Source: Elusimicrobiota bacterium
GTDB taxonomy: Bacteria > Elusimicrobiota > Elusimicrobia > UBA1565 > UBA9628
DNA length: 64,000 nucleotides
Direction of reading: 5' to 3'
NCBI GenBank assembly: GCA_016209035.1
Contig: JACQWX010000126.1
Location: forward strand, 16,288 to 80,287
Made by a program: the position numbers and the translations under genes. Below the pieces are notes generated by a model. That model saw only the letters and a program-made list of their open reading frames with translations, searched no databases and had not been told where the DNA came from. Below, one piece after another: positions 1 to 64,000 of this stretch; within the stretch, counting starts at the first letter, position 1; every line of letters begins with the position of its first letter.

Positions 1-183
1 CCGGTAGACGATGCGGAATAACTCCACCACGGTCGAGCGGTATCCGGAAAAAGGCCCGGCCATGGGCGAGCCCATCTCAGGAAAATCGCGCAGGGACTCC
101 AGGCGGCGGATGATCCTGCGCAGGAGGGGATCGCGGACGCGATCCAAATCCTCTTGCGCCTGGGCAAGGAGGAGTATCTTCAA
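1..183 (-). CDS. RelE/ParE-family type II toxin, N-terminal ~61 codons only (gene runs off the window start); TTG start overlapping the antitoxin stop
   Basis: minus-strand translation from 183 downward reads LKILLLAQAQEDLDRVRDPLLRRIIRRLESLRDFPEMGSPMAGPFSGYRSTVVELFRIVYR; ParE/RelE-like pattern; sits directly downstream of and 4-nt overlapping a Phd/YefM antitoxin. Confidence 0.5.
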   Translation of the reverse strand, partial: MKILLLAQAQEDLDRVRDPLLRRIIRRLESLRDFPEMGSPMAGPFSGYRSTVVELFRIVYR

Positions 184-455
184 GCCCGGGGGCCCCTGCG
201 ACGCAGGTAGGACTCCAGCGGCATGCCCTTGCCTGCCGCGGATTCGCGGCGGGCGCGTCCCAGCCTTTTCGCCCAGTCCGTGAAGGACATCTCGTCGCGG
301 GTCGCCAGGAATCCCTCGTAAGCCTCGTAACTCACCAGGACGGCCGCTGCGCGGCCGCGCTGGGTGATGACGACCGGTTCCTCGGTGCGCCGCACCTGAT
401 CCACATACAGCCTGGCCTTCGACTGCAGGTCACTAATAGGTATAATCTTATCCAT
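180..455 (-). CDS. Phd/YefM-family antitoxin (91 aa)
   Basis: ORF MDKIIPISDLQSKARLYVDQVRRTEEPVVITQRGRAAAVLVSYEAYEGFLATRDEMSF... matches the Phd/YefM N-terminal signature (sxxRxxL..vl..v....pvvItrrGkpvAVLvs.eeYe.L.e); overlaps the downstream toxin ORF. Confidence 0.8.
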   Translation of the reverse strand: MDKIIPISDLQSKARLYVDQVRRTEEPVVITQRGRAAAVLVSYEAYEGFLATRDEMSFTDWAKRLGRARRESAAGKGMPLESYLRRRGPRA

Positions 456-575
456 ATATAATAGTATATAATCAATTATATATCATGTCAAGCGCTCGCA
501 GCCCAGGCCCGGGACCTCGGCATCGAGCGGTTCCGGTCGAAACAAAGACGAAATAAGATGATTTTATCCTAAATA
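456..575. promoter_or_regulatory. AT-rich divergent promoter/operator region between the TA operon (-) and the giant-protein gene (+)
   Basis: sharp local drop in G+C; TATAAT-like boxes (tatataat, tataat) and AT palindromes (atatataatagtatataat...attatatat) typical of an autoregulated TA operator. Confidence 0.4.
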
Positions 576-3500
576 GTGTGGACATCTGTTTCACCCGCGA
601 CCATGCTGACCGGCTTCTTGAAGTGGCCCCCTGCCGCCCACGTCTTTCCTGATGGCGCAGGGGACGCTCGGCCTCCGGCCTGGACCGCGCCCCTGCTCGC
701 CTGCCTACTGGCTGCCGCCATGCCCGCCTTCGCTGCCGGCCCCGGCATCTCCGAGCCGCAGGTCCAGCAGTGCAACGACACCTTCGTCTCCGGGTCGTCC
801 ACGCGCAAGGCCTCGCCCCAGATCAAGGTCCCCATCCAGGACCCCACGGGCTTGAGGGTCGGCATCACCAGCACCCCCTACCGGTCGGCCGCCGGCTTTG
901 GGATGTGGCGTTTCAACACATCCTATACCAAGGCCCTCGAGAACAATTGTCTCGAGCAGGGTAACAAGAGAATCCGTTCGTGGGTCTATCGCTACGACGA
1001 TCCCGAGACGGCGGAACCCGTGATCGTGGGCCGGTGCGCCTACAGCGCGAGCACCCCCACAGCCGGATGCGCAGCCGACCTCAACACCATGGTTCTCGAC
1101 GCGACCGTCACCCAGTTCCCAATCAGAACCCCCTATCCATGGGTTTCCTGTCCGAGCAGCACCCAGACCATCGCCAATCATCCCGCCACCTATTCCTTCA
1201 ACCCCACTACCAGGACCGTGGACTCGGGGTGCTTGCCCGAGGCGACTTGCGGCTCGGCCAAGAATTGCCGATACTGGACCTGGACCTACGAGGATGCTTT
1301 CTCGAACATCACGGCCGGCCGCTGCACCTACAGCGCCAGCTCTACGACTCCCGAATGCGGGGCAGGCATCGGCAGCATGAGCCTCAGCGCGACGCTGCCT
1401 TGGCCCATCATCCAGCCCGAGTTGTTCTCCATCGGAGCATGTCCGGCGAGCACGGCCACGCTGCCCAGCGGGAATCAGCCCACCACCATCCCCCTGGGCC
1501 GATTCGACACGGGCCTGTTCAGAGACAGCGTGCACGCCCCCGTCGTGGAGAGCACCCAGGCCCTCACGATCGGCATCTACTACACCATGAGCGCCTGGGT
1601 CAGGACCTCGGCCGGGGGCTTGCAGAGGATATTCTCCCACCAGGATGGCACCAAGTACTGGGGATTCGGCCTCAACGGCGGAGCCCTTCGGCGTTTCGAC
1701 TCGCGCGAGGACGCCGGGAACCAGGACAACTCGCTGGGCTCGGGCTTGAACGACAATCAGTGGCACCATGTGGCCGTCGTGCGCAGGGACGGGGTGGAAT
1801 GGGAATTCTACAAGGACGGGCAGTCTCTAGGCACAACACCGGCCAGGACCGCTGCCGCCTTCTCGACAGGCTTCTCCAACCCCGCCTACGTCGGGAGCTA
1901 CCTCGGCTCATCGGAGTTCTTCAACGGCATGATCGACGACGTGCGCCTCTGGAGATACTCCATGACCGACGATGAGATGGCTCTCGACTACAACGCGACC
2001 GTCCACCGCTTCTCGATCAACGGGGGGAGCTCCTTCTCCTACGTCTTCCGCGATCCGCCCTCCAACGCCTACAATCCCCCGGCTTCCAACGGCACCACGG
2101 TCACCGTCTACTACCAGCCCGCGGTCCAGTCCGACATCACGACCGACCACAAGTACGTCTTCATGGCCCAGGACCGAACAGGAGAGTACACCGTCCAGGC
2201 CCCGTACACCGTGTACGTGGACAAGACCCCTCCGTCGAAGCCCGTGCTCTCCGGCGCCCCGCAATCCACGAACGAGATTCTCTGGACCTGGCCGACCCCC
2301 GCTTCGTTCTGCGGCCCTCCGGAGTACGCGGCCTTCTACACCCTGATCAACCCCGGCAGCGGCGCCACCATCATGAGCGTCCTGGACCCGACCCTGCAAA
2401 TCCTTGAGAACTTCGGAGGCGAGCCCCCCAACCAGCTCCACGGCCGGGTCATCTCGGCCACGGACATCTACGGCACCAGTCCTCTCTCCGACTGCACGAC
2501 CGCCTACACCAAGGCCGCCCAGCCCACGGCCTTGGCCGCGACCTCCATCTCGACCGGGTCGTTCGTCCTGCAGTGGAACAACCAGAACAACCCGAACTAC
2601 ACCCGCTACGAGCTCCAGTACAGCACGGTGGACGGGTTCGCCAGCGGCGCCGTGACGCTGGCCGCCATCAGCGACGACTTCAACGGCAGCCAGAAGGGGG
2701 TCTCCGGACTCCAGAACGGCACGACTTATTACGCCCGCGTCCGAGCCAAGAACGGCAGGCAAACCGACTCCTACGGCACCGACCTGACCGCCTACGCCAC
2801 CGCCGATTTCACCACCCTGCCCGCGGCCCCGGTCCTGACCGGCGCCGCTCTGTCCACCGGGTCCGTCCGCTGGGATTGGACCTCCGTGACGGGCGCCTTC
2901 GGCTACAAGCTCTACAGCTCGACGAACGGCCTGATGGTCGACACGCCCGCGCTCTCCTACTCCTCTTCGACGCTCAGCACCAACACGGCCTACGGCGCCT
3001 CGGTGGAGGCCTACGACCGTTACGGCACGGCCGGGCCGCGCTCGCCCACAGTCTACATCTTCACCCTGGCCACCAGCCCGGTCAACGCCTCCATCACCGC
3101 GGTCAGCACCAACGAGATCACCGTGTCCTGGGACGCCAACGGAAACGGCCCGCAGACCTACTACGAGGTCGTCATCGCGACGAACTCCGCCTTCGCCGCC
3201 GCGCTGAGCACCCAAGGCGTCACTGGCACCAGCGCGACCATCAAGGACCTTTTCCCGAAGACGACCTACTACTTTCGGGTCAGGGCCGTCAGCGGGGGGG
3301 GGGTCGCGACCCCCTTCATCCCGGAGACGCCGCTCAAGGCCGTGACCTACCCGAACCCCTACGTGAGCGTCTCGGACCCCCTGACCTCGCCCTACGTGCT
3401 CAAGGACGGCCTGGTGGGGTTGTGGCACATGGACGAGAGCTCGAACACTTCGGCCGCGGATTCCTCGTACACGAACAACGTCGGGACGCTCACCTGCATG

Positions 3501-4829
3501 GGGCCCGGGTGCACCTCCACTCCTACCTTCACGACCGGGCCGCCGGGCCTTGGGCCGGCCTTCGCTTTCCCGGGGGTCTCCAGCTCCATGGTGATCATGG
3601 CGGACCGCGGCGAATATCACTTCAGCGGCGACCTCTCGGTCAGCGCCTGGGTGAAGCCCTCCAAGACATCGCAGGCCAACGGCACGGCCATCGCGGCCAA
3701 GGGCCTCTTCAACTCCGAGGACTTCTGCCTGGACCTCACGAGCGACACGTACCGCTTCATGTTCAAGGCTACCTGGACCGTGCTCTCGACCATGACGGCG
3801 AGGCTCGGGACCTGGGACCATGTCATGGGGGTCTACTCCGACATGGGCGGCACCCTCAAGATCTACGTGAACGGCATCCAGTCCGGCCCGGCGACGGCCG
3901 CGGCCGGCAGGGCTTGGAGCGCCGAGCCCTTGAGCGTCGGGAGCCGGAGGAACGCCTCGGGGATCTACGCCCTCTCGTTCTCGGGCGCGATCGACGAGGT
4001 GCGCGTCTTCGCCAGGGCGCTCGGGGACGCCGAGGTCCTCGCCGAGTACGAGGCGAGCAAGCCCTTCGTCTACTCCGGAGCCACGACCGCCGACCGGGTT
4101 TCCGTCGAGCTCCCGCCCAACGCATTCACCTCGGGGGCTGCCGTCCTCTTTATCTCCCCCGATCCGGTCAGCCAGCCGGTGCGGCCCGGGGTCAACTTCA
4201 TTTCGGCGGGTCTGACCGTGATGCCCACCGCGCAGCGCTTCATCGACGGCACCCTCGTCGAGATCGTCCCCGTCATCGACGGCACTCCTTTCTCCGGGAC
4301 CCTGGGATCCGCGGCCACCGTCTACATCTCCTACACGGACAAGGACAACGACGGCGTCCTTGACGGCAGCAACCCGCCGATCCACGCCTCGACCCTGAGG
4401 ACCTTCGTCTTCGAGCCCAGCGTCATGCGCTGGGACGAACTCCCCAGCTCCATCGACTACGCCAACCGGCGGGTGGCGGCCCTCACCCGCCACTTCTCGG
4501 TCTTCGCGCTCTTCGGCGCCCAGGTCTACGGCAACAGCCTGCGGGAGGTCCGGGTCTATCCGGTCCCCTGGCAGATCGGCTCCGGAGGCCGGTTCGACGC
4601 GGAGGTCCTGGTCTTCGACCGGCTGCCGACCGACGGCCTGATCCGCATCTACAACCTCGCGGCGGAGAAGATCGTGGAGTTGGGCTTCGGGCCGTCCGAC
4701 CAGGGCAGGGTCGTGTGGAACGGCAACAACTACGTCGGGCAGCCCGTCGCAAGCGGCGTCTATCTCGCGTACGTCAAGTCGTCGACGGACGGGGCGCAGC
4801 GCATCCTCAAGTTCGTGGTGGAACGGTGA
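576..4829 (+). CDS. giant secreted surface protein (1417 aa): N-terminal Cys-rich repeats, two LamG/ConA-like (Laminin_G_3) domains, at least four fibronectin type III domains, and a T9SS-type C-terminal sorting domain; alternative start at Met codon near 718
   Basis: signal-peptide-like APLLACLLAAAMPAFA-AGP; the conserved Trp/Tyr-spaced FN3 beta-sandwich pattern recurs through the central part of the protein (roughly 2200-3350); LamG motifs (NQWHHVAVVR...DDVRLWRYSMTDDEM; LSVSAWVKPS...IDEVRVFARAL); C-terminus VRVYPVPWQIG...IRIYNLAAEKIVELGF...VASGVYLAYVKSSTDGAQRILKFVV resembles the Por-secretion CTD / FlgD-Ig-like sorting domain. Confidence 0.85.
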   Translation: MWTSVSPATMLTGFLKWPPAAHVFPDGAGDARPPAWTAPLLACLLAAAMPAFAAGPGISEPQVQQCNDTFVSGSSTRKASPQIKVPIQDPTGLRVGITSTPYRSAAGFGMWRFNTSYTKALENNCLEQGNKRIRSWVYRYDDPETAEPVIVGRCAYSASTPTAGCAADLNTMVLDATVTQFPIRTPYPWVSCPSSTQTIANHPATYSFNPTTRTVDSGCLPEATCGSAKNCRYWTWTYEDAFSNITAGRCTYSASSTTPECGAGIGSMSLSATLPWPIIQPELFSIGACPASTATLPSGNQPTTIPLGRFDTGLFRDSVHAPVVESTQALTIGIYYTMSAWVRTSAGGLQRIFSHQDGTKYWGFGLNGGALRRFDSREDAGNQDNSLGSGLNDNQWHHVAVVRRDGVEWEFYKDGQSLGTTPARTAAAFSTGFSNPAYVGSYLGSSEFFNGMIDDVRLWRYSMTDDEMALDYNATVHRFSINGGSSFSYVFRDPPSNAYNPPASNGTTVTVYYQPAVQSDITTDHKYVFMAQDRTGEYTVQAPYTVYVDKTPPSKPVLSGAPQSTNEILWTWPTPASFCGPPEYAAFYTLINPGSGATIMSVLDPTLQILENFGGEPPNQLHGRVISATDIYGTSPLSDCTTAYTKAAQPTALAATSISTGSFVLQWNNQNNPNYTRYELQYSTVDGFASGAVTLAAISDDFNGSQKGVSGLQNGTTYYARVRAKNGRQTDSYGTDLTAYATADFTTLPAAPVLTGAALSTGSVRWDWTSVTGAFGYKLYSSTNGLMVDTPALSYSSSTLSTNTAYGASVEAYDRYGTAGPRSPTVYIFTLATSPVNASITAVSTNEITVSWDANGNGPQTYYEVVIATNSAFAAALSTQGVTGTSATIKDLFPKTTYYFRVRAVSGGGVATPFIPETPLKAVTYPNPYVSVSDPLTSPYVLKDGLVGLWHMDESSNTSAADSSYTNNVGTLTCMGPGCTSTPTFTTGPPGLGPAFAFPGVSSSMVIMADRGEYHFSGDLSVSAWVKPSKTSQANGTAIAAKGLFNSEDFCLDLTSDTYRFMFKATWTVLSTMTARLGTWDHVMGVYSDMGGTLKIYVNGIQSGPATAAAGRAWSAEPLSVGSRRNASGIYALSFSGAIDEVRVFARALGDAEVLAEYEASKPFVYSGATTADRVSVELPPNAFTSGAAVLFISPDPVSQPVRPGVNFISAGLTVMPTAQRFIDGTLVEIVPVIDGTPFSGTLGSAATVYISYTDKDNDGVLDGSNPPIHASTLRTFVFEPSVMRWDELPSSIDYANRRVAALTRHFSVFALFGAQVYGNSLREVRVYPVPWQIGSGGRFDAEVLVFDRLPTDGLIRIYNLAAEKIVELGFGPSDQGRVVWNGNNYVGQPVASGVYLAYVKSSTDGAQRILKFVVER
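631..682 (-). repeat. GC-rich palindromic element, family A copy 1 (inverted orientation), in-frame in the 5' end of the giant-protein gene (encodes ..HVFPDGAGDARPPAW..)
   Basis: cctgccgcccacgtctttcctgatggcgcaggggacgctcggcctccggcctg is about 90% identical to the reverse complement of 9362-9410 and is related to 16046-16095 and 16211-16266; stem CCTGC(C)GCC / GGCGCAGG. Confidence 0.7.
3294..3303 (+). repeat. G10 homopolymer tract inside the giant-protein CDS (codons for SGGGV)
   Basis: agcggggggggggtcgcg read directly from the sequence; mononucleotide runs of 9 or more are slippage-prone. Confidence 0.9.
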
Positions 4830-4832
4830 ACG

Positions 4833-4884
4833 GCAAGGAATCCATCGGTGGAAGGTCTCGCAGAGCGGCTAGGATTCCTTGCCG
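4833..4884 (+). promoter_or_regulatory. intergenic 12-bp perfect inverted repeat (GGCAAGGAATCC ..28 nt.. GGATTCCTTGCC) followed by a second short hairpin (GTCCCGCcttGCGGGAC); partial terminator or attenuator between the cargo and barrel genes
   Basis: seen directly 4 nt after the giant-protein stop codon; no U-tract. Confidence 0.4.
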
Positions 4885-4927
4885 GCGTCCCGCCTTGCGG
4901 GACTGTCCCTCCCTTGAATTGATTGGA

Positions 4928-5923
4928 ATGGGACGTGTCTGCGTTCCCGTTTTCTTAGGTCTCCTTCTTGCCGTTTCGCTGTGGGCTCCGCCCACAGCGA
5001 GGGCATCTTTCAAGCGCCGGGACACCGGCTCCAACGCCGCTCAGTTCCTCAAGCTCGGGGCGGACGCCCGCGCGGCTGGCATGGGCCAGGCCGTCCGGTC
5101 CCTGGCCGAGGACGCGACCTCCGTCTACTGGAACCCGGCGGGACTCTCGGGCTTGAGGCTGCGGCACGCGACCTTCTCCCACGGAGCCCTCTACCAGGGC
5201 ATCTTCTACGATTTCCTCGCCTATGCCCAGCCCATCGAGTCGATCCTCGGGCGCAAGGAGCCGCGGCAGATCCGCGAGAGCCAGCTCGGAAGCCTGGGCG
5301 TCGCCTTGTTCTACATGAACGCGGGCTCCCTGCAGGAGACCGACAACACCGGGACCGCGACCGGCGGCAGCTTCATGCCCCAGGAGTTCGCCGGCGCGGT
5401 GGCCTGGGGCGGACGGCTCTCCTCGAACCTGGACGCCGGCATCGGCGTCAAGTTCATCCACTCGAAGCTCTACGAAAGCGCCCAGACCGCGGCGGGCGAC
5501 GTCGGAGCCAGGCTGCGCTTGAGGATCGCGCGCATGCCTCTGACCCTGTCGGTCGGGGCACACAACTTCGGGGGCAGCCTGAGGTACGGGCGGCAAAGCC
5601 AGGACCTCCCCTTCTTCGTGAGCGCCGGGGCCGGCCTGCGCGTAACCAAGGGCCTCATCCTGACCGGCGACCTCGTCGCGCCGCGGGACAACCGGCTCTA
5701 CGCCGCGGCGGGACTCGAGTTCCGGCAGGCCCTCACCTCCAAGGCGGGCTTCTCCCTGCGGGCCGGCTACAACGGGATGAACTACGACAGCGACCTCATG
5801 GGCCTCTCCGCGCTGGGGCTGGGAGCCGGGGTGCGCTTCCATCGGGTGGACGTGGACTACGCCTGGACGCCGTTCGGCATACTCACCACCGGCCACCGTT
5901 TCTCCCTCGCCTACCGATTCTGA
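4928..5923 (+). CDS. PorV/PorQ-family (FadL-like) outer-membrane beta-barrel protein (331 aa)
   Basis: signal peptide MGRVCVPVFLGLLLAVSLWAPPTARA; N-terminal family motif NAAQFLKLGADARAAGMGQAVRSLAEDATSVYWNPAGLSG (G.ARa.gMGgA..a.adDasA.ywNPAGL shared by PorV/PorQ/UPF0164/FadL-like barrels); C-terminal aromatic residue (..SLAYRF); immediately downstream of a CTD-bearing cargo. Confidence 0.75.
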   Translation: MGRVCVPVFLGLLLAVSLWAPPTARASFKRRDTGSNAAQFLKLGADARAAGMGQAVRSLAEDATSVYWNPAGLSGLRLRHATFSHGALYQGIFYDFLAYAQPIESILGRKEPRQIRESQLGSLGVALFYMNAGSLQETDNTGTATGGSFMPQEFAGAVAWGGRLSSNLDAGIGVKFIHSKLYESAQTAAGDVGARLRLRIARMPLTLSVGAHNFGGSLRYGRQSQDLPFFVSAGAGLRVTKGLILTGDLVAPRDNRLYAAAGLEFRQALTSKAGFSLRAGYNGMNYDSDLMGLSALGLGAGVRFHRVDVDYAWTPFGILTTGHRFSLAYRF

Positions 5924-5950
5924 CGCCCGTGTTTTTCCTATAATAGGCCC

Positions 5951-6958
5951 ATGGCCAAGAAGGTCCTCGTCACCGGATGCTCCGGCTACCTGGGAGAGCT
6001 CCTGGTCAGGAACCTCCTCGCCCACCCCCTCGTCCAGAAGGTGGTGGCCGTGGACCTCAAGCCTCCCAAGGTCCCGGCGCGGCACAAGTTCAAGCATTGC
6101 GCCGCCGACATCCGCGACGAGTTCCTCCTGCGCAGCATCATCGAGGAGGAATCCGTCGACACCATCTTCCACCTCGCGTTCATGGAAGCCGACCCCAGCC
6201 GGGCCGTGCTGTCCCACGCGATGAACGTCGGCGGGACGCTGACCGTGTTCGACGCCGCCAACCGGAGCGCGGCGGTCAACAAGCTCGTGATCACGAGCTC
6301 GACCTGGGCCTATGGCGCCCGCCGCGGGAACCCCGTGCCCCTGCGGGAGAGCGACCGCTTGAGGGCCACGGACTGGCCTTACGGGCTGCACAAGAGGCTC
6401 GTGGAGGAGGAGCTCGCCAAATCCCTTGCCCATTGCCGCAAGGGACTCAACGTGGCGGTCCTGCGGCTGGCCACGGTCGTCGGCGGGTCGGAGAGGCCCA
6501 AGGGGCCCGTGCGGCTCTTCTGCGAGGCGCCGTTCGGCGTGTCCGTCATGCTGCGCGGCGGCGAGATGCAGTTCCTCAGCGAGGCGGACTTCTGTAGAAC
6601 GATGAACCGCGCGATGGAGGAGCCCTCCTTCAGCGGGACCTACAACGTCGCCCCCGACGGCTGGACGACGGTCGCCGCTTTGTGCAGGAGGCTGGGCAAG
6701 ACGCGCATCCCCCTGCCCTATTCGTTCCTTTGGCTCTACTTCTTCCTCTCCAACACCCCGCGCCGGAAGGACTCCGTTTCCGAGGAACTGGCGGACATCC
6801 TGGCGTTCCCCGTGGTGGTCTCCAACGAGAAGATCAAGAAAGCCTTGGGCCTCGTCTTCGAGAAGGACTCCGAGGCCGCGTTCCTGGAGTGCGCCGCCGC
6901 CTGCGGCTGGAAGCCCCCGGCCCCTGCGCCTCTGGCGCAGGGGCCGCATGGGAAGTGA
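5951..6958 (+). CDS. NAD-dependent epimerase/dehydratase (SDR family)
   Basis: N-terminal Rossmann motif VLVTGCSGYLGELLV; length 335 aa. Confidence 0.8.
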   Translation: MAKKVLVTGCSGYLGELLVRNLLAHPLVQKVVAVDLKPPKVPARHKFKHCAADIRDEFLLRSIIEEESVDTIFHLAFMEADPSRAVLSHAMNVGGTLTVFDAANRSAAVNKLVITSSTWAYGARRGNPVPLRESDRLRATDWPYGLHKRLVEEELAKSLAHCRKGLNVAVLRLATVVGGSERPKGPVRLFCEAPFGVSVMLRGGEMQFLSEADFCRTMNRAMEEPSFSGTYNVAPDGWTTVAALCRRLGKTRIPLPYSFLWLYFFLSNTPRRKDSVSEELADILAFPVVVSNEKIKKALGLVFEKDSEAAFLECAAACGWKPPAPAPLAQGPHGK

Positions 6959-7544
6959 CATGGCGATGAAGGCGAACGACCCTGCCGCCGGCCTCGACCG
7001 CGTCGCGGGGCACATCCGCGCCATCCTCAGAGAGATCGGGGAAGACCCCGGCCGCCCGGGCATCGAGAAGACTCCCCGTCGCTACGCCAAGGCCCTCAGG
7101 GAGCTCACCTGCGGCTACGCGACCGACCTGGATGTCCTCTTCAACGGGGCGATGTTCCCCGTCTCCTACCATGAGATGGTCCTGGTCAAGGACATCCCGT
7201 GGTACTCGCTGTGTATGCATCACCTCCTCCCCTTCTTCGGCAAGGCGCACGTCGCCTACGTCCCGGACGGCAGGATCGTGGGCCTCTCCAAGATCCCCAA
7301 GCTCGTCGAGACCTTCAGCCGCAGGCTGCAGGTGCAGGAGCGCATGACCTGCCAGATCGCGCAGGCCCTGGCCGAGCGGCTCTCCCCGCTCGGGGTCGGG
7401 GTCGTGCTGGAGGCCCGGCACATGTGCATGGAGATGCGCGGCGCCAGGTCCGTGATGACGCCGACCGTGACCAGCGCCATGCTCGGCTGCTTCAGGAAGG
7501 ACCCCCGCACCCGGGAGGAGTTCCTCAGCCTTGTCCGGGGATGA
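6948..7544 (+). CDS. folE: GTP cyclohydrolase I
   Basis: conserved FolE core ...LCMHHLLPFFGKAHVAYVPDGRIVGLSKIPKLVETFSRRLQVQERMTCQIAQAL...; overlaps the upstream gene by 11 nt. Confidence 0.85.
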   Translation: MGSDMAMKANDPAAGLDRVAGHIRAILREIGEDPGRPGIEKTPRRYAKALRELTCGYATDLDVLFNGAMFPVSYHEMVLVKDIPWYSLCMHHLLPFFGKAHVAYVPDGRIVGLSKIPKLVETFSRRLQVQERMTCQIAQALAERLSPLGVGVVLEARHMCMEMRGARSVMTPTVTSAMLGCFRKDPRTREEFLSLVRG

Positions 7545-7572
7545 GAGCCTGTGATACAATCTAGCGCGGCTT

Positions 7573-7646
7573 GCGGGCGTGGTTCAATGGTAGAACGGGA
7601 GCTTCCCAAGCTCTAGACGAGGGTTCGATTCCCTTCGCCCGCTCCA
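7573..7646 (+). tRNA. tRNA-Gly (anticodon CCC), CCA encoded
   Basis: manual cloverleaf: acceptor GCGGGCG/CGCCCGC, D-arm GTTC-AATGGTA-GAAC, anticodon arm GGAGC-TTCCCAA-GCTCT, T-arm GAGGG-TTCGATT-CCCTT, discriminator T, CCA. Confidence 0.9.
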
Positions 7647-7707
7647 GATTTCCTCTGACTGCGGGCTGTGCCGCGTCGAAGACGCGGCACGCCCGCTCCA
7701 GATTTCC
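7636..7707 (+). repeat. 18-bp direct repeat CGCCCGCTCCAGATTTCC present twice (7636-7653 = tRNA-Gly 3' end plus 7 nt; 7690-7707), att-site-like duplication of a tRNA 3' end
   Basis: exact copies read from the sequence; the second copy ends 1 nt before the ATG of the next gene. Confidence 0.85.
7668..7690 (+). terminator. perfect 10-bp GC stem hairpin (GTGCCGCGTC gaa GACGCGGCAC) between the two direct repeats; possible tRNA terminator (no U-tract)
   Basis: seen directly. Confidence 0.4.
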
Positions 7708-7708
7708 G

Positions 7709-10009
7709 ATGCTCAGGCCGCTCTCGCTCGCCGTCCTTGTCGGCTGGCTGGTCCATGCTGGGCCTGCGCCCAGGGCGCAGGCCCAGGGGCCTCAGACCCA
7801 GAGGACGCTCGCGGAGGCCTCGCAGGGCTCGCGGACCCGAGCAGGGAAGGAGAGCGCCCGCGCCCTGCTGAGGCAGGGACACCGGCTCTACTTCCGCGGA
7901 GACCATGAGAGGGCGCTCAAGAGCTACGAGGCGGCCGTCCGCCTCTCTCAGGACCCCATCGAGCCCCTGCTCAACGGCGCCGTCGTGCTCGCAGAGCTCG
8001 GACGGCCGCGCGAGGCGGTCCGGTGGCACCGCCGGGCCGCGGCCCTGCCACGCGCCGACGCCGACGCGCTCGACGCCCTGGCATGGGCGGAGTTCAACAT
8101 CGAAGACCTTGCCGATGCCCGCCGGCACTTCGAGGATGCTCTCGCCAGGTCGCCGGAGCATCCGCAGGCCCTCCTAGGCCTGGCCCGCGTGGAGCTCGAG
8201 GCCTCCAAACCCGTCGAGGCGCTCAAGCTCCTCGACCGGGCCGGCGCTTGCGCTCCCCTCGACACCCTCATCCCATTCTTCAAGGGCAAGGCCTACGCCC
8301 TCATGCGGGATCCGGCGCAGGAAGCGGCTGCCTGGCGTCAATGCGTCTCTGCCGACTCGTTCTTCATCGAGGCGCGCGAGGCCTTGGGGCTGGTCCACTC
8401 AAGGCTCCGGAACTTCGCGGAAGCCTGGAAGCAGTTCTCGAAGGCCGCGGATGCCGATCCCAAGAACAAGCGCTTCCAAACGCGCCTCGACGAGATGAGG
8501 TTCGCGGCGCCGGCCACTCCGAGCGCCCTCGGCGATGGCCGGATGCCCGTCCTGCGCGTGGGCATCGGCGCCAACATGGCGGGCAAGCCCGCTGCCTGCG
8601 CCCAGGGCGCAGGGGCCGCCGTCTCATGGTCGGTCAACCAGCCGTTCTGGGTCGTGGACGCCTCCACGCAGAAGAAGCTCGCCCGCGGGCAGCCGGGGCA
8701 GACCTGGCAGGCTCGCCGGGTCGCGCAGAAGAAGCGCTCGATCGTCGAACTGCGGGGCCCTGGCCGGGACCAGAGGCTCAAGGCCGCTCGCCCGGTCGTC
8801 ATCCGTCCCGACTCCGCCTCCGAAGGGCTCATCTCCGTCAACTTCGCGCCTTGCTCCGAGGGCTCCGGCGCCGAGGACCTGAGCGACGGCGTCCCGCGGT
8901 GCAGCCTCAGGGCCGACCGCCGCCTGCGCGGAGATCTCGAGATCGCATCCTACCCAGAGAAGCGCTCTCTCAAGCTCATCAACCGCATCAACCTGGAGGA
9001 CTACACCCACGGCGTGCTCTCCATGGAGATGCCCATCGGCTCGCCGCTGGAGGCGCTCAAAGCCCAAGCCGCCTTGGCCCGCGCCCACGCGCTCTACATC
9101 AAGACGGTGGCCAGACGCCACCGCCGCGAGGGCTACGACCTCTGCGACAGCCAGCACTGCCAGGTCTACGGTGGGTTCGGGGCGGAGACGGCGCGCTCCC
9201 GGGAGATCGTCAAGGCCACCCGGGGCATGGTCGTGACCTACCAGGGCAAGCCCGCGCACGTCATCTACTCTTCGAACTGCGGCGGGCACACCCAGAGCGG
9301 CTCGGACCTCACCGGCTGGGGGAGCCTCCCGTATTGGCTGGGCATCCTGGACGCGGTCCAGCCCGGAGGGCGAGCGTCCCCTGCGCCATCAGGAAAGGTG
9401 TGGGCGCAGGCGGACGCGGCAGGCGGCGGTCGAGGCGCCGCCGGGGAAGACGGCTCCGGTTTCCCGGACTCGCCGTGGAGCCTCCGGCTCTGGTTGAGGT
9501 CGGCCCCGCAGGCTTTCTGCAAGCCCTCGACCCATGTCGGCGCCTCGCATTCCCGCTGGGCCAGGGTCTTCTCTTACCGCGAGCTCGACGAGAAGGTCAA
9601 CCGGCGGCGCCGCATCGGCAGGCTCATGGCCCTGCGCCCGGGGCATCGGTCCCCCGGCGGGCATCTCAACTCGTTTCGGGTCGTGGGGACGCGCGGGAGC
9701 TTCACCATCACCGACGAGATGAGCATCCGCAGCCTCCTGGGGATCGGCTCCTTGCGCAGCACCCTCTTCGTCCTGGACACGCAGTACAAGGCGAAGCCCG
9801 CGGGTCTGCCCCCAGGACGCGGGGGCCGCAGGCCCAAGGGCCCGCCCGCCCTGGTGCCTGTCTCCGTAGTCCTGCATGGGGGGGGGTGGGGGCACGGGGT
9901 CGGCATGTGCCAATCCGGGGCCATGGGCCGGGCCGAGGCGGGCCAGACCTTCGACGAGATCATCAAGGCCTATTTCAAGGGCGTCGAGATCTCTCGACTG
10001 TCCTACTGA
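7709..10009 (+). CDS. TPR-repeat plus SpoIID/LytB-domain protein (about 766 aa), secreted
   Basis: signal peptide MLRPLSLAVLVGWLVHAGPAP; TPR-like helical repeats; SpoIID/LytB motifs CDSQHCQVYGG, VVTYQGKPAHVIYSSNCGGHTQSG, VVLHGGGWGHGVGMCQSGA. Confidence 0.8.
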   Translation: MLRPLSLAVLVGWLVHAGPAPRAQAQGPQTQRTLAEASQGSRTRAGKESARALLRQGHRLYFRGDHERALKSYEAAVRLSQDPIEPLLNGAVVLAELGRPREAVRWHRRAAALPRADADALDALAWAEFNIEDLADARRHFEDALARSPEHPQALLGLARVELEASKPVEALKLLDRAGACAPLDTLIPFFKGKAYALMRDPAQEAAAWRQCVSADSFFIEAREALGLVHSRLRNFAEAWKQFSKAADADPKNKRFQTRLDEMRFAAPATPSALGDGRMPVLRVGIGANMAGKPAACAQGAGAAVSWSVNQPFWVVDASTQKKLARGQPGQTWQARRVAQKKRSIVELRGPGRDQRLKAARPVVIRPDSASEGLISVNFAPCSEGSGAEDLSDGVPRCSLRADRRLRGDLEIASYPEKRSLKLINRINLEDYTHGVLSMEMPIGSPLEALKAQAALARAHALYIKTVARRHRREGYDLCDSQHCQVYGGFGAETARSREIVKATRGMVVTYQGKPAHVIYSSNCGGHTQSGSDLTGWGSLPYWLGILDAVQPGGRASPAPSGKVWAQADAAGGGRGAAGEDGSGFPDSPWSLRLWLRSAPQAFCKPSTHVGASHSRWARVFSYRELDEKVNRRRRIGRLMALRPGHRSPGGHLNSFRVVGTRGSFTITDEMSIRSLLGIGSLRSTLFVLDTQYKAKPAGLPPGRGGRRPKGPPALVPVSVVLHGGGWGHGVGMCQSGAMGRAEAGQTFDEIIKAYFKGVEISRLSY
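7760..7791 (+). repeat. short palindromic element family B copy 1 (core CCTGCGCCCAGGGCGCAGG) in-frame in the signal-peptide region
   Basis: gggcctgcgcccagggcgcaggcccaggggcc; the same 19-bp palindrome recurs at 8595-8613 and 10154-10172. Confidence 0.75.
8591..8620 (+). repeat. palindromic element family B copy 2, in-frame (encodes PAACAQGAGAAV)
   Basis: gctgcctgcgcccagggcgcaggggccgcc. Confidence 0.75.
9362..9410 (+). repeat. palindromic element family A copy 2, in-frame inside the SpoIID domain (encodes GGRASPAPSGKVWAQADAAGG)
   Basis: cccggagggcgagcgtcccctgcgccatcaggaaaggtgtgggcgcagg; reverse complement of the 631-682 copy; stem CCTGCGCC/GGCGCAGG. Confidence 0.75.
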
Positions 10010-10050
10010 CACCAATGCGTAACACGCGTCTGCTAGCATTGCAGGGCGAC

Positions 10051-11256
10051 ATGTCCGAATCCCGCCGTCGTTCTGCGGGCTTGGCCTACGGGTGGCCCTG
10101 GCTGCTGGCGGCGGCCCTCTGCTGCGAGGGCCTGCCGGCCGTCCCGCCCTCGGCCTGCGCCCTGGGCGCAGGGGCCGCGGGCTGGCCCGACGACAACACG
10201 GCCCGCTCCGACTACGAACGCCTGGGACGCCGCACGCGGCGGGGCGCCGGCGCGCCGGAGTTCGACACGATGCGGCTGTCGATCCGGCCCTGGCTGAGCA
10301 AGGGACACGGCCTTTTCCGGGCCGGCTATCCCTTCCCCTGGGTCATCTGCGACTTCTCCGGCAACCCCGAGAACTGCTCCCGACGGCTCAAATCCGAGGT
10401 GTCTCTCGGCTACACCCGGGACTTCAAGGAGGTCGAACACCCGGTCATGGTGTTCAACTACGAGTTGAGGGTCCACCGCCGCCTCTCCTTCGACGTGGAG
10501 GTCGCCGGCAGCGACTACGGCCGCGGACGCTACCATGCGCACGATTGGATCCAGGCGCCGAATCAAAAGCTCTGGTACGTTCCCACCGACACGTGGTACG
10601 ACCGTCCCAACTATCAGGATTGGGCCTTGGAAGAATCCAGGCTGAAGGGGGACACGCGGATGCTCTCCTCCAACGCCTATTTCCGGGTCTTCATCCACCC
10701 GTCCCGCAGGCCGAAGAACGAGGAGGTCATCCGCCAGGCGTTCGACGTCTTCGCGGGCTACACGCTCTACCAGGACACCTTCCGCCTCGCCGAACTGTCC
10801 CAAATCATGGCCAACCGGACCTGGACCGTGACCCCGCCCGAAGGCCCGGTCGGCGGCTTCGACTCGAAGCAACGGCTTCGCTGGGAGGGCTTCCGCCTGG
10901 GCATCCGCGAGGAGCTGGACCTCCCGCAGCGCTTCTCCCTCATGGGCCGCTTCGCCTACTCCCCGGACCTCGAGTTCCAGGGGGCCAGCTACCTGAACCT
11001 GCAGACCGACGAACGGCAGGGGGACCCCAGCCGGGTCCAGACCGCGCGGGGCCGTTCCTTCGACTGGGCCGTACTCGCCGGCTACAGCCCGTGGCGCTTC
11101 CTCTCGTTCGAGCTGGGCTACATGTGGATGTACTTCAAGGGCGGCAGAGGCTCGGAAAAGGTCTACTACACGGACGGCTCCATGGAAGAGATCGAGCTCG
11201 AGAAGGTCTGGAGCAGGCGCCATGGGGTCTTCACAGGCCTCACTTTCAAGTACTAG
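10051..11256 (+). CDS. putative outer-membrane beta-barrel protein (401 aa), function unknown
   Basis: in-frame Met inside the long GC-artefact ORF 8023-11256; signal-peptide-like N-terminus; C-terminus ...GLTFKY with terminal aromatic; alternating beta-strand-like sequence. Confidence 0.55.
   Translation: MSESRRRSAGLAYGWPWLLAAALCCEGLPAVPPSACALGAGAAGWPDDNTARSDYERLGRRTRRGAGAPEFDTMRLSIRPWLSKGHGLFRAGYPFPWVICDFSGNPENCSRRLKSEVSLGYTRDFKEVEHPVMVFNYELRVHRRLSFDVEVAGSDYGRGRYHAHDWIQAPNQKLWYVPTDTWYDRPNYQDWALEESRLKGDTRMLSSNAYFRVFIHPSRRPKNEEVIRQAFDVFAGYTLYQDTFRLAELSQIMANRTWTVTPPEGPVGGFDSKQRLRWEGFRLGIREELDLPQRFSLMGRFAYSPDLEFQGASYLNLQTDERQGDPSRVQTARGRSFDWAVLAGYSPWRFLSFELGYMWMYFKGGRGSEKVYYTDGSMEEIELEKVWSRRHGVFTGLTFKY
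10151..10180 (+). repeat. palindromic element family B copy 3 (CCTGCGCCCTGGGCGCAGG), in-frame in the N-terminal region of the OM protein
   Basis: cggcctgcgccctgggcgcaggggccgcgg. Confidence 0.7.
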
Positions 11257-11306
11257 GCGCCAGGCTCGAGCCTCGTAGAGACGATTGCGGTCCAAGCCTG
11301 GCACCT
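11257..11306 (+). repeat. conserved intergenic hairpin element family C copy 1 (AGGCGCCAGGCT ..loop.. AGCCTGGCACCT)
   Basis: aggcgccaggctcgagcctcgtagagacgattgcggtccaagcctggcacct; a second copy is at 32101-32152 with identical 12-nt arms and the same single mismatch. Confidence 0.7.
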
Positions 11307-11309
11307 GAT

Positions 11310-12011
11310 ATGATATCAGCGATGAATCGCGGCGCGGTCGAGGCCGGTGGCGCGAGAGGGACAGCCGTCGTCTTGCTGGCATGCGCCGCCGTAGCGGCGG
11401 GCGGCTGCCGGGGCTCGTCGCCCATCTTCGACGAGGGGCCTGAGAACCGGTTCGCCGCCGTGGTCATGGGCACGCGCATCATCCTGCCGACCGGCGAGAC
11501 CAACGCGGGCGGCATCGCCATCAACCTGGAGGGGGAAGGCGGCCGCCGAGCGAACCTCTACCGGCTCGAGGTGCCGGCCGGCCGGGCCTTGCTCTACCCG
11601 GTCGAGCCCGGGGTCTACCGCTTGACCCCGACGCGCTCGGTCTTCGGCTGGCACCAGGCGCAGATGCGCATCGTCGCCGACGACTTCGCCTACAAGGCGC
11701 CCTTCCCTTCCCAGATCATGCGCAAGGGAGCCATCGACCTGCGGCCCAAGAAGGTCGTCTCCTTGGGCATCATCGAGGCGCGCTTCGTCTCGGACCCGGT
11801 GAAGAAGGAGGCCAAGATCGTCGTGCGCATCGACGACAGCGTGGCCGCGCGCCGGGACGCGGTCCAGCAGATCGTCCGCGACATGGCCTCCGCCTCCACC
11901 CCGGCCGACGAAAGGGACCGCGACTTCGCCTGGTCCGGGTCCCTGGAGGACCACCTCGTGACCCTCCAGGCCGAGATCGAGCGCCGGCCTCTCTACAAGC
12001 CGTCCCCTTGA
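11310..12011 (+). CDS. lipoprotein, function unknown (233 aa)
   Basis: lipobox ...LLACAAVAAGGC; internal Met of the GC-artefact ORF 10092-12011. Confidence 0.55.
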   Translation: MISAMNRGAVEAGGARGTAVVLLACAAVAAGGCRGSSPIFDEGPENRFAAVVMGTRIILPTGETNAGGIAINLEGEGGRRANLYRLEVPAGRALLYPVEPGVYRLTPTRSVFGWHQAQMRIVADDFAYKAPFPSQIMRKGAIDLRPKKVVSLGIIEARFVSDPVKKEAKIVVRIDDSVAARRDAVQQIVRDMASASTPADERDRDFAWSGSLEDHLVTLQAEIERRPLYKPSP

Positions 12012-12096
12012 TGAACCCGGCCGCGCCGGGGGACCCCATACGTCCTTCGGACGCTACCCCCGGCAAGGCCGGAAGCGGAACATCACCGGCCGCGGC

Positions 12097-12927
12097 ATGA
12101 GGACCATCGGAGCGGACCTCGGCGGCACCTGGCTGCGCCTGTGCCTGGCGGACACGGACCAAGGGTCCTTCCTTCTGCACAGGGAGCCGGCCGTCCCTTT
12201 CGAAGGCATCGCCGCGGCCTTCAAGCGGCTCAATTCCCGACCCAGCCTTCGGCAAGGCGCCCGCGGCCCTCGGCCGGACCGCCTCGTCCTGGGCTCCACG
12301 GGCATCTGGTCCGCGGGCCGCAGGCGCGCGGCCACGGCCGCGCTGCAAGGCAAGGCTTGCCGCGTGCTGGTGCTCTCCGACATCGAGCTCGCCCGGGTCG
12401 CCGCCTTCGCCGGCGGCCCGGGGATACTGGTGGTCGGAGGCACGGGATCGGTCGCTTACGGCCGCGACGGCCAAGGCTCGGCCCGCCGGGCCGGTGGCCT
12501 GGGCTGCCTGCTGGGCGACGAGGGCTCGGGCTTCTGGATCGGCCGGGAGGCCCTGCGCGACCCGCGTCTGCGGCGCAGGCTCCCGGGTCCCGATCCCCTG
12601 GAGCTCGTGCACGCGCCCCGGCCGGCGCGAGCCATCGCGGCTCTGGCTCCCACGGTCTTGGGACTCGCGGGCCGGGACCCGGGCTTCGCGAGGATCCGGC
12701 GCGATGCCTGCCGCGCCCTCGCGGACCTGGCCCTGGAGGTCCGGCGGGAGCTCGCCTTCGACGGACCGGCGCCGGTCTCCTGGCACGGAGGGTTGTTCCG
12801 CGACCGGGGGTTCCTCGAAGCGTTCCTGCTGTCCCTCGAGAAGTCCGGGGGGTTCGATCCGCGGCCGGCGCTCTTGCGGGCCGAGGTGGCCGCGGCGGTC
12901 CTTCCTCTTCGGGTCCTGAAAGCGTAG
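12097..12927 (+). CDS. BadF/BadG/BcrA/BcrD-type ATPase (N-acetylglucosamine kinase-like sugar kinase)
   Basis: N-terminal MRTIGADLGGTWLRLCLAD (ASKHA phosphate-1 motif), LVVGGTGSVAYG, LGDEGSGFWIGREAL. Confidence 0.7.
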   Translation: MRTIGADLGGTWLRLCLADTDQGSFLLHREPAVPFEGIAAAFKRLNSRPSLRQGARGPRPDRLVLGSTGIWSAGRRRAATAALQGKACRVLVLSDIELARVAAFAGGPGILVVGGTGSVAYGRDGQGSARRAGGLGCLLGDEGSGFWIGREALRDPRLRRRLPGPDPLELVHAPRPARAIAALAPTVLGLAGRDPGFARIRRDACRALADLALEVRRELAFDGPAPVSWHGGLFRDRGFLEAFLLSLEKSGGFDPRPALLRAEVAAAVLPLRVLKA

Positions 12928-12936
12928 AATATCCGC

Positions 12937-13395
12937 ATGAAGATCGCTCTCGGCGCCGACCACGGCGGCTATGAACTCAAGAAGCGGCTCGAGGACTTCC
13001 TGCCCGGCCTCGGCCATGAGGTCGTCAACATGGGGGTCGACGGCCCGGCCCCCGCGGACTACCCGGACTACGCCAAGAAGGTGGCCCTCGCCGTCGCCAA
13101 AGGCAAGGCCTCCAGGGGCATCGTGGTCTGCGGCAGCGGAGTCGGCGCGAGCGTGGTCGCGAACAAGATCCCCGGCATCCGCGCGGGCTTATGCCACGAC
13201 ACCTACTCCGCCCGGCAATGCGTGGAGCACGACGACGTGAACGTCCTGTGCCTGGGAGGCCGCGTCGTGGGGCCGGATCTCGCCTTCGAGATCGTCAAGG
13301 CCTGGCTCGCAAGCACCTTCTCCAAGACGCAACGCCACCAACGCAGGCTCGACAAGATACTGGCCATCGAAAAGGAGTTCCTCTCAAGCCCATGA
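12937..13395 (+). CDS. rpiB: ribose-5-phosphate isomerase B (RpiB/LacA/LacB family)
   Basis: MKIALGADHGGYELK...GIVVCGSGVGASVVANKIPGIRAGLCHD...VLCLGGRVVG. Confidence 0.9.
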   Translation: MKIALGADHGGYELKKRLEDFLPGLGHEVVNMGVDGPAPADYPDYAKKVALAVAKGKASRGIVVCGSGVGASVVANKIPGIRAGLCHDTYSARQCVEHDDVNVLCLGGRVVGPDLAFEIVKAWLASTFSKTQRHQRRLDKILAIEKEFLSSP

Positions 13396-15092
13396 GCCCG
13401 ACCATGCAGACACGAAGAGACGCCCGCCATCCCATCCCTGACCCGGCCGCAGACCAGGGGCTTTCGGAGCTTGGAAGGGCCCGCTTCCAGGAACGCCTCT
13501 CCGCCAAGGACGCCTCGCTCTTCAAGAGCGACCCGGCCCACCGGAAGGTGATCCGCAACTCCCTCGGCTGGCTCTCCCTGCCCCGATCCATGGCCTTGGC
13601 GCTCGGCCCCATCCGCTCCTTCGCGGCCGAGGCGTCCCAGGAAGGCTTCAAGTCGGCGGTCGTGCTCGGGATGGGCGGCTCGAGCCTTTCCTGCGAGGTC
13701 TTCCGGCGCTGCTTCGCCTGCCCCCAGGGGGGGCTGGAACTCAAAGTCCTGGACTCCACCAACCCGGGGAGCGTCCGGAGTCTCGAGTCCTCCCTCGACC
13801 TCAAGCGCACCCTGTTCGTGGTATCGAGCAAGTCGGGCGCCACGGTGGAGCCGAACTCCATGATGGAGTACTTCCACGCAAGAGCCTCGAAAGCCTGCGG
13901 AGCGAAGGCGGGCCGGCATTTCGTGTCCATCACGGACCCCGGCACTTCGCTGGAGAAGCTCTCCCTGCGGTTGAGGTTCAGGAAGGTCTTCACGAACCCG
14001 CCGGACATCGGCGGGCGATACTCGGTCCTGTCGAATTTCGGCCTCGTGCCCGCCGCGCTCATGGGGGTCGACGTGGCCAAGCTCCTGGCGCGCGCGGCCG
14101 TCGAGGCCGATGACCCCGGGACGGGCCTGCGCCTGGGAGCGGCCCTGGGCGTCCTCGCAGGCCGAGGCCGCGACAAGATGACCCTGTCTTTGTCTCCGGG
14201 GATCGCGGCCCTAGGCCTCTGGATCGAGCAGCTGGTCGCGGAGTCCACGGGCAAGGAGGGCCGCGGGATCGTCCCGGTCCGCGAGCCTATCAGCGCCGAC
14301 GGCGGCGGCGACAGGGTCTATGTCAGGATCGCGCTGGCCGGGGAGGTCGACAAGGCCGCGGAGAAGGACCTCCAGCGCCTGGAGAAATCGCACCCCGTGA
14401 TCAGATTCACCCTCCCGGACGTCTATGGACTCGGGTCCCAGTTCTACCTTTGGGAGATCGCGACCGCGGCCGCTGGGTTCCTCCTGGGCGTCAATCCCTT
14501 CGACCAGCCGGACGTGGCCAGCGCCAAGGACCAGACCTTGGCTCTCCTGTCCGGCCTTGAGAAAGGGAAGCTCCCCAAGGAGACGGCCTCGTTTCGGGCA
14601 GGGGGGCTGGCGGCCCACGCGGACGACGGGCTCGTGTCCAGCCTGGGAGCGACCAAGGGCTCGTCTATGCCGCTGGCCCAGGTCCTTCGCAGCCACTGGG
14701 CCAGGATGCGGGCCGGCGACTACGGGGCCATCCTCGCCTTCATAGAGGAGACGCCGGAGAAGGTCCGGCTGCTCGAGAGCGTGGCGCGCAGATTGCGCTC
14801 GGGCGGCGCCCCGGTCATGCTGCAGTACGGCCCGCGCTACCTGCATTCGACCGGCCAGCTCTACAAAGGAGGGGCGCCTTCAGGGCTCTACATCCTCGTC
14901 ACGGAACCGGTTGCCCGCGACCTCCCGGTCCCCGGCGAGAAGTACAGCTTCGCCGTCCTGCACCGGGCCCAGGCGAGGGGAGACTTCGCGGCCATGAAGG
15001 CCGCGGGCCGCAGGGTGCTCAGGCTCGACCTCAACGCCCCGGCCGTCGAAGGGCTGCGGAGCCTGGCCAAAGCCGCGCCCGGGGTTGACTGA
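13392..15092 (+). CDS. pgi: glucose-6-phosphate isomerase (short bacterial/bifunctional-type PGI)
   Basis: VVLGMGGSSL, SKSGATVEPNS and FDQPDVASAK motifs; 4-nt overlap with rpiB. Confidence 0.8.
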   Translation: MSPTMQTRRDARHPIPDPAADQGLSELGRARFQERLSAKDASLFKSDPAHRKVIRNSLGWLSLPRSMALALGPIRSFAAEASQEGFKSAVVLGMGGSSLSCEVFRRCFACPQGGLELKVLDSTNPGSVRSLESSLDLKRTLFVVSSKSGATVEPNSMMEYFHARASKACGAKAGRHFVSITDPGTSLEKLSLRLRFRKVFTNPPDIGGRYSVLSNFGLVPAALMGVDVAKLLARAAVEADDPGTGLRLGAALGVLAGRGRDKMTLSLSPGIAALGLWIEQLVAESTGKEGRGIVPVREPISADGGGDRVYVRIALAGEVDKAAEKDLQRLEKSHPVIRFTLPDVYGLGSQFYLWEIATAAAGFLLGVNPFDQPDVASAKDQTLALLSGLEKGKLPKETASFRAGGLAAHADDGLVSSLGATKGSSMPLAQVLRSHWARMRAGDYGAILAFIEETPEKVRLLESVARRLRSGGAPVMLQYGPRYLHSTGQLYKGGAPSGLYILVTEPVARDLPVPGEKYSFAVLHRAQARGDFAAMKAAGRRVLRLDLNAPAVEGLRSLAKAAPGVD

Positions 15093-15642
15093 CATGGCGA
15101 GGCTCGCCGTCTCCCGGCTCAACCAGCGCGCCCGCAAGGTCCGCCTCATGCTGATGGATGTCGACGGCGTCCTCACCAGCGGCGTCCTGTGGCATTTCGT
15201 GGACACCGAAGGCTCGCTCGTGGAGCTCAAGGGCATCCATGCCCAGGACTCCATCGCCCTGACGTGGCTGGCGGACGCGGGAATCAAGACCGGCATCATC
15301 AGCGGCCGCGTCTCGAGCGGCGTGGCCCAGCGCGCCAAGGCCCTCAGGATGAGCTACGTCTACCAGCACCGGCTCGACAAGATGACCGTCTTCGCCGAGA
15401 TATGCCGGGACGCCGGGACCGCGCCGGAGGAAGCGCTCTACATGGGCGATGACATCCAGGACCTCCCGGTCATGCGCGCCGTGGGCCTGTCCGTGGCCCC
15501 GCCCAACGCCCGGCCCGAGGTCAGGGCCGCGGCCCATTGGGTCACCCGCGCAGCAGGAGGCGATGGCGCGGTCCGGGAGGCCGCCGAGCTGGTGCTCCGG
15601 GCCCAGGGGCGGTGGCAGGGCATCCTGAAGAAGTTCTCTTGA
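15085..15642 (+). CDS. KdsC-like HAD-superfamily phosphatase (3-deoxy-D-manno-octulosonate 8-phosphate phosphatase family)
   Basis: VRLMLMDVDGVLTSG...GIKTGIISGR...MGDDIQDLPVMRAVGLSVAPPNA. Confidence 0.75.
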   Translation: MTDMARLAVSRLNQRARKVRLMLMDVDGVLTSGVLWHFVDTEGSLVELKGIHAQDSIALTWLADAGIKTGIISGRVSSGVAQRAKALRMSYVYQHRLDKMTVFAEICRDAGTAPEEALYMGDDIQDLPVMRAVGLSVAPPNARPEVRAAAHWVTRAAGGDGAVREAAELVLRAQGRWQGILKKFS

Positions 15643-15643
15643 T

Positions 15644-15682
15644 GGCGTCAGGCATTGCGCAACTTGCGCAATGCCTGACGCC
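15644..15682 (+). terminator. 39-bp perfect palindrome (19-bp arms GGCGTCAGGCATTGCGCAA c TTGCGCAATGCCTGACGCC) immediately after the kdsC-like stop; terminator or protein-binding site
   Basis: seen directly; no U-tract. Confidence 0.5.
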
Positions 15683-15727
15683 ACGCTATTGCGGATTCCT
15701 TGCCATGTGTACTAGAATGCCCCTGCC

Positions 15728-16549
15728 ATGGGCGATCTCATCGGCCTGAAGAAGTACTCCAAGCCTTCGGCGGTCGAGCCGCAGGAACCCGGGCCGGTCT
15801 CGGCGACGGCGGCCTCGTCGTCGAAGCCTTTCGGATCGCAGACCCTCTGGATGAGCCTCCTGGTCGTGGACTCTCTGCTCATCGCGGTCTTCGGCAGCTA
15901 CCTCGGCGCGGTGGGAATGAAGACCTACCAGCAATGGCGCAAGCCCGCCGCCCCTGGGCCTTCGGCCCAGGCCCGCTCCAAATCCCCGGCCAAGGTCGAG
16001 CCTGTCAAGACTCAGCCTGCTCAACCGGCCCCCGGCGCGGCCGAGGCCGGAGCCCGAGCGTCGCCTGCGCCATCAGGAAAGGCGCTGGCGGCAGGCGGCG
16101 CGGCCGAGGCCAAGGAAGCCCCGGCCCCCAAGCCGGCCGCCTCCAAGCCCGCCCCCGGGGCTGCCGCCCCAGGCCCGGCGCCCTTGCGCCAGGAGCCCTC
16201 GTCCGCGGTCGAGGGCGGAGCCCGAGCGCCCCGGACGCCCTCTGGAAAGGCATTGGCGGACGTGGGCAAGGATGGGGCGGCGCCGGATTCAGGCGTCAAA
16301 GCCTTGCCGGTGGACTTCTCCTTCCACGCGCCGCACGCCAAGTCAGTCCGGCTGGCAGGCGCCTTCCTCGTGCGGGGGGGAGGGAGGAAGGACATGGTCC
16401 GGGGCTCGGGCGGCGACTGGACCCTCACCCTGTACCTCAAGCCCGGCGCCTACCGGTACTGGTTCCTGGAGGACGGCAAGCGGAAGATCGACCCCGCCAA
16501 CACCAAGGTCGAACGCGGGGCCTCGGTGCTGGTGGTCTACCCGAAATAG
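15728..16549 (+). CDS. membrane-anchored protein with Pro/Ala-rich linker and C-terminal CBM48/AMPK-beta glycogen-binding-like (E-set) domain
   Basis: one TM helix (LWMSLLVVDSLLIAVFGSYLGAV); C-terminal FSFHAPHAKSVRLAGAF...WTLTLYLKPGAYRYWFLEDGKRKIDPANTK typical of CBM48; the linker carries two family-A elements. Confidence 0.6.
   Translation: MGDLIGLKKYSKPSAVEPQEPGPVSATAASSSKPFGSQTLWMSLLVVDSLLIAVFGSYLGAVGMKTYQQWRKPAAPGPSAQARSKSPAKVEPVKTQPAQPAPGAAEAGARASPAPSGKALAAGGAAEAKEAPAPKPAASKPAPGAAAPGPAPLRQEPSSAVEGGARAPRTPSGKALADVGKDGAAPDSGVKALPVDFSFHAPHAKSVRLAGAFLVRGGGRKDMVRGSGGDWTLTLYLKPGAYRYWFLEDGKRKIDPANTKVERGASVLVVYPK
16046..16095 (+). repeat. palindromic element family A copy 3, in-frame (encodes AGARASPAPSGKALAAGG)
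   Basis: ccggagcccgagcgtcgcctgcgccatcaggaaaggcgctggcggcagg. Confidence 0.7.
16211..16266 (+). repeat. degenerate family A copy 4, in-frame (encodes GGARAPRTPSGKALADVG)
   Basis: gagggcggagcccgagcgccccggacgccctctggaaaggcattggcggacgtggg shares both arms with copy 3. Confidence 0.5.
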
Positions 16550-16626
16550 GGCGTTATTGATTTTGTAACATCCGCCTGATAACCTAGCCATAAGAGCCCG
16601 CCGGAGCGCAGTCCGACGGGCGTTCT

Positions 16627-19600
16627 ATGGCAGCCAGACTCCGGCCCCGCTCCCTCATCACGACCCTAGGATTGGCGGCCCCGCTTTTGGCCGCCTTCGC
16701 CCACCAAGCCTTCGCTCAGACATTATTCACCCCCCGGCGCTCCCACACCCAGACCCTCATGGCCGACGGCAACATCCTGGCCGTGGGCGGCATCAGCGAC
16801 GAGACCGCGCCCACCTACCTCGGTTCAGGCGGCACCGGGGTCCAGAGGCTCAACGAGGGCAGGGGCCTCATCGAGAACCTCACGGCCATGTCCATCAACC
16901 GGGCGTCCCACACCGCGACCCTGCTGCCGGACGGCAAGGTCCTGGTGGTGGGCGGCATCAACGCGGGCGGGACCATCGCCACTTTCAACGTCTTCAACCC
17001 CAGGACCAACACCTGGGACACCGCCAACGAGGACGACGGCTCCCACGACCTCCCCAGCGGCGGACGCTACAACCACACGGCCACGGTGCTCAAGGACGGC
17101 AGGGTGCTGGTCTGCGGAGGGCAAAACGGCGGCGCGGCGCTCGGCTCCTGCGACGTGTTCACGCCCGACTACGACGAATCCTCGGCCGACAACGAGTCGG
17201 ACTGGGCGGCGGGGCCGTCGCTGCTGAGCGGCCGCGCCAACCACACCGCGACCATGCTGTTCAACGGCGAGGTGTTCGTCACCGGCGGCTGGAACCCCGC
17301 CGTGACCCCGAACTACACTCCCCTCTCGGAGCGGTTCCGGCCGGACTGCAGCGCTCCGACCGGCTGCTGGACCCCGGCCCGTCCCTTGAACGAAGGACGG
17401 GCGTACCACTCCGCCACGGCTATGTCCGACGGGAAAGTGATCATCGCCGGAGGCAACAACGCCAAGAACTTCGAGGCCAACAGGGGCTTCCTCCAGACCG
17501 TCGAGGTCTACGACCCGGTGGCCGACGAGATGCTCATGGCGGCCAACATGCCGGCGAGGAAGACCGGCTTCGCCGCCATCCTCCATCCGAGGGGGTACCT
17601 CTTGATCCAAGGCGGCCTGGGGAACGTCACGACCACCTACGTGACCCCCACCCTGACGCTGATGCCGGGCAGCTTCATCACCGGCCCCGCGTGGAACGGG
17701 GTGGGCGGGGCCGGTTCCAACATGGACCTCGGGGTCACGTACTCCAGCTCGGCCATCTCCGGCGGCGCCCTCAGCGCCCCCTTCAGGATCAAGCTCGACG
17801 CCGAGGTCACCGGCGTCATCCGGCAAGGCGAGATCTATTTCTCCACGCCTTCCATCATGTTCAACGGAGGCTATGCGTACCTGAATGAAGGAATAGGGGA
17901 CGAGGGCCTGGGAACGGCTTCCGGCCTGAGGGCGAGCCTCAACGGCATGGAGGTCTACTGTGACCCGACCGAGGACACCTGCGGCTGGGTCTCGACCGAT
18001 CAGCTCTTCCTCGCGGGCATCGCCGGCAGGTACGGGTTCCTAAGGCTCTCCGCCCAGATCGGCGGCTCGGCGTCCGACCCCAACGCCTGCGTCGACTTCA
18101 GCGATACCGAGGACGACAACGACGGAAGGATCATCCTGGGCGACGTCTACCCGATCCGGTCCAACAGCGCCGAGAACCGCTGCACCGCCCCCGTCGTGGA
18201 CGAGAACAGCTGGCGGGGCAACATCATCGTCCAGGGCCTGCCCGGCAGCACCGTCGGCGGGTCGATATCCAGCGCCACCCTCATGGTCCTCGAGGCCCAG
18301 ATGACGGGCGAAGAGGCCGGCGCCGAACCGGCCATCACGTACACCATCAACATCTCCTCCATGTTCACCAACGTCCCGGCCGGAATACCCATCATCCAGG
18401 ACACGAGCAGCGATCTCCCGAGCGGCCAGTTCACGTTCGCCGCGAACTTCAGGAACATGGCGGGCACCGTAGAGACCTCGTCGGACCCCTACCCCAACCC
18501 CGGCATCCTCGGCCCCATCGATGTCCCGCTCACGCTCTCCATCTCCAGGAGCGTGCTCCGGTACATTGCGGACCGGGTGGACCTCAACGGGGATCTCCTC
18601 ACCGTGCAGCTTTCCACCGTCGTCATCCGCACCATGGTGTTCGGCGACGTGGAGATGTACTCCCCCAAGGACAACGAGTGGTCCAGGTGGCCCCTCGATA
18701 CGGGCCTGGCGGATTCGCGGTTCTTCCACAGCGCCTCCCTCACCCCGGGCGGAGCCGCCCGGTTCTGGGGCGGCGAGACCTGCGACTACGTGGGCTCCGC
18801 GACCTGCGCCTCCGACGAGGTCAACCCCCTCGGACGCTTGAGCCTCAACATCTACCAGGAGGATTGGACCGAGGGACCGGGGGCGATGACCCACGGCCGG
18901 GCCAACCACACCGCCACGCCTTTGCCCAACGGCAAGGTCCTCATCGCCGGCGGCACCAACGGACCAAGCGTGCTCAAATCCGCGGAGATCTACAACGTCC
19001 AGACCAGGTACTTCTCCCAGACCGGCGAGATGAACTACGCCCGCGACCTGCATTCGGCGTCGCTCCTGCCCAACGGCAAGGTCCTGGCGGCCGGAGGCTT
19101 CTCCACGGACTCCGTGTCCACGGGCGCCACCAACACCGCGGAGGTCTACTATCCCGACGAGGGGGTGTGGCGCGAGACCGGCTCCATGAACTGGCGCCGC
19201 GATTCCCACACGGCCGTGACCCTGCTGGACGGCAACATCCTCGTGTTCGGAGGCTACGACCGCGGCGCCTACCTCGACAGCGCGGAGATATACTATTCCA
19301 CGATCGGCGCCTGGCGCGCCATCCCGAGCCCGACCAATCAGGGCCTCGGGGCCTGCCCCGGCGGGGCTCATGCCAGGGCCAAGCATACCGCCACCCTGCT
19401 CAAGGACGGCCGCATCCTGTTCGCGGGCGGCATCAACGGCGCCAGCGGCGTCTTGAGCTCGGCGCTGCTGCTCAATCTCTTCAACCAGGACCTGGCCCTC
19501 GGCTGGAGCTGCGCCGCGCGAATTCAGAGCCTTCCCACCGATAACCCTCCCTCGGTGGTCTTCCCGGTCCACTCGCACTCGGCCATCCTCCTGCAGTCCG

Positions 19601-22600
19601 GCGAGGTCCTCCTGAGCTTCGGCAACGACGGCACGGGGCAGGCGGAGCTGCCGCCGCTCTCCTTGGTCTACGACCCCGCCGCGAACGCCTGGAGGTACGG
19701 CGTCGGCCTCCAGCAGAAGGGCGTCACCTTCAACCACACCGCGACCCTGCTGCCCAACGGGCGGGTCCTCATCGTCGGCGGCGCCCGCGGCTTCAATCAG
19801 ACGCAACGGAGCAACTTCCTTTATGACATGATCTCGGCCACCTACACGGCTACCGGGCGCCTGGTGAGGGCCAGGGCCTGGCACACAACCACGCTCACGG
19901 CCGGGCAGGAGATCGTGGCCGTCGGAGGCTTCAACCAGACCGACGGCTACCTCAAGTCCGCGGAGTACTATCCCATCGGCATCGCGGGGCCTTTCGACGA
20001 GGAAATGCCCGGCTACCCTCCCTCGATCCGCATCGCCACGATCACGGTCGTGAGCCCCTCGATCTCGCTGCCCGGGAACAACCTCATCGTGCGCGACAGG
20101 AACCTCACCCGCCTCACCGAGGCCTCCTCCGGCAAGACCGGCGGCTCCTCCCATTTCCACCCCAGGATGATCCTGCAGGCCGTGGACGCCAGCGGCGGGA
20201 CCGCGACCCAGGGCAACTCCGGCTTCCTCATCGACCTGACCACCAGGATATACCGCTCCATCGCGGGCTCCTGCCCGGCCTCGAACGACTACTGCAACCG
20301 CTGGAACAAGGGCGCGGGCGGCGACCCGAACATCTTCGGCTACTACGGCCAGGAGAAGGTGGACGCGAGCACCACCTCCCTCATCACCGCGCGCCTCCCG
20401 GAAGCCTCGACGGCCATCCCCAACGGCTGGTACCACCTGCGCGAGGCGGCCAACGCCGTCTACTCCGACAGCGTGCTGATCCGCATCGGCCCGCCGCTCC
20501 CGCCCGCCCCGACGCCCGCCACCGGCACGGTGATGGGCTCCACCTCCGTCTACTGGACCTGGCCGGACCTCGGGGGCTGGAACGTGGGCTACAACGTCTA
20601 CTACGCCACCTCCCTGGTCTTCATCACCACCCGAGCCGTGGCGCTCGCCGGCCAGAGCGCCTTCTTCATCCAGACGGGCTTGACGCCGAACGTCACCGCA
20701 GCCATCATGGTCCAGGGGTTCTCCCAGACGGGCGACAGCTCCGGGACCGTGTCGGCCAACGCCTACACCCTGGCCGTGCCTCCGGCCAACATCCGCTTCA
20801 CCACGATCCAGGCGAACTCCGTGAACATGGAGTGGCAGTCCAACGGGAACAGCGACGGGACGGTCTACGAGGCGTCCATCGCCTTGGACCCGGCCTTCAC
20901 GATCGGGCTTCGGATCCCGACGAACGATTACGCGCCCTTCACCAGCACCTACACCACGATCACCGGCCTGATCCCCCTGACCACCTACTACGTGCGCATG
21001 CGCGCGCAGAACAACGAGAAGCCGACCGGGATATGGACGGACTTCACCTACACCACCTTCACGACCAGGTGGAGCTGGATCCCCTTGTCGGGGCAGGAAT
21101 GTTCCGCGAACACCGGGGACGTCTGCATCACCTGGCAGTGGAGGTCGACCGCGACCGTCGTGAGCTACAACATCTACAACGCCACCGTCCCCTCCGCCTC
21201 CCCCGGCTACAAGATCAACCCCGCCCCCCTCACCGACGGCGACGGGGACGGGAACGTCACCTTCTCGGACACGCCGCTTGACCCCAACACCCCGCGGGTC
21301 GTCTTCGTGACGGGGATCAGGGCGTCCAGCGAGGAATGGCCGCTCACCCAGCCGACGACCGTCTACACATGGGCGGCCCAGCCCGGCCAGCAGTATGACC
21401 AAGGCTCCGGCCAGTACATGCCCTATCTGGTCATCAGGGACTCGCAATCTGTCAACGTCCAATACAACACCAACCGCAACCCCACGGGATCGCCTCCCCT
21501 GGCCACCTACTACAGGCTCTACTATGCCACGGGAGCCGTCGACGGCATCTGGTCCTGGCTGTCCACCGGCGACTACCAGACCTCCGGCCCCGACAGCTTC
21601 AAGGAGGAGCGGATCGAGGACCTGCTCCCGGGCGAGAACTATTTCGTCGAGATCGAGCCCGTCAACAATCAAGGGACCCCGAGCAGCAGGACCGCCCTGG
21701 GCAGCATCTACACCATGGCCAATCAGCCGACCTCATTGAGGCTGCTGTCCGTGACCCCGAACAGCATCACGATCGACTGGGATCCGAACGGAAACACCTC
21801 GTCGACCACCTACGAGGTGAGCTACACGACCGGCGAGCCGCCCGGGGTCGGGCTGACCGTCTACGTGTCCCGGAGCTTCGCGGAGTGGAACAGCTCGCTC
21901 TCCGCCACGGTCTCGGGCCTCGACACGGGCAGGTGGTACTATTTCCGGGTGCGATCCCAGAACTTCCAAGGATTGGTGAACACCGCCTACTCCACCGTAG
22001 TGAGCACCATCACGCCCACGGGCTCCGCAGGCGCCTCCTCGGGCCAACTCGGAGGGACGCTCCAGGCGGCGGTGGACTCGAGCTTCTCCGGGACGATCGG
22101 CAGCCCCGCCCAGCGCACCGTGAGCCTCTGGGCCCCGGCCGGGGCCTTCACCACGAACGTGGAGGTGGTCATCTCCACCCTCAACGTCTCGGGCGCGGGC
22201 TCCCTGTGCGGCAGCGGGCTCAACGTCGGCATCTCCATCGCCCCGGTCCCGTACGTCCAGCCCGCCAAGCCGCTGATGCTGACCTTCTCCTATTCCACGA
22301 GCCCCGTCAACGAGCTCGGCGCCGCCGACCCGGACAAGGTCGTGCTCATGCGCTACGACCCGGCGAAGAACAAATGCGTGCCCATGCCGACCGTCGTCGA
22401 CACCGTGAGCCTCAGGATCACGGCCCTGCTCAACCACTTCTCGTTCTTCCAGCTCGCGGTGGTCACGCCTCCCACGAACCCGCACGCGGCCAAGGCCTTC
22501 CCGAACCCGTTCTACAAGTCGCGGGACGGCTACGTGACCTTCAGCGAGATGCCGCCTTACTCGCGCATCCGGATCTACACGATGCAGGGAGACCTCATCC

Positions 22601-22743
22601 TCGACCGCCTCGCCACCGGGGCGGGGATACTCACCTGGGGCGGCCTCAACATGTGGGGCCGCATGGTCGCCAGCGGCATGTACCTCGCCGTCATCCAGCA
22701 CGGCGACGACAAGAAGATCATCAAGATGGTGGTCCTCAGATGA
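16627..22743 (+). CDS. giant secreted surface protein (2038 aa): two Kelch/galactose-oxidase-like beta-propellers, multiple fibronectin type III domains, Ig-like region, T9SS-type C-terminal sorting domain
   Basis: signal peptide ...LAAPLLAAFAHQAFAQ; Kelch blades HTATLLPDGKVLVVGG, HTATVLKDGRVLVCGG, HTATPLPNGKVLIAGG and HTATLLPNGRVLIVGG are a subset of roughly a dozen; FN3 pattern (Trp/Tyr-spaced beta-sandwich repeats across the C-terminal third); C-terminus FPNPFYKSRDGYVTFSEMPPYSRIRIYTMQGDLILDRL...GRMVASGMYLAVIQHGDDKKIIKMVVLR. Confidence 0.85.
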   Translation: MAARLRPRSLITTLGLAAPLLAAFAHQAFAQTLFTPRRSHTQTLMADGNILAVGGISDETAPTYLGSGGTGVQRLNEGRGLIENLTAMSINRASHTATLLPDGKVLVVGGINAGGTIATFNVFNPRTNTWDTANEDDGSHDLPSGGRYNHTATVLKDGRVLVCGGQNGGAALGSCDVFTPDYDESSADNESDWAAGPSLLSGRANHTATMLFNGEVFVTGGWNPAVTPNYTPLSERFRPDCSAPTGCWTPARPLNEGRAYHSATAMSDGKVIIAGGNNAKNFEANRGFLQTVEVYDPVADEMLMAANMPARKTGFAAILHPRGYLLIQGGLGNVTTTYVTPTLTLMPGSFITGPAWNGVGGAGSNMDLGVTYSSSAISGGALSAPFRIKLDAEVTGVIRQGEIYFSTPSIMFNGGYAYLNEGIGDEGLGTASGLRASLNGMEVYCDPTEDTCGWVSTDQLFLAGIAGRYGFLRLSAQIGGSASDPNACVDFSDTEDDNDGRIILGDVYPIRSNSAENRCTAPVVDENSWRGNIIVQGLPGSTVGGSISSATLMVLEAQMTGEEAGAEPAITYTINISSMFTNVPAGIPIIQDTSSDLPSGQFTFAANFRNMAGTVETSSDPYPNPGILGPIDVPLTLSISRSVLRYIADRVDLNGDLLTVQLSTVVIRTMVFGDVEMYSPKDNEWSRWPLDTGLADSRFFHSASLTPGGAARFWGGETCDYVGSATCASDEVNPLGRLSLNIYQEDWTEGPGAMTHGRANHTATPLPNGKVLIAGGTNGPSVLKSAEIYNVQTRYFSQTGEMNYARDLHSASLLPNGKVLAAGGFSTDSVSTGATNTAEVYYPDEGVWRETGSMNWRRDSHTAVTLLDGNILVFGGYDRGAYLDSAEIYYSTIGAWRAIPSPTNQGLGACPGGAHARAKHTATLLKDGRILFAGGINGASGVLSSALLLNLFNQDLALGWSCAARIQSLPTDNPPSVVFPVHSHSAILLQSGEVLLSFGNDGTGQAELPPLSLVYDPAANAWRYGVGLQQKGVTFNHTATLLPNGRVLIVGGARGFNQTQRSNFLYDMISATYTATGRLVRARAWHTTTLTAGQEIVAVGGFNQTDGYLKSAEYYPIGIAGPFDEEMPGYPPSIRIATITVVSPSISLPGNNLIVRDRNLTRLTEASSGKTGGSSHFHPRMILQAVDASGGTATQGNSGFLIDLTTRIYRSIAGSCPASNDYCNRWNKGAGGDPNIFGYYGQEKVDASTTSLITARLPEASTAIPNGWYHLREAANAVYSDSVLIRIGPPLPPAPTPATGTVMGSTSVYWTWPDLGGWNVGYNVYYATSLVFITTRAVALAGQSAFFIQTGLTPNVTAAIMVQGFSQTGDSSGTVSANAYTLAVPPANIRFTTIQANSVNMEWQSNGNSDGTVYEASIALDPAFTIGLRIPTNDYAPFTSTYTTITGLIPLTTYYVRMRAQNNEKPTGIWTDFTYTTFTTRWSWIPLSGQECSANTGDVCITWQWRSTATVVSYNIYNATVPSASPGYKINPAPLTDGDGDGNVTFSDTPLDPNTPRVVFVTGIRASSEEWPLTQPTTVYTWAAQPGQQYDQGSGQYMPYLVIRDSQSVNVQYNTNRNPTGSPPLATYYRLYYATGAVDGIWSWLSTGDYQTSGPDSFKEERIEDLLPGENYFVEIEPVNNQGTPSSRTALGSIYTMANQPTSLRLLSVTPNSITIDWDPNGNTSSTTYEVSYTTGEPPGVGLTVYVSRSFAEWNSSLSATVSGLDTGRWYYFRVRSQNFQGLVNTAYSTVVSTITPTGSAGASSGQLGGTLQAAVDSSFSGTIGSPAQRTVSLWAPAGAFTTNVEVVISTLNVSGAGSLCGSGLNVGISIAPVPYVQPAKPLMLTFSYSTSPVNELGAADPDKVVLMRYDPAKNKCVPMPTVVDTVSLRITALLNHFSFFQLAVVTPPTNPHAAKAFPNPFYKSRDGYVTFSEMPPYSRIRIYTMQGDLILDRLATGAGILTWGGLNMWGRMVASGMYLAVIQHGDDKKIIKMVVLR

Positions 22744-22853
22744 CCGAGCACCTCGGAGCCCCGCAGGGGCTCCTCGTCCCGCGCAACGGGTCTGCGAGGA
22801 AATGGCCTGCCCTTCCAATTATTGGAGGGGCAGGGCTCGGCAGAGCGGAGACC

Positions 22854-23840
22854 ATGAAGGCCGGGATTTTGCTCCTATGCGTCCTCCTGGCGCGTCTGCC
22901 CGCCGCCGCCGCGGACTTCTCGCGAGAGACCGTCGGCACCGGAGGCTCGGAGTTCCTGCTCTTCGACCTGGGCCCGCGGGCCATAGCCATGGGCGGGGCC
23001 TACAGCGGCTTGAGCGACGACGCCTATTCCCTCTACTGGAACCCCGCCGGCCTGGCCCGGATCCCGAGGCTATCCGCCTCGTACCAGAGCAGCCTGCACG
23101 TGGCCGACATGACCTACCACGCCGGGGTCTTCGGGTACCGCATGAAGGAATCCGTCGTCCTGGGCGCCGGCTGGCGCTATCTGAACATGGGGGAGATCGA
23201 GAACACCGACCTCGCGGGCGACACGGTCGGCAAGTTCACTCCGAGGCACTACGTGGTCGAGGCGGGCTGGGGCCAGTCCATCTACGACCTCTCGGACAAC
23301 GACATGGAGCTCAACGTGGGCGCCGTGGTGCGGTGGATCCACTCGGTCATGTTCGTCCAGGCGGACGGCTTCGGGGGGGACATCGGGATCCAGGCGCGCT
23401 TCTATGCCGGCCCGTTCCTCTACGATTTCGGCGGGTCCCTGCAGAACATCGGGGTCGGCCAGAGCTACGTGGACGTCAGGGACTCGCTCCCATTCCGCGC
23501 GCGCCTCGGGGGGACCATCTATCCCGCCCGGGGCCTCGCCCTGTGCCTCGAAGCCGTGACGCCCGTCAACAACTATCCTTTCGCGGCCCTCGGAGTCGAG
23601 TATGCCCGTCACTTCGACAAGAACCTCAGCGCCGCCGCGCGCGCCGGCTTCAACAGCCGCACGCTCGCCAGTCTCGGCCCCATGTCGGCCATGAACCTCG
23701 GGATGGGCGTCAAGTTCTCCGACATCTCCGTGGATTACTCCTTCAACTACATGGGCGTGCTGGGCTCGCAGGGCACGCACCGCCTGGCCTTCAGCTACAA
23801 CCTGCCCTCGAAATCCTCGAGGAGATACCGCGAACGATGA
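22854..23840 (+). CDS. PorV/PorQ-family (FadL-like) outer-membrane beta-barrel protein (328 aa), paralogue of 4928-5923
   Basis: signal peptide MKAGILLLCVLLARLPAAAA; motif GTGGSEFLLFDLGPRAIAMGGAYSGLSDDAYSLYWNPAGLAR; ends ...LAFSYNL; 110 nt downstream of a CTD-bearing giant protein. Confidence 0.75.
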   Translation: MKAGILLLCVLLARLPAAAADFSRETVGTGGSEFLLFDLGPRAIAMGGAYSGLSDDAYSLYWNPAGLARIPRLSASYQSSLHVADMTYHAGVFGYRMKESVVLGAGWRYLNMGEIENTDLAGDTVGKFTPRHYVVEAGWGQSIYDLSDNDMELNVGAVVRWIHSVMFVQADGFGGDIGIQARFYAGPFLYDFGGSLQNIGVGQSYVDVRDSLPFRARLGGTIYPARGLALCLEAVTPVNNYPFAALGVEYARHFDKNLSAAARAGFNSRTLASLGPMSAMNLGMGVKFSDISVDYSFNYMGVLGSQGTHRLAFSYNLPSKSSRRYRER

Positions 23841-25384
23841 GCCCCGACGACCCCTCCGCGCCCCCGCCGCCCCCTCCGGGGGCTCCCATCCCGCCGGCGC
23901 CGCCTGCGCCCGAGCTCGTCCGGCCCGCGCCCACCCCTGCGCAGCAGGTCCCGCGCACCCCGATGATGGATTTCATGGAGCGAAGGCTCGCCGCCCTCGA
24001 GGCCGATCTCGCCCGGGAACGCGAGCGCGCCTCCTCGGCGGAGAGCGTGCTCAAGGCCCAGGCCTCCATGCGCTCCGAGGTCGAGGCCCAGCTCAAAGCC
24101 CTGACGGACCAGCTCCGGCGGGAGAAGTCCGACCGGGACCATGAGGAGTCCTCCTCCCAGGCCAAGGGCCGGATCTCTGCGCTCGAGGAGCGGCTCGACT
24201 CGCTGCACCGCACCTGGGCCGACCTGCTCAAGGAGACGCTCCTGGGCAAGGAGGTCGTGGCCAAGGTTTGGCCGGCCGAGGTCGTGGGCGAGATGAAGGA
24301 GTGGCGCCAAGCCCTCTCAGCCCTCCCCAGGCTCGTCGACGCGGTCGCGGACCTCGAATCGCGCCAGCGGGGCCAGGACCTCCAGGTCAAGGATGAGCTG
24401 CGCGCCCTCGTCGGGGACCTTTCCGCCGCGTTGCGGGAACGCTTCGCCGACGCGGAACATAAGCGCGAGATCGACCTGGCCAAGGCTGACGACCGCCTCG
24501 GGGCCGTGGCCCGTGAACGGCTCGCCCTGCGGGAAGCCTTCGACGAGGCCGGCCACGCCCTGCGCTCCGACCTCCTCAAGGAGCGCCTCGCCCAGGAAGC
24601 GGCCTTCAACGAGGCCCTCTCCGGCATCGCGGCCCGCATCGACGACCTCGGCCGCCGCCACGCCCAATCCGACCGGGAGACCTCGGAGCTCAAGGAGGTC
24701 CTCGGCCAGGCCCTCTCCAGGGCCGAGCCCAAGGCCAAGGACGCGGTGATGGCGGAACTCGAGCACGAGAACGCCGACCTGCGCGGGATGCTCTCCGAGC
24801 GCATCGAGGCCTTGAGGCGCTACACCGAAGAGAGGAAGCGCATCGAGGCCAGCATGGGAGAGAGCCTCCTGGCCTTGAACCGCGAGCTCTCGCAAGAGAA
24901 GGCGAGAGGCCTCGAAGCCGGCCGGCGGATGATGGAGAAGGACCTGGAGATCACTTCGCTCAAGGACAGGCTCGACATGGCCTCCAAGACCGTCGAGGAG
25001 AGGGAGACGCGCTTCGCGTGTCTCGCGGTTGAGCGCGACGAGATCGCCCGCGCGATGGCGGCCGAGGCCGGGAGGCTCCGGGACGCCATTGAAGCCCGCA
25101 GGGTCTCCGACGAGACCTGGGCCAAGAAGGTCGCCGAGATGGAGAAGAAGCTCGACGAGGCCGCCGATATCTCCCAGCGGGAGGCGGCGTCGCGCCGGGA
25201 CCTTGCCAGCCAGGCGGCCGTCCTCTCCTCCCACGCCGCCAAAGCCCTCCAGGAGAGGGACGCCGCCGTCCAGGGCAGCGCCTCCTGGCAGGAAGAGCGC
25301 GCCCGGCTCCTGGAAGCCCTCAGGAAGAAGGACGACCTCATCTCCATGCTCTCCGCGTCGTTCCAGAACATCTTGAAGAAGTAG
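23837..25384 (+). CDS. proline-rich N-terminus plus long coiled-coil protein (515 aa), translationally coupled (ATGA overlap) to the PorV/PorQ-like gene
   Basis: MSPDDPSAPPPPPPGAPIPPAPPAPELV... then about 450 aa of heptad-like E/R/A/L-rich sequence; no TM; start overlaps the upstream stop. Confidence 0.6.
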   Translation: MSPDDPSAPPPPPPGAPIPPAPPAPELVRPAPTPAQQVPRTPMMDFMERRLAALEADLARERERASSAESVLKAQASMRSEVEAQLKALTDQLRREKSDRDHEESSSQAKGRISALEERLDSLHRTWADLLKETLLGKEVVAKVWPAEVVGEMKEWRQALSALPRLVDAVADLESRQRGQDLQVKDELRALVGDLSAALRERFADAEHKREIDLAKADDRLGAVARERLALREAFDEAGHALRSDLLKERLAQEAAFNEALSGIAARIDDLGRRHAQSDRETSELKEVLGQALSRAEPKAKDAVMAELEHENADLRGMLSERIEALRRYTEERKRIEASMGESLLALNRELSQEKARGLEAGRRMMEKDLEITSLKDRLDMASKTVEERETRFACLAVERDEIARAMAAEAGRLRDAIEARRVSDETWAKKVAEMEKKLDEAADISQREAASRRDLASQAAVLSSHAAKALQERDAAVQGSASWQEERARLLEALRKKDDLISMLSASFQNILKK

Positions 25385-25416
25385 CGGTCCGTCCTTCACG
25401 GCCTTCCGTCAAGGCC

Positions 25417-25503
25417 TTACAGCCCATAGCCGCATGGACCCGCCTCGTAGACCACGGCCAGCCGCGGATGCTCGGCCTTCAGCCGACGGAACAGCTTGTC
25501 CAC
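25417..25503 (-). pseudogene. remnant of an IS110-family-like transposase N-terminus (fragment only, preceded by an in-frame stop)
   Basis: minus-strand translation VDKLFRRLKAEHPRLAVVYEAGPCGYGL* fits the IS110-family N-terminal pattern (..hydrophobic-x-[MV]-EA-x-G-x-x-[YH]..L); lies at the left edge of the low-G+C island. Confidence 0.3.
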
Positions 25504-25718
25504 CGCATCACACCCCACGGTTCAAAGGTCGGCGAGCCAGAAAATCGCACTACGGTGGGTAGGTGCCTAACATTCATGCGTTGGGCTGACTGGATGCTCT
25601 CACCAGGGGAAGCGAATACGGCCCCCGGACGGACGACAGAAAAGATACAATGAACGTATCCCCAAGCGATTCCGCCAAACAAATCGGGCAGCCGCTATAG
25701 ACCATTAAGGATGAGAAG

Positions 25719-26458
25719 ATGATATCAGCCAAGACATTGGCGGCAATAAGTTCCAAAACGATCGCCTACTGGAAGGCCGAAGTAAAAAAGCCCGAGATAG
25801 TCGGAATCGCCAAGGGCAAAGAAATCGGCCACAAACTCGCAGCAAGGGCAAAGAAATCGGCCACAAACTCGCAGACCTCGTCGATGAGAAAACGACGGCA
25901 CTGCTCACGGTGGAATTCCTCACGAAACACCAACGGGACTCGCAGGGCCAAAAGCGGTCACGCAGCATGGGCGATTTGTGGTTGCAGGACAGTGGTATTT
26001 ATCATCCGGTCAACGTCAAGACGGGCATCGTTGGCGCAGAAGGCCAGCCAAATCTGGTCTCGTTGAAAAAGGTTTTCAGCGCCATTATGGCGAGGCAGAT
26101 TGACTCCTACTATCTCTTGATTGTCAAAATGGACATTAGCGCCAAAGGAATTGCGCCATCCGTGTGCCTCATTGACATGCTTGACTGGCTAGACTACGTC
26201 ACTTTTGATTCTGGCCCCGGCCAGATGATGCTGAGAGCTGTCAAGTTCTTCGCCGAATTCGATCCGACGAAAGTCAAGACCCTCGACATCAAGAGCAAAG
26301 CGCAGAGACTCATGGAGTTGTACGAGGATGGCGAACGGAGACTCAAGGAGAACCGCGAGAGAGACCTTCAGCACTACCGACATGAGTTTCGTGATTTCCT
26401 CGCGGGCAAGAATTTCCGCGTCACGCCCGAAACTCAAAGGAGCCTCATCCTGCAATGA
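25719..26458 (+). pseudogene. type II restriction endonuclease candidate inactivated by a frameshifting 32-bp tandem duplication (intact length would be 235 aa)
   Basis: the N-terminal reading frame (MISAKTLAAISSKTIAYWKAEVKKPEIVGIAKGKEIGHKLA) continues seamlessly into ORF 25910-26458 (..DLVDEKTTALLTVEFLTKHQRDSQ...) once one 32-bp copy is removed; stop overlaps the start of the adjacent DNA methyltransferase (ATGA); low-G+C island. Confidence 0.55.
25811..25874 (+). repeat. perfect 32-bp tandem duplication (caagggcaaagaaatcggccacaaactcgcag x2)
   Basis: read directly; unit length not divisible by 3, so it frameshifts the restriction endonuclease (REase) gene. Confidence 0.95.
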
Positions 26459-28164
26459 GTGTTGCGAGACTTTCACGAGATCGAAAACGCCAGCTTGGCC
26501 AGTTCCTGACCCCCGATTCCACTGCGGCGGCCATCGCTAGAGACTTGCGAATATTGCCAAGTCACCGGATATTGGAGCCATCATTCGGTGAGGGCTCTTT
26601 TATCTTTCAAGTGATCGATTCCCTCAAAGCCGACATCCCCCGCAATGACATCCATGCATGGTGCAACGCGCATCTTTTCGGCTGCGAAATCGATGCCGAC
26701 GCACATGGGACCTTCAAGGAAACCTGGCAGTCCAGGGGTTTAGGTGGGGTTCCCAACAACTTGGAACACTGCGACTTTTTTGAGTGGCTACCTCCCGGTT
26801 GTGACCGAACAGCCGCCACCAATCGCCAACGATACTTCGCATCTCCCCTGGAGTATTTCGATCTCGTGATAGGCAATCCGCCCTTTGGCGGAAGCATCAA
26901 CCCGGACATCCAAGATGAACTAGATAGCATCTTCGGCTTCCGTGACGGCCGGAAGATCAAGAAGGAAACCTATGCGTTCTTCATTGTTAAGTGCGTCGAC
27001 CTATTGAAGTCGGGCGGGAGACTTGTATTCATTTGCAGCGATACGATTCTTACTATTGCAACCATGACGGGGCTCCGCGCATGGCTTCAGAGCAACTGTA
27101 GCATTCAGATATCAGAGGTTCCGGGGTCCTTCTCAGACACCAATCAAGATATGCTGCTTGTTACGCTTACCAAGCACCCAATCGAACCTCGACAGATCAC
27201 AGTATTTGGAACATGCCTTCCCCTTTCTGAGATTGAAGCGACGCCAAACATGAGTTGGCGTGTCAGCGGCGATTTGGCCAAGTACTTCACCGGGGCAACG
27301 GTCGGGGAGAAGATGGTCGCGACATCCGGCATGACCATCGGCAACAACGAGCTCTTTCTTCGCCCGATCATACAAGGCGAGATTCATGAGCCCTATGCTT
27401 TCTCGTTCACCGCTCGCCCCATTACTGTCCAAAGAGAGATTACCCGCGCACGACTAGGCAAGGTGCCCCCGCGTCGCCTAATAGCTGTCCGAGAACAGGA
27501 GGCGCGTTGTGCCACCGAAAGGGTTGTCGTCTGGGACCGATTGAAAAACCCGCGCCCAGTGAAACTCCCACACGCTGACTACTGCTACTACAACAAGGCC
27601 ACCTCACGGATCATCTACTCAGAACCTGAATGGGTGATCTTCTGGCGCGGCGATGGGGAGTATGTCTACACCTTTAAGAAGACCGGCAATTGGTACCTCC
27701 ATGGCGTTGGTGGCATGAAGTACTTCGGGCGCGAGGGACTCTCATGGTCACTCATCGCGCCTAGGCTCTACGCACGATACCTGCCTCCCGGGTATATCCT
27801 AGACAGTGGAGCGCCATGCGCTTTCTTGCGACAAGGAGTCCCGCAGGATGAGTTATTTTTCATTCTTGGCTGGGCACTTACCGACTTGTGCAACCGCATC
27901 CTTAAAGAAGTGCTGAATCACACACGAAATATCCAGAGCAAGGACTTCGAACGCCTCCCGTATCCCGTCTGGGTTGATGCAGAATCTAAACAGCAAGCCG
28001 TTCTTGCGGTCAGAAGCCTGGTATCGAAAGCAAGGGCAGGACACTCGTTCTCGATGAAGAGCTCGGAGGTTCACGCCCTGAACCTGTTTTATGCATGGCG
28101 GGATTGTCGGGTGGCGGTTGTTGCCAAGAAGAAGAACGCCCCCATTCAAATTCCACTCTTCTGA
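26455..28164 (+). CDS. N6-adenine-specific DNA methyltransferase, gamma-class (motif order X, I, IV), 569 aa
   Basis: LGQFLTPDSTAAAIA (motif X), ILEPSFGEGSFIFQ (motif I, FxGxG), DLVIGNPPFGGSI (motif IV, NPPF); large C-terminal target-recognition region. Confidence 0.85.
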   Translation: MSVARLSRDRKRQLGQFLTPDSTAAAIARDLRILPSHRILEPSFGEGSFIFQVIDSLKADIPRNDIHAWCNAHLFGCEIDADAHGTFKETWQSRGLGGVPNNLEHCDFFEWLPPGCDRTAATNRQRYFASPLEYFDLVIGNPPFGGSINPDIQDELDSIFGFRDGRKIKKETYAFFIVKCVDLLKSGGRLVFICSDTILTIATMTGLRAWLQSNCSIQISEVPGSFSDTNQDMLLVTLTKHPIEPRQITVFGTCLPLSEIEATPNMSWRVSGDLAKYFTGATVGEKMVATSGMTIGNNELFLRPIIQGEIHEPYAFSFTARPITVQREITRARLGKVPPRRLIAVREQEARCATERVVVWDRLKNPRPVKLPHADYCYYNKATSRIIYSEPEWVIFWRGDGEYVYTFKKTGNWYLHGVGGMKYFGREGLSWSLIAPRLYARYLPPGYILDSGAPCAFLRQGVPQDELFFILGWALTDLCNRILKEVLNHTRNIQSKDFERLPYPVWVDAESKQQAVLAVRSLVSKARAGHSFSMKSSEVHALNLFYAWRDCRVAVVAKKKNAPIQIPLF

Positions 28165-28367
28165 TGCGCAGTAAAAGAGTTGAGGCACTTCTCGAAGCAG
28201 CGGCCAGGATCAGGGAATTCTGTAACGCGCGTGGCTACGATTTCCAGGGGCGTCTACTCGTAAGGCGACAGAATCGCAGTCTAAAAGTCATCGCGCCTGA
28301 ACTTATTGACCTTTGCATAACTAATGGAAGGATGGCTCATCGTTTCCATGGGAGATCGGAAGCATAG
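28164..28367 (+). CDS. small hypothetical protein (67 aa) translationally coupled to the MTase (TGATG overlap)
   Basis: MRSKRVEALLEAAARIREFCNARGYDFQGRLLVRRQNRSLKVIAPELIDLCITNGRMAHRFHGRSEA; no recognisable domain. Confidence 0.35.
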   Translation: MRSKRVEALLEAAARIREFCNARGYDFQGRLLVRRQNRSLKVIAPELIDLCITNGRMAHRFHGRSEA

Positions 28368-28580
28368 ATGCAGGACCATAGCAGCTTCTGGGATTGTCGG
28401 ATTCGCTGGAGCGGGCGATGAATGCGGCTCTTGAGGTCGCAGAGGTCCTTGGGCGAGCTGTTGGCCAGCGGCCCTTTGACCAGCTTCCAGACCCACTTTC
28501 AAAACGGCTTCCATAAATACTACATTAGCCCCCTCAATGCTCGCCTCCCCGCGGGGGAGGCTCGCGACAAGGCTTGCGAC

Positions 28581-29612
28581 ATGAAAGCCGCCATCATCAA
28601 GCGATTCGGAGGGCCGGAGAACATCGAGCTCGCCGACCTCCCAACGCCGACGCCTGGACCGGGAGAAGTCCTGGTGCGCGTGCGGGCAACCGCCTTGAAC
28701 CACCTGGACGTCTGGGTGCGCAACGGCATCCCAGCCTACAAGATCTCCCTTCCCCATGTCTTGGGCTCGGACGTGGCCGGCGAAGTCGAAGCCCTGGGAC
28801 CGCTCGTCAAGAGCGTGCGCGTCGGGTCCAGGGTGAGCGTGGCGCCCGGGCGTTCCTGCTGGGGCTGCGAGTACTGCCTCGGGGGCCGCGACAACTACTG
28901 CGCCGAGTACGGCATCATCGGCGCCCACGGAGGGCCCGGGGGCTACGCCGAGTACCTCTGCGTCCCGCAGATGTACCTCCTTCCGGCGCCGGACTCCATG
29001 AGCTTCGAGGAGGCCGCGGCCTATCCGCTCACCATGTTGAGCGCCTGGCACATGCTGGTGGAGCTCGGGCGGGTAGGCGCGGGGCAGGTCGTGGTCGTGA
29101 TGGGCGCAGGCGCCGGGATGGGCGCGGCCGCCATCCAGGTCGCCAAGTTCGCCGGCGCCCGCGTGATCGCGGTCTCCACTTCACCGGACAAGCTGGAGAA
29201 GGCGAAAGCCCTCGGCGCGGACGACGCCGTGGCCTGCCCTCCCGGCGACATAGTGCGGCAGGTGGCGGCGTTCACCGGCGGAGCCATGGCCGACATCGTG
29301 GTCGAGCATGTCGGCCCCGCGGTGTTCGAGAGCGCCCTCAGGGCCTTGAAGCGCGGGGGCAGGCTCGTGACCTGCGGGGCGACCACCGGTCCGACCGTCA
29401 GCCTCGACCTGCGCCTTGTCTTCAGCCGCCAGCTCCATATCCGGGGCTCCTACATGGGCTCTCTGCGGGCCATGCGGCTGGTTTCGCGCCTCGTGGGCGA
29501 GGGGAGACTCCGGCCCGTCATCGACAGGACCTTCCCGCTCTCGCAAGCCCGTGCCGCGCACGAATACCTGGAGTCCCGCAAGCAGTTCGGGAAGGTCGTC
29601 CTCAAGGTTTGA
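28581..29612 (+). CDS. zinc-type alcohol dehydrogenase / quinone oxidoreductase (MDR superfamily)
   Basis: MKAAIIKRFGGPENIELADLPTPTPGPGEVLVRVRATALNHLDVWVRNG; Rossmann motif VVVMGAGAGMGAAAIQVAKFAGARVIAV; the real start is the internal Met of ORF 28422-29612. Confidence 0.85.
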   Translation: MKAAIIKRFGGPENIELADLPTPTPGPGEVLVRVRATALNHLDVWVRNGIPAYKISLPHVLGSDVAGEVEALGPLVKSVRVGSRVSVAPGRSCWGCEYCLGGRDNYCAEYGIIGAHGGPGGYAEYLCVPQMYLLPAPDSMSFEEAAAYPLTMLSAWHMLVELGRVGAGQVVVVMGAGAGMGAAAIQVAKFAGARVIAVSTSPDKLEKAKALGADDAVACPPGDIVRQVAAFTGGAMADIVVEHVGPAVFESALRALKRGGRLVTCGATTGPTVSLDLRLVFSRQLHIRGSYMGSLRAMRLVSRLVGEGRLRPVIDRTFPLSQARAAHEYLESRKQFGKVVLKV

Positions 29613-31276
29613 CCAGAACGGTCGTCCTCGTCGCGGCGCTGGCCGCGCCCCTGTGCTTCCTCCCGCATCCGCTCTGGGAGGTCGACGACGCGCGCTACGC
29701 CGAGGTGCCCCGGGCCATGGCGGCCTCCGGCGACTGGGCCACCCCGCGCCTCAACGGGCTCGACTACGTGGAGAAGCCCCCCTTGGGGTACTGGCTGACG
29801 GCTCTCTCCTACGAGGCCTTCGGCGTGTCCGAGGCGAGCGCGAGGCTCCCCCTGGCGCTCCTCTCGCTCATGGCCGTCGCAGGGGTGTGGTGGCTGGGCT
29901 CGTGGCTCCTCCCCGGCCTCGGCCAGACGGCCGCCTTGATGTTCTCCACCTGCGCCGGCACGCTCGCGCTCTCCCACGCCGTCACGCCCGACGTCCCGCT
30001 GACGGCCTTCCTCGTCTGGTGCACGGCGCTCATCCTCAGGACGCTCGCTCATCCGGAGGACGGAAGGTGGGCCGGGCCGCTGGCCTGGGTCTTCGCCGCG
30101 CTGGCCTTCCTCAGCAAGGGGCTCGTCGCCCTCATGTTCCCGGCGCTCTGGTCCGCGGCCCTCCTGGCCCTGTTCCCGTCCCTGCGCAGGGGATGGCGCG
30201 GCCTGGCCTTCCCTGTCGGACCGCTCGGCTTCCTGCTCATCGCCGCGCCGTGGTTCCTGTGCATGGAGGACCGCCATCCCGGGTTCCTGCGCTTCTTCTT
30301 CATCGAGCAGCATCTCCAGCGCTTCCTCACCCCCAAGTACAATCGGCCCGGGCCGTGGTTCTTCTTCCTCCCGGTGGCCGCGGCCGGGCTCCTGCCGTGG
30401 ACCCACCTCGTCCTGGCTGGCTTGGGCCGCGCCTGGCGCGAGCGGCGCCGCGGCGAGGCCCAAGCCCCGGCCCTGGCCCTGTGGTCCCTGGGGGTCATCC
30501 TCTTCTTCTCGGTCTCCAGGTCGAAGCTCTCGACCTACATCCTGCCCGCCTTCCCGCATCTGTGCCTGCTGGGGGCGCTGGCCGCGGAGCGGCCGGCGCC
30601 CCGATGGGCCAGGTGGTTCGCGGGAGGATGCGCCGTCCTCCTGCTGACCTGCGCCGCCGCCGTCCTGACCCCGCCGGTCAGGGCGCTCGCGCCCCTCCCC
30701 GCGGCGGCCTGGACCGCGGCCGCGTTGTCCCTGGCGCTGTTGGGCCTAGGGCAACTCGCAGCCCTGCGTCCGCGATTGAGCCTGCTCGGTCCGGCGGCCG
30801 GCGCGTTGCTCGCGCTGGCCGCCGCGATGGGAGGGTTCCGCGCGGCCGAACCCTTCGTGAGCGCCCGCCCGGTCGGCCTCGCCCTGGCGGCCCGGGCCGC
30901 CCCGCAAGACCTAGTCTACTGCTACGGCACCTACCTCCACGGCCTGCCCTTCTACTCAGGCAGGCCCGTGGACCGCATGATCTACTGGGTGGGCGAGCTC
31001 CACTACGCCCAGCGCGACCCCGCCAACGCTGACCGGTTCGGGGACGACAACGCCATCCGGGCCCTGCCCCTGCGCGGGAGGGCCGTGTTCGTCGCCCTGC
31101 GCCGCTCGGAGGCGGAGTACTTCAGGACGCTGGTGAAGCCCGAGCACATCAGGAGCTTCGAGACCTACGGGAGGTGGGTCCTGGCGGAAGTAGGATACGC
31201 GCCGAGCGCGGGCTATGGGCCCTGGATCGTGACGCGGGTGCGCTTGCGGTCGAGCGCGGCGGCCGTGATCCGGTAG
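29609..31276 (+). CDS. GT39/GT83-family glycosyltransferase (ArnT / dolichyl-phosphate-mannose protein mannosyltransferase-like), TTG start overlapping the ADH stop (TTGA)
   Basis: N-terminal signature WEVDDARYAEVPRAMAASGDWATPRLNGLDYVEKPPLGYWL; about 12 predicted TM segments. Confidence 0.75.
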   Translation: MTRTVVLVAALAAPLCFLPHPLWEVDDARYAEVPRAMAASGDWATPRLNGLDYVEKPPLGYWLTALSYEAFGVSEASARLPLALLSLMAVAGVWWLGSWLLPGLGQTAALMFSTCAGTLALSHAVTPDVPLTAFLVWCTALILRTLAHPEDGRWAGPLAWVFAALAFLSKGLVALMFPALWSAALLALFPSLRRGWRGLAFPVGPLGFLLIAAPWFLCMEDRHPGFLRFFFIEQHLQRFLTPKYNRPGPWFFFLPVAAAGLLPWTHLVLAGLGRAWRERRRGEAQAPALALWSLGVILFFSVSRSKLSTYILPAFPHLCLLGALAAERPAPRWARWFAGGCAVLLLTCAAAVLTPPVRALAPLPAAAWTAAALSLALLGLGQLAALRPRLSLLGPAAGALLALAAAMGGFRAAEPFVSARPVGLALAARAAPQDLVYCYGTYLHGLPFYSGRPVDRMIYWVGELHYAQRDPANADRFGDDNAIRALPLRGRAVFVALRRSEAEYFRTLVKPEHIRSFETYGRWVLAEVGYAPSAGYGPWIVTRVRLRSSAAAVIR

Positions 31277-31341
31277 CCCCTGTTGCCGGCCCGTATCTGG
31301 AAGAGGTTGGGGTCGTAGAGCTCGAGCATCGCGCCCTTGAA

Positions 31342-32088
31342 CTACTCCACGTCGCCGCTCGTCTGGGCGATCTCGCTCAAGGACGCGGTGTAGGCGCCGT
31401 TCTCCGCCTTGAACTTCTCCTCGATCTGCGCGAAGATCCTCAGGCCTTCCCGCGCCTTGGCCACGGCCTTGAAGTCGTTCGGGGTGGGCTGGCTCAGGAC
31501 GAACGCCGTGGAGACCCCCAGCATCCCGAGGATGAGGCACACGGAGCCCAGGAACACGACCAAGGATTCGGCGGGGCTCCTGGCCCGACCTTCTTCCGTC
31601 ACCAGAGTCCCGGAGAGGAGGTCGTGGAAGGCCCGCGACTCCGGATGGAAGAGGGCGATGACGCACCCCAGGTTGCACAACGGCATGCTGAGGAACCAGG
31701 CGAAGGCTCGCAGGGCGCTCCGGCCGAGGCCCAGCCTGCGGCCCTCGCGGTCCACCACGGCTAGGCCCATGATCTTCTTGCCGACCGTCCCGCCCGCGAG
31801 GTTGCCCACGAGCTGGTAGGCCCAGCACAGGCCGATCCAGACTCCGCCGAGCAGGAGGGGGAAGGCCGGGTTGGACGCCAGGTCCTGGAAGCGCATGAAC
31901 AGCAGGACCATGCACACGTAGTAGCCTGCCGCGAACGGGAAGGAATCGATCACATAGGCGATGAACCGGTCGCTGAACTTCGCGGGCCGGATCTCGGCCC
32001 GGGCCATGCCCAAGGGGGGCTGACCCGAAGAAGCGGGGCCTGAAGTCGGCGGTCCTGCGAAATCAGACGGAAGGTTGAGTTCAGTCAT
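31342..32088 (-). CDS. RDD-family membrane protein with C-terminal soluble extension (248 aa)
   Basis: RDD core RPAKFSDRFIAYVIDSFPF...GGTVGKKIMGLAVVDREG; convergent with the GT39 gene. Confidence 0.7.
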   Translation of the reverse strand: MTELNLPSDFAGPPTSGPASSGQPPLGMARAEIRPAKFSDRFIAYVIDSFPFAAGYYVCMVLLFMRFQDLASNPAFPLLLGGVWIGLCWAYQLVGNLAGGTVGKKIMGLAVVDREGRRLGLGRSALRAFAWFLSMPLCNLGCVIALFHPESRAFHDLLSGTLVTEEGRARSPAESLVVFLGSVCLILGMLGVSTAFVLSQPTPNDFKAVAKAREGLRIFAQIEEKFKAENGAYTASLSEIAQTSGDVE

Positions 32089-32100
32089 CTCATCAGGTCC

Positions 32101-32152
32101 AGGCGCCAGGCTTCTAGCTCGACGACTTGCTTAGGCCAAGCCTGGCACCTAG
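32101..32152 (+). repeat. intergenic hairpin element family C copy 2, 13 nt upstream of the RDD gene start (on its 5' side)
   Basis: aggcgccaggcttctagctcgacgacttgcttaggccaagcctggcacct; the arms are identical to copy 1 (11257-11306). Confidence 0.7.
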
Positions 32153-32909
32153 TATAGAAGGTCGCGGACGGGGAATCAAGTCCGGCCCGGGCCTTGTCAA
32201 GGCCCGGGCCTCACCCACTTTTCCATGAAGACCGCCGGGCCAGCCTGTCTGCTCTAAATCTTGCGCAAGGATGCAGGCTGTCCCTTGAGTTATGCCCCGA
32301 AAGTGGGCGCCGTCTCGCCCGGGAAAGGGAAATGCCTGGTGTCCGACTTCGCAAGCTTTCCCGTTGCGCCGAGGAAAGACCTGCGGGGAGGACCAAGCAC
32401 GTTGCACGTGCCGCGTCGCCGGGATGGAGATCGCCCCCCTGGACGCGTCGAACTGCGGGCCGGAGAGCAGGGCAGGGTCCCATCCGTCCCTCGGGTCCTC
32501 GGTGCCAGCGGGTCATGCCCAGGCTGCAAGATCATTCGGAACTCCAGACAAATAAACCATTGCGATGATTGCGTTTTCTCATTTCTTATGATGGCGCCAT
32601 CATGAAAGATGAAGAACCGTCGGTGTCTCATGCAGAATTTGCGACGAAGGTCCGGATCGCGATAGCATGCACAGGCTCGCGTCTCAATCACCCTGCCGCG
32701 GCCGGGGACCTGTGGCCGCCTCGTCCGTGAAAGCAGGTCGCAATGCCAGATGGAGGCCCGCTGGCCCTGCCCCAAGCCACCCGGTCGAAAACTGGGTGAG
32801 GTCGAGCGGCCCGGGCCCAGCCCGCGATAGGCCACTTGACGCCGCCTCACTAGCCCATTGGGCCCACACGGCTCGATGGCGGCGTCCGATATAATAGGTA
32901 GCGCTAAGC

Positions 32910-35069
32910 ATGAAGACCATCTCCGTCTCCTTGTCCCTCGCCCTCGTCCTGATCAGCCCGGGCTGGCTGCCCTACCAGGCCTTCGGCCAAGTGGTCCAGA
33001 TCTCGGTTCAGATTCCGACCTCCAACCCCGGCATCGTGCCCGTGACCGGCCGCGGTCTCTCCCTGGCCGCGCCGTCCTCCTCCCTGCGCTCCGCAGACAT
33101 CAAGGCAGGCACGGTCCTTCCGGACTTGGGCTCGGCCCTCCCCGTGGTCAGCCAGGACCTGGAGGTCCCTGGAGGGCTCTCCGGCTCGGTCTTGGCCGCT
33201 CCCGACGCCTACGATGTCGCGGTCCCGTTGGCCGAAACGCCCCAGCAGGCCGTCGCCGTCGCGCCCGTCTCTTCGCCCCTCACCCAAGCGACCCCCACCG
33301 TCCTGTCCGAGGCTGGGCCGTCCGCGGTGCCGCAGGCCAAGACGGATGCCTTGGCCGAAGGCGTGCTGGCGGGTGCGCCCCAGGGCCAGATCGCCTCGGC
33401 CGCCAAGTCCAAGGGCTTGGCCAGGCACTTCAAGGCCCTTTGGAGCCTGTTCTCAGGACGCAAGGTCGAAGCGCTCCCGACGGACGGCTCCCAGGTCGAC
33501 GCCTCCAGGGGCGAAGCTTCCCCGGAGAGCGCGGCCTACCGCCTCGCCAGCCCGTCGCAGGCCCCTCCGGAAGAGGAGAAGGCATCCGCGCTGGAGACCC
33601 CGCTGGTGCCTGCCGTGCCCCTGCCCGGGAGCGCGGTCGAGGCTCCCAAGCAGGACGCTCCGAAGGCATCGAGCTGGCTGGGTCTGGGCAAGGTCGCGGT
33701 CTTCTTCATCCTGGCGCTCATCTTCGGGCAGATCGGCATCGAGGCCTTGGGAGCGGCGCTCCCGGCCTTGATCGAGAAGTCCTTCGGCGACGTCACCAAG
33801 ATGGCCGAGATCACCATCTTCGCCTCGGCCACCAACATCATCGGCCGCACCATCGGCACCATCGCGGTCCGGCGCTTCGGGCTCAAGAAGACGTACCTGG
33901 GCGCCACGGCCCTGCGGGTCCTCTCCGTCTCGGGCCTGGCCGCGCTCCTGGCCACGGGCACCATGACCTGGCCCCTCATGATCGCCTTCTACTCCCTCAA
34001 CGGGTTCCTGGGCGGCATCGCCATGACCGCCGAGTTCAGCATCCCGCCCGCCATCTACGGCTCGGACCAGGTCAAGCTCGAGAAGTTCTGGACCTGGCAG
34101 CAGACCCTGCTCGAGATCGTCGGCGTGACCGGCCCGATCGCCACGGGCGCGGTGGTGGCGAGCATGGGCTTCCTGCCCGCCCTCGTCGCCTTCCCGATCA
34201 GCTTCGTGGTCGCGCTGGCCATCATGTTCTTCACCCTGAAGATCCCCGCCAAGGTCGCGGCCATGAAGCTGGCCGACGCCCAGGCGAAGGCGTCGGGCAA
34301 TAAGGACGCTCCCCAAGGCGTCGGCGGCGCTTTCAAGGAGTTCTTCGGCAAGATGGCGCGCGGCGCCCGCGTCGTCTGGAACGACCCGCTCCTGCGGGCC
34401 GCCTTCCTCGCCTTCACCGCGTTCATGATCCTCAACCCCATGCTCTACACCATGATGGCGCCCGGCTTCGGGATGAGGCTGCTGGGACCGGCCAACGAGA
34501 ACCTCTACACCAGCGTCATCGGCATGCTGACCGGGCTCTACAGCCTGGGCGGGCTCCTGGGCGGCTTCATGATGATGGCCGAGCAGAAGAAGATCGGCCG
34601 TCTCCCCATCAGCGACGCAGACGAGCGCGAGCTCCTGAGGCGCTCCATGCTCCGGTGGATGAAGTGGGGGACCGTGGGCCTGGCGGCCATCGCGACCATG
34701 GCCTTCCCGGTCCCCATGCTGGGCGCGCTGGTGGCCCTGCCGTCGTGGCTGGCCTGGCTCGGAGCCCTGACCCTTCCGGCCGTGGCCCTCATCCCCTTCG
34801 GCATCGCGCAGGTGGTGAGCACCGTCAAGCTCAAGAGCTACTTCCAGTCCAAGACCCGGGCCGAGGACATGACCGACGCCATGGGCTTCTTCGGCTCGGC
34901 CTCGCTGGCCGTCTCGACCGCGGCCATCCTGGCGCTCAAGTTCCTCTTCAAGGGATTCGCGGGCTTCACCCCGTTCGTGGTCATCGCGGCCGCGATGATC
35001 CCGCTGGCGGTCTACTACCTCTACCTGACCCGCAGGCTCGACAAGCTCTCGGCGACGGACAAGAGGTAG
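32910..35069 (+). CDS. MFS transporter with signal peptide and a roughly 250-aa low-complexity (P/A/S-rich) N-terminal extracytoplasmic extension (719 aa)
   Basis: signal peptide MKTISVSLSLALVLISPGWLPYQAFG; 12-TM MFS-like core from about residue 255; putative -10 TATAAT at 32893-32898. Confidence 0.7.
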   Translation: MKTISVSLSLALVLISPGWLPYQAFGQVVQISVQIPTSNPGIVPVTGRGLSLAAPSSSLRSADIKAGTVLPDLGSALPVVSQDLEVPGGLSGSVLAAPDAYDVAVPLAETPQQAVAVAPVSSPLTQATPTVLSEAGPSAVPQAKTDALAEGVLAGAPQGQIASAAKSKGLARHFKALWSLFSGRKVEALPTDGSQVDASRGEASPESAAYRLASPSQAPPEEEKASALETPLVPAVPLPGSAVEAPKQDAPKASSWLGLGKVAVFFILALIFGQIGIEALGAALPALIEKSFGDVTKMAEITIFASATNIIGRTIGTIAVRRFGLKKTYLGATALRVLSVSGLAALLATGTMTWPLMIAFYSLNGFLGGIAMTAEFSIPPAIYGSDQVKLEKFWTWQQTLLEIVGVTGPIATGAVVASMGFLPALVAFPISFVVALAIMFFTLKIPAKVAAMKLADAQAKASGNKDAPQGVGGAFKEFFGKMARGARVVWNDPLLRAAFLAFTAFMILNPMLYTMMAPGFGMRLLGPANENLYTSVIGMLTGLYSLGGLLGGFMMMAEQKKIGRLPISDADERELLRRSMLRWMKWGTVGLAAIATMAFPVPMLGALVALPSWLAWLGALTLPAVALIPFGIAQVVSTVKLKSYFQSKTRAEDMTDAMGFFGSASLAVSTAAILALKFLFKGFAGFTPFVVIAAAMIPLAVYYLYLTRRLDKLSATDKR

Positions 35070-35071
35070 AG

Positions 35072-36148
35072 GTGAAGCGATCTCTCTGTCTCGCCGTGAT
35101 GGCGGCTTTCCTGGCCGCATGCGGCGGAAAAGAGCCGCCGCACCAGCCTGCCGCGAAATCGGAACAGATTCCCGGTGTGCCGACCCGGACGGCGCCTGTT
35201 GTATCGAGAAACGAGCAACCCAATTGGCTCAAGGAACTGAGCCCCGAGGCGCAGAAGGTTTGGCTTGAATCCAAGCACAAACCAGACCTGGGGCCGCAGC
35301 TTGCGGGGTGGCTCGGCACTCGCCCTGCAAAGACTCAGATAGCTTTCATTACGGCACAGGATGGGCAGCCTGACAACGACGCCTACAGGGCCCGTCGCGA
35401 GGCCGAGGACCGCGCCGAGTTCGTTCGCCCTGCGCCCAAGGGGTTTGGACCCGAAGGCCGCAGGAAGATCCGGCTCACGCTCATCCCCAAAAAGGCCATG
35501 ATGAAGACTGGCGAGACCTTCTGGTATCGGCTGGAGCTTCAGAACGTCGGCCGGGAGCCCATCCTGTTCGACGAAAGGTCGTCATTCTGGAAGGTCGGCA
35601 ACGGATTGGGGAAGTGCAGGTTTCGGATCACGCCACCGGGCGGCAAAGAACAACTCGGCCGTCTCTTGGAAGATCTGGACGAGCCCTTTAGGAAGACCAT
35701 CGTGCTGCCGGAACACTTGGCGACCGATGAGGAGAAGCAAAGGTACGCGAGGGACCTGGTGGAGCGGCAAGGATGGGAGAATTCCCGACGATACCATCTT
35801 TACGTCAACCTTCAGCCAGGAGAAACGCTGGTCACCCGGGCATGGCGCTTTGGGACGGAGGACGAACGCCTTGCTCGCATCATGGCCGGCGACGACCCCC
35901 ACCCGCCCATCAGCGGTGATTTCCGTGAATTACCGCTTGAGGAGATTACGTTCGACCAGCCTGGAACTTACAGGATCAAGGTCGTCTACAAGGACCCTCC
36001 CCCCAAGCCACCTACCGAGGCTGAGATTCAGCGCAAGATCAAGCTAGGGTTAGATCGGGAGTATCAAATGCGCTCCTACCAGGAATGGGCTTCTGAATTT
36101 CTGGGTATCGTGGAGTCCAATACGGTCCTTGTCGAGGTCTACAAATGA
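35072..36148 (+). CDS. lipoprotein, function unknown (358 aa), GTG start
   Basis: lipobox VMAAFLAACGG; RBS-like aggtagagg upstream. Confidence 0.55.
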   Translation: MKRSLCLAVMAAFLAACGGKEPPHQPAAKSEQIPGVPTRTAPVVSRNEQPNWLKELSPEAQKVWLESKHKPDLGPQLAGWLGTRPAKTQIAFITAQDGQPDNDAYRARREAEDRAEFVRPAPKGFGPEGRRKIRLTLIPKKAMMKTGETFWYRLELQNVGREPILFDERSSFWKVGNGLGKCRFRITPPGGKEQLGRLLEDLDEPFRKTIVLPEHLATDEEKQRYARDLVERQGWENSRRYHLYVNLQPGETLVTRAWRFGTEDERLARIMAGDDPHPPISGDFRELPLEEITFDQPGTYRIKVVYKDPPPKPPTEAEIQRKIKLGLDREYQMRSYQEWASEFLGIVESNTVLVEVYK

Positions 36149-36172
36149 TGCGGCTAGCTGAACGTAGCCTGG

Positions 36173-36328
36173 GTGAACTGGCGGGCGGAACAACTGGTTC
36201 GGCAGTATAATCCACCCGAGACGCCGCGCCAGCCCGCCGAGCAACAGGGGCCCGAGCCGGAGCAGCGGAACGACCGCATCGACCTGCCCACGCTCGACGA
36301 TATCCTGAGGCGCCTGAACAAGAAGTAG
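36173..36328 (+). CDS. possible small protein (51 aa, GTG start), followed by terminator-like hairpins
   Basis: MNWRAEQLVRQYNPPETPRQPAEQQGPEPEQRNDRIDLPTLDDILRRLNKK; hairpins cccgggaggaaaaacccccgg and atgggccaaagggcccat follow; could be a GC-rich artefact. Confidence 0.2.
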   Translation: MNWRAEQLVRQYNPPETPRQPAEQQGPEPEQRNDRIDLPTLDDILRRLNKK

Positions 36329-36384
36329 GCCCGGGAGGAAAAACCCCCGGATGGGCCAAAGGGCCCATGTGCTGATGGGCCTTC

Positions 36385-36417
36385 AGGCCCTCCACAGGGT
36401 AGGACTTGTGCTATAAT
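36385..36417 (+). promoter_or_regulatory. sigma-70-like promoter with extended -10 (TGcTATAAT at 36409-36417) upstream of the 36479 gene
   Basis: tgtgctataat read directly; the -35 is weak. Confidence 0.4.
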
Positions 36418-36478
36418 CTAACCAGGACGAAAGGACTACCCGGGTGACTCCATCCGCGATCCCGACGGAGGTGCGCCG

Positions 36479-37288
36479 ATGACGAAGTACCCCTCGCGCG
36501 TAGCAATGAGTGCCGTAGCCGCCGTGCTGTTGGCCCTTCCGGCCATGGCCCAGAGCGGCGATTCGCCCTTCACGCCGCTCATGATCAAGGCCGCCAAGCA
36601 AGACCCGAAGTACTTCACCATCGACGAAAAGTCGATCAAGGTGACGCCGATCGGCCCGGCGGCGTCCATCGAGCGCCGGGAAGAGCCGCCTCCCGTCGAG
36701 CCCCCGGTGGACGACTCGAAGGTGGACATCGACCAGATCATCAACATCGTGGAGAAGATCTGGGCCATCATCGAGAAGAACAAGCCGGTGGTCAACATCA
36801 CGACGCAATACGCCAACGCCGTCCCGAAAGGGATCGACCACTGGACCCAGCTCGAGAGCTGGAAGCCGCCGGTCGGGACCGTGTACAACATCGTGGCGAA
36901 GAACGCCTACGGGTCCACGACGGTCAACGTCAAGTTCCAGGTCCTGCGCACCTACGGGGGCAAGTACAAAGGCAAGGGGGCCTACCTCACGGGCGTGACC
37001 GTCGAGCCCCTCCTCGTCGAGGTCGCCTGGGGCTATTCGCTCGACCTCACCGCCGCGGTGCCGGACAGCTCGGTCATCAACGTGGGCACCTCGGAGGACC
37101 CCATCGCCGGGATGATGCCCACTCTGACGATGCGGGTGCGCACCGTGATCAAGGACTCCACGATCAAGATGCTCTATTACCTCCAGGGCGACGGCCTCTT
37201 CAAGGAGATCGGCGGGCCGTTCGACTTCGGGATGAAGGACAAGGTGACCAGGGCCATCGAGCGCGCCTCCGCCGCGCAGTTCGAGTGA
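36479..37288 (+). CDS. secreted hypothetical protein (269 aa)
   Basis: signal peptide MTKYPSRVAMSAVAAVLLALPAMAQ; no recognisable domain. Confidence 0.55.
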   Translation: MTKYPSRVAMSAVAAVLLALPAMAQSGDSPFTPLMIKAAKQDPKYFTIDEKSIKVTPIGPAASIERREEPPPVEPPVDDSKVDIDQIINIVEKIWAIIEKNKPVVNITTQYANAVPKGIDHWTQLESWKPPVGTVYNIVAKNAYGSTTVNVKFQVLRTYGGKYKGKGAYLTGVTVEPLLVEVAWGYSLDLTAAVPDSSVINVGTSEDPIAGMMPTLTMRVRTVIKDSTIKMLYYLQGDGLFKEIGGPFDFGMKDKVTRAIERASAAQFE

Positions 37289-37698
37289 AGGTCGAGGTCA
37301 TCAAGCAGTTCAGCGTCTTCCTGCCGAACCGGCCGGGGGCGTTGAGCCTATTGACCAAGATCTTCGCGGACGAGAAGATCAACATCGTCGGCATCGCCTC
37401 CGAGGTGCGGGACGACTCCGGCGTGGTGCGCGTCGCCGTGGGGGAGGACAAGGACATCTCCTCCATCCTGACGAAGAACGGCTTCTCCAGCGTCGAATCG
37501 AGGCTCCTCTCGATCGAGGCGCCGGACCGGCCCGGCGAGCTGTTCCAGATCGCCAAGTCCCTCGCGGACGCCCGCATCAACATCACCACCGTCTACGGGA
37601 CGGCGCAGGACGGCAGGGCATCGAGGCTCCTGTTCGCGGTGGAGAACACCGAGAAGGCGCGGGCGCTCATCGAGAAGATCGCACCTGGACCTCCTTGA
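37285..37698 (+). CDS. ACT-domain protein (two ACT-like repeats, 137 aa)
   Basis: FSVFLPNRPGALSLLTKIFADEKINIVGIAS... and SIEAPDRPGELFQIAKSLADARINITTV... Confidence 0.7.
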   Translation: MKVEVIKQFSVFLPNRPGALSLLTKIFADEKINIVGIASEVRDDSGVVRVAVGEDKDISSILTKNGFSSVESRLLSIEAPDRPGELFQIAKSLADARINITTVYGTAQDGRASRLLFAVENTEKARALIEKIAPGPP

Positions 37699-37848
37699 AT
37701 CCATTTCGTCTTCCTTAATATAATCCCCCACCGATGCTCCGACGCCGGGAACCTCTTGCCGTCATCCGGTGTCCAAGGCAACGGGACGGCTCTCGCGGCT
37801 TGGGACGATGCCGATCCCCGCGCGCGGCCCTAGGAGGATGCGCCCCCC

Positions 37849-38460
37849 GTGATTAAGATCGTCGTCATCGTCTTGGTGTTCGCCGTCTGCGGGTTCTTCG
37901 CCGCGCGTTCGTTCTTCAGGAAGCCTCCTCCGCCGCCGCCGGTGGTGGAACCGTCTCCTCCCCCGCCGCTCATCACGCCCGAGGAAGAGGCCAAGATCGT
38001 CAAGGCCTCCCGCGACATCGACGCCGACGTGCGCTGGGAGGCGGCGCAGCTCCTCACCAGCCTCAAGTCGCCGTCCGCCAACGCGGTCCTTTTCGAGAGG
38101 CTGCACAAGGACGAGAGCCTCGACGTCCGCCTCAAGATCACCGGCCTCATCAAGACCAAGACGGGGGCCGACGTCGCCGAGAACCTGGTCTTAGCCCTCA
38201 AGGAGCCGGCCAATCCGCCGGAACTGCGCATCGCCGTCCTCCAAGCCTTGGCCGCGGTCGGCGAGATGGGCGTCATCCCCCAGATCACGGATTGCCTCAA
38301 GGACGCCAACGAGCTGGTCCGCAAAGAGGCGCTCAGGACCATCAACAGCCTGAACATCCTGCGCGAGGCCGAGATCAAGAAGGCCGAGATGGAGCGCCTG
38401 CGCCTGGAGGCCGAGAAGGGGACGACGGAAGCGGAGAAGGAAGTCAGGAAGATGAGATAG
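37849..38460 (+). CDS. membrane-anchored HEAT-repeat (PBS-lyase-like) protein, GTG start
   Basis: N-terminal TM IVVIVLVFAVCGFFAA, poly-Pro linker, HEAT motifs DADVRWEAAQLL, DVRLKITGLI, ELRIAVLQALAAVGE, ELVRKEALRTI. Confidence 0.65.
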   Translation: MIKIVVIVLVFAVCGFFAARSFFRKPPPPPPVVEPSPPPPLITPEEEAKIVKASRDIDADVRWEAAQLLTSLKSPSANAVLFERLHKDESLDVRLKITGLIKTKTGADVAENLVLALKEPANPPELRIAVLQALAAVGEMGVIPQITDCLKDANELVRKEALRTINSLNILREAEIKKAEMERLRLEAEKGTTEAEKEVRKMR

Positions 38461-38474
38461 CGCGAGGTGCGCCC

Positions 38475-39464
38475 ATGGAGTTGGGAATCAAGGAGATCAA
38501 CAAGCGAGTCTCGGAGGAGAGCCAGTTCGTCACTGAGATCAAGCGCGAGATCGCCCGCGTCATCGTCGGCCAGGAGGAGATCGTCGACCGCGTCATCGTC
38601 GGTCTCCTGGCCAACGGGCACATCCTCATCGAGGGCGTCCCCGGCCTCGCCAAGACCCTCACGATCAAGACCCTGGCCCAGACGGTGGAGGCGGGCTTCT
38701 CAAGGATCCAGTTCACGCCGGACCTCCTGCCCGCGGACCTCACCGGCACGCTGATTTTCAACCCCAAGGAGTCCGAGTTCACCGTGCGCAAGGGTCCGGT
38801 CTTCTCGAACCTCATTCTCGCCGACGAGATCAACCGGGCGCCGGCCAAGGTCCAGAGCGCGCTCCTCGAGGCCATGCAGGAGCGCCACGTCACCATCGGG
38901 ACCACGACCTATCCCCTGCCCGAGCTCTTCCTCGTGCTCGCGACGCAGAACCCCATCGAGCAGGAGGGGACCTACCCGCTCCCCGAGGCCCAAGTGGACC
39001 GGTTCATGCTGAAGCTCAGGATCACCTACCCCTCCAAGGCCGAGGAGCGCGGCATCCTCGAGCGCATGACGGGCCATGCCGCCCCGTCCGCCCAGAAGGT
39101 CGTCGACCCCAAGGCTATCGTCCGGGCGAGGAAGACCGTCTCCGACATCTACCTCGACGAGAAGATCAAGACCTACATCCTCGACCTGGTCTTCGCCACC
39201 CGCGAGCCCGAGACGCACAAGCTCCCGCGCTTAAAGAAGCTCATCTCCTACGGGGCCAGCCCCCGGGCGACCATCTACCTGGCTCAGGCCGCCAAGGCCT
39301 ACGCCTTCCTGAGCGGCCGGGGCTACGTCACACCCGAGGACATCAAGTCCATAGGGGCCGACGTCCTGCGCCACCGCATCATCCTGAGCTACGAGGCCGA
39401 AGCCGAGAACGTTTCCTCCGAGAACGTCATCCAGAGCATCTTCGAGACGGTGGAGGTCCCGTGA
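38475..39464 (+). CDS. moxR: MoxR-family AAA+ ATPase
   Basis: Walker A GVPGLAKT, LADEINRAPAKVQSALLEAMQE, VLATQNPIEQEGTYPLPEAQVDRF. Confidence 0.9.
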   Translation: MELGIKEINKRVSEESQFVTEIKREIARVIVGQEEIVDRVIVGLLANGHILIEGVPGLAKTLTIKTLAQTVEAGFSRIQFTPDLLPADLTGTLIFNPKESEFTVRKGPVFSNLILADEINRAPAKVQSALLEAMQERHVTIGTTTYPLPELFLVLATQNPIEQEGTYPLPEAQVDRFMLKLRITYPSKAEERGILERMTGHAAPSAQKVVDPKAIVRARKTVSDIYLDEKIKTYILDLVFATREPETHKLPRLKKLISYGASPRATIYLAQAAKAYAFLSGRGYVTPEDIKSIGADVLRHRIILSYEAEAENVSSENVIQSIFETVEVP

Positions 39465-39515
39465 CTCGCTCCAGCGCTTAGCGCTGGAGCGAAAGAATCA
39501 AGGAATGCCACGAGC

Positions 39516-40469
39516 ATGACGCAACGCCCTCCTTCTGAGGACCCGGTCGGGGAAGGCGGCGCCTTCTCCAGCGGGCTCCTCGCCCAAGTCCGCCGCATCG
39601 AGATCATGACGGACCGGCTGGTCACCGAGACCTTCGCGGGGGAGTACCTGAGCGTCTTCAAGGGCCGGGGCATGGAGTTCACCGAGGTCCGCGAGTACTC
39701 GCCCGGCGACGACATCCGCACCATCGACTGGAACGTGACCGCCCGGATGGGCAAGCCCTTCGTCAAGCGGTACACCGAGGAGCGGGAGCTGACCGCGGTC
39801 ATCGCCTGCGACCTCTCGGGCTCCCAGTTCTTCGGCAGCCGCAGCGCCTTGAAGAAGGAAATAGCCGCCGAGATCGCGGCGGTCCTGGCCTTCTCGGCCC
39901 TGCAGAACAACGACAAGGCGGGCCTGTTCCTCTTCACCGACGGCATCGAGGAGTACGTGCCGCCCAAGAAGGGCCGCAAGCACGTGCTCCACATCATCCG
40001 CGACGTCCTGGCCTTCGAGCCGAAGCGCCGGGGGACGAGGATATCCGCCTGCCTCGAGACCATGGTCCGCGTGCTCAAGCGCAGCTCCATCCTCTTCTTG
40101 ATCTCGGATTTCAGGGAGGAGCCGGAGAGCGCGGCGCCGTCCGAGGGCCTCAAGCGGGCGCTCAGGCTCGCCTCCCTCAAGCACGACGTGGTGCCGGTGG
40201 TGATCACCGACCCCCGCGAGAGGGCCCTTCCGCGCTTCCGGGCGTACCTCGGGCTCGACGACCCCGAGAGCGGGGACCGCACCCTCTTCGACGCCTCCGA
40301 CGCCGGGAGCCTCGCCGCGCTCAAGCGCTCGGAGGAGGCGCGCCTCTCGGGGATGGAGAGGCTCTTCAGCGCATTAGGGATCGAGCACATCCGCATCGAC
40401 ACGGACAAGCCCTTCATCGACCCCATCGTGCGCTTCTTCCAGAAGCGGGCGAGGAAGCTGAGGCGTTGA
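39516..40469 (+). CDS. DUF58-domain (VWA-like) protein, partner of MoxR
   Basis: YSPGDDIRTIDWNVTARMGKPFVKRYTEERELT signature of DUF58. Confidence 0.85.
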   Translation: MTQRPPSEDPVGEGGAFSSGLLAQVRRIEIMTDRLVTETFAGEYLSVFKGRGMEFTEVREYSPGDDIRTIDWNVTARMGKPFVKRYTEERELTAVIACDLSGSQFFGSRSALKKEIAAEIAAVLAFSALQNNDKAGLFLFTDGIEEYVPPKKGRKHVLHIIRDVLAFEPKRRGTRISACLETMVRVLKRSSILFLISDFREEPESAAPSEGLKRALRLASLKHDVVPVVITDPRERALPRFRAYLGLDDPESGDRTLFDASDAGSLAALKRSEEARLSGMERLFSALGIEHIRIDTDKPFIDPIVRFFQKRARKLRR

Positions 40470-41419
40470 CGGCGATGAACGCCATCCTCCTCCTGCTCTC
40501 CCTCCCCGTTGCTTCGATGGGCCAGGCCCAGGAAATCTCCTTCGAATTCCACGCCGCCACGACCGCCCGGCTCGGCGTGCCCATGAAGGTGGAGGCGGTG
40601 GTGCGCTCCGCCCCGGGCCTCGAGCTGTTCTGCGACCTCGAGGCCTCCACCACCGACTCCTATTCCATCACGAAGGCCCGGATCACGCGCTCGGGCGCGG
40701 TCGAGCCCGGGGGCTCGGCCGGGCCCCTCGCCGAGCGCGCCTTCGATCTCGAGCTCCTCCCGCTGGATATCGGGGAAATCCCCGTCCGGGTCTTCTGGAC
40801 GGTCCAAGGCCGGGCCCCCTCCGGTTTGCGCCGGGTCGAAAGCCCCGCCTTCACGGTCGAGGTCCCCGAGCCCGACCTCGGGGAAAATCCCCAGCTCAAG
40901 GACATCAAGGAGGTCAGGTCCGCCCGGAGCGCCCTCTGGCCTTGGCTCCTGCTGGCGGCCCTGGCCGCCGCGGGGTACTGCCTCTGGAAGCGGCGCAAGA
41001 CCGCAGGCCCGGCCGCGGCCCCGGACGCGGCGCCCCCCGACACCCGGCCGGCCCATGTCATCGCCCAATCCGAGTTGGACTGGCTCGAGCGCTCGGGCCT
41101 GTGGGAGGAGGGGCGCTACAAGGAGTTCTACATCCGCCTGACCGACACGCTGAGGCAGTACCTCGAGAGGCGCTACGGCCTCCCGGCCATGCAGCTGACC
41201 ACCACCGAGCTCGTCAGCGGCATGCGCGCGATGGAGGTGGAGCGGCGGCTCGGCCAGGCGGTCAAGGACCTCCTCGACCGCGCCGACCTGGCCAAGTTCG
41301 CGCGGTGGAGGCCGGAAACCGGCCAAGGCGCCCAGGAGATCCACGCCGCCCGGGAGATCGTCCAAGCCTCGGCGCCCAAGGACCTGGCCCCCCAGCCGGC
41401 GCAGGCGGCCGCCCCATGA
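40466..41419 (+). CDS. Bat-operon membrane protein (signal peptide, beta-rich ectodomain, TM, DUF4381-like cytoplasmic tail)
   Basis: position between DUF58 and batA; TM LWPWLLLAALAAAGYCLW; tail ...YIRLTDTLRQYLERRYGLPAMQLTTTEL resembles DUF4381. Confidence 0.5.
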   Translation: MTAMNAILLLLSLPVASMGQAQEISFEFHAATTARLGVPMKVEAVVRSAPGLELFCDLEASTTDSYSITKARITRSGAVEPGGSAGPLAERAFDLELLPLDIGEIPVRVFWTVQGRAPSGLRRVESPAFTVEVPEPDLGENPQLKDIKEVRSARSALWPWLLLAALAAAGYCLWKRRKTAGPAAAPDAAPPDTRPAHVIAQSELDWLERSGLWEEGRYKEFYIRLTDTLRQYLERRYGLPAMQLTTTELVSGMRAMEVERRLGQAVKDLLDRADLAKFARWRPETGQGAQEIHAAREIVQASAPKDLAPQPAQAAAP

Positions 41420-42402
41420 CCCTGGCCCATCCCTACCTCCTCCTCCTGGCCGCGGCGGCCCTCGCCGCATGCTGGTGGTACGGCCGAAGCATCGAGCCCC
41501 GGCAGAGCGCCCTCACCTTCCCCCGGATCCGCGCGGAGAAGCCCTCCTGGCGGACGCAAGCCGCCCGGCACCTCTCGCCCGCGCTCAAGACCGCGGTCCT
41601 CGTGCTCATCGCCTTCGGGCTCGCCCGCCCCCAGAAGGTCTCGAGCAGCGCCCAGGGGATCGGGGAGGGCATCGACATCATCCTGCTCCTGGACACCTCG
41701 ACGAGCATGGCCGCCCTGGACTTCCAGCCCGAGAACCGTCTCTACGCGGCCAAGGACACCGCCACCCGGTTCGTCCGCGGGAGGGTCCAGGACCGCATCG
41801 GCCTCGTCATCTTCGGGGGCGCGGCCATGCTCTCCTGCCCGCTCACCCTGGACTACGAAGCCCTCGCCGGCCGAATCGCGGAGCTCGAGCCCGGCATGAC
41901 CCACGCGGACGGCACCGCGATCGGCGACGGCATCGTGACCGGGGTCAACCATATCAAGAACTCCGACGGCAAGAGCAAGGTGCTGATCCTGCTGACCGAC
42001 GGCCGCCACAACACCGGCGTCATCGACCCGCTCACCGCGGCCAAAGTGGCGCGCACCTTCGGGGTCAAGATCTACACCGTCGGCTGCGCCAAGAGGGGGG
42101 AAGCCCTCATGCCGGTCGACGACCCCAAGTTCGGGCGCGTCATGATGCGCATCAAGGACGATCTCGACGAGGACATCCTCACCGAGATCGCCCGCCTGAC
42201 CGATGGCCGGTATTGGCGGGCCACGAGCTTGAGCGAGCTGCGGGAGGTCTACTCCGACATCGACAGGCTCGAGAAGACCAAGGTGAAGCTGCCCGAGGTG
42301 GTGTCCCGGGCGGACCGCTACCACTTCCCCGCGGCCCTCGCGGCCATCCTCCTGATGGCCGAGCTGGCGCTGTGCAGCACCTTCTTCCTGAGGTGGCCAT
42401 GA
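41416..42402 (+). CDS. batA: VWA-domain aerotolerance protein BatA
   Basis: two N-terminal TM helices then the VWA domain with MIDAS-like motif DIILLLDTSTSM; ATGA overlap with the upstream gene. Confidence 0.8.
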   Translation: MTLAHPYLLLLAAAALAACWWYGRSIEPRQSALTFPRIRAEKPSWRTQAARHLSPALKTAVLVLIAFGLARPQKVSSSAQGIGEGIDIILLLDTSTSMAALDFQPENRLYAAKDTATRFVRGRVQDRIGLVIFGGAAMLSCPLTLDYEALAGRIAELEPGMTHADGTAIGDGIVTGVNHIKNSDGKSKVLILLTDGRHNTGVIDPLTAAKVARTFGVKIYTVGCAKRGEALMPVDDPKFGRVMMRIKDDLDEDILTEIARLTDGRYWRATSLSELREVYSDIDRLEKTKVKLPEVVSRADRYHFPAALAAILLMAELALCSTFFLRWP

Positions 42403-42415
42403 GGAGCTTCTCCTG

Positions 42416-43498
42416 ATGTTCCGGAACCCCGTCCATCTCCTCTGGCTCCTGCCCGCCCTGGGCTTGACGGCGGGCTTCTTCTGGCGGGCTGCCGGACGGC
42501 GGAGAGCCCTCACCGAGGCGATGGGGGACCCCGCCACCATCGCCCGCCTCGTCCCTCCGGAAGGCGCCGCCAGGAGGCTCTTGAAGGCCGCGCTCCAGGC
42601 GGCGGGGCTCGCGCTCATCATCGTGGCCCTGGCCGGTCCGCAGTGGGGGATCGAGCTCGTGGAGACCAAGGCTCCCATGCGGCACGTGGTCATCGCCCTG
42701 GACCTCTCCACCTCGATGCTGGCCGAGGACGTCAAGCCGAGCCGCCTGGAGAAGGCCAAGACCGAGCTCTCTCTCCTGCTGGAGGAGCTGCGCGGCAACC
42801 GCGTCGGCATCGTGGCGTTCGCGGGAGAGGCCGCGGTCTTGTGCCCAATCACCATGGACGTGGACGCCGCCAAGCAGGTCCTCGGGACGATGCGGGTGGA
42901 CGCACTCCCGAGGCCGGGCACGGCGGTCTCCAAGGCGATAGGCCTTGCGGCCTCGACTCTGGAGCGCTACCCGGGCGGCAAGGCGATCGTTCTCCTGACC
43001 GACGGGGAGGATACCGCCGGCGGGCCGGCCGCGGTGGAATACGCCGCCCGCCGCGCCGCGGCCGCGGGCATCCAGCTCTACCCCATCGGCATCGGCACGC
43101 CAGAGGGAGAGCCCATCCCGATCAAGGGCGAGGACGGATCGATGTCCGGCTACAAGAAGGACCTCAAGGGGAACACGGTCATCAGCCGCCTGGGCGAGGA
43201 CGCCCTGATGAAGGCCGCAACGGCTTCGGGCGGAGCCTACTACCGAGCCTCCTCGGGCGAGGTCGAGGTGTCCGAGATCGCCTCCAAGGTCGCGGCCCTG
43301 GAGAAGTCCGAGGCCATGCTGAGCCGCAGCCAGCACTACAAGAACAGGTTCATGTTCCCTCTGGCCCTGGCGTTCATCGTCCTGTTGATCGAGATGCTCA
43401 TTCCGGAAACGACCCGGCGCGCTGCGCCGGTCCGTGATGGAATCGTCTATAATAGGGACGGCAAGTCCGAACGTCAAGAAAGCCTCTCTGCATCATGA
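42416..43498 (+). CDS. batB: VWA-domain aerotolerance protein BatB
   Basis: TM helices plus VWA MIDAS motif VVIALDLSTSM, C-terminal TM. Confidence 0.8.
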   Translation: MFRNPVHLLWLLPALGLTAGFFWRAAGRRRALTEAMGDPATIARLVPPEGAARRLLKAALQAAGLALIIVALAGPQWGIELVETKAPMRHVVIALDLSTSMLAEDVKPSRLEKAKTELSLLLEELRGNRVGIVAFAGEAAVLCPITMDVDAAKQVLGTMRVDALPRPGTAVSKAIGLAASTLERYPGGKAIVLLTDGEDTAGGPAAVEYAARRAAAAGIQLYPIGIGTPEGEPIPIKGEDGSMSGYKKDLKGNTVISRLGEDALMKAATASGGAYYRASSGEVEVSEIASKVAALEKSEAMLSRSQHYKNRFMFPLALAFIVLLIEMLIPETTRRAAPVRDGIVYNRDGKSERQESLSAS

Positions 43499-44163
43499 AA
43501 CGAATCCTGCTCCCGGCTTTCTTGACGTTCGTTCTAATCTCCCCCGCCTTCGCCTCCGAGCGCCAGCTTCGCAAGGGCAACCGGCTCTACGGCAAGGAGG
43601 AGTACGTCGAGTCCCTGACCCAGTACTCCCTGGCCTCCAAGGACCAGCCGTCGGACCCGCGGCCCGTCTTCAACGGCGGCAACGCCCTCTACCGGCTCTC
43701 CGAGCTCGACCAGGCAGCCCAGTCCTTCGATTCCCTGACGCAGCCGGGACTCCCGGTGGAGCTTCGGTCCGGAGCCCACTACAACTCGGGCAACGCGAGG
43801 TACCAGCAGGACGACTACAAGGCGGCAGCGCGCGCCTACCGGTCCGCGCTCATCCTCAACCCGGCCGACGAGGACGCCCGTTACAACCTGGCCCTGGCCC
43901 TGCGCAGCCAGAAGAAGCCTCCCCAGCAGTGCCCCAATCCGAAGCAGGACAAGAAGGACCAGGGCGACAAGGACAAAGACAAGCCCCGGCCCGAGCAGGG
44001 GAAGACCCCTGACCCCGCGACCCGGCCCCAGGACCAGATGCCAGGTGAGGACGCCGAGCGCATCATGCGCGCCGCGGCCGAGAAGGAGAAGGCGGTCCGG
44101 TCTCAGATGATGCAGCGGTCTGCCGCCCAGAAGGAGCGGCCGCCGGTCCAGGAGGACTGGTGA
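43495..44163 (+). CDS. batC: TPR-repeat protein BatC
   Basis: signal peptide; TPR motifs (ALYRLSELDQAAQSF, ARYQQDDYKAAARAY); K/D/Q-rich tail. Confidence 0.7.
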   Translation: MKRILLPAFLTFVLISPAFASERQLRKGNRLYGKEEYVESLTQYSLASKDQPSDPRPVFNGGNALYRLSELDQAAQSFDSLTQPGLPVELRSGAHYNSGNARYQQDDYKAAARAYRSALILNPADEDARYNLALALRSQKKPPQQCPNPKQDKKDQGDKDKDKPRPEQGKTPDPATRPQDQMPGEDAERIMRAAAEKEKAVRSQMMQRSAAQKERPPVQEDW

Positions 44164-46019
44164 GGAACTCCCTCCTCCTGGCGAGCCTCCTGGCGGCTCC
44201 CTCGGGGGCCGTGGCCGCAGGCCCAGGAGCCGGCGAGGTGCTGATCCACGCCGGCGTGGACAAGACCGTGGTCGCCCTCGACGACCAGATCGTCCTCGAG
44301 GTCTCTGTCGCGGGTCCCCATACCTCGATGCCGGACCCCAAGCTCCCCGCCCTGCCGAACTTCAGCGTGTACAACTCCGGGAGCAGCCACAACATATCCT
44401 TCATCAACGGGAAGGTTTCCAGCTCCATCGCGCACACCTTCGTCCTGGTGCCCCGATTCGTGGGCAAGGCGACCATCGGCCCGGTCACGGTGGCGGTCGA
44501 GGGGAAGACGGTCAGGACGGACCCGATCGAGATCGAGGTCCGCCCGCCGTCGGGCGGGGCCGCGCCGGGCCAGGGCCCGGCGAGCCCGAAGCCCTCGGCC
44601 CGGCCCCTGGGGCGGCAGCCCCAGGCCCGGCCGACCCCGTCCGCGCCGGACATCTTCGTCATGGCCGACGTCGACAAGAAGAAGGCCTTCGTCAACGAGC
44701 AGGTCACGCTCACGGTCAAGTTCTTCACCGGCGTCTCGCTCCTCGGCAACCCGCAGTACGACGCTCCTAAAATCCCGGGCTTCCTCGCCGAGGACCTGCC
44801 GCCGGAACGGCACGGCAACATCGAGCACTATGGCCGGAACTACTACTACTCGGAGATCCGGACGGCGCTATTTGCCGCGAGCGCGGGCCGCCTCGTCATC
44901 GGGCGCGCCACGGTGAAGGCCCAGGTCCAGCGCGACGTCACCATCGACCCCTATGCCCCGGACTTCTTCCAGAGGTTCTTCTCGCAGGGTTTCGTCGGCG
45001 CCGAGGACCGGGTCCTCACCTCGGAGCCCATCGAGGTCACGGCCGAGCCCCTGCCGGCCGAGGGCAAGCCACCGGACTTCACCGGCGCGGTGGGACGCTT
45101 CAGCGTCACGGCCGCGGTCGACCGCTTCAACCCGAAGGCGGGCGAGGCCGTCAACCTCACCGTGACCGTCCAAGGCACCGGCAACGTCAAGGCCCTCGGC
45201 GACCTCAAGCTCCCGGACATGCCGTCGTTCCGGGTCTACGACACCGTCAGCTCCATGAGCCTCGACCGGACCAAGGACCTCGTGAGCGGCTCCAAGGTCT
45301 TCAAGACCGTGCTGGTCCCCAAGGTGTCGGGACCGCTGACCATCCCCTCGATCTCCTTCCCGTATTTCGATCCTGCGCGGCGCCAATACATGCAGGCCTT
45401 CACGCCGCCCATCCGCCTCAAGGTGGCGGAGGGGGACGCCGCGGCGTCCGCGCCGGCGGCGGCGTCCGCGCCCGCGGGCAGGCTCTCCGCCGTGTCCGAA
45501 GACATCCGGTATCTCAAGGCCTCCCCGGGAGGGTCGCCCCTGGGGAGGCTCCTGGAGGAGGTGGCCGCCGGGGGGAACGCCCATACGGTCCCGTTCCTGC
45601 TCTTCGCGGCCGCGCTCTCCCTGACCATGTACCAGGACCGGCAGGCCTCCGACCCCAAGGGAAGGCGCTTCCGCTCGGCGCTCAAGGCCGCCAGGAAGCG
45701 CATCCGGACCGCCGAGGCCTTAAGGTCCCAGGACCCTAAGGCGGCGGCGGCCCTCCTCTCCGAGGCCCTGCTCCACTACCTGGGGGACAAGCTCGACGTC
45801 GCGGCCTCGGGCCTGACCCTGCGCCGCGCGGCGGAACTCCTCCAGGCCAAGGCGCCGGGCCTGGGAAGCGGCGGGGTCGAGAGCCTCCGGGAGGTGTGGG
45901 AGGAACTCGATCTCCTGCGCTTCGCCCCCTCGGCGGCCTCGGATCACGGCAAGGGAGCCCACCCCGCCCAACGGCTCGAGTCCCTCCTCAAGGACCTGGA
46001 GAAGGATATCCGCCGATGA
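44160..46019 (+). CDS. batD: oxygen-tolerance protein BatD
   Basis: BatD-like N-terminus VLIHAGVDKTVVALDDQIVLEVSV...; 619 aa; C-terminal TM. Confidence 0.75.
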   Translation: MRNSLLLASLLAAPSGAVAAGPGAGEVLIHAGVDKTVVALDDQIVLEVSVAGPHTSMPDPKLPALPNFSVYNSGSSHNISFINGKVSSSIAHTFVLVPRFVGKATIGPVTVAVEGKTVRTDPIEIEVRPPSGGAAPGQGPASPKPSARPLGRQPQARPTPSAPDIFVMADVDKKKAFVNEQVTLTVKFFTGVSLLGNPQYDAPKIPGFLAEDLPPERHGNIEHYGRNYYYSEIRTALFAASAGRLVIGRATVKAQVQRDVTIDPYAPDFFQRFFSQGFVGAEDRVLTSEPIEVTAEPLPAEGKPPDFTGAVGRFSVTAAVDRFNPKAGEAVNLTVTVQGTGNVKALGDLKLPDMPSFRVYDTVSSMSLDRTKDLVSGSKVFKTVLVPKVSGPLTIPSISFPYFDPARRQYMQAFTPPIRLKVAEGDAAASAPAAASAPAGRLSAVSEDIRYLKASPGGSPLGRLLEEVAAGGNAHTVPFLLFAAALSLTMYQDRQASDPKGRRFRSALKAARKRIRTAEALRSQDPKAAAALLSEALLHYLGDKLDVAASGLTLRRAAELLQAKAPGLGSGGVESLREVWEELDLLRFAPSAASDHGKGAHPAQRLESLLKDLEKDIRR

Positions 46020-46759
46020 GGGCTCCGCTGCGGCTCGCCTCCCTCATCCTCCTGCTGGCCTCCGCGGGCCCGGCCGTCTGCGCGGAGTCGGACTTCAGCC
46101 AGGCGGCCCAGCGCTACGCCGCGGCGGACTTTCCGGGCGCGGCCGCGATCTACAGATCCATGCTGGAGTCCCAGCCGCGCAATGCCTCCCTGCGCTTCAA
46201 CCTGGGCAACGCGCTCTTCAAGGCGGGGCGGACGGGGCCGGCCATCGCCGAATACCAGCGCGCCTACGACATCCGCCCGCGGGACGCGGACATACGCTAC
46301 AACCTCGACTTCGCGCTCAAGCGCGCGGGCGAGGAGTTGGTCCCGGCGGGCGTCCCGCCCTTCCTCCACTACCTGTTCCATCTGCTCGGCACGCGCGAGC
46401 TCGCGGGGCTGCATTGGATCGCGTGCTGGGCCGCCCTGCTGCTGGCGAGCCTGGCCCTGCTGCGCCGGTCCGTGTCCGGGCCGCTCGGCTGGTGGGGCGC
46501 GGCCGCCGCGGCGGCATGGATATTCTTCGGCGGATGGTGGGGGACGCGCAAGGCCCTCGAGCCGACCGAGCGCGCCGTGGTGACGAAGCCCTTCGCCGAG
46601 ATCCGCAGCGGCCCGGGCGACAACTTCAGCGTGGCTTTCACCGCTCCCGAAGGCCGCAGGGTCGAGATCCTCTCCGAGAACGGCCGATGGCTGGAGATCG
46701 GCCTGGCCAAGGAAGGAGCGAAGGGCTGGATCCTCTCCGAATCCGTCGAGCGCCTCTGA
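46016..46759 (+). CDS. batE: TPR plus C-terminal SH3b-like protein BatE
   Basis: TPR (RFNLGNALFKAGRTGPAIAEYQRAYDIRP); TM; C-terminal AEIRSGPGDNFSVAFTAPEGRRVEIL...WLEI SH3b-like. Confidence 0.65.
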   Translation: MRAPLRLASLILLLASAGPAVCAESDFSQAAQRYAAADFPGAAAIYRSMLESQPRNASLRFNLGNALFKAGRTGPAIAEYQRAYDIRPRDADIRYNLDFALKRAGEELVPAGVPPFLHYLFHLLGTRELAGLHWIACWAALLLASLALLRRSVSGPLGWWGAAAAAAWIFFGGWWGTRKALEPTERAVVTKPFAEIRSGPGDNFSVAFTAPEGRRVEILSENGRWLEIGLAKEGAKGWILSESVERL

Positions 46760-46764
46760 CGTCT

Positions 46765-47439
46765 CTACGGCCGGGAGGGAGCGAACGGGGTCGAGGGCAG
46801 CGGCGAGCGCTCCGCCTTCGCGCCAGCGGCTTCAGGCGCCGCGGCAGGGGCGGCCCCCTTGGCCGTCGCCGCCTTGGCCCGCCCGGCGCGTCCCTTGCGC
46901 GTCCTGCCGGGCTTGGGCGCGGCAGAGACCTCAGCCGTCGCCGCCGTCTCCGGGGCGGACTCCTGCGGAGCCTCCGTCGTCTGCGGCTCCGCCGCGGCCG
47001 CAGCCTGCTTCGGCTTCGCCTTGCCTTTCCCTTTCTTGCGCGGCTGCCGCCGAGGCTTCGGAGGCTGCTCCGCCGGGACATCCGGCTGGACAGCGGAAGG
47101 CTCGCCCTCCGGGGCGGACTCGGCCTGAGGAGACTCCGAAGGAGCGGGGCCTCGCTCCGGCTGAGGTTCGAAATCGGAAGGACCTGAGTCCTGAGGCCGG
47201 TCCGCCATCCCGGTGTCCGAAGACCCCTGATCCGCTCCTCCGTCCTCCGCCGCCCCCGCTCCGGGCGCGCCTCCAGACGCGGACGCCGAGGCCTCGCCCC
47301 CTGCGGGCGGCTGGAGGTCCTCGCCCGCCGACGGGTTCTCCTCATGCTGGGCATGCTGTGCCGCCGACGGCATCCCCGCCAGGAAGACCGCCGCGGCCGC
47401 GGCGAAGAGGAAAGCCCTGCCGTCCACGGAGCGAATCAT
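46765..47439 (-). CDS. secreted low-complexity acidic/Pro-rich protein with a Lys-rich block (224 aa)
   Basis: signal peptide MIRSVDGRAFLFAAAAAVFLAGMPSAAQ; KPRRQPRKKGKGKAKPKQ segment; may be a GC-rich artefact. Confidence 0.4.
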   Translation of the reverse strand: MIRSVDGRAFLFAAAAAVFLAGMPSAAQHAQHEENPSAGEDLQPPAGGEASASASGGAPGAGAAEDGGADQGSSDTGMADRPQDSGPSDFEPQPERGPAPSESPQAESAPEGEPSAVQPDVPAEQPPKPRRQPRKKGKGKAKPKQAAAAAEPQTTEAPQESAPETAATAEVSAAPKPGRTRKGRAGRAKAATAKGAAPAAAPEAAGAKAERSPLPSTPFAPSRP

Positions 47440-47468
47440 ATCATTTGGCTCTCGCTACGTATAGTATA

Positions 47469-48767
47469 ATGGTAGGGATGGAGACCTGCGAATCGCAGGC
47501 CCGGCCGAGACTCTACACGCGCGCCTTCGGCTGCCAGATGTCCGCGGCCGACGTCGCGGAGATGTCCGGCGCGCTCGTGGAGCGAGGCTACACGCTCACT
47601 TCGGACCTCTCCGAGGCCGACGCCGTCCTGGTAGGGACCTGCACCGTGCGGGAGCACGCCGAGCACCGGGCGCTCTCCTACATCGGGAGGCTCCGGCGCT
47701 GGAAGCGCGAGCGCCCCTCCGGCGCCCTGATCGTGGCCGGCTGCGCGGCCGAACGCCTCGGCCCGGACATCAAGCGGCGGTTCCCCCATGTGGACCTCGT
47801 GACGGGCTCCAAGTCCGTGGGGGAGTTCCCTTCCTTGATCGACAAGGTCATGCCCGACCATCGCCTCCCCCGGGGGGGGCAGGTCCCCGAAGGACGGCGG
47901 AGTATCTGCGCGTCCGTGACCGTCATGCGGGGTTGCGACCGCTCGTGCAGCTACTGCATCGTCCCGTCCGTGCGCGGCCGGGAGGTCTACCGCCCGGCGG
48001 ACGAGATCCTCGCGGAGGTCAGGCGCAAGGCCGAAGCCGGGGCGAAGGAGGTGACCCTGCTGGGCCAGACCGTCAACAGCTACCGGTCTTCGGTTTCCTT
48101 CGCCGACCTTCTGGCGCTGGTCGACTCGGTGGCCGGCATCGAACGCATCCGCTTCATGAGCCCGCATCCCCTCCATCTCGACGGACCCATGGCACACGCC
48201 ATGGCGGAGTGCCGCAAGGTGGCGCCCGCGCTCCATCTGCCCGCGCAGTCCGGCTCGGACCGCATCCTCGGGCTCATGCGGCGCGGCTACGACCGGGCCG
48301 CCTTCCTCGAGAAGGTGTCCATGGTCCGGCGCGCGGTGCCGGGCCTCACGGTCACGACGGACTTTCTCGTCGGTTTCCCCTCGGAAACCGACGAAGATTT
48401 CCAATCCACTCTTTCACTCTTCGAAGATATGGGCGCCGTTTCAGCGTATTGTTTCAAGTACTCCCCCAGGGCCTCGACGCCGTCAGCCTTCCTGCCGGAC
48501 GACGTCCCTAGGCGAGTCAAGGAAGACCGGCTCGCCCGGCTCAACGCCTTCGTCGCAGGCAGGACGGCCGCCTATCTCGATTCCCTCGCGGGCCGCGAGG
48601 TCCAGGTGCTCACCGAGGAGCCCGGAGTCGGCCGGGCCGCGGACGGATTCAAGGTGAGGCTCGTCCCGCCGGTCCCGCCGGTCCCGCCGGGCCGGCTGGT
48701 CCAGGCTCAAGTCGTCGGCCGGACCCGCAACATGCTTTTTGGGAACCTTCTGCGGAGGAACGCATGA
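47469..48767 (+). CDS. miaB: MiaB-family radical-SAM methylthiotransferase (MTTase N-domain, radical SAM, TRAM); alternative start at 47478
   Basis: Cys triad of the MTTase domain (FGCQMSAAD); radical-SAM CxxxCxxC (RGCDRSCSYC); adjacent to miaA. Confidence 0.75.
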   Translation: MVGMETCESQARPRLYTRAFGCQMSAADVAEMSGALVERGYTLTSDLSEADAVLVGTCTVREHAEHRALSYIGRLRRWKRERPSGALIVAGCAAERLGPDIKRRFPHVDLVTGSKSVGEFPSLIDKVMPDHRLPRGGQVPEGRRSICASVTVMRGCDRSCSYCIVPSVRGREVYRPADEILAEVRRKAEAGAKEVTLLGQTVNSYRSSVSFADLLALVDSVAGIERIRFMSPHPLHLDGPMAHAMAECRKVAPALHLPAQSGSDRILGLMRRGYDRAAFLEKVSMVRRAVPGLTVTTDFLVGFPSETDEDFQSTLSLFEDMGAVSAYCFKYSPRASTPSAFLPDDVPRRVKEDRLARLNAFVAGRTAAYLDSLAGREVQVLTEEPGVGRAADGFKVRLVPPVPPVPPGRLVQAQVVGRTRNMLFGNLLRRNA

Positions 48768-49279
48768 CCAACAAGACCAGGAAACTGCCGGAACGACGCC
48801 GCCACCACCGCTTCTCCCTCGTCGAGGGGTTGATCGAGCCCGTCACCGTGAGGTTCGACGGTTCCTCCCGGGAAGGGTGCCGGTGCGAAGGGAGGGAGCG
48901 GCCGGTCCGCGGGGTGGAGCAGCCCGCCATCCTCACCAACCTCTCGGCCGGAGGCATGTCCATGGTCTGCTTCGCCGAGCCGCCCAGGGCGAGGAGGCTC
49001 GACATGGTCCTGACCCTGCCGGGCCTCAAGTCCGTGCCCATCGTCGGCAGGGTGGCGCGGATGCACCAGAAGGGTCAGACCTGGAACGTGGGCATCGCCT
49101 TCACATTGCTCAGCCCCAAACACCGGAACATGATCAACGGGATGGCCCAGGACAACCTGGACTGCGAGACCCGGATCTCCCTGAACCTCCCGGACTCCTG
49201 CGCCCCGAAGTGCGCCTTCCACCACCTCTGCGTGAAGCCCCAGAAGGTGTCGCAGTACTGGAAAGGCAAGACCCATTGA
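48764..49279 (+). CDS. PilZ-domain protein with C-terminal Cys-rich tail (171 aa)
   Basis: PilZ motifs RRRHHRF and NLSAGGMSM; C-terminal C..C....C cluster; overlaps both neighbours. Confidence 0.65.
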   Translation: MTNKTRKLPERRRHHRFSLVEGLIEPVTVRFDGSSREGCRCEGRERPVRGVEQPAILTNLSAGGMSMVCFAEPPRARRLDMVLTLPGLKSVPIVGRVARMHQKGQTWNVGIAFTLLSPKHRNMINGMAQDNLDCETRISLNLPDSCAPKCAFHHLCVKPQKVSQYWKGKTH

Positions 49280-50196
49280 CGCGGGTCGTCGCCGTCGTCG
49301 GGCCCACCGCCTCCGGCAAGACGGAGCTCGCCGTCGCGCTGGCCCGGTCTCTGGGCGGCGAGGTCGTCTCCGCCGACTCGCGCCAGCTCTACCGTGGCTT
49401 CGACGCGGGCACGGCCAAGCCCCGGCTGACCGCAGGGAGGGACGCCGACGGCATCCCTCACCACCTCATCGACGCGGCGGACCCGTCCGAGACCGTGAGC
49501 GCCGGGCGCTACGCGCGCATGGCCGGGCCCGTGCTGGAGGCCATCGTGGGCCGCGGCCGCGTCCCCATCGTGGCGGGAGGGACCGGGCTCTACATCCGGG
49601 CGCTGCTGGACGGGCTTTCGGACCTGCCCGAGGCCGACCAAGCGCTCCGGTCCAGGATCTCGGAGGAGGCCAGGACGCGCGGGTGGGAGGCCTTGCACCG
49701 GAGACTCGCCGAGTTCGATCCGGAGGCCGCGGCCCGCATCCCCAAGAACAACCGCTCCCGCCTGATGCGCGCCCTCGAGGTGCGTGAACTGACGGGGCGT
49801 CCCATCTCGAGCTTCTGGAAGAAGGGAGCGGAGCGCCGCTGGGAGACGGTCTACCTCTCCATCGTCTGGCCTCCCGACCGGCTACGCGCGCGCATCGTGG
49901 ACAGGGCCCAGGCCATGTGGCCCGGCATCCTCGACGAGACGCGCCGCCATCTCGAACGCTGGACCGGCCTTGAAGCCGCCTTCCAGAGCCTCGGCTATCG
50001 CGAGGCCCTTTCGTGCCTGGAAGGCCGGATCACGGCCGACGAAGGCCTGGCCCTCCTCATCCGCGCGACGACCGCCTACGCCAAGCGCCAGAGGACCTGG
50101 TTCAAGAATCAACTCCCCGCTGCGACGCGCGTCGAAGGGGGACCCACGCAGCGCATGCTCGACGCCGCCCTGCGGATGTTCGCCCATGGCGCGTGA
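49276..50196 (+). CDS. miaA: tRNA dimethylallyltransferase, TTG start overlapping the pilZ stop
   Basis: P-loop VVAVVGPTASGKTELAVALAR; DSRQLYRGFDAGTAKP; 306 aa. Confidence 0.85.
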   Translation: MTRVVAVVGPTASGKTELAVALARSLGGEVVSADSRQLYRGFDAGTAKPRLTAGRDADGIPHHLIDAADPSETVSAGRYARMAGPVLEAIVGRGRVPIVAGGTGLYIRALLDGLSDLPEADQALRSRISEEARTRGWEALHRRLAEFDPEAAARIPKNNRSRLMRALEVRELTGRPISSFWKKGAERRWETVYLSIVWPPDRLRARIVDRAQAMWPGILDETRRHLERWTGLEAAFQSLGYREALSCLEGRITADEGLALLIRATTAYAKRQRTWFKNQLPAATRVEGGPTQRMLDAALRMFAHGA

Positions 50197-51880
50197 AGGC
50201 TCCGTGAAGCGGCCTCCAGGCCCAGAGCCGTTCCCGGCCGCCCTGCGCCTCTATCTCCTCTCGGGCGTCTTCGTGACCGGGGCCGCGGTGCTCGCCCTCG
50301 AGCTGGTGGGGTCCCGCGTCATCAGCCCGTTCTACGGCTCGTCGTTGTACTGCTGGGCGGCCATCATCACGGTCACCATGGTCGCGCTCGCGGCGGGCTA
50401 CGGCCTCGGCGGCCGCGCCGCCGACCGCGACCCCACGCCGGACCTGTTCCCGAGACTGGTCGCGGCCGCGGCCGTGGCGGTCGCTCTCATCCCGCTCCTG
50501 AGGATCCCGGTCCTGCGGCACACCGCCTGGATGGGGGTGCGGCTGGGCGCGCTGGCGAGCTCGGCCGTCCTCTTGGGTCCCGCGCTCGCGTGCCTGGGGG
50601 CCGTGGTCCCCGTCGTAGTGCGGCTCCTGACCCGGGAGGTCTCTTCCGTGGGCAGCCGGGCCGGCGAGGTCATGGCCGTCTCCACTTTAGGAAGCGTCCT
50701 GGGCGCCGTGGCGTCCGGGTTCTTCCTCATCCCCAACCTCCCGGTCCCACGCATCCTCTTCGGGCTCGCCGCGCTCCTCTTCCTGCTCTGCGGCGTGGGG
50801 CTCATCATCGGCCGCCGGCGGTTCCCGGTGAAGACGGCGGTGGCCGCCGTCTCGGCCGCGGTCCTCGGCTGGTGGCCCGGGAGCCACGGGATGCTGTTCG
50901 CGAGGCAGTCGCTCTACGGCGAAGTCAAGGTCTTGGACTCGAACGGGCGGCTCTACCTCCTTGTCGACGGGGTGACGCAATCCGTCGCGCGCAGGCTTGG
51001 GGAGGGGTTTGAAGCCGACTCCCCGTACGTGCACACGCTCGAACTCGCGGCGCTCCTGCCCCATGGGGGGCAGGTCCCCGGAGGCGCAGGCAGTTCTCCG
51101 CTCGCCGGAGGGAGCCTGGCGCGGGGCAGGCCGCGTCCCAGGGCTCTGTTCATCGGCTCCGGGGCAGGGCAGCTCCCGGACTCCTTCGAGATCCGCTACG
51201 GCATCGACTCGGACGTCGTCGAGATCGACCCGGTCATGCTGGAGGCGGCGCGGCTCTTCGGCTTCCCGAGACGCCGTCAGGGCAGCCCGGACCCCGGCCG
51301 CGTCTTCGTGGAGGATGGCCGCACCTTCATGGAGAGAATCGGCAGGGACGCGAGGGACGCCATAGGGGAAGGCGGGCGCGTCCGGCGCTACGACATCATC
51401 GTGCTCGACGCCTTCGTCGGGGAAAACCCGCCCTACCATCTCTTCACCGCGGAATCCTTCCAGGCCGCCCGCCGCCTACTCGAGCCCGACGGCGTCCTGG
51501 CCGCCAACCTCGTGAGCCTCGTGGGCGCGGGCCAAGACGACGCCTGGGTCACCGCCTACAAGACCATGCGGTCGGTCTTCAAGGAGGTGCGCGTCCACCT
51601 CGCATCTCCGCCCCACGAAGGGCTGGCCAACGTCGTGTTCTTCTGCTCCGACGGACCTCTCGACGGGGCGCTGGCTCGGGCCCGGGCTCGGGCCCGGGCC
51701 GAGGTCCGGCGGGGCAGCGAGTACGCTCTCAGCCACGAGTTGACCCCTCCGCCCGAGGCGCTGCGGGCCGCGGTCGCGCTGAACGACGACTACGCCCCTG
51801 TCGAATCCCTGCTGGCCAAGACCGCGCTCGCATGGCGCAAGGTCGTGCAGGACACGGCCGGCGAGGCGGCCCTGCGCTAA
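50186..51880 (+). CDS. fused multi-TM / spermidine-synthase-family protein (polyamine aminopropyltransferase-like), 564 aa
   Basis: 7-8 N-terminal TM helices; C-terminal YDIIVLDAFVGENPPYHLFTAESFQAARRLLEPDGVLAANLVS spermidine-synthase core; ARARARARA run. Confidence 0.7.
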   Translation: MAREGSVKRPPGPEPFPAALRLYLLSGVFVTGAAVLALELVGSRVISPFYGSSLYCWAAIITVTMVALAAGYGLGGRAADRDPTPDLFPRLVAAAAVAVALIPLLRIPVLRHTAWMGVRLGALASSAVLLGPALACLGAVVPVVVRLLTREVSSVGSRAGEVMAVSTLGSVLGAVASGFFLIPNLPVPRILFGLAALLFLLCGVGLIIGRRRFPVKTAVAAVSAAVLGWWPGSHGMLFARQSLYGEVKVLDSNGRLYLLVDGVTQSVARRLGEGFEADSPYVHTLELAALLPHGGQVPGGAGSSPLAGGSLARGRPRPRALFIGSGAGQLPDSFEIRYGIDSDVVEIDPVMLEAARLFGFPRRRQGSPDPGRVFVEDGRTFMERIGRDARDAIGEGGRVRRYDIIVLDAFVGENPPYHLFTAESFQAARRLLEPDGVLAANLVSLVGAGQDDAWVTAYKTMRSVFKEVRVHLASPPHEGLANVVFFCSDGPLDGALARARARARAEVRRGSEYALSHELTPPPEALRAAVALNDDYAPVESLLAKTALAWRKVVQDTAGEAALR

Positions 51881-53262
51881 TGCTCACCAAGATCGCGGAG
51901 AGGGTCCTGCTCGTCGGCGTGGGACTCAAGCCCCCGGGCCTGCGGCCCAGGGGCCTGGGGCCCGACGGCCCCATGGGGCCGTCGGGCCGCACGGTCGAAG
52001 ACAGCCTCTCCGAGCTGCGCGGCTTGGTCGAGACCGCGGGCGCCGTGGTCGCGGGGACCGTGAGCCAGTCGGTGACGCGCTACCATCCCGGGACCCTCAT
52101 CGGCAGCGGCAAGGTGCTGGAGGTCGCTCAGATGGCCCGAGAAGTCTCGGCCCGCACCGTCATCCTCGACGCGGACCTGTCCCCCGCCCAGCAGAAGACG
52201 CTGGAGAAGGCGACCGACTCCAAGGTCATCGACCGCACCAGGCTCATCCTCGACATCTTCGCGAAGCGCGCCAAGACCTCCGAGGGCCGGCTCCAGGTGG
52301 AGCTCGCCCAGCTCTCCTACCTCCTGCCGCGCTTGACCGGGGCCTGGCGCTCCTTCTCCCAGCAGGTCGGCGGCATCGGCACCCGCGGCCCCGGAGAGCG
52401 CAAGCTGGAATACGAACGGCGCCACATCCAGTCGCGCATCACGCGCTTGAAGAGCGAGATCGAGAAGGTCAAGGCGCGGCGTCAGGTGCAGCGCTCGAGG
52501 CGGCTCTCCATCCCCGTGCCCCTCGTCGCGATCATCGGCTACACCAACGTCGGGAAATCCACCCTGCTCAACGCCCTGCTGTCGCAAGCCTCCCGTGTCG
52601 CGAGCCCCCCCCGCGGGGGGGCGAGCATCGGGGGGGCAGATGAGGGGGCAAGAAGCCGTTTCGTCTACGCCGACGACAAGCTCTTCGCGACCCTCGACCC
52701 GACCACGCGGCGCGTGCGCCTGCCGGACGGGACCCATGTGGTGGCCACGGACACGGTTGGCTTCATCCGGCGCCTGCCTACGGCGCTGGTGGCGGCGTTC
52801 CGCTCCACGCTGGAGGAGGCGGGCCTCGCCGACTGCCTGCTCGTCGTGACGGACGCCACCGCCCCTGACTTTTCGGCGCAGGACAGCGCCGTCGACGCCG
52901 TCCTCGACGAGCTCGGCGCAGGCGCGGTGCCCAGGGTCGAGGTCTTCAACAAGACGGACCTCGTCAGCCCCGAGCGAAGACGGGAGCTCGCGCTCTCCCA
53001 TCCGGGCCGGACGCTCATCTCGGCCGTGACCGGGGAAGGCATCTCGGCCGCGCTCGACCGGGTCCAGGAGATACTCTCGCGCAGGTGGCTCCTGAGGGAG
53101 CTCGACCTCCCGCACGGCGCGGGTCGGTTCGCCTCCGTCATCTACGCCAGCAGCCAGGTCATCAAAGAGACGCATGACGGGACCATGGTCCGCTACCGGA
53201 TGAGGGTCACGGCCGAGAACTGGGAGCGACTGCGGGCATTGACGCGGCAGTATTTTTGCTAG
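51880..53262 (+). CDS. hflX: GTPase HflX (with two atypical in-frame GC-rich insertions)
   Basis: HflX N-domain ERVLLVGV...LVETAGAVV; G1 GYTNVGKSTLLNAL; G2 LFATLDPT; G3 DTVGFI; G4 NKTD. Confidence 0.85.
   Translation: MLTKIAERVLLVGVGLKPPGLRPRGLGPDGPMGPSGRTVEDSLSELRGLVETAGAVVAGTVSQSVTRYHPGTLIGSGKVLEVAQMAREVSARTVILDADLSPAQQKTLEKATDSKVIDRTRLILDIFAKRAKTSEGRLQVELAQLSYLLPRLTGAWRSFSQQVGGIGTRGPGERKLEYERRHIQSRITRLKSEIEKVKARRQVQRSRRLSIPVPLVAIIGYTNVGKSTLLNALLSQASRVASPPRGGASIGGADEGARSRFVYADDKLFATLDPTTRRVRLPDGTHVVATDTVGFIRRLPTALVAAFRSTLEEAGLADCLLVVTDATAPDFSAQDSAVDAVLDELGAGAVPRVEVFNKTDLVSPERRRELALSHPGRTLISAVTGEGISAALDRVQEILSRRWLLRELDLPHGAGRFASVIYASSQVIKETHDGTMVRYRMRVTAENWERLRALTRQYFC
51931..51990 (+). repeat. 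60-bp GC-rich palindromic in-frame insertion in hflX (encodes PPGLRPRGLGPDGPMGPSGR), related to family B
   Basis: cccccgggcctgcggcccaggggcctggggcccgacggccccatggggccgtcgggccgc; contains a perfect 13-bp stem GCCCGACGGCCCC atg GGGGCCGTCGGGC. Confidence 0.65.
52594..52656 (+). repeat. homopolymer-rich palindromic in-frame insertion in the hflX G-domain (C8-GC-G7, G7, G5)
   Basis: cgagccccccccgcgggggggcgagcatcgggggggcagatgagggggc encodes RVASPPRGGASIGGADEGARSR between the P-loop and switch I. Confidence 0.6.
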
Positions 53263-53277
53263 ACTTGTCCATCACTT

Positions 53278-53901
53278 TTGGGGATGCCTTCACTCACTGA
53301 AGTCGCGAGGGTCGCCGGGCTCGTCGTCTTGAGCTACCTGCTCGGGGGGATACCGACCGGCTATCTCGCGGTGCGCTGGCTTCGAGGCATCGACATCCGG
53401 GAGCACGGCTCCGGCAACCCAGGGACGGCCAATGTCTACCGCATCGCGGGTGTCGTGCCCGGGGTCATCACCCTCGTAGTGGACGGCCTCAAAGGCTTCG
53501 TGCCCGTCATGCTGGCCCAGCGCTTCTTCCCTCACCAAGCAGTCGTCATGATGCTGTGCGGGGCGGCCGCCATCATCGGGCACGACTGGACCGTCTTCCT
53601 CGGCTTCAAGGGCGGCAAGGGCGTGGCCACCTCCGCCGGCGTGTTCGCGGCCATGATGCCCAAGCCCCTGGCAGCCGCCGTGGCGGCATTCATCGTCGGA
53701 TACGCCGCCTCCGGCCACATCTCGGTCGGCTCCATAGCCGCGGCTGCCGCCCTGCCGGTCTTCAACCTCGTCTTCCAGACTCCGCTCCCTTTCACGGCCA
53801 TGGCCGCGGCCGCGGCCGCGCTGATCCTCTTCAAGCACCTGCCCAACATCAAAAGGCTCCTTGCGGGAAAAGAGCTTTTTCTCCATGAAAAAAAGTATTA
53901 A
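53278..53901 (+). CDS. plsY: glycerol-3-phosphate acyltransferase PlsY
   Basis: LLGGIPTGYLAVRWLRGIDIREHGSGNPGTANVYRIAG...GHDWTVFLGFKGGKGVATSAG. Confidence 0.9.
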   Translation: MGMPSLTEVARVAGLVVLSYLLGGIPTGYLAVRWLRGIDIREHGSGNPGTANVYRIAGVVPGVITLVVDGLKGFVPVMLAQRFFPHQAVVMMLCGAAAIIGHDWTVFLGFKGGKGVATSAGVFAAMMPKPLAAAVAAFIVGYAASGHISVGSIAAAAALPVFNLVFQTPLPFTAMAAAAAALILFKHLPNIKRLLAGKELFLHEKKY

Positions 53902-54892
53902 AATCACGGTGTTAGGCGGAGGTGTCTGGGGCACGGTCTTGGCCCAGCATCTCGCGAAGAACCGCAGGGTCTGGCTTTGGGAGATACTGAAGGACGTCGA
54001 GCAATCCCTTCGCAAACGCAGGCGCCATCCGCACATCCCGGGACTGCGCCTGAGCGAATCCGTCAAGGTCGTCTCGCATCTTCCGGAAGCGGTGAAGGAC
54101 GCGAGCGTCTTGGTCTTCGTCCTGCCCTCGGCCCACGTCCGGCACACGGCCCGGGAAGCGCGCCGCGACTTGGGGCACGCCTTGCCCCTGATCGTGAGCG
54201 CCTCCAAGGGGATCGAGCCCAGGACGCTCCTGACCGTCGGAGAGATGATCGCCGAGGAGATCCCGGAGTGCGGCCGCGGGATATACACCCTCTCAGGCCC
54301 GAGCTTCGCCAAGGAAGTGGCCATGGGAGCGCCGACCAAGCTCGTGCTCGCCGGGCCCGCCGGGCCGCGCGCGCGGTTCCTGCGCTCCCTCTTCAACCAC
54401 CGGCCCATCGTGGTGGAGCAGAGCCGCGACCGCAAGGGCGTGGAGCTCGGCGGCTCGCTCAAGAACGTGCTGGCCATCGGGTGCGGCATCCTCGACGGCC
54501 TGGCCAAGAAGCCCGGCAATCCCTGCGGCATCAACACCAAGGCGGCCCTGTTCCTCGAGGGCATCAAGGAGATGGGGCGCCTCATCTCGCGCATGGGCGG
54601 CCGGCGTCAGACCGCCTTCTGGCTGGCCGGCATCGGGGACCTCATCGCCACCGGGACCTCGCCGCAGTCGCGCAACCGGGCGCTGGGGGAGAAGCTCGGG
54701 GAGGGCAAGCCTCTGGGCGAGGCCCAGGACGAGATCGACGAGGTGGTCGAGGGGATCGACACCTCCTTGAGCGCCCACGACCTGGCCGCCAAGGCGGGCG
54801 GGGAGTACCCGCTCTTCCACTCCATCTACAGGATCCTCCACCTTGGGGCCCCTCCCCAGAGCGTGCTCGAGGCCTTCGGATTTAGATCATGA
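53885..54892 (+). CDS. gpsA: NAD(P)H-dependent glycerol-3-phosphate dehydrogenase
   Basis: ITVLGGGVWGTVLA; LSGPSFAKEVA; GGSLKNVLAIGCGILDGL; overlaps plsY. Confidence 0.9.
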   Translation: MKKSIKITVLGGGVWGTVLAQHLAKNRRVWLWEILKDVEQSLRKRRRHPHIPGLRLSESVKVVSHLPEAVKDASVLVFVLPSAHVRHTAREARRDLGHALPLIVSASKGIEPRTLLTVGEMIAEEIPECGRGIYTLSGPSFAKEVAMGAPTKLVLAGPAGPRARFLRSLFNHRPIVVEQSRDRKGVELGGSLKNVLAIGCGILDGLAKKPGNPCGINTKAALFLEGIKEMGRLISRMGGRRQTAFWLAGIGDLIATGTSPQSRNRALGEKLGEGKPLGEAQDEIDEVVEGIDTSLSAHDLAAKAGGEYPLFHSIYRILHLGAPPQSVLEAFGFRS

Positions 54893-55497
54893 GCAAGGAC
54901 AAGAACCCCCCGGACAAGAACCCTCCGGACAAGACTCCGCCGGAAGAGGGCACCCCCGAGAAGGAGGTGCGGATCTATTCCTTGGCCACCACGGCCAACG
55001 AGTGCATCATCTTCCTTGAGGAGCTCGGCGGCAACCGCCTCCTGCCGATCTGGATCGGCATCGCAGAGGGACAGGCCATCGCCATCCGGTTCTCGGGCAT
55101 CGTCCTGCCCAGGCCGCTCACGCACGACCTTCTGCTGGCCACCGTCACCGCCGTGGGCTTCACGGTGCATAAAGTGGTGGTCCACGACATCCGGGAGAAC
55201 ACCTTCTACGCGAGGGTGCTCATCAAGAAGGGCGCCCAGTCGCTGGCCGTCGATTCCCGCCCGTCCGACGCCATCGCGGTGGCCGTGCGCGCCGGCTGTC
55301 CGATTTTCGTCGAGGAGAAGGTCTTCGACCGCTGCCAGACGCTCACCAAGCCGATCACCGAGGACGAGGTCAAGAGATTCAAGTCGGAACTGAAGACCTT
55401 GAAGCCCGAGGACATCTTCGGGGACCTCAAGAAGAAGAAAGAGGAAGGGCCCGAGAGCCGCAAAGAAGACGAGAAAGACGAGGAGGCCGACAGCTAG
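54889..55497 (+). CDS. bifunctional nuclease family protein (BFN/DUF151) with acidic/lysine-rich tails
   Basis: core ...IRFSGIVLPRPLTHDLL...LAVDSRPSDAIAVAVRAGCPIFVEEKVF. Confidence 0.65.
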   Translation: MSKDKNPPDKNPPDKTPPEEGTPEKEVRIYSLATTANECIIFLEELGGNRLLPIWIGIAEGQAIAIRFSGIVLPRPLTHDLLLATVTAVGFTVHKVVVHDIRENTFYARVLIKKGAQSLAVDSRPSDAIAVAVRAGCPIFVEEKVFDRCQTLTKPITEDEVKRFKSELKTLKPEDIFGDLKKKKEEGPESRKEDEKDEEADS

Positions 55498-55511
55498 TCG
55501 GGAACGATCCC

Positions 55512-55775
55512 ATGAACAGACTCGACATCATCAAAGCCGTGGCGAAAGTCCTTTCGACCAAAGGGGAGGCGGCGAAGGCCGTCGAGACGACCTTCGAGAC
55601 GATCCGCGAAGCCCTCAACCGCGACGAGAAGGTGGTGGTCTCGAATTTCGGGACCTTCCGCGTCAGGCGGCGGGCCCAGCGCACCGGCCGCAACCCGAAG
55701 ACCGGCCAGCAGGTCGCGGTCCCTCCGCGCAAGGGCGTGCGGTTCAAGGCGTCCAAGAACCTGCTCAACCCTTAA
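55512..55775 (+). CDS. HU-family DNA-binding protein
   Basis: MNRLDIIKAVAKVLS...FGTFRVRRRAQRTGRNPKTGQQVAVPPRKGVRFKASKNL. Confidence 0.9.
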   Translation: MNRLDIIKAVAKVLSTKGEAAKAVETTFETIREALNRDEKVVVSNFGTFRVRRRAQRTGRNPKTGQQVAVPPRKGVRFKASKNLLNP

Positions 55776-55798
55776 GGCCCGCCGCGACGGGGACGCTC

Positions 55799-56161
55799 GT
55801 GCTGTCTACCCTGCCGGACAAGGATTTCTTCTCCATGGGGGAGGCCTCGCGCTTCGCCCAGGTGTCCGCCCACACCCTCAGGTACTGGGAATCGCGAGTG
55901 ACTGCGCTGCGGCCCAGCCGCCTGCCCAGCGGCCACCGCCGCTACACGCGCTCCGACATCGAGACCATCCTGTCGATCAAGGACCTCCTAGAGCGCCGTG
56001 GGCTCACCCTCGACGGCGCCCGGCGCGCGCTGAGACGGGGGAGGCGTTTCTCCGCCCTCGCTCGCGAGGGCGGAAGTCCTGAGTTGTCGGGCAAGGCCAT
56101 GAATACCCTATCCGAGGTGAAGAGGGATCTGCGCAGCCTCATGGAGGAATTGTCCAGATGA
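55799..56161 (+). CDS. MerR-family transcriptional regulator (start possibly Met at 55835)
   Basis: HTH FSMGEASRFAQVSAHTLRYWESR...RLPSGHRRYTRSDIE. Confidence 0.7.
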   Translation: MLSTLPDKDFFSMGEASRFAQVSAHTLRYWESRVTALRPSRLPSGHRRYTRSDIETILSIKDLLERRGLTLDGARRALRRGRRFSALAREGGSPELSGKAMNTLSEVKRDLRSLMEELSR

Positions 56162-56210
56162 ACTATTTTCATCTGGAACAACATCAAGAGAATTTCGTTT
56201 AATCAGACGA

Positions 56211-56282
56211 CGGGGACTGGCTCAATGGTAGAGCGCTCCTTTGGGGTGGGAGAGACTCCGGGTTCGATTCCCGGGTCCCCGA
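56211..56282 (+). tRNA. tRNA-Pro (anticodon GGG), no encoded CCA
   Basis: manual cloverleaf: acceptor CGGGGAC/GTCCCCG, anticodon arm CTCCT-TTGGGGT-GGGAG, T-arm CCGGG-TTCGATT-CCCGG. Confidence 0.8.
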
Positions 56283-56346
56283 CGGATTTCGAGGGGAACG
56301 GCAACGGCCTAAGCCCCCTCGGCTACTCGCCTCCCCGTGGGGGAGG

Positions 56347-56419
56347 CGAGTGACACGGGGTATAGCTCAATTGGCAGAGCGCTTGGTTCGGGACCAAGAG
56401 GTTCTCAGTTCGACCCTGA
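56347..56419 (+). tRNA. tRNA-Pro (anticodon CGG), no encoded CCA
   Basis: acceptor CGGGGTA/TACCCCG, anticodon arm CTTGG-TTCGGGA-CCAAG, T-arm CTCAG-TTCGACC-CTGAG. Confidence 0.8.
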
Positions 56420-56430
56420 GTACCCCGAAG

Positions 56431-56730
56431 CTTTCGAGCATGGCCGAAGAAGTCAAGGTCGAACGCGTCAGGACCGTCGTGTACGGCCGGGTCCAGGGGA
56501 TCGGCTTCCGGTGGTTCGTGCGCGACAGCGCTTCGGACCTGCGGTTGTCGGGCTGGGTGCGCAACAGACCGGACGGCTCCGTGGAGTTCGAGGCCGAAGG
56601 CGCGGCCGACTCCCTGGAGCGCCTGCACGCGGCCGTGCGCTCCGGCCATCCGTACGCGCGGGTGGACCGCGTGGAGTCGTCCCGGATCGCGTCCCGGGGA
56701 AAGAAGGGGACTTTCGACATCGTCACTTGA
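56431..56730 (+). CDS. acyP: acylphosphatase
   Basis: VYGRVQGIGFRWFVRDSASDLRLSGWVRNRPDGSVEFEAEG; ORF 56350-56730 is an artefactual 5' extension running into the tRNA. Confidence 0.85.
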   Translation, partial: LSSMAEEVKVERVRTVVYGRVQGIGFRWFVRDSASDLRLSGWVRNRPDGSVEFEAEGAADSLERLHAAVRSGHPYARVDRVESSRIASRGKKGTFDIVT

Positions 56731-56751
56731 CTGCTAAGGAACCACTTCGAC

Positions 56752-57801
56752 ATGGTTGAGCCCACTACGGACACGATCAGCCAGTACTTCAAGAGCATCC
56801 AGAAGCTGCCCCCGGCGAGCCGCGAGGAGATCCACGACCTGTGGAAGAAGGCCAAGAAGGGCGACCGCGCCGCCAAGACCCGCATCATGGAGATCAACCT
56901 GCGGCTCGTGGTGCCCATCGCCAAGAAGTACCACCGCCAGGGCATCGACTTCCTCGACTTGATCGAGGAGGGGAACCTCGGCCTCATGCACTCCATCGAC
57001 AAGTTCGAGCCCAAGAAGGGCTACCGCTTCTCCACCTACGCTTCCTACTGGATCGAGCAGTCCATCCGCCGGGCCGTGGAAGAGCAGTCCAAGACCATCC
57101 GCATCCCTCCGCACGCGTGGGAGGCCCTGCGCAAGTGGCTCAAGCAGTGGGAGAAGATGCACGCCATGCTCGGGCGCGACCCGACCTTGGCCGAGATGGC
57201 GCGCAAGATGCACTGGACCGCCCGGCAGGTCCGGGGGGTGCTCGACGCCGCCGAGGCCGCCCGCGGCATCGGCTCGCTCGAGACCCCGGTGGAGAGCGAG
57301 GACGAGAACATCACGGTCGAGGACATGATCTCCGAGTCCGACCAGAAGTCGCCGGAGAACCTCATCTCGGTCCTCAAGCTCCACGACGAGCTCAACCAGG
57401 CCTTGAAGGAAATAGGCGAGCGCGAGCGCATGATCCTCGAGTTCCGCCACGGCCTCACCGGCCAGACGCCCATGACGCTCGAGGAGGTAGGCCGCCGCCT
57501 GCGGCTCTCCCGCGAGCGCATCCGCCAGATCGAGGAGCGGGCGCTCCTGCGCCTCCGGCGCGTGGCCAACCGCATGGGCTTGATCGAGGTGAGCGAAGGC
57601 CGGCCGCTGGGCACCCCCAACCTCCAGCCGGGCTGGGACACGCCCAAGCTCAAGACCGACATCCTCGGCCAGACCATCCCGGCGGGCCGGCGCACCGCGC
57701 CCCGCTCGGAGTCCGGACCCCAGTTCATCCGCAGGAAGCCCCGCCAGCTCTTCTTCACCCAGCCCCAAGCCAAAGGTGGACGCAAGAAAAAACGACCATG
57801 A
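56752..57801 (+). CDS. RNA polymerase sigma-70-family factor (RpoD/RpoS-like) with a basic C-terminal tail of about 65 aa
   Basis: region 2 DLIEEGNLGLMHSIDKFEPKKGYRFSTYASYWIEQSIRRAV; region 4 TLEEVGRRLRLSRERIRQIEERALLRLRR; tail ...RRKPRQLFFTQPQAKGGRKKKRP. Confidence 0.85.
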   Translation: MVEPTTDTISQYFKSIQKLPPASREEIHDLWKKAKKGDRAAKTRIMEINLRLVVPIAKKYHRQGIDFLDLIEEGNLGLMHSIDKFEPKKGYRFSTYASYWIEQSIRRAVEEQSKTIRIPPHAWEALRKWLKQWEKMHAMLGRDPTLAEMARKMHWTARQVRGVLDAAEAARGIGSLETPVESEDENITVEDMISESDQKSPENLISVLKLHDELNQALKEIGERERMILEFRHGLTGQTPMTLEEVGRRLRLSRERIRQIEERALLRLRRVANRMGLIEVSEGRPLGTPNLQPGWDTPKLKTDILGQTIPAGRRTAPRSESGPQFIRRKPRQLFFTQPQAKGGRKKKRP

Positions 57802-58328
57802 CCAAGACCTCCGCGATGGACCTCAAGTCCTTCATCGAAGACGTCCCGGACTTCCCGCAGAAGGGCGTCATCTTCAAGGACATCACGCCTCTTTTGGCCG
57901 ACGCCAAGGCCTTCGACGAGACCGTGCGGCGCATGGCCGAGCCGTGGGAAGGCTCGGGCATCCTCGCGGTCGCCGGCATCGAGTCCCGCGGGTTTTTGCT
58001 GGCGGCGGGCGTCGCCTTGAAGCTCGGCGCGGGCGTGGTGCCGGTGCGCAAGAGAGGCAAGCTCCCGCGCGCGGTCTACGCCGAGAGCTACTCCCTGGAG
58101 TACGGGACCGCGACCTTAGAGGCGCACCAGGACGCATGCCCCAATGGAGCGAAGGTCCTGCTCGTCGACGACGTCCTGGCCACCGGCGGCACGGCCCAGG
58201 CCGCGCTGGGCATCCTCGAGCGCATCGGCGGCCGGGTCGTGGGGGTGTCCTTCCTCATCGAGCTGGGCTTCCTCAAGGGCCGGGACCGCATCAAGGGCTA
58301 CGACGCCCGCGCCCTCATCGCGTACTGA
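57798..58328 (+). CDS. apt: adenine phosphoribosyltransferase
   Basis: PRTase motif VLLVDDVLATGGTAQAA; ATGA overlap with the sigma-factor stop. Confidence 0.9.
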   Translation: MTKTSAMDLKSFIEDVPDFPQKGVIFKDITPLLADAKAFDETVRRMAEPWEGSGILAVAGIESRGFLLAAGVALKLGAGVVPVRKRGKLPRAVYAESYSLEYGTATLEAHQDACPNGAKVLLVDDVLATGGTAQAALGILERIGGRVVGVSFLIELGFLKGRDRIKGYDARALIAY

Positions 58329-58500
58329 GGCCCAGGGCGCGGACAGGATCGCCAAAAGCGCCTCCCTGCGGAACATCCTGGTCCACGACTACAACGACGT
58401 GGACCGGAGAATTCTGCATTCCTCCATCAAGTCCTGCATCCGCGACTACAGGAGGTACTGCGAGTACCTCCTGGCCTTCCTAAGGTCACGCAATACGTAG
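58329..58500 (+). pseudogene. C-terminal fragment (about 56 aa) of a HepT/DUF86-family HEPN RNase toxin; N-terminal half missing
   Basis: ...DRIAKSASLRNILVHDYNDVDRRILHSSIKSCIRDYRRYCEYLLAFLR carries the R-x4-6-H HEPN motif (RNILVHDY); the upstream part of this frame only overlaps apt. Confidence 0.45.
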
Positions 58501-58526
58501 ACCAATTTGGTATCATCACCGTCCCA

Positions 58527-58598
58527 GCCCCGATAGCTCAATGGATAGAGCTACTCCGTCCTAAGGAGAAGATGGAGGTTCGATTCCTTCTCGGGGCA
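58527..58598 (+). tRNA. tRNA-Arg (anticodon CCT), no encoded CCA
   Basis: acceptor GCCCCGA/TCGGGGC, D-arm GCTC-AATGGATA-GAGC, anticodon loop GTCCTAA (one A.A mismatch at the stem base), T-arm GGAGG-TTCGATT-CCTTC. Confidence 0.75.
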
Positions 58599-58606
58599 CG
58601 CTTCCC

Positions 58607-59155
58607 ATGGATTTCGACCTGGTCTTGAAGAACCTGCTGGAAGGCTTCGACCGCCTGAAGATCAGGTACGCGTGCGCCGGGGGCTTCGCCCTGGGCGCGC
58701 TCGGGGCGGCCAGGCTGACCAAGGACCTGGATTTCCTGGTCCACAAGGACGACCTCCTCAGCCTCGACCTGCTGATGACGAGCCTGCGATACCGGAGAAT
58801 CTTCCAGAGCGAGAACATCGCCCAATACGCGGGAGAGACCGTACCGTGGGGCTACGTGGACTTCATCCACGCCTTCCGGCCCCTGGCCCTTCAGATGCTC
58901 TCCGAGGCCCTGGTCAAGTCGATCTGGGACGGGACGGTCCGCATCCGGGTGCTCAGGCCCGAGGACGTCATCGGCCTCAAGGTCCAGGCCCTGGCCAACG
59001 AACCCGAGAAGAGGGGTCAGGACGCGGTGGACATCGAGAGCCTTGCCCTGGCGAACCGCGAGACCCTGGATTGGGAACGAGTGGCGAAATATTATAGACT
59101 GTTCCACTTGGATGCCAAGTTCGAGGAGATGAAAAAGCGTGTCCGAGCCTATTAG
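58607..59155 (+). CDS. nucleotidyltransferase-fold protein (AbiEii / uncharacterised NTase toxin-like), TA-associated
   Basis: YACAGGFALGALGAARLTKDLDFLVHKDD matches the minimal NTase GG.A..hG..R.T.DlD motif. Confidence 0.45.
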   Translation: MDFDLVLKNLLEGFDRLKIRYACAGGFALGALGAARLTKDLDFLVHKDDLLSLDLLMTSLRYRRIFQSENIAQYAGETVPWGYVDFIHAFRPLALQMLSEALVKSIWDGTVRIRVLRPEDVIGLKVQALANEPEKRGQDAVDIESLALANRETLDWERVAKYYRLFHLDAKFEEMKKRVRAY

Positions 59156-59363
59156 CGAAGAGGAGCAGCGCCAATGGCGCGAGGCCGCGGCCTCGGAATC
59201 CATCCGGCGCGATTTCGAGACCGTGCGGGAGAATGTCCGCAGGTCCACCAAGGCGATGACGCTCGATGAAGTCATCGAATTCCTCACCAGCGCCAGCGCC
59301 GCCTTCGACCACCCCAGGCCCCAGCGCAAGCGATTCGATCCCTCCACCCGGTTCCTGATATAG
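59139..59363 (+). CDS. small hypothetical protein (74 aa) overlapping the NTase gene end
   Basis: ORF only; acidic/Arg-rich; no domain recognised. Confidence 0.3.
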   Translation: MSEPISEEEQRQWREAAASESIRRDFETVRENVRRSTKAMTLDEVIEFLTSASAAFDHPRPQRKRFDPSTRFLI

Positions 59364-59365
59364 GC

Positions 59366-60019
59366 ATGGGCAAGCAATGGGCGAAGCAGCAGATCAAGAG
59401 GAACGAGCTCCAGGAGTTCGTAGAGACCGCCATCGACTGGGTCGCGGCGCATCGGGACAAGGTCCTCTTCGGGGTCGTCGCCTTCGTGCTGGCCGTGAGC
59501 CTGGCGGGGTTCGCGTACTTCCGCAGGGAGAAGTCCAAGTTCGAGGCCTGGGACCGCCTCTCCATCGCCCAGGCCTACGCCTTCACCGGCCGAGTCGACG
59601 ACTCCTTGAAGCAGCTCGCCGAGATCGAGAAGGACTATTCCTCATCGGACGCCTCGGGCTTCGCCGCCGTGTTCGAGGGGGACGTCCTCTACCGGAAGGG
59701 CTCTTATAAGGAAGCGGCCGCAAGCTACGCCAAGGCTCTCGCCCAGGGGGACCGCAGGCTCGAGCCCCTGGCTTTGGCCGACATCGGCATGGCCCAGGAG
59801 GCCGCCGGCCTCTACGCCGAGGCCAAGGAGACCTCCCGCCGGTTCCTGGACTCCTTCCCGGACCACTTCATGGCGCCCCAAGTCCACGCCTGCCTGGCCC
59901 GGTCCCTGGGCTACCTCAAGCTGACCGACGAGGCCCGCGCAGCCTATCAGAAGATGACGCTCCAGTACCCGGACACCTTCTGGGCGACCTGGGCCCAAGC
60001 CCGGCTCCAGGGCAAGTGA
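59366..60019 (+). CDS. membrane-anchored TPR-like protein (YfgM/YbgF-like architecture)
   Basis: N-terminal TM VLFGVVAFVLAVSLAGFAYF followed by helical-repeat/TPR-like sequence. Confidence 0.55.
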   Translation: MGKQWAKQQIKRNELQEFVETAIDWVAAHRDKVLFGVVAFVLAVSLAGFAYFRREKSKFEAWDRLSIAQAYAFTGRVDDSLKQLAEIEKDYSSSDASGFAAVFEGDVLYRKGSYKEAAASYAKALAQGDRRLEPLALADIGMAQEAAGLYAEAKETSRRFLDSFPDHFMAPQVHACLARSLGYLKLTDEARAAYQKMTLQYPDTFWATWAQARLQGK

Positions 60020-60088
60020 TTTCACCCCTGGGCAAGAATCCCCCCTACTTTATTTGCCTGTAGGCAAAATTAGTAGTACAATCCCATC

Positions 60089-60974
60089 GTGATAGATCGC
60101 TATCTTCAGCCGCAGGTCCTTCAGGATCTGCAGCGCAAGATGGTTTTCGTCGGCGGGCCGAGACAAGTCGGCAAGACTACGCTCGCCAAGTCCCTGTTGG
60201 GTCCTGACCAATAGGTTCGGGGGGGACTCCCTCCAAGGAAGATACCACTATCTGAGGCTGCATCCCTTTTCCGTCGCGGAGCTCAAGCTCCGCGGCGGAA
60301 ACGACTTGGAGCAGCTGTTCACCTTCGGGGGATTCCCGGAGCCATTCCTGGGCGGCTCAGAGGTCCAAGCCAAGCGCTGGTCCAGGGAATACCGCTCCAG
60401 GCTCATCCGCGACGACCTCTCCAACCTGGAGAGGGTCAACGACCTCGGCAAGATGGAACTTCTCATGCTGAGGCTCCCGGAGCTCGTGGGCTCTCCCTTG
60501 TCGGTCAACGGCCTGGCCGAGGACCTCCGGGCCAGCCACAAAGCGGTCAGCCATTGGCTCGACATCCTGGAGCGCCTCTACGCCGTGGCGCGGCTCTCAC
60601 CCTTCGGCCCGGCCAAGATCCGCGCCGTGAAGAAGGAGCGCAAGCACTACCATTACGACTGGTCGCTCATCAAGGACCCAGGCCCCCGTTTCGAGAACAT
60701 AACCGCCATGCACTTGCTCAAGTGGGCGCACTTCCAGCAGGACAGCCTCGGCCTCGACGTCGAGGTCCGCTATTTCCGCGACGTGGAGGGCCGGGAGGTG
60801 GATTTCGTCGTCCTGGAGGAAGGCAAGCCTTCTCTCCTTAATAAAGTGCAAGACCGGCGACGCGCCGCCCTCCCCGAGCCTGCGCTACCTGAAAGCCCGC
60901 CTGAGCCCCTGCCCTGCGCCTGCTGGAGACCCTGGCATGACCCCACCGGGGGATACTGTGGACAGAGTGGATAA
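60089..60974 (+). pseudogene. AAA-family ATPase with DUF4143 domain, disrupted (stop after the P-loop fragment, internal deletion plus frameshift, divergent C-terminus)
   Basis: N-fragment MIDRYLQPQVLQDLQRKMVFVGGPRQVGKTTLAKSLLGPDQ* (60089-60214); downstream in another frame ..RYHYLRLHPFSVAELKLRGG...FGGFPEPFL...VDFVVLEEG (DUF4143-like); the middle Walker-B part is absent. Confidence 0.6.
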
Positions 60975-61180
60975 CAGGACCCCCTTGACAGAAACGGGCC
61001 GACCTGCTATATATCTGGGCCTTCGGCCCATGGGGGACCCAGGGGCCGGGATAATCGAAAATAAGTGTTGACAAGGAAAACAAGGATTTGCAAGAATTTG
61101 CCCCTCGCTGGAGGAAAGGCCGACTGCCCCACCCAAGACGCCGGGGCGACGGGCCGGACTCCGGAGAGGCAAGTCGTGAG

Positions 61181-61235
61181 CCCCGCCGGTTGCGGGGTTG
61201 CGAATGAGACCCCCGCCACGGGCGGGGCTTGCGAA
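61181..61235 (+). promoter_or_regulatory. two tandem GC hairpins each followed by TTGCGAA in the 5' UTR of the porin-like gene
   Basis: ccccgc-cggtt-gcgggg TTGCGAA ... ccccgcc-acg-ggcgggg cTTGCGAA; an RBS (aaggagg) follows at about 61250; candidate -35 TTGACA at about 61067. Confidence 0.45.
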
Positions 61236-61268
61236 AACAAGCTAAAGATGCAAGGAGGTAGCAAAACG

Positions 61269-63308
61269 ATGAAGAAGCTCCTGGGATCGGTGCTCGCCAT
61301 CGCCATGCTCGTACAGCCTGGCTTTGCTAGCGCAGAGCTCCTTAAGAACTTCAAGCTGAGCGGTCAGGTGGACCTTCAGTCGCAGGCCAGCCGGAACGTC
61401 TATGACTTCGTCACTCGGCAGGACGAGTTGAGCAACATCATCAACCCGAACACTGGAGCGGCGCAGTCTGGCCAAGACATCACCCGCAACGCGACCGAGC
61501 GGCCGACGTTCAACGACCGCACGAACAACGCCCAATTCAGGGTCATCGTGAACCTGGACTGGGACTTGCTGGACGATGTCCACACCAAGGTCACCCTGCG
61601 CAAGAACGACAGGGCATGGGGCACGGCCGGCGGTATGGCTGAGGACAACGCGCCTTATCCTGCCAACGCTCGCCAGTATGTCGGGGGTGCTGGCGCTGGC
61701 TCGGACGCTGCCGGCCAAAACCTGCTCGGCGAGTTGGCGATCGACCAGGCCTACGTGAAGGTCGACAAGGTCTTCGGCCATATCGACTTCACTGCCGGCC
61801 GCCAGTTCTACGGCGAGCCGGGCGACCTGGTCATCTATTACGGGCCGCAGGACAACCTGTACGGTCTGCCGACCAACGGCCTCGACGCGCTGCGCATCGA
61901 CGTCGGGGGCCTGCCGTACGTCAACATCACGGGCCTCGCGGGCAAGGCCGTGGGCTCCGGCATATATACCACCAACGTCCCAGCCTGGGCCTTCACAGGG
62001 GCGGACACCGACGTGCGCGGCCTGGTCTTCAGCCTCAAGGAGGTCGAGAACATCAACCTCGACGCCTTCGCCTACAACCGGGTCCAGCACTTCACCGGCG
62101 CTCTCGGCAACGCCGGCGGCAACGCCTGCGTTGACAACGACGCCGACGGAGTCGCCGGCAACGACCCGGGTGAGTGCACCTGGGCCAACAACTGGGGCAA
62201 GAACGACACCCTGTATGTCTACGGGTTGAAGGGCAAGGTCAACTTCGGCGGGTTCACCGGCAAGATGCTGTTCGCCAAGAACGCCGGCAAGAACCGCTAC
62301 AATGCTCCCCTCAACTGGGACGTTCAGCAGGACGGTGTTCTTGCAGCAGGAAATGACTTCAGCTACAACATCCCGGGCGGGTCGTATTCCGGCTGGGCTT
62401 GGACCGTGGACGGGGAGTTCAAGGCCGACATCGAGGACATCGCGTCCTTCACGCCTTGGATCCACTTCGGCATCGGCACCGGCCGCAACAGCATGCAGGA
62501 CGCGCAGAACGAGGGCTTCCAGAGCGTCAACTCAGACTACCGGCCAGGCACCATCTACGGCCGGTTCGGCTCGCAGTTGGGCTCCATGATCCCCTGCGTG
62601 CTCGGGGCCGTGGGCTGCACCGTGGCTGACATTGACGGCGACGGCAACGACCCCCTCGCAGGGGCAGGCAGCGGCGAAGGCCTCGGCGTGCGCACGGCTG
62701 GAACCCACATGGGCGCTTCCAACATCGGCGGCGTGGGCCTCAACAACCGCGTCATCTGGGGCGCGGGTCTTAAAGTCACGCCCGCGTTCGCCAACAAGCT
62801 GACCGTCGGGATCACTGTCTGGGACTTCCGGTTCCAGAAGATCACGGACGACAAGGTCATCTGGGTGGAGCCCGACTTCTGGGCAGCCAATTACGGCAAT
62901 AAGTTCCCGACAGGCGCAGGCGTAGGGGCAAACCTCGGCAGCTTCACCTACTGCAACGCGACGAGCTGCTACTCGAGACTGCCGAACGTCGGCACCATTG
63001 GTGCTGGCGGGACTGGAGACTACTGGGACGGCTCGAACGGCGCCCAGGGCTTCAGCAACGGCCGCACGCAGAAGCACATCGGCAACGAGCTCGACGTCGA
63101 CCTGACCTGGAAGCACTCGGACAACGTGAGCTTCCAGGCCGGCATCGCGTCCTTCAGGCCTGGGAAGTACATTCAGGAACTCATCCGCGACAACTACAAT
63201 GCCGGCGGCATAGCGGCTGGCGGCAGCCCCGGCATGCATGGCGCGGGCATGCGGGTCTCAAACAACCCGGTCGTGCTCGCCTACGGCGACATGCACATAA
63301 AGTTCTAA
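61269..63308 (+). CDS. large outer-membrane beta-barrel (porin-like) protein, 679 aa
   Basis: signal peptide MKKLLGSVLAIAMLVQPGFASA; alternating beta-strand pattern; C-terminal ...YGDMHIKF with terminal Phe; strong RBS; own terminator. Confidence 0.7.
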   Translation: MKKLLGSVLAIAMLVQPGFASAELLKNFKLSGQVDLQSQASRNVYDFVTRQDELSNIINPNTGAAQSGQDITRNATERPTFNDRTNNAQFRVIVNLDWDLLDDVHTKVTLRKNDRAWGTAGGMAEDNAPYPANARQYVGGAGAGSDAAGQNLLGELAIDQAYVKVDKVFGHIDFTAGRQFYGEPGDLVIYYGPQDNLYGLPTNGLDALRIDVGGLPYVNITGLAGKAVGSGIYTTNVPAWAFTGADTDVRGLVFSLKEVENINLDAFAYNRVQHFTGALGNAGGNACVDNDADGVAGNDPGECTWANNWGKNDTLYVYGLKGKVNFGGFTGKMLFAKNAGKNRYNAPLNWDVQQDGVLAAGNDFSYNIPGGSYSGWAWTVDGEFKADIEDIASFTPWIHFGIGTGRNSMQDAQNEGFQSVNSDYRPGTIYGRFGSQLGSMIPCVLGAVGCTVADIDGDGNDPLAGAGSGEGLGVRTAGTHMGASNIGGVGLNNRVIWGAGLKVTPAFANKLTVGITVWDFRFQKITDDKVIWVEPDFWAANYGNKFPTGAGVGANLGSFTYCNATSCYSRLPNVGTIGAGGTGDYWDGSNGAQGFSNGRTQKHIGNELDVDLTWKHSDNVSFQAGIASFRPGKYIQELIRDNYNAGGIAAGGSPGMHGAGMRVSNNPVVLAYGDMHIKF

Positions 63309-63340
63309 TATAGCTACAAGCTAGACTTAGAACGAAAGGA

Positions 63341-63373
63341 CCCCCCGGCGAAAGCCGGGGGGTTTCTTTTTCC
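63341..63373 (+). terminator. rho-independent terminator (CCCCCCGGC gaaa GCCGGGGGG plus TTTCTTTTT)
   Basis: seen directly, 33 nt after the porin stop. Confidence 0.9.
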
Positions 63374-63619
63374 GGCAGGCCCCAATAAGGGATATCTCTC
63401 AAAACGCGCCCTGGGGCTGGTCGACGAGTGGCGCAAGCTGCACGCAGGGGATCTCCTGCAGGACTGGGAGCTCGCACGACAGAGAAAGCCCCTCCGGCAC
63501 ATCGCGCCCCTGGAGTGACCTCATGATTACGAGATAGACCTCTTCGTGATGATGGACCGCCCCCGGAGCCGGACCCGGAGATATGACCTGGTCGACGAGG
63601 CGGGGCGAGCAGATTCCTC

Positions 63620-63660
63620 TTGACAATCAGTCATTTTTGGATTATCCTATTCAGAAATGA
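63620..63660 (+). promoter_or_regulatory. sigma-70-like promoter (TTGACA-17-TATCCT) and a palindromic operator ATTCAGAAATGAAT overlapping the XRE start codon
   Basis: ttgacaatcagtcatttttggattatcctattcagaaATGaat read directly. Confidence 0.5.
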
Positions 63661-64000
63661 ATAGAGGCATTGACCGGGCGTTCGGCCTCGTCGTCCGCCG
63701 CGAAAGGCAGCGCCTGCGCATGTCCCAGGCCGCGCTGGCCCGGGAAGCCGGCTGCCCCCAGCCGACGGTCTCCCGGCTCGAGAGGGGGACCCGCAGCGCC
63801 ACCTTGGCCGAAGTGGCCGCTCTGGCCGGAGCGCTGGGCGCTTCCGTGGGCGGCTTGTTGTCCGAGACGGAATCGGCTCTCGGCGGAGGGCACCGCGGCA
63901 TGGAATGCCGGCCCGCAGCCCCGCGCCCCGCGTTCTCCCCGGTCTTCCACGCCGCGCTGGCGGACCAAGAGACCGCCCTAAGCCAGTTGGCGGCTCACGG
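63657..64000 (+). CDS. XRE-family (Cro/C1-type HTH) transcriptional regulator, 3' end beyond the window
   Basis: MNRGIDRAFGLVVRRERQRLRMSQAALAREAGCPQPTVSRLERGTRSATLAEVAALAGALGASVGGLL is a classic HTH_XRE; absent from the ORF track because there is no stop in the window. Confidence 0.7.
   Translation, partial: MNRGIDRAFGLVVRRERQRLRMSQAALAREAGCPQPTVSRLERGTRSATLAEVAALAGALGASVGGLLSETESALGGGHRGMECRPAAPRPAFSPVFHAALADQETALSQLAAH

What the first reader, a model, noticed from the sequence alone, without database searches (positions are those of the whole stretch)
576..5923. Cassette 1: giant CTD-bearing surface protein immediately followed by its own PorV/PorQ/FadL-like outer-membrane barrel
A 1417-aa LamG/FN3 protein ends in a T9SS-type C-terminal sorting domain. 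The next gene, 98 nt downstream, encodes a roughly 330-aa barrel with the PorV/PorQ N-terminal signature (..GADARAAGMGQA..ATSVYWNPAGL). In Bacteroidetes PorV is a shared shuttle and dedicated partners are PorP/SprF-type (the SprB-SprF pairing). Here the dedicated partner is a PorV/PorQ-type barrel, and no other T9SS core gene (porK/L/M/N, sprA, porU) occurs in 64 kb. Tandem hairpins sit between the two genes, which is an attenuator-like spacing. Together with cassette 2 this looks like a modular cargo-plus-cognate-barrel export unit not described for PorV/PorQ proteins.
Basis: partly seen in the sequence, partly recalled or inferred. Interest (0 to 1): 0.8.

Follow-up and report, generated by a model that had tools for sequence, protein, structure and literature searches.

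The report
Surface protein paired with PorV-like barrel
In an Elusimicrobiota genome, two giant surface proteins with a type-IX-secretion-style tail are each followed by their own PorV/PorQ-like outer-membrane barrel; this two-gene module recurs in several bacterial phyla, and I found no paper describing it.

Summary
Cargo 1 (576..4829, 1417 aa, LamG/FN3) is followed 98 nt later by a 331-aa barrel (4928..5923). The barrel passes NCBIfam's PorV/PorQ family model (140 bits, cutoff 90) but fails the PorV, PorQ, PorV2, PorP/SprF and FadL models. Its AlphaFold model matches PorV best. The cargo tail falls below the TIGR04183 cutoff on its own. By family profile and by fold, however, it matches the retained C-terminal domains (CTDs) of PorZ and PorU, and it keeps the conserved lysine.

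The pairing is not chance. In barrel-centred sampling, 77 of 91 related barrels had a CTD gene directly upstream. In cargo-centred sampling, 28 of 33 CTD genes had a barrel directly downstream. Tails and barrels also co-diverge.

The window is Elusimicrobiota, outside the Fibrobacteres-Chlorobi-Bacteroidetes (FCB) group where type IX secretion (T9SS) is known. No T9SS core gene was found in the 64 kb. The same module also occurs in FCB-labelled genomes.

My best reading is a dedicated CTD-docking anchor or carrier, like PorZ-PorQ. The route across the outer membrane is unknown. The spacer hairpins are real but absent from orthologues. I rate this a new variant of a known kind.

The parts
576..4829 (+). 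Cargo 1: a 1417-aa secreted LamG/FN3 surface protein. The likely start is ATG 603, followed by a signal peptide ending ...AMPAFA.
   Evidence: ORF and translation. Pfam finds Laminin_G_3 twice and fn3. Orthologues at 58% and 38-41% identity sit next to orthologous barrels in Elusimicrobia MAGs.
4527..4826 (+). C-terminal 100 aa of cargo 1: a type-A-like T9SS CTD (beta-sandwich), with the conserved Lys six residues from the end.
   Evidence: PorZ-CTD part of NF052228 at E 6.5e-7; TIGR04183 only 14.3 bits. Family profile A2 against PDB: PorZ 5m11 residues 669-758 at E 5e-17, PorU CTD at 1.6e-8. AlphaFold model against PDB: PorZ, then PorU. Lys/Arg conserved in 76/76 tails.
4831..4903 (+). Two hairpins in the 98-nt spacer. 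One is a 13-bp perfect stem (4831-4843/4872-4884). The other is a 7-bp GC stem (about 4887-4903). Neither is followed by a T-run.
   Evidence: RNA fold of 4820-4935 gives -51.5 kcal/mol, z -2.98, 0/200 shuffles as stable. Inverted repeat found. Not conserved: orthologous pairs overlap or abut.
4928..5923 (+). Barrel 1: a 331-aa PorV/PorQ-family outer-membrane beta-barrel. It has a signal peptide, an N-terminal plug motif (GADARAAGMG...WNPAGL) and a terminal ...YRF.
   Evidence: NF033709 at 140.2 bits (cutoff 90); PorQ 82, PorV 62, PorV2 61, all below cutoff. Profile against PDB: PorV 6h3i_F at E 7e-28. AF2 pLDDT 90; Foldseek top hits are PorV 8gl6_F and 6h3i_F at TM 0.70 and 0.67, then FadL/TodX at 0.50-0.57.
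16627..22743 (+). Cargo 2: a 2038-aa Kelch-propeller/FN3 surface protein with a signal peptide and a CTD (22441..22740).
   Evidence: Pfam Kelch and fn3. The tail alone scores 27.0 bits on TIGR04183 (cutoff 23), and the PorZ CTD part gives 1e-12. Its last ~140 aa are homologous to cargo 1 (30% identity, E 5e-14). Orthologues are paired with barrels in 10 loci.
22806..22834 (+). Hairpin (14-bp stem) in the 110-nt spacer of cassette 2.
   Evidence: Fold of 22735-22860 gives -65.8 kcal/mol, z -4.18. Inverted repeat found. The orthologue L024 has only about 6 nt between its cargo stop and the start of its barrel match.
22854..23840 (+). Barrel 2: a 328-aa PorV/PorQ-family barrel, paralogue of barrel 1. 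It carries an 11-aa basic extension after the beta-signal.
   Evidence: NF033709 at 122.7 bits. 29% identity to barrel 1, E 2e-34.
23837..25384 (+). A 515-aa Pro-rich/coiled-coil protein. Its start overlaps the barrel 2 stop by 4 nt. It may be a third member of cassette 2.
   Evidence: No family hit. It is conserved immediately after the barrel in 8 cassette-2 orthologous loci at 36-62% identity.

Best explanation
Each cassette encodes a Sec-exported giant adhesin- or lectin-like surface protein. Its C-terminal beta-sandwich is a type-A T9SS-like CTD of the PorZ/PorU kind. I propose that this CTD is recognised by the extracellular loops of a dedicated PorV/PorQ-family barrel, a FadL-fold barrel with an N-terminal plug, encoded by the next gene. 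The barrel would then act as a private docking site, either as a non-covalent cell-surface anchor or as a private carrier. This mirrors how PorQ holds PorZ and PorV holds PorU in Porphyromonas.

Shown here:
- the family assignments of barrel and tail;
- the fold of the barrel;
- the near one-to-one adjacency of the two genes across phyla, in both sampling directions;
- their co-divergence;
- adjacency kept in L004 even though the cargo gene there lies on the opposite strand.

Inferred:
- physical CTD-barrel binding;
- retention of the CTD;
- surface exposure of the cargo.

Not known: how the cargo crosses the outer membrane in this Elusimicrobiota organism. It could use a T9SS translocon encoded elsewhere in the genome, or another route.
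For: Barrel identity:
- NF033709 at 140 and 123 bits against a cutoff of 90.
- PDB profile hit to PorV at E 7e-28.
- AF2 model with pLDDT 90, closest to PorV at TM 0.70.

Tail identity:
- Of 76 cargo tails, 63 hit TIGR04183 and 71 hit the CTD part of the PorZ model.
- The tail profile's best PDB hits are the PorZ CTD (5e-17) and the PorU CTD (1.6e-8).
- The cargo 1 tail model hits PorZ and PorU first.
- Lys/Arg at position -6 is conserved in 76/76 tails. This matches the near-invariant Lys of type A CTDs (PMC10994853).

Linkage:
- 77 of 91 barrels have a CTD gene ending within 600 nt upstream of the barrel match on the same strand, usually within 0-150 nt. Only 23 CTD ORFs lie elsewhere in the same 84 sequences (the window plus 83 loci).
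- By taxonomic label: Elusimicrobiota 40/44, FCB 17/19.
- Reciprocal cargo-centred sample from metagenomes: 28 of 33 CTD ORFs with downstream sequence are followed by a barrel.
- Tail and barrel identities correlate at r = 0.74, with 0/2000 permutations as high.
- In L004 the cargo 1 orthologue lies on the opposite strand, convergent with the barrel 1 orthologue, and is still adjacent to it.
- In orthologues the two genes overlap by 4 nt or abut.

Precedent: PorZ and PorU are held on the surface by OM barrels, and the PorZ CTD is not cleaved (PMC8545088).
Against: - No binding, localisation or processing data exist, and no complex prediction could be run.
- Cargo 1's tail alone is below every curated cutoff: TIGR04183 14.3/23 and FlgD_ig 17.6/27.
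- Correlated divergence of adjacent genes is expected from shared inheritance alone. Among distant pairs r is only 0.27.
- The barrel keeps the FadL-type plug and NPA motif, so a transport role is not excluded.
- In a few Elusimicrobiota loci the order differs: barrel, then a TPR gene, then the CTD gene. About 10% of barrels have no CTD neighbour.
Confidence: 0.6

Rival explanations
1. These are ordinary T9SS cargo with private PorV paralogues. The genome would encode a full T9SS (SprA, PorK/L/M/N, PorU) elsewhere. The cassette barrel would replace the general PorV at the SprA lateral gate as a substrate-specific carrier, and the CTD might then be cleaved.
For: The same module occurs in FCB-labelled genomes (Cloacimonadota, Rhodothermales, Zixibacteria, KSB1, Ignavibacteria, Caldithrix). 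T9SS is reported for that superphylum (PMC11205867). The tails are type-A-like with the conserved Lys. PGAP already names an Elusimicrobiota relative 'T9SS type A sorting domain-containing protein'.
Against: No T9SS core model hits in 64 kb of window, nor in seven large neighbours of Elusimicrobiota cassettes. TXSScan found no T9SS, and no other secretion system, in the two complete Elusimicrobia genomes it screened (PMC4793230 supplementary file 2). No paper in the library links Elusimicrobia with T9SS. The tails resemble the retained CTDs of PorZ and PorU more than cleaved substrate CTDs.
Confidence: 0.3
2. This is a FadL-type uptake channel with an accessory surface binding protein. The barrel would import a hydrophobic or amphipathic nutrient. 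The LamG or Kelch protein would capture the substrate. The C-terminal Ig-like domain would be only a generic tether.
For: The barrel has the FadL fold with an N-terminal hatch and NPA motif. FadL and TodX are the next structural hits after PorV. Pfam tags several homologues as PF03687, the Treponema UPF0164 family. A Brachyspira PorV/PorQ-family protein has been read as FadL-like (bioRxiv 10.1101/2025.01.03.631275).
Against: Pfam Toluene_X scores only 13.8 bits against a cutoff of 29.7, whereas PorV_fam scores 140. PorV is the top hit by both sequence and structure. The partner domain is specifically a T9SS-type CTD in about 85-90% of pairs, while the passenger domains vary widely from roughly 100 to 3200 aa (some truncated at contig ends). 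That pattern fits recognition of the tail, not of a common substrate.
Confidence: 0.07
3. The adjacency is chance or purely syntenic, and the Ig-like tail has no sorting role.
For: Cargo 1's tail is sub-threshold for every curated CTD model. Close relatives share long synteny around both cassettes.
Against: The pairing holds across very divergent passengers, across phyla, and in both barrel-centred and cargo-centred samples. It also holds where the cargo gene lies on the opposite strand.
Confidence: 0.03

Closest known systems
PorZ-PorQ and PorU-PorV pairs of the Porphyromonas gingivalis T9SS attachment complex
   Same: In both, a surface protein with an uncleaved type-A-like CTD is held on the cell by a PorV/PorQ-family OM barrel (PMC8545088). 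The cargo tails here match the PorZ and PorU CTDs best, by profile and by fold. The barrels score slightly higher on the PorQ model than on the PorV model.
   Different: The barrels fail the PorQ and PorV equivalog cutoffs. The passengers are LamG/FN3 or Kelch giants, not the PorZ propellers or the PorU peptidase. There are several cassettes per genome. The host is Elusimicrobiota, with no T9SS core gene in view. From my own knowledge, porQ and porZ are not adjacent in P. gingivalis, whereas here the partner genes are adjacent, often overlapping.
SprB-SprF and type B CTD / PorP-like pairs of Bacteroidota
   Same: The genetic logic is the same: a large surface protein gene sits next to the gene for its own OM barrel, which anchors it through the CTD. 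Type B CTD proteins bind PorP/SprF (PMC11205867). The adjacency of those gene pairs is from my own knowledge of Gorasia et al. 2022, which I did not read here.
   Different: The barrel here is PorV/PorQ family, with no PF11751 hit at E<0.1. The CTD is type-A-like: TIGR04183 hits 63/76 tails, whereas type B TIGR04131 hits 3/76.
PorV, the general type A substrate carrier of the T9SS translocon
   Same: Same family, and the closest solved structure. PorV binds CTDs through its extracellular loops (PMC10994853).
   Different: PorV is one shared shuttle acting at SprA. Here there is one barrel per cargo. The barrels are about 330 aa against 402 aa, score 62 bits against an equivalog cutoff of 250, and no SprA is known in this organism.
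FadL/TodX hydrophobic-compound channels and spirochaete PorV/PorQ-like OMPs (Treponema UPF0164, Brachyspira)
   Same: A 14-strand-type barrel with an N-terminal hatch and NPA motif. They show that this superfamily occurs outside FCB.
   Different: Sequence models separate them: Toluene_X gives 13.8 bits. I found no CTD-bearing partner gene described for those proteins.

Membership tests
PorV/PorQ family (NCBIfam NF033709) | Whole-protein HMM score at or above the curated cutoff (90 bits) | tested here: met
   Barrel 1 scores 140.2 bits and barrel 2 scores 122.7 bits.
PorV/PorQ family (NCBIfam NF033709) | FadL-fold OM beta-barrel with an N-terminal plug, closest to PorV | tested here: met
   AF2 pLDDT 90.1. 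Foldseek top hits are PorV 8gl6_F and 6h3i_F at TM 0.70 and 0.67, above FadL/TodX at 0.50-0.57.
T9SS PorV (NF033710 equivalog) | Score at or above 250 bits | tested here: not met
   61.7 and 62.6 bits.
T9SS PorQ (NF033711 equivalog) | Score at or above 220 bits | tested here: not met
   82.2 and 68.1 bits.
PorV2 (NF052325 equivalog) | Score at or above 325 bits | tested here: not met
   61.1 and 48.5 bits.
PorP/SprF (Pfam PF11751) | Pfam match | tested here: not met
   No hit at E<=0.1 for barrel 1. Barrel 2 was not validly scanned against Pfam, because the query was out of frame. One distant homologue (P0102) carries PF11751.
FadL/TodX (Pfam PF03349 Toluene_X) | Score at or above 29.7 bits | tested here: not met
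   13.8 bits, over the N-terminal motif only.
T9SS type A CTD (TIGR04183 / PF18962) | Domain HMM score at or above 23 bits at the extreme C-terminus | tested here: inconclusive
   Cargo 1 scores 14.3 bits, which is not met. Cargo 2 scores 27.0 bits on the tail alone but 21.5 in the full protein. Across the family, 63/76 tails hit at E<=0.01.
T9SS type A CTD (TIGR04183 / PF18962) | Beta-sandwich fold like solved CTDs, plus the near-invariant Lys near the C-terminus | tested here: met
   Profile against PDB: PorZ CTD 5e-17, PorU CTD 1.6e-8, substrate CTD 8glk_D 1e-4. Model against PDB: PorZ, PorU, and NucA CTD at TMt 0.73. K/R at -6 in 76/76 tails.
Type IX secretion system (whole system) | Core genes sprA/sov, porK/L/M/N (gldK-N), porU and porT present in the genome | not testable with these tools
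   None found among the window's ORFs scanned with Pfam or NCBIfam, nor in 7 large neighbours in Elusimicrobiota loci. The rest of the genome is not available. TXSScan found none in two complete Elusimicrobia genomes.
Type IX secretion system (whole system) | CTD-dependent export, and PorU cleavage or retention of the CTD | not testable with these tools
   Needs proteomics or genetics.

The most novel reading that the evidence does not exclude
Elusimicrobiota lack the SprA/PorKLMN machinery. If so, these cassettes are a self-contained, T9SS-independent 'CTD plus private PorV-like barrel' surface-display module. The CTD-PorV recognition at the heart of type IX secretion would then exist as a free-standing two-gene unit outside the FCB superphylum. 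It could be an ancestral form that the T9SS later built on, or a minimal derivative of it. The cargo would cross the outer membrane by a route not yet described.
Probability: 0.3. Interest if true: 0.8.

Novelty: new variant of a known kind. Interest (0 to 1): 0.6.

Why it matters
Type IX secretion is taught as an FCB/Bacteroidota system in which one shared barrel, PorV, shuttles type A cargo. Dedicated barrel partners are known only for type B cargo (PorP/SprF) and for two machinery proteins (PorZ-PorQ and PorU-PorV).

This locus belongs to a large, multi-phylum subfamily of PorV/PorQ-like barrels. Each is encoded next to its own type-A-like CTD protein, and the subfamily is abundant in Elusimicrobiota, where no T9SS has been reported.

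That gives three things:
1. A simple rule for predicting surface proteins and their anchors in uncultured phyla.
2. Natural cognate and non-cognate CTD-barrel pairs for working out how CTDs are recognised.
3. A concrete test of whether CTD-barrel docking can work without the SprA translocon, which bears on how the T9SS evolved.

Tried and rejected
- An exact look-up of barrel 1 in the assembly index found nothing.
- Two calls used out-of-frame coordinates. One search's comparison was meaningless and was redone correctly. One search's Pfam scan of barrel 2 was never redone, so barrel 2 has no valid Pfam result.
- A protein search with the cargo's last 200 aa returned only 11 hits, limited by the word index.
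- The afdb50 fold library was unavailable.
- The CTD alignment A2 was too divergent to seed a metagenome scan. The closer alignment A5 worked.
- I could not obtain SprA, PorU or GldK-N query sequences. A genome-wide T9SS census of Elusimicrobiota was therefore impossible. I scanned only window ORFs and seven large neighbours and used TXSScan's published table.
- Attenuator reading rejected: the hairpins are stable, but they lack T-runs and are absent where orthologous genes overlap.
- REP-like repeat idea: one arm (GGCAAGGAATCC) recurs at 15693, but 1 of 100 shuffles does as well. I did not pursue it.
- Classical FadL, PorP/SprF, and canonical PorV, PorQ and PorV2 memberships rejected on curated cutoffs.
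Full report
**What is in the sequence.**
The window has about 67% G+C and nearly all genes lie on the + strand. ORF 576..4829 encodes a 1417-aa protein. It has a signal-peptide-like N-terminus (likely start ATG 603), two Laminin_G_3 domains and FN3 repeats. Its stop is followed by 98 nt. At ATG 4928 a 331-aa ORF begins, with a signal peptide, the motif GADARAAGMGQA...YWNPAGL, and a terminal ...AYRF typical of outer-membrane barrels.

A second cassette has the same plan. It consists of a 2038-aa Kelch/FN3 protein (16627..22743), a 110-nt spacer, and a 328-aa barrel (22854..23840). The two barrels are paralogues (29% identity, E 2e-34). The last ~140 aa of the two cargos are homologous (30% identity, E 5e-14).

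**The barrel.**
- NCBIfam places both barrels in NF033709 'PorV/PorQ family' (140.2 and 122.7 bits, cutoff 90).
- Both fall far below the equivalog cutoffs for PorQ (82 and 68 against 220), PorV (62 and 63 against 250) and PorV2 (61 and 49 against 325).
- For barrel 1, Pfam gives only sub-threshold PorV (22.6 against 27) and Toluene_X/FadL (13.8 against 29.7), and no PorP/SprF hit. The Pfam scan of barrel 2 used out-of-frame coordinates and is void.
- A profile of 20 homologues finds PorV (6h3i_F) in the PDB at E 7e-28 and nothing else significant.
- An AlphaFold model built from 66 sequences has pLDDT 90.1. It is a beta-barrel preceded by a helical N-terminal segment.
- Foldseek ranks PorV first (8gl6_F TM 0.70; 6h3i_F 0.67), ahead of FadL and TodX (0.50-0.57).
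The HMMs and the fold, not that motif, assign the protein to the PorV branch.

**The cargo tail.**
Taken alone, cargo 1's last 100 aa are below every curated cutoff: TIGR04183 14.3 against 23, FlgD_ig 17.6 against 27, CHU_C 13.6. They do match the CTD portion of the PorZ model at E 6.5e-7. Cargo 2's tail alone passes TIGR04183 (27.0 bits), and the PorZ part gives 1e-12.

At family level the picture is clear:
- Of 76 tails collected from cargo genes next to related barrels, 71 hit the PorZ CTD part, 63 hit TIGR04183, 37 hit the PorU CTD part, and only 3 hit the type B model.
- The tail profile's best PDB hits are PorZ 5m11 residues 669-758 (E 5e-17) and the PorU CTD (1.6e-8). FlgD (~1e-5) and F. 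johnsoniae substrate CTDs (1e-4) follow.
- An AlphaFold model of cargo 1's last 200 aa (pLDDT ~85 over the CTD) hits PorZ and PorU first and matches the NucA CTD at TMt 0.73.
- A Lys/Arg six residues from the end is present in 76/76 tails. This matches the near-invariant Lys of type A CTDs (PMC10994853).

The 'only FlgD-Ig' refutation therefore fails. The tails resemble most the two CTDs that are retained rather than cleaved.

**Organism.**
The barrel's homologues are almost all from Elusimicrobia MAGs and are named 'PorV/PorQ family protein'. The closest relative, GCA_016218545.1, has a barrel at 78% identity. It shares the gene order CCA-adding enzyme, LamG giant, barrel, epimerase, GTP cyclohydrolase I, TPR-SpoIID. 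It also has the cassette 2 orthologue 17 kb away on the same contig. The window is therefore Elusimicrobiota, which lies outside the FCB superphylum.

**Is the pairing real?**
*Barrel-centred test.* I fetched 80 loci encoding relatives of the barrel from species-representative genomes. With a barrel HMM and a CTD HMM built in the sandbox:
- 91 barrels were found. 77 have a CTD-ending ORF on the same strand that ends within 600 nt upstream of the barrel match, usually within 0-150 nt.
- Only 23 CTD ORFs lie elsewhere in those sequences, and several of these sit in the same clusters.
- By label: Elusimicrobiota 39 upstream plus 1 convergent of 44; FCB 17 of 19; unlabelled 16 of 19; other candidate phyla 4 of 8.

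*Cargo-centred test.* Loci were chosen from metagenomes by a motif in the domain before the CTD, without reference to the barrel. Of 33 CTD ORFs with downstream sequence available, 28 are followed directly by a barrel.

*Other evidence.*
- Tail-tail and barrel-barrel identities correlate at r = 0.74 (0/2000 permutations). Among distant pairs r drops to 0.27.
- In L004 the cargo 1 orthologue is on the opposite strand, convergent with the barrel 1 orthologue, and still adjacent.
- In orthologues the genes overlap by 4 nt or abut.
- A minority arrangement also exists: two-component system, barrel, TPR gene, CTD protein.

The barrels in FCB-labelled loci are likewise only 'PorV_fam' (194-234 bits) and fall below the PorV, PorQ and PorV2 cutoffs. 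This is therefore a distinct, cargo-linked subfamily.

**T9SS context.**
No T9SS core model matched any scanned ORF of the window. The window instead holds sugar metabolism genes, a restriction-modification (R-M) island, a BatA-D/MoxR operon and housekeeping genes. None matched seven large genes neighbouring Elusimicrobiota cassettes either. Reviews place the T9SS in FCB/Bacteroidota. TXSScan found T9SS only in Bacteroidetes, and its table lists zero systems for Elusimicrobium minutum and Endomicrobium Rs-D17. Searches for Elusimicrobia with T9SS or PorV, and for PorV-like or PorQ-like adjacency, found no relevant paper. I could not screen the rest of this genome.

**Hairpins.**
The spacers fold stably (z = -3.0 and -4.2). 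They carry no T-runs. They are missing in orthologues, whose genes overlap. They may tune the cargo-to-barrel expression ratio in this genome, but they are not part of the conserved module.

**Interpretation.**
The best-supported mechanism is a dedicated docking pair. The CTD binds the loops of its own PorV-like barrel, which anchors or carries the giant surface protein. This is how PorQ holds PorZ and PorV holds PorU (PMC8545088). The genetic layout parallels SprB-SprF and type B CTD/PorP pairs. Binding, CTD retention and the outer-membrane crossing route are inferred or unknown.

The main rival is that a full T9SS lies elsewhere in the genome and these barrels are private PorV paralogues. 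A FadL-like uptake role and chance adjacency are much less likely.

**Verdict.**
This is a new variant of a known kind. It is of moderate-to-high interest because of the multi-phylum one-to-one pairing and its abundance in a phylum with no reported T9SS.

Noticed in passing
window 23837-25384: A 515-aa protein with a Pro-rich N-terminus followed by an all-coiled-coil region. Its start overlaps the barrel 2 stop by 4 nt. It is conserved immediately after the barrel in 8 cassette-2 orthologous loci (36-62% identity) and has no family hit. It may be a third cassette gene.
   Followed up: partly
window 25910-28164: A low-GC island (53% against about 67%) carrying an Eco57I/N6-type DNA methyltransferase-like gene (26455-28164) and a 182-aa ORF. 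It is probably a horizontally acquired restriction-modification element.
   Followed up: no
window 38292-46756: An operon of MoxR AAA ATPase, DUF58, BatA-like and VWA proteins, TPR BatC, BatD and a TPR/SH3 protein. This is an aerotolerance-type Bat cluster.
   Followed up: no
window 23808-23840: Barrel 2 has an 11-aa basic extension (PSKSSRRYRER) after the usual terminal beta-signal (...AFSYNL). Barrel 1 ends at ...AYRF.
   Followed up: no
L004 4469-16241: A compound locus: CTD cargo, then a barrel, then a second barrel (the barrel 1 orthologue), then a convergent 1735-aa cargo 1 orthologue on the minus strand.
   Followed up: partly
L084/L085/L086 (Elusimicrobiota-like contigs): An alternative arrangement: histidine kinase and response regulators, then a PorV-like barrel (377-383 aa), a TPR protein, a small CTD protein (334-340 aa), and in L084/L085 a large gene next (1008 aa, collagen-like in L084).
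   Followed up: partly
proteins P0071-P0079, P0084, P0099-P0109: PorV-family barrels of about 480-510 aa in Endomicrobiales and Elusimicrobiales, and forms fused to OmpA-like or TPR domains (Margulisbacteria and others). Several homologues carry the Pfam tag PF03687 (Treponema UPF0164).
   Followed up: no
window 15644-15704: A long perfect palindrome (GGCGTCAGGCATTGCGCAA.TTGCGCAATGCCTGACGCC) in the intergenic region before gene 15728. It is followed by GGATTCCTTGCC, the same 12-mer that forms the stem of the cassette 1 spacer hairpin.
   Followed up: partly
L051, L057, L071, L072, L076, L082, L083 (Cloacimonadota-labelled): A conserved cluster: a ~1030-aa CTD protein, then a barrel, then one or two further ~720-750-aa CTD proteins.
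   Followed up: no

Follow-up and report, generated by a model that had tools for sequence, protein, structure and literature searches.

Does the short G+C-rich sequence that recurs in several protein genes of an Elusimicrobiota bacterium belong to the encoded proteins, or was it inserted into them as DNA? The window, i.e., the whole stretch of 64,000 nucleotides that was analysed, comes from a genome of 67% G+C. The original prediction had recognized there four copies of a 50-bp palindromic element, each located in frame inside an ORF. These copies very likely belong to a lineage-restricted family of 63-nt repeats of non-coding origin, which are copied into new sites including the interior of genes.

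Copies in the window and their host genes

Core matches and an nhmmer profile confirm four copies of one repeat family at the predicted places, but each spans about 63–68 nt instead of 50 bp and the coordinates were extended accordingly (Table 1). A 28-mer core, with at most three mismatches, matches at 643-670 (minus strand), 9371-9398 and 16055-16082 (plus strand), with 0 matches in 100 dinucleotide shuffles. A repeat search of the window gives arms of 66–75 nt, and the nhmmer E-values are 1.4e-18 for c1, 8.7e-17 for c2 and 4.9e-15 for c3. The last copy, initially placed at 16211-16266, is real (E = 2.1e-9) but decayed, with 73–75% identity to the consensus and a main stem that is mostly gone.

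Table 1. Features of the window (coordinates in the window) and other loci carrying the repeat.
Feature	Coordinates	Strand	Description
Host gene 1	603..4829	+	Giant secreted protein, 1408 aa, LamG and fn3 domains (MBI4679399.1)
Copy c1	626..693	-	Young copy in the signal-peptide n-region of host gene 1
Candidate derivative	6898..6945	+	Candidate loop-deleted derivative; 15.8 bits, E = 0.02
Host gene 2	7709..10009	+	TPR and SpoIID/LytB protein, 766 aa (= NCBI protein P0002)
Copy c2	9348..9415	+	Forward frame A (AVQPGGRASPAPSGKVWAQ); SpoIID/LytB protein
Tail after c2	9416..9452	+	Window-specific (GACGCGGCAGGCGGCGGTCGAGGCGCCGCCGGGGAA...); sequence read directly, repeat statistic weak (p = 0.1)
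Host gene 3	15728..16549	+	Membrane-anchored protein, 273 aa
Copy c3	16032..16099	+	Forward frame A (GAAEAGARASPAPSGKALAAG); linker of the TM-linker-CBM48 protein
Copy c4	16200..16267	+	Decayed; frame A (SAVEGGARAPRTPSGKALADVG); linker of the CBM48 protein, as c3
L005			Tail of a trypsin-like protease
L070			N-terminal extension of a PqqD-like protein
L072			C-terminal region of a B12/radical-SAM ORF
L072b			Tail of an HRDC protein
L089/P0001			Tail of YidD
P0030			Signal peptide of a BON lipoprotein; known from protein sequence
P0032			Interior of a DUF72 domain, 2.3 tandem 21-aa units; known from protein sequence

The host ORFs are real genes, since database proteins identical to the products of host genes 1 and 2 are found and three related loci (L090, L091 and L092) keep the same gene order. 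For host gene 1, the start at ATG 603 is backed by orthologues and by the database protein MBI4679399.1. The protein of host gene 3 combines a linker rich in Ala, Pro and Lys with a C-terminal CBM48/AMPK1_CBM-like domain. The reading frames run through all copies of the window, as claimed; c1 is read in reverse frame R1, giving (W)PPAAHVFPDGAGDARPPAWTAP. The claimed absence of stop codons in either orientation holds for five of the six frames of the element, the third reverse frame containing a TGA. Such open frames are unremarkable given the high G+C content. In frame A, the GC3 of the element is 0.68 (15/22) versus 0.83–0.93 in the host genes.

The copy c2 had been located inside the SpoIID/LytB domain. 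It lies 36 residues past the end of the Pfam SpoIID match, but does lie within the conserved C-terminal region of SpoIID/LytB. Mapping on an AlphaFold structure, as initially proposed, assigns the insert (residues ~549-583) to coil with a pLDDT of 31–38, and thus to a predicted disordered loop. The tail that follows c2 repeats the right end of the element, then its left-end motif (CGGTCGAGGC), and looks like a slipped partial second unit. In the C-terminal tail of an epimerase gene, the candidate derivative shows a small hairpin, GGCTGGAAGCC, and after it a stem of 12 bp, GGCCCCTGCGCC-TCT-GGCGCAGGGGCC; it is tentatively regarded as a repeat whose loop was deleted. Four related mini-palindromes are found at 6.9–10.2 kb, and the four copies within 16 kb.

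Empty sites and dispersal

The syntenic loci L090, L091 and L092, from three related Elusimicrobia MAGs, allow comparison of occupied and empty sites, a comparison that had been named beforehand as a possible refutation. Site 1 (c1) is empty in L090 and L091, the two orthologues covering the signal-peptide site: the proteins begin MLTFSLLLGTLL / MLTSLLLRTLL without any insert, and removal of the insert from host gene 1 restores a canonical signal peptide. Of the 14 aligned SpoIID orthologues, 13 (L090, L091 and 11 more) have no copy at site 2 (c2). Among the window protein and these orthologues, the site is occupied only in the window and in L092, where the net gain is exactly 63 nt and where positions 3433-3500 are a diverged orthologous copy of c2. 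The empty SpoIID site already holds TCCAGG, the core of the left motif of the element, with GGAGC at the junction. In the same way, sites 3 and 4 (c3 and c4) are absent from L090, L091 and L092, whose host gene 3 orthologues (237–254 aa) lack both copies. The copies of the window are therefore insertions and not ancestral parts of the proteins.

About 11 loci with non-homologous flanks were found in at least three Elusimicrobia MAGs and one Logan contig. The family was seen solely in Elusimicrobia MAGs, from groundwater, and in this contig. The source MAG would hold about six loci, provided that P0030 and P0032 belong to it, and an exact 18-mer gives one to three matches per related MAG. Every copy found so far lies within an ORF. 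Both orientations and three reading frames are used; all five forward-oriented loci share one frame and translation of the reverse copies gives two unrelated peptides, PPAAHxFPDGAGDARPPAWTAP and PLPPTPFLMAQGTLGLRPGPRP. Within a single replichore, orientation is mixed (c1 minus, c2 to c4 plus). The left 33 nt of the element recur without change in a contig whose G+C content is only 60%, and L072b has lost the main stem. A Pfam check of six copies places five of them outside domain matches, a partial HRDC match being uninformative, and the DUF72 copy splits its domain match. A generic G+C-rich codon bias, the other alternative considered in the original prediction, fails since the similarity goes far beyond it and extends to both orientations, three frames and non-homologous loci.

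A database of 5.8 billion proteins was searched with the five open frames concatenated, then with a nine-row profile, which gave one match each (P0001 and P0030, respectively). This peptide census is insensitive, as true frame-A copies score only 18–26 bits with phmmer, and thus says little on copy number. A 22-mer scan of metagenomes gave two matches, both due to chance and limited to the core, as were the matches in scans of viral contigs; plasmid and phage BLAST gave no match, and Rfam, at gathering and permissive thresholds, only tRNAs and noise. Apart from L005, L070 and L072, the remaining 18-mer and 22-mer matches in genome, metagenome and viral collections have only the core in common.

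The copies differ widely in age. The copy c1 is 98% identical to that of L005 and 97% to that of L072, at unrelated sites, in genomes whose syntenic DNA is 73–74% identical at the nucleotide level. The orthologous pair formed by c2 and the L092 copy is 70% identical, within a gene at ~70–72%. Taken together, these values suggest that insertion from a conserved source has occurred repeatedly and recently. The pair is a mosaic, with a left half 96% identical and a right half ~50% identical, a possible sign of ectopic conversion and not of simple decay.

Structure and possible modes of spread

The unit is 63 nt long (21 codons), has ~78% G+C and is included in a 68-nt block that starts and ends with GGGGC. 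This period is seen in direct repeats of 15 nt in c3 (p = 0.0005) and 14 nt in L005 (p = 0.002), the former being perfect (GGCGCGGCCGAGGCC at 16034-16048 and 16097-16111), and in P0032, which repeats at a 21-aa period. As the period is 63 nt, insertion preserves the reading frame.

Each unit comprises a 17-nt left motif, a short left hairpin (GGCC-GGA-GGCC) and a longer main hairpin on the right. The stem of the latter has 9–12 bp, all G/C, with a bulged G, a loop of 15–16 nt and a tail that is GGC or paired. The stem initially described (CCTGCGCC...GGCGCAGG) is perfect, with 8 bp, in c2 alone, the other copies having 9–12 bp with the bulged G. A CGTC tag lies directly 5' of the main stem; of its bases, C28, G29 and C31 do not vary, and T30 is kept in 9 of 10 copies. 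In a set of 10 related sequences, 88.7% of cells are paired versus 77.7% in shuffles, and seven pairs show double changes; the observed values are reached by 0–1 of 500 shuffles and slid controls are far lower. This supports the conservation of the two hairpins through compensatory changes. The minimum-free-energy z-scores are ordinary (-0.6 to -1.0 for the consensus, c1 and c3), only c2 standing out, and c4 (+1.15) shows no better folding than its shuffled versions. Stability was therefore dropped as evidence of structure in favour of covariation, and the term palindromic is a weak one.

The ends of the element, GGGGCGCGGTCCAGG and GGCGGCAGGGGGC, are not complementary, so that it lacks the terminal inverted repeats of 15–30 bp typical of MITEs. 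As to a possible target-site duplication, the direct repeats flanking the element are those of its left motif (GGGGC, up to 16 nt) rather than variable host sequence, and in c3 the repeat may come from the native linker. A GGGGC precedes the four youngest copies but not the older ones; c1, L072 and L089 share just GGGGC with their right flank. Partial extra units of 14–21 nt occur at the right end of c2, c3, L005 and P0032.

Three other systems were considered and rejected. Inversion (shufflon) between the inverted pair c1/c2 would join the start of the giant gene to the antisense strand of the SpoIID gene, no adenine-specific variation typical of a diversity-generating retroelement is found, and no copy carries the R''/R' core sites (RYYYAAC ... 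GTTRRRY) of an integron attC.

The following scheme is likely to account for these data. Units have been copied into new chromosomal sites, singly or as 1.1–2.3 head-to-tail units, and leave the host gene unbroken because their length is a multiple of three and five of six frames are open. Copies persist where about 21 additional Gly/Ala/Pro-rich residues are tolerated, i.e., in the n-regions of signal peptides, C-terminal tails, linkers between domains and surface loops, and then drift like the surrounding gene. The element could be selfish or neutral DNA whose hairpins are recognised by a trans-acting enzyme, the likeliest type being a single-strand-DNA HUH/Y1 transposase such as those that move REPs and IS200/IS605 derivatives. 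That young copies abut a 5' GGGGC and end in GGGGC would explain the head-to-tail arrays. Neither a transposase nor a RAYT nor an autonomous parent turned up around the window copies or in L005, L070, L072 and L089 to L092. Mixed orientation in one replichore is not expected of a strongly strand-biased single-strand-DNA transposon, and simple cut-and-paste does not predict partial extra units at the right end.

It is possible that no dedicated transposase is involved and that the repeat instead spreads by template switching during replication, recombination over short homologies or ectopic gene conversion from one copy to another. With a left motif on either side of its core, a donor would seed targets resembling this motif, and slippage would generate minisatellite-like partial or full tandem units. 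Many observations fit such a process. The left motif flanks the core at 63-nt spacing in c3, L005 and, weakly, c2; the empty SpoIID site already had its TCCAGG; and the two c3 repeats share two differences from the consensus, the downstream one reading GAAEA, which fits the native linker. In the same way, P0032 has 2.3 tandem units, c2 and L092 form a mosaic, the four copies lie in 16 kb along with four related mini-palindromes (6.9–10.2 kb), and CGTC REPs generally have no associated transposase (PMC3733652). However, the right flanks of c1, L072 and L089 share only GGGGC. Furthermore, c1 is closest to copies from other genomes and not to its neighbours c2 and c3, so that local copying fails to explain the young copies, and compensatory changes in two hairpins more naturally reflect recognition by a protein.

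A functional cis-acting signal selected in place, such as an mRNA hairpin that pauses ribosomes or stabilizes the transcript, or a DNA site bound by gyrase or a nucleoid protein, is improbable. Such roles have been proposed for REPs (PMC3733652) and would agree with hairpins kept through compensatory changes, with near-identical copies across genomes and with the 33 identical nucleotides in the 60% G+C contig. Nevertheless, the sole orthologous pair has decayed to background (70% versus ~70–72%), the stem is lost in c4 and L072b, the element lies in unrelated genes, along or against the direction of transcription, close orthologues work without it and no Rfam family matches it. That the repeat represents a peptide motif or protein module (GRASPAPSGK) conserved by common ancestry or protein-level selection would fit the frame common to the five forward-oriented loci but is highly improbable, as the reverse copies give two unrelated peptides, orthologues lack it, its GC3 is atypical for the host genes and a nucleotide identity of 97–98% exceeds what selection on the protein would need. 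That G+C-rich coding sequences look alike by chance, or that an assembly artefact is involved, might be suggested by the 67% G+C of the genome and by the origin of all NCBI copies in one groundwater MAG project, yet its likelihood is negligible given the lack of matches in shuffles, nhmmer E-values down to 1e-19, a copy in an independent Logan assembly, frames unbroken across every copy and the fact that the remaining matches in genome, metagenome and viral collections share the core alone.

Relation to known repeats

The element joins the known intragenic REP/RPE-like repeats. RPE-1 to RPE-10 (Ogata et al. 2000, 2002; summarised in PMC10969869 and PMC3733652) are in-frame hairpin repeats in Rickettsia genes. 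Like the element, RPEs are short hairpin DNA inserted in frame in unrelated conserved genes, absent from orthologues, translated into a conserved extra peptide placed where the fold tolerates it, and have no known transposase. The initial comparison with RPEs is thus a fair description of behaviour, strengthened by the empty orthologous sites and by the CGTC tag, which RPE-4 and RPE-6 carry at their terminus (PMC3733652). RPE-1 measures ~100–150 nt and R. conorii has 44 RPE insertions, versus a 63-nt unit and about 11 loci here. The element also differs by its use of both orientations and three frames, its possible tandem units and its presence in Elusimicrobia, not Rickettsiales. Homology seems implausible given 78% G+C versus A+T-rich Rickettsia genomes, and the likeness would be one of behaviour only. 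The claim of novelty was overstated, since intragenic REPs were already described in several non-rickettsial bacteria, for example Opitutus terrae, Thauera and Xanthomonas (PMC3733652).

The CGTC-tagged REPs (Di Nocera, De Gregorio & Rocco 2013, PMC3733652) have stems of 8–9 bp with A/T in the first two positions, loops of 4–5 nt and a CCA tail, and their families are mostly intergenic and for the most part head-to-head dimers. The element shares with them CGTC beside a stem and the lack of an associated transposase. As in the element, some intragenic REP units lie in ORFs and encode 20–30 residues, often near the N- or C-terminus. However, its all-G/C stem of 9–12 bp with a bulged G and its 15–16 nt loop fall outside the CGTC REP definition, and it has a second small hairpin, the 17-nt left motif and all copies in ORFs; no head-to-head dimer was found among these copies. 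Like REP/REPIN-RAYT systems, it is a G+C-rich hairpin repeat kept by compensatory change and probably a non-autonomous mobile unit, but it has no GTAG tag and no inverted REP doublet, is not extragenic and has a low copy number per MAG, unlike classical REP or RPE families.

A tentative comparison can be made with miniature IS200/IS605 elements (palindrome-associated transposable elements), based on the lack of terminal inverted repeats, an apparent lack of classical target duplication, a hairpin near each end and the position of young copies immediately 3' of GGGGC, in which the element also ends. The element is nevertheless much shorter than described examples, with mixed orientation, partial right-end units and no TnpA at its loci. 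In the same way, MIRUs and dispersed minisatellites resemble it by a unit of 40–100 nt found at several loci, short tandem arrays and compatibility with translation. MIRUs lie between operon genes in Actinobacteria and are not defined by a hairpin. Yeast mitochondrial GC clusters are also small G+C-rich palindromic mobile DNA (PMC4478555), but these are organellar, set in an A+T-rich background and unrelated in sequence.

It is tempting, although rather doubtful, to go further and regard the family as currently active and shared among co-occurring Elusimicrobia. It would then be a frame-neutral, 21-codon single-strand-DNA hairpin transposon that targets and recreates GGGGC, builds head-to-tail arrays in genes, is mobilised by a putative HUH-type or other enzyme and survives preferentially in secreted and envelope proteins as a generator of loops, linkers and signal-peptide variants.

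Selfish palindromes within protein genes are now extended to Elusimicrobia, a phylum known largely from metagenomes. With a 63-nt unit, empty and occupied sites, young copies 97–98% identical in genomes at ~73% and a tandem array in a domain, this small and clean system could help with a long-open question, the movement of CGTC-type repeats and RPEs for which no transposase is known, and could show how often short in-frame insertions make new protein loops. For annotation, it accounts for signal peptides with oddly long n-regions and for inserts of low complexity in these MAGs.

Copies of the element and anatomy of the unit

Direct reading of the window reveals one sequence, with the consensus GGGGCGCGGTCCAGGCCGGAGGCCGAGCGTCCCCTGCGCCATCAGGAAAGGCGTGGGCGGCAGGGGGC, common to the four places where the original prediction had put copies of a palindromic element. 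This claim is borne out by a profile search, which recovers the four copies with E = 1e-18 to 2e-9 and no fifth copy in the other 48 kb of the window. Furthermore, a 28-mer core (up to 3 mismatches) has 3 matches in the window while none of 100 dinucleotide-preserving shuffles has any. The size of 50 bp initially attributed to the element is too short: given the extension of the copies to 66-75 nt by a repeat search, together with the profile matches, its length is 63-68 nt.

Copies of the element and 19-nt palindromes, with their host genes
Feature	Location	Strand or frame	Host gene and site	Remarks
c1	window 626-693	(-)	giant LamG/fn3 gene	core match, profile search
c2	window 9348-9415	(+)	SpoIID/LytB gene	core match, profile search
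c3	window 16032-16099	(+)	CBM48-protein linker	core match, profile search
c4	window 16200-16267	(+)	CBM48-protein linker	decayed; profile search
L005	JACRNU01	R1	trypsin-like protease, C-terminal tail	
L072	JACRDT01	A	B12/radical-SAM ORF, late, between two strand-like segments	
L070	JACRNU01	A	PqqD-like ORF, N-terminal extension	partial copy; may be intergenic
L072b	JACRDT01	R1	HRDC protein, tail	degenerate copy
L089 / P0001	Logan SRR22387807	R3	yidD, 3' tail	contig 60% G+C
P0030 (MBI4677766.1)	Elusimicrobia MAG	R3	BON lipoprotein, signal peptide	
P0032 (MBI4677857.1)	Elusimicrobia MAG	R1	splits DUF72 domain match	PPASTAP + 2 x PAAHTFPEGAGDARPPASTAP
19-nt palindrome	window 6923-6941		epimerase ORF, C-terminal tail	
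19-nt palindrome	window 7763-7781		SpoIID signal peptide	
19-nt palindrome	window 8595-8613		SpoIID body	+15 nt (5 residues) vs orthologues
19-nt palindrome	window 10154-10172		next gene after SpoIID, N-terminus	

A 68-nt block starts and ends with GGGGC, at a spacing of 63 nt. The same spacing separates a perfect 15-nt direct repeat in c3 (p = 0.0005) and a 14-nt one at L005, a locus outside the window (p = 0.002), and the repeat in protein P0032 has a period of 21 residues. Thus, the unit is 63 nt, i.e., 21 codons, and preserves the reading frame. The proposed lack of stops in either orientation holds for five of the six frames, the sixth not being open.

The unit comprises two hairpins, GGCC-GGA-GGCC and a main one, GTCCCCTGC-GCC / GGC-G-GCAGGGGGC, with a 15-nt loop. 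Both are backed by compensatory changes among only 10 related sequences, in which paired cells reach 88.7% vs 77.7 +/- 1.9% in shuffles and seven pairs are changed on both sides (0-1 of 500 shuffles attain the observed values); in slid controls, paired cells fall to 34-57%. The thermodynamic stability of the element by itself is unremarkable and terminal inverted repeats are absent from it. A CGTC tetranucleotide abuts the main stem on its 5' side and is invariant but for the T, which is kept in 9 of 10 copies. Its third-position G+C in frame A (the forward reading) is 0.68 vs 0.83-0.93 in host genes, a composition that argues for an origin outside coding sequence.

Insertion at orthologous sites

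The host ORFs are real genes of an NCBI Elusimicrobia MAG. That at 7709-10006 in the window encodes a protein identical to P0002, which is annotated as SpoIID/LytB. A tRNA gene lies immediately upstream (7573-7643), so that the longest ORF (7571-10009) overstates this gene, whose real start is 7709. The giant LamG/fn3 protein (MBI4679399.1) starts at ATG 603, and the third host gene encodes a TM-linker-CBM48-like protein. Gene order is the same in three related loci, L090 (from JACRDQ01), L091 (a JGI contig) and L092 (from JACRNU01), with 73-74% nucleotide identity to the window. Synteny with L092 ends shortly upstream of the epimerase gene, at an ISL3-family transposase fragment forming the JACRNU01 contig end (L092 1-127).

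Orthologues of the giant protein start with MLTFSLLLGTLL... and MLTSLLLRTLL..., while that of the window reads MLTGFLK[WPPAAHVFPDGAGDARPPAWTAP]LLACLL..., the bracketed part being the insert; once it is removed, a canonical signal peptide remains. In a 15-protein alignment of SpoIID, only the window protein and P0005, the orthologue encoded at L092, have an extra segment following the conserved LPYW block. Empty sites read GAG CTC CAG GGC TCC and the gain in L092 is exactly 63 nt. CBM48-protein orthologues are shorter by 19-36 residues and give no match to the element profile. The in-frame insertion that had been proposed thus agrees with the orthologues, which lack the insert at site 1, at site 2 (P0005 excepted) and at sites 3 and 4; judging from these sequence comparisons, the window copies are insertions. 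The loop location also predicted is consistent with an AlphaFold2 model (15-sequence alignment), which places the SpoIID insert (residues ~549-583) in coil with a pLDDT of 31-38, between well-modelled elements.

The SpoIID gene has acquired about five small hairpin-like inserts in the lineage of the window. Among window-specific in-frame insertions, LPPGRGGRRP (~9797-9827) corresponds to a G+C-rich hairpin, CTGCCCCC...GGGGGCCGCAG, modelled as coil, and SGAEDLSDGV (~8870-8900) to a low-confidence AlphaFold coil (382-400). The window also carries four perfect 19-nt palindromes of the form CCTGCGCC-NNN-GGCGCAGG, whose arms are those of the c2 main stem; none is found in L090-L092. The 12-bp stem of the one in the epimerase ORF agrees with the 5' arm of the element at 10 of 12 bases. 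These palindromes may derive from the 63-nt element by loss of its loop. Another small repeat family is represented by a 50-nt inverted pair (28523-28572 / 52593-52642), 86% complementary, with G+C-rich GCCTCCCCGCGGGGGAGGC-like hairpins. A low-G+C island (25400-28400; 0.50-0.56 vs 0.67 for the window), whose ORF 26455-28164 matches Eco57I-type / N6 DNA methylase families, was probably acquired horizontally.

Dispersal and age of the copies

One genome from each of 185,579 species was scanned for an exact 18-mer; of the 86 matches, only 3 continue past the core, all in groundwater Elusimicrobia MAGs. Searches of metagenome, viral, plasmid and phage sequences turned up nothing or chance core matches alone. 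At L089, the left 33 nt are identical to the consensus. Both P0030 and P0032 have accession numbers near that of the giant protein, which suggests that they belong to the MAG of the window. The L072 copy lies in a 926-aa ORF (4996-7776) in which residues 21-386 form a B12-binding/radical-SAM enzyme and the C-terminal part has a lipoprotein-like signal (ALAVLAGGALGC); two genes may be read here as one. The total is ~11 loci and ~10 independent events, using frame A (5) and the reverse frames R1 (3 or 4) and R3 (2), the two other open frames being used at none of the ~11 loci.

The sole orthologous pair, c2 and the L092 copy, shares 70% identity, which equals that of the surrounding gene, so the copies decay at the background rate. 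c1 shares 98% identity with the L005 copy and 97% with the L072 copy; the three occupy unrelated positions, and their genomes share 73-74% identity over syntenic DNA. It follows that these young copies are recent in each lineage and come from a nearly identical source. The diagnostic variants GTCCAG...GCCATCAGG (c1, L005, L072, c2) and GTCGAG...GCCCTCAGG (L092, c4 and, as protein, P0032) define two subfamilies of different age across loci and genomes, as expected if the source sequence has evolved. c2 and L092 have in common a unique compensatory change of the small hairpin, GCCC/GGGC, whereas their right halves differ strongly, a contrast that hints at ectopic conversion between copies.

Mechanism and relation to known systems

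The element is best explained as a small, non-autonomous repeat, dispersed and similar in behaviour to Rickettsia palindromic elements (RPEs) and intragenic REPs. It enters genes, its copies are tolerated in some frames and positions only, and a tolerated copy then decays. Copying could be due to a putative hairpin-recognising single-strand-DNA transposase working 3' of GGGGC, a candidate route that fits the young copies and tandem arrays. Template switching or short-homology recombination without any transposase also fits, being in line with the local clusters of copies and their partial extra units, with the mosaic nature of c2 and L092, and with the occurrence of TCCAGG at the SpoIID site even where it is empty. 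A functional cis-element maintained where it sits is unlikely because copies at orthologous sites decay, and because the element is found in both orientations and is missing from close orthologues. A conserved peptide motif, chance similarity and an assembly artefact are excluded.

The RPE-like behaviour originally proposed is thus retained for this dispersed repeat, with in-frame insertions that are tolerated in some frames or positions and then decay. The likeness to RPEs, which is one of behaviour, lies in gene entry and in tolerance limited by position and frame. The CGTC tag is common to the element, CGTC REPs and RPE-4/-6. However, the element falls outside the stem, loop and tail definition of CGTC REPs and is therefore not classed among them. 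Di Nocera et al. (PMC3733652; for RPEs, see also PMC10969869) compiled a catalogue of intragenic REPs, and intragenic palindromic repeats are on record in Rickettsia, Opitutus, Thauera, Xanthomonas and others (PMC3733652). The supposed novelty hence stands for the lineage, literature searches having returned no account of the element in Elusimicrobia, but not for the kind of repeat. What is new here is the extension of this kind to a new phylum, Elusimicrobia, with an element notable for its 21-codon unit, its tandem capability and its near-identity across species.

Follow-up and report, generated by a model that had tools for sequence, protein, structure and literature searches.

Rickettsia palindromic elements (RPEs) are repeats of about 105–146 bp found in Rickettsia (Ogata et al. 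2000, reviewed in PMC3184786), and in-frame fusion with genes is known for both RPE and BRE repeats (PMC3184786). The palindromic GC clusters of mitochondria, such as GC42 of Saccharomyces, are mobile, and they merge and shuffle (PMC4478555); the same work also cites double-hairpin elements from Allomyces as well as the 'byp' elements. Perfect hairpins can also be created and maintained by template switching, which in addition inverts spacers (PMC8794818, PMC5941160, PMC8604942).

The DNA considered here, referred to as the window, is a stretch of 64,000 nucleotides (64 kb) on a single contig of an Elusimicrobia metagenome-assembled genome (MAG). It was compared with three syntenic relatives and further orthologues; no relatives of more than 75% identity were found by which insertion events could be dated. 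The window harbours what appears to be a previously undescribed, lineage-specific hairpin family, inserted without breaking the frame into ordinary genes of this uncultured bacterium. Its closest counterparts may be the RPEs or the mitochondrial GC clusters. Like RPEs, the elements are palindromic, non-autonomous and lineage-specific repeats that lie in-frame in conserved ORFs, are translated, are absent from orthologues and have no known transposase. They are set apart from RPEs by description, that is by size and host: the units measure 19–90 nt, contain about 75–80% G+C and occur in Elusimicrobia, the smallest of them is a perfect 8–13-bp stem with a 3-nt loop, and the copies are strongly clustered locally. 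With the GC clusters they share the format of G+C-rich palindromes of tens of nucleotides that propagate, diversify fast, and merge or shuffle modules with no dedicated enzyme known. However, GC clusters are organellar and mostly intergenic in an A+T-rich background, whereas the present elements lie in-frame in genes of a bacterial chromosome with a G+C-rich background and keep a constant stem base, CCTG...CAGG.

The palindromes of the REP/REPIN-RAYT and IS200/IS605 systems are non-autonomous, and their hairpins are recognised on single-stranded DNA. REP/REPIN sequences are extragenic, carry a GTAG-type head, number in the hundreds, are often arranged as inverted pairs and have a RAYT (Y1 HUH) gene alongside. 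The hairpins of the window resemble both groups in being short and G+C-rich, with a conserved tetranucleotide at the foot and a variable stem that keeps its complementarity. Unlike REP/REPIN, all copies of the families termed A, B and C below lie inside coding sequences, and the foot is CCTG...CAGG without a GTAG or GTGG head. A scan of approximately 39 proteins in the 64 kb found no RAYT, HUH/Y1 or transposase gene. Filled and empty sites in related genomes, as known for MITEs, occur here as well; unlike a MITE, family B consists of the palindrome alone, with no distinct termini, and there is no target-site duplication of fixed length. Template-switch (quasipalindrome) mutations are similar in that one event makes or perfects an inverted repeat, with arms running into the flanks, an inverted spacer and multinucleotide coding changes. 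They are, however, a mutational process and not a repeat family, and alone they explain neither identical 19–26-nt units at several sites nor a tail and loop conserved across genomes, as in family A.

The 19-bp palindrome and its same-stem neighbours

Family B follows the formula CCTGCGCC-CWG-GGCGCAGG, which starts at 7763, 8595 and 10154 in the window. The exact 19-mer, CCTGCGCCCAGGGCGCAGG, occupies 7763–7781 and 8595–8613, and a centre-flipped form, CCTGCGCCCTGGGCGCAGG, occupies 10154–10172. The repeated perfect palindrome of 19 bp, which the first-pass annotation had placed at these three sites, is borne out: 100 dinucleotide shuffles gave no match to the 19-mer, even with two mismatches allowed, and the number expected by shuffling is zero. 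The palindromes of this type are as follows.

6918–6946, no strand: B-type palindrome with a 13-bp stem (CGGCCCCTGCGCC/GGCGCAGGGGCCG) and loop TCT, in the last epimerase codons
7758–7786, no strand: B palindrome containing the exact 19-mer at 7763–7781, stem perfect to 13 bp (CTGGGCCTGCGCC/GGCGCAGGCCCAG), codons 17–26 of the TPR-SpoIID gene
8595–8613, no strand: B palindrome, exact 19-mer, within a window-only +15-nt in-frame insertion in the TPR-SpoIID linker
9805–9835, no strand: degenerate hairpin of the same type, TCTGCCCCC...GGGGGCCGCAGG, a window-only +30-nt in-frame insertion in SpoIID
10126–10172, no strand: B palindrome with CTG centre (10154–10172) plus 5' extension, a window-only +30-nt in-frame insertion in a signal-peptide region

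The frames and peptides at the three family B sites are as first described, with Ala/Gly/Pro-rich sequence in signal or linker regions, and they support a location in insertion-tolerant protein parts that are translated in-frame. The 7763 copy encodes GPAPRAQ right behind the signal-peptide core of the TPR-SpoIID protein, where the orthologous region is not alignable. The 8595 copy encodes AACAQGAGAA in the linker of the same protein, and the 10154 copy encodes SACALGAGAA in the signal-peptide region of a 401-aa protein, the product of the next gene, for which there was no Pfam hit. These two copies have 26 nt in common, GCCTGCGCCCWGGGCGCAGGGGCCGC, read in one frame. On visual inspection, the 30 nt inserted at 10154 look weakly like a family A tail placed before the hairpin. 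The idea that the palindrome recurs in-frame in three genes holds for translation but not for the exact 19-mer, which lies in two genes; the third, an epimerase gene (5951–6958), carries the same stem with loop TCT at 6923–6941. Nor is there a frame preference: the hairpin class is found in all three reading frames, so that the Ala/Gly/Pro peptides simply follow from G+C-rich DNA.

Two further hairpins have the 8-bp stem of family B, namely the one at 6923 and one at 9380 with a 15-nt loop, which belongs to family A. All five same-stem hairpins lie within 6923–10172 (3.25 kb) and none in the rest of the 64 kb, a clustering with a chance of about 3e-5. Family B itself is known from one 3.25-kb stretch of one MAG and is strictly local within the window, not dispersed. 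Elsewhere the 19-mer is not widespread: in two collections that do not include the source MAG, it gave 31 hits among 185,579 species genomes and 45 in metagenomes, all single and scattered. Over these more than 600 Gb of public genomes, and in the metagenome collection, the hits are at chance level, and their flanks are unlike those in the window. The 6918–6946 palindrome, which stops 2 nt ahead of the folE ATG (6948), has a DNA fold of −22.3 kcal/mol (z −4.3), and the 7758–7786 palindrome has a DNA fold z of −3.1. The 6923 hairpin sits in a variable C-terminal tail that has no equivalent in the related loci L032 and L034 and has different palindromes at the same place in locus L033. The stems at 6923 and 7763 are both perfect over 13 bp, and their outer 5 bp differ between the two yet are fully complementary, which points to homogenisation of the arms in situ.

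It could be argued that the hairpins are functional cis-elements under selection, either bound by a dimeric DNA-binding protein or acting in the mRNA as structures that modulate the translation or stability of envelope-related genes. A 19-bp perfect inverted repeat has an operator-like size, the five same-stem sites are spaced by 840, 832, 785 and 774 bp (post hoc P ~7e-5), the 6923 hairpin abuts folE at a junction where L033 too has palindromes, and several inserts fall in the first 40 codons of genes; family A, moreover, has a covarying stem and a conserved loop. Such a role is nevertheless improbable. Three relatives that share the gene order lack the five hairpins at their syntenic loci, the 15-nt spacer at 9380 is incompatible with the same dimer geometry, and the regular spacing vanishes when the degenerate member at 9806 and an insert at 8867 are counted. 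No candidate partner gene for an operator or parS-like array was identified among the approximately 39 window proteins scanned. Only tRNAs matched Rfam families (whole window at the gathering threshold; 6850–10250 at E ≤ 1), and no T-run, as an intrinsic terminator would have, follows any B copy. The host genes are also functionally unrelated (HflX, BatD, a spermine-synthase-like gene and, in locus L084, gpsA).

Families A and C and the wider hairpin class

Family A has a conserved 16-nt tail, a conserved 15-nt loop and a covarying 12-bp stem, and it occurs in three MAGs in different genes. In the stem, 92% of cells are paired and compensatory changes affect six of the 12 pairs, while pairing falls to 32–50% when the partner columns are slid. 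These changes could reflect selection for function instead of mechanical homogenisation. The copies in the window, with one match to the tail, are listed below.

616–692, minus strand: family A copy, reversed, a +72-nt in-frame insertion directly behind codon 3 of a Laminin_G/fn3 protein gene
9348–9423, plus strand: family A copy, hairpin CCTGCGCC-15 nt-GGCGCAGG, part of a +90-nt in-frame insertion in the SpoIID domain
11325–11354, plus strand: match to the family A 5' tail (17–18 nt at 94%), a window-only +30-nt insertion after the ATG of a 229-aa gene
16034–16111, plus strand: family A copy in the linker of a CBM48-like protein, with the 15-nt direct repeat GGCGCGGCCGAGGCC at its flanks, 63 nt apart
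16203–16278, plus strand: family A copy with degraded stem, about 170 nt downstream of the preceding copy in the same gene

Families A and B are related in sequence, as had been proposed: the 8-bp stem is common to the A copy at 9380, and the right-arm extension GGCGCAGGGGCC resembles GGCGGCAGGGGGCC of the 616–692 copy. Full identity of the two stems, on the other hand, is confined to the 9380 copy and does not extend to those at 616–692 and 16034–16111 (GGCGGCAGG, with a 1-nt bulge).

Family B is the CGCC subtype of a class of perfect hairpins of the form CCTG-S4-loop-S4-CAGG with a loop of 3–4 nt. The window contains seven of them versus 0.10 expected, locus L082 two versus 0.02, and L084 two, with none in five other loci; the class is clade-specific, and B is one subfamily of it. 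Perfect hairpins overall reach 3.1 times the shuffled expectation in the window versus 1.3–1.5 times in the relatives. Further inserts and hairpins were located at the following positions.

15953–15971, no strand: perfect hairpin CCTGGGCC-TTC-GGCCCAGG in the CBM48-like gene; the stem recurs at L084 12180
44606–44625, no strand: perfect hairpin CCTGGGGC-GGCA-GCCCCAGG in the BatD linker, overlapping a window-only +12-nt insertion
51055–51139, plus strand: family C in a spermine-synthase-like gene, hairpin CCTGCCCC-ATGG-GGGGCAGG and behind it a 66-nt in-frame insert confined to the window
51931–51990, no strand: HflX N-terminus region with a window-only +48-nt in-frame insertion (51931–51978) and a 13-bp perfect palindrome at 51959–51988 (z −4.6)

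An identical 20-nt hairpin, CCTGGGGCGGCAGCCCCAGG, is found in BatD in the window and in the next gene in L084. The 15953 palindrome reached perfect pairing mainly by substitution, being about one codon longer than the L033 sequence. The hflX insert had been taken for a degenerate B copy; it is a separate insertion with its own palindrome, having just a 13-nt exact stretch in common with the 7763 copy and its flank, and it is one of the inserts that look like a local tandem or inverted duplication (here a 15-nt duplication or inversion), not like a copy of a dispersed family.

The 66-nt insert of family C includes GGCGCAGG and CGCTCGCC. The copies in the window and in L082 are 91% identical over 44 nt and lie 42 codons apart in the orthologous gene, and both are absent from locus L083. 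Exactly where the window has its hairpin and 66-nt core, L082 has a solo hairpin, CCTGCCCC-CAAG-GGGGCAGG, and the core ends in a second GGGGCAGG. This pair of states is consistent with an excision footprint and with a minimal mobile unit alike. The B copies might be what is left of full-length A- or C-type elements at the same sites, either as footprints or through internal deletion, after loss of the loop or core between short direct repeats. A deletion between the 8-nt GGGGCAGG repeats of the window C site would yield the L082 solo form, the B stems are the same as that of the 9380 copy, and the faint likeness of the 10154 insert to the A tail would fit. Such a derivation is doubtful all the same: at the C site, a hairpin first and a core later would take one step as well, the 8595 insert, just 15 nt long, contains no tail remnant, and the 15-nt A loop lacks internal repeats through which a deletion could leave CAG. 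Within 3.25 kb, four or five full insertions would also have to have occurred independently, each with a matching deletion.

In-frame insertion and possible modes of copying

A search for empty sites, advised in the first-pass annotation, found the sites of 8595 (+15 nt) and 10154 (+30 nt) empty in orthologues, which makes both copies insertions. At the 8595 site, eleven orthologues read GKPx-xR..., the three closest read GKPV-ARAAVSW, and the window reads GKPAACAQGAGAAVSW. Empty sites also exist for the A copy at 616, for that at 9380 (in L032 and L034), for family C of the window (L082 and L083) and for that of L082 (window and L083). The copy at 9348–9423 has an orthologous copy in L033 and none in L032, L034 or other orthologues. 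Wherever a family member could be tested, it proved to be an in-frame insert, with a length of +12, +15, +30, +48, +66, +72 or +90 nt. Both orientations are used, as the reversed copy at 616–692 illustrates, and so are all three reading frames, which implies that the unit is DNA and not peptide.

That all testable inserts are multiples of three without stop codons also makes it very improbable that the palindromes are an assembly or sequencing artefact, as might be suspected where a MAG is known through one contig alone. Assembler k-mer artefacts are typically much longer than a palindrome of 19 nt, and related elements and identical hairpins are present in the independently assembled MAGs GCA_016234805.1 and GCA_016212795.1.

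At 8595 and 10154, the orthologues have GCSCGGGCCGC where the window has GCAGGGGCCGC (9/11 identity); the right arms overlap this target, and at both sites it became GCAGGGGCCGC. The incoming DNA thus replaced a target nearly identical to itself, a pattern in the sequence that indicates a probable homology-assisted insertion. This pre-existing similarity to the donor arm is also what would be expected if no mobile element were involved and the palindromes were by-products of raised replication template switching and short-patch ectopic gene conversion, with B seeded from the 9380 or the 6923 hairpin onto nearby microhomology sites. The mechanism is documented (PMC8794818, PMC5941160). It would suit the extreme locality of the five copies, the 6923 and 7763 arms that run perfectly into unique flanks, the 15953 palindrome perfected by substitution, the duplication-like hflX insert and the general excess of perfect hairpins in the lineage. 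As a full account it is rather unlikely, since random switching does not predict a constant CCTG...CAGG base on otherwise different stems, the tail and loop of family A are conserved over three MAGs in different genes, and the family C copies of two lineages, though at different positions, share 91% identity.

Under the preferred reading, held with about even confidence, a clade of Elusimicrobia carries a lineage-specific family of small palindromic insertion elements, G+C-rich and non-autonomous, of which B is the minimal form with a short loop. Mobility is implied by the positional shift of family C, by family A in different genes of three MAGs and by the 20-nt hairpin in different genes. 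The family would comprise three kinds of member: short perfect CCTG-SSSS-loop(3–4)-SSSS-CAGG hairpins, family A, and family C with its hairpin and core of about 50 nt. Copying would act on DNA and place new copies in both orientations and any frame, mostly about 0.1–2 kb from an existing copy, and only those that keep the frame in tolerant protein regions (signal peptides, linkers, loops and termini) would survive. It would most likely proceed by copy choice or template switching at replication, or through a hairpin-recognising enzyme acting on single-stranded DNA, with the new copy presumably anchored via short homology with its target. Intrastrand template switching would keep the arms perfectly complementary and could flip the loop between CAG and CTG. 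Rather than serving the host, the elements are probably passengers, either selfish or neutral.

A more elaborate possibility, tentative at best, is that a single mobile system of structured single-stranded DNA (or RNA), with its own putative hairpin-recognising machinery, has the hairpins, family A and family C as its modules. Short hairpins such as B would then be landing pads or footprints, and the system would colonise coding sequence in-frame over short ranges, as an intragenic counterpart of REP/RAYT.

If the preferred reading is correct, palindromic elements down to 15–19 nt colonise ordinary genes in-frame in a free-living, uncultured bacterial lineage, affecting HflX, SpoIID, BatD and a spermine-synthase-like gene, with new copies mostly near existing ones. 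Selfish DNA inside protein-coding genes, known from Rickettsia and organelles, would be extended to a new phylum and a much smaller unit. It would also offer a natural system for asking whether template switching or an enzyme gives rise to perfect hairpins and preserves their complementarity, and how such insertions provide proteins with new linker and signal-peptide sequence. In practice, the inserts will be a source of confusion in this clade, both for orthologue alignments and for phylogenetic markers based on indels.

Neither constant termini nor a uniform target-site duplication was found in the elements, which counts against their being insertion elements. Flanking direct repeats of 4–18 nt are present, with 4 nt at 616, 8 nt at 51067/51125, and 15 nt both at 16035/16098 and at L082 9357/9423.

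Clustering and coding context of the hairpins

The palindrome that the first-pass annotation had described at 7763, 8595 and 10154 is borne out. The exact 19-mer CCTGCGCCCAGGGCGCAGG, with 8-bp arms around a CAG/CTG centre (family B), occurs at 7763–7781 and 8595–8613, and its centre-flipped form, CCTGCGCCCTGGGCGCAGG, at 10154–10172; shuffled sequence gave no match, even at two mismatches. When the 64 kb were searched for the arms with any spacer, two further hairpins with the 8-bp stem appeared, and none outside 6923–10172. The five sites lie within 3.25 kb; were five sites placed at random in the 64 kb, such clustering would have a chance of about 3e-5. The neighbouring genes were assigned by Pfam.

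Same-stem hairpins and their gene neighbourhood
5951–6958, epimerase gene (Pfam)
6923–6941, same-stem hairpin with loop TCT; peptide PAPLAQGP in the C-terminal tail of the epimerase
6948–7544, GTP cyclohydrolase I gene, folE (Pfam)
7573–7646, tRNA-Gly
7709–10009, TPR-SpoIID gene (Pfam); protein 100% identical to MBI4679403.1 of an Elusimicrobia MAG
7763–7781, family B; peptide GPAPRAQ directly past the signal-peptide core of TPR-SpoIID
8595–8613, family B; peptide AACAQGAGAA in the linker of TPR-SpoIID
9380–9410, same-stem hairpin with the 15-nt loop ATCAGGAAAGGTGTG, a copy of family A
10051–11256, gene of a 401-aa protein without a Pfam match
10154–10172, family B, centre flipped; peptide SACALGAGAA in the signal-peptide region of the 401-aa protein

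The perfect stem extends to 13 bp at 6923 and at 7763, and the outer 5 bp differ between these two copies. As single-stranded DNA, the copies at 6923, 7763 and 9380 and a palindrome in hflX fold much better than shuffled sequences (z −3.1 to −4.6); those at 8595 and 10154, with their 8-bp stems, are unremarkable against their surrounding context.

The frame statistics proposed by the first-pass annotation gave no frame preference. In codon-level sequences and alignments, the hairpin class uses all three frames: CCT-GCG at 6923, 7763, 9380 and 15953, CC-TGC at 8595 and 10154, and C-CTG at 44606 and 51055. A peptide motif was rejected on the use of all three frames and of both orientations, and a terminator on the lack of a T-run. 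At the Rfam gathering threshold and at E ≤ 1, tRNAs alone were matched.

Searched with W at its centre, the 19-mer gave 31 single matches among 185,579 species genomes and, in a metagenome collection, 45; neither set includes the source genome. Viral contigs gave none. Our own estimate of the chance expectation in G+C-rich DNA is a few tens. There was at most one site per stretch, no match having a second same-stem hairpin beside it. The flanks are unlike those of the window; where a flank recurs, it is only because a few unrelated loci are represented more than once. There is no evidence of a widespread 19-mer family across the genome, metagenome and viral collections, and counts at chance level imply that family B is private to this lineage.

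Comparison with syntenic loci

Syntenic loci were fetched from GCA_016218545.1 (L032), GCA_016234805.1 (L033, the closest relative) and JGI 3300037810 (L034). A hairpin with the family B stem is absent from all three. In codon alignments, the 8595 copy is a +15 nt insertion and the 10154 copy is part of a +30 nt insertion, each found in the window alone; orthologues without the insert supply, at both sites, the empty-site comparison that had been suggested. At 8595, the eleven aligned orthologues read GKPx-xR..., the three closest GKPV-ARAAVSW and the window GKPAACAQGAGAAVSW. Where the orthologues have GCSCGGGCCGC, the window has GCAGGGGCCGC at both 8595 and 10154, and the two copies have 26 nt in common, GCCTGCGCCCWGGGCGCAGGGGCCGC, in the same frame. 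Incoming DNA appears to have overlapped and overwritten a near-identical, pre-existing 11-mer at these sites, which suggests an insertion helped by short homology. The 6923 copy lies in the variable C-terminal tail of the epimerase, and the 7763 region is not alignable with orthologues.

Family B is real: an insertion that keeps the reading frame and is private to the lineage. That the inserts were created during assembly is unlikely, since every testable insert has a length divisible by three and MAGs assembled independently contain related elements. A functional array of binding sites or RNA structures could also be imagined, and the perfect hairpins with the CCTGCGCC stem, five in all, follow one another at intervals of 840, 832, 785 and 774 bp (CV 0.035; with the ends fixed, P is about 7e-5 post hoc). 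Such an array is unlikely because orthologous positions lack the sites, the genes that host them are unrelated to one another, and the regularity is lost on counting a degenerate insert at 9806. The spacing of about 800 bp, significant post hoc and not robust to the inclusion of degenerate members, was rejected as a functional clue.

L033 and L032 carry palindromes of their own. In L033, two that overlap (1137–1173), CGGCCGCC-TGCGGCT-GGCGGCCG and CGGCCGGC-GGGA-GCCGGCCG, lie where the epimerase gene ends and stop right at the folE start codon; the same junction in the window holds the 13-bp B-type hairpin (6918–6946). L032 has a perfect A+T-rich 78-bp palindrome with 37-bp arms (8107–8184) between the PorV-like and epimerase genes, and nothing comparable is present at this junction in the window. 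The L033 contig starts with an ISL3-family transposase fragment (1–127). At 1752–2703 of L033, about 950 bp are uncalled where the TPR part is expected, the SpoIID gene being called only from the linker on (440 aa).

Families A and C and the CCTG/CAGG class

Copies of family A, a larger element with a conserved tail and a 15-nt loop, were sought by nhmmer and with a covariance model.

Copies of family A
616–692, reverse strand, in a Laminin_G/fn3 gene as a +72 nt insert that follows codon 3 in frame
9348–9423, window
16034–16111, window
16203–16278, window
L033, SpoIID site matching window 9380
L084 (locus of GCA_016212795.1), in another gene, encoding a TPR-SH3 protein

Another 95 kb of relatives held no copy, and over 192 kb (window and relatives) the covariance model found the six training copies and no new ones. 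A +30 nt insert at 11325–11354 is a fragment of the family A tail. The tail, CCGGAGGSCGAGCGTC, and the loop, MTCAGGARAGRYGTK, are conserved. The 12-bp stem covaries, with 92% of cells paired and compensatory changes in 6 of the 12 pairs, against 32–50% paired when the partner columns are slid. The stem of family B had been described as identical to that of family A; this holds for the 9380 copy, the only one with the exact B stem, and fails for two other copies, which have a 1-nt bulge, GGCGGCAGG. Family A matches no Rfam family. Its core 18-mer has two chance matches with unrelated flanks in viral contigs, and 149 aa of concatenated open-frame translations had no match in the protein database at E ≤ 10; the window's own proteins were likewise unmatched, so that this search had no power.

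Immediately ahead of the SpoIID start codon stands a second copy, 54 nt downstream of the first, of the last 10 nt of tRNA-Gly(CCC) together with the 7–8 nt that follow it (GCCCGCTCCAGATTTCC; 7637–7707). The repeats enclose a perfect 10-bp hairpin (7668–7690), and this signature, a hairpin insert with 15–18-nt direct repeats, is that of family A at 16034–16111 and of family C in L082.

Further syntenic loci were added from the MAGs of L033 (L082) and L032 (L083). HflX has a +48 nt in-frame insert (51931–51978) in the window alone, absent from seven relatives, which holds its own 13-bp perfect palindrome.

Copies of family C (hairpin and core)
Window 51055–51139, hairpin and 66-nt in-frame element in a spermine-synthase-like gene
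L082 9351–9440, in the orthologous spermine-synthase-like gene

The two copies share 91% identity over 44 nt (nhmmer E about 1e-22) and lie 42 codons apart in the orthologous gene, between well-conserved motifs. L083 has neither insert, and L082 has at the window's site a hairpin alone, CCTGCCCC-CAAG-GGGGCAGG. The unlike positions of family C in the two lineages are the clearest evidence for mobility of these elements. The core includes GGCGCAGG and CGCTCGCC; by eye and unscored, its reverse complement resembles the family A tail and left arm (CCGG..GCGAGCG..CCTGCGCC).

A separate 20-codon insertion in the HflX G domain is present in the window (52603–52662) and in L082 (10679–10738), the closest relative, and absent from L083; an alignment of HflX proteins shows shorter inserts there in P0041 and P0050. 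A GCCCCCCC-CGC-GGGGGGGC hairpin lies within the window's insertion. By eye, that of L082 is similar to the family C core (GTTCTCCGCTC..GGGGGC), with an exact match of only 11 nt by blastn-short.

Perfect hairpins of the form CCTG-N4-loop(2–6)-N4-CAGG were counted per locus.

CCTG/CAGG hairpins per locus
Window: 7 observed, 0.10 expected; inner bases CGCC four times (family B), GGCC, GGGC, CCCC
L082: 2 observed, 0.02 expected; inner bases CCCC, CCGC
L084: 2 observed; inner bases GGGC, GGCC
L032, L033, L034, L083, L085: 0 observed; 0.02–0.03 expected for the four shuffled

The inner four bases are G or C in every case. The 20-mer CCTGGGGCGGCAGCCCCAGG lies in BatD of the window, with a +12 nt insert found in the window alone; the identical 20-mer occurs in L084 in the next gene, immediately before the family A copy. 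Perfect hairpins of at least 8 bp exceed the shuffled expectation 3.1-fold in the window and 1.3–1.5-fold in three relatives.

Probable copying of the elements and known systems

In the sequence examined (64 kb from the source genome, about 130 kb from relatives), family B, judged by sequence and architecture, belongs to clade-specific, G+C-rich hairpin elements that are sited differently among genomes. These elements are probably non-autonomous, and their copying probably takes place on DNA, in most cases to sites nearby. Short-range copying is suggested by the clustering of the five family B copies, the two family A copies 170 nt apart in one gene, the two family C positions 126 nt apart in two lineages, and the GGGC hairpin in neighbouring genes of two genomes. 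Selection would then purge copies other than in-frame ones in tolerant regions.

Template switching at replication (PMC8794818, PMC5941160, PMC8604942) fits the outer arms at 6923 and 7763, which are perfect yet specific to their locus, and it also fits the inverted CAG/CTG centre and the overwriting of targets with microhomology. Protein recognition or a structured intermediate is suggested instead by the CCTG/CAGG base, which is constant, and by the conservation of tail and loop in family A. By Pfam, the window has no transposase, RAYT or nuclease partner; the sole related hit was a methyltransferase of Eco57I-like type, encoded in a low-G+C island. The solo hairpin of L082 is compatible both with family B as a minimal unit and with family B as a deletion remnant of a larger element.

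The architecture, a short conserved foot with a variable complementary stem, resembles that of REP/RAYT systems. REPs lie outside genes and carry a GTAG head; neither feature was found in the window's elements. The closest analogues in behaviour include the Rickettsia palindromic elements, which, like other repeats, are fused in-frame into genes (PMC3184786). The mobile palindromic GC clusters of mitochondria, whose modules merge and shuffle (PMC4478555), are also close. Our literature search turned up no account of such elements from Elusimicrobia.

The intergenic stretch between a hydrolase gene and the CBM48-like gene holds a palindrome, perfect over 41 bp, at 15643–15683 (TGGCGTCAGGCATTGCGCAA-C-TTGCGCAATGCCTGACGCCA); its G+C content is not extreme, and it is unrelated to family B. 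The low-G+C island (24000–28200; 0.59 versus about 0.67) contains a perfect 32-bp tandem duplication (25811–25874) and the gene of the Eco57I-like N6 DNA methyltransferase (26455–28164), adjoined by ORFs without Pfam matches. Throughout the window (1–64000), nearly all genes are on the plus strand, the GC skew of which is negative, with a steadily falling cumulative skew.
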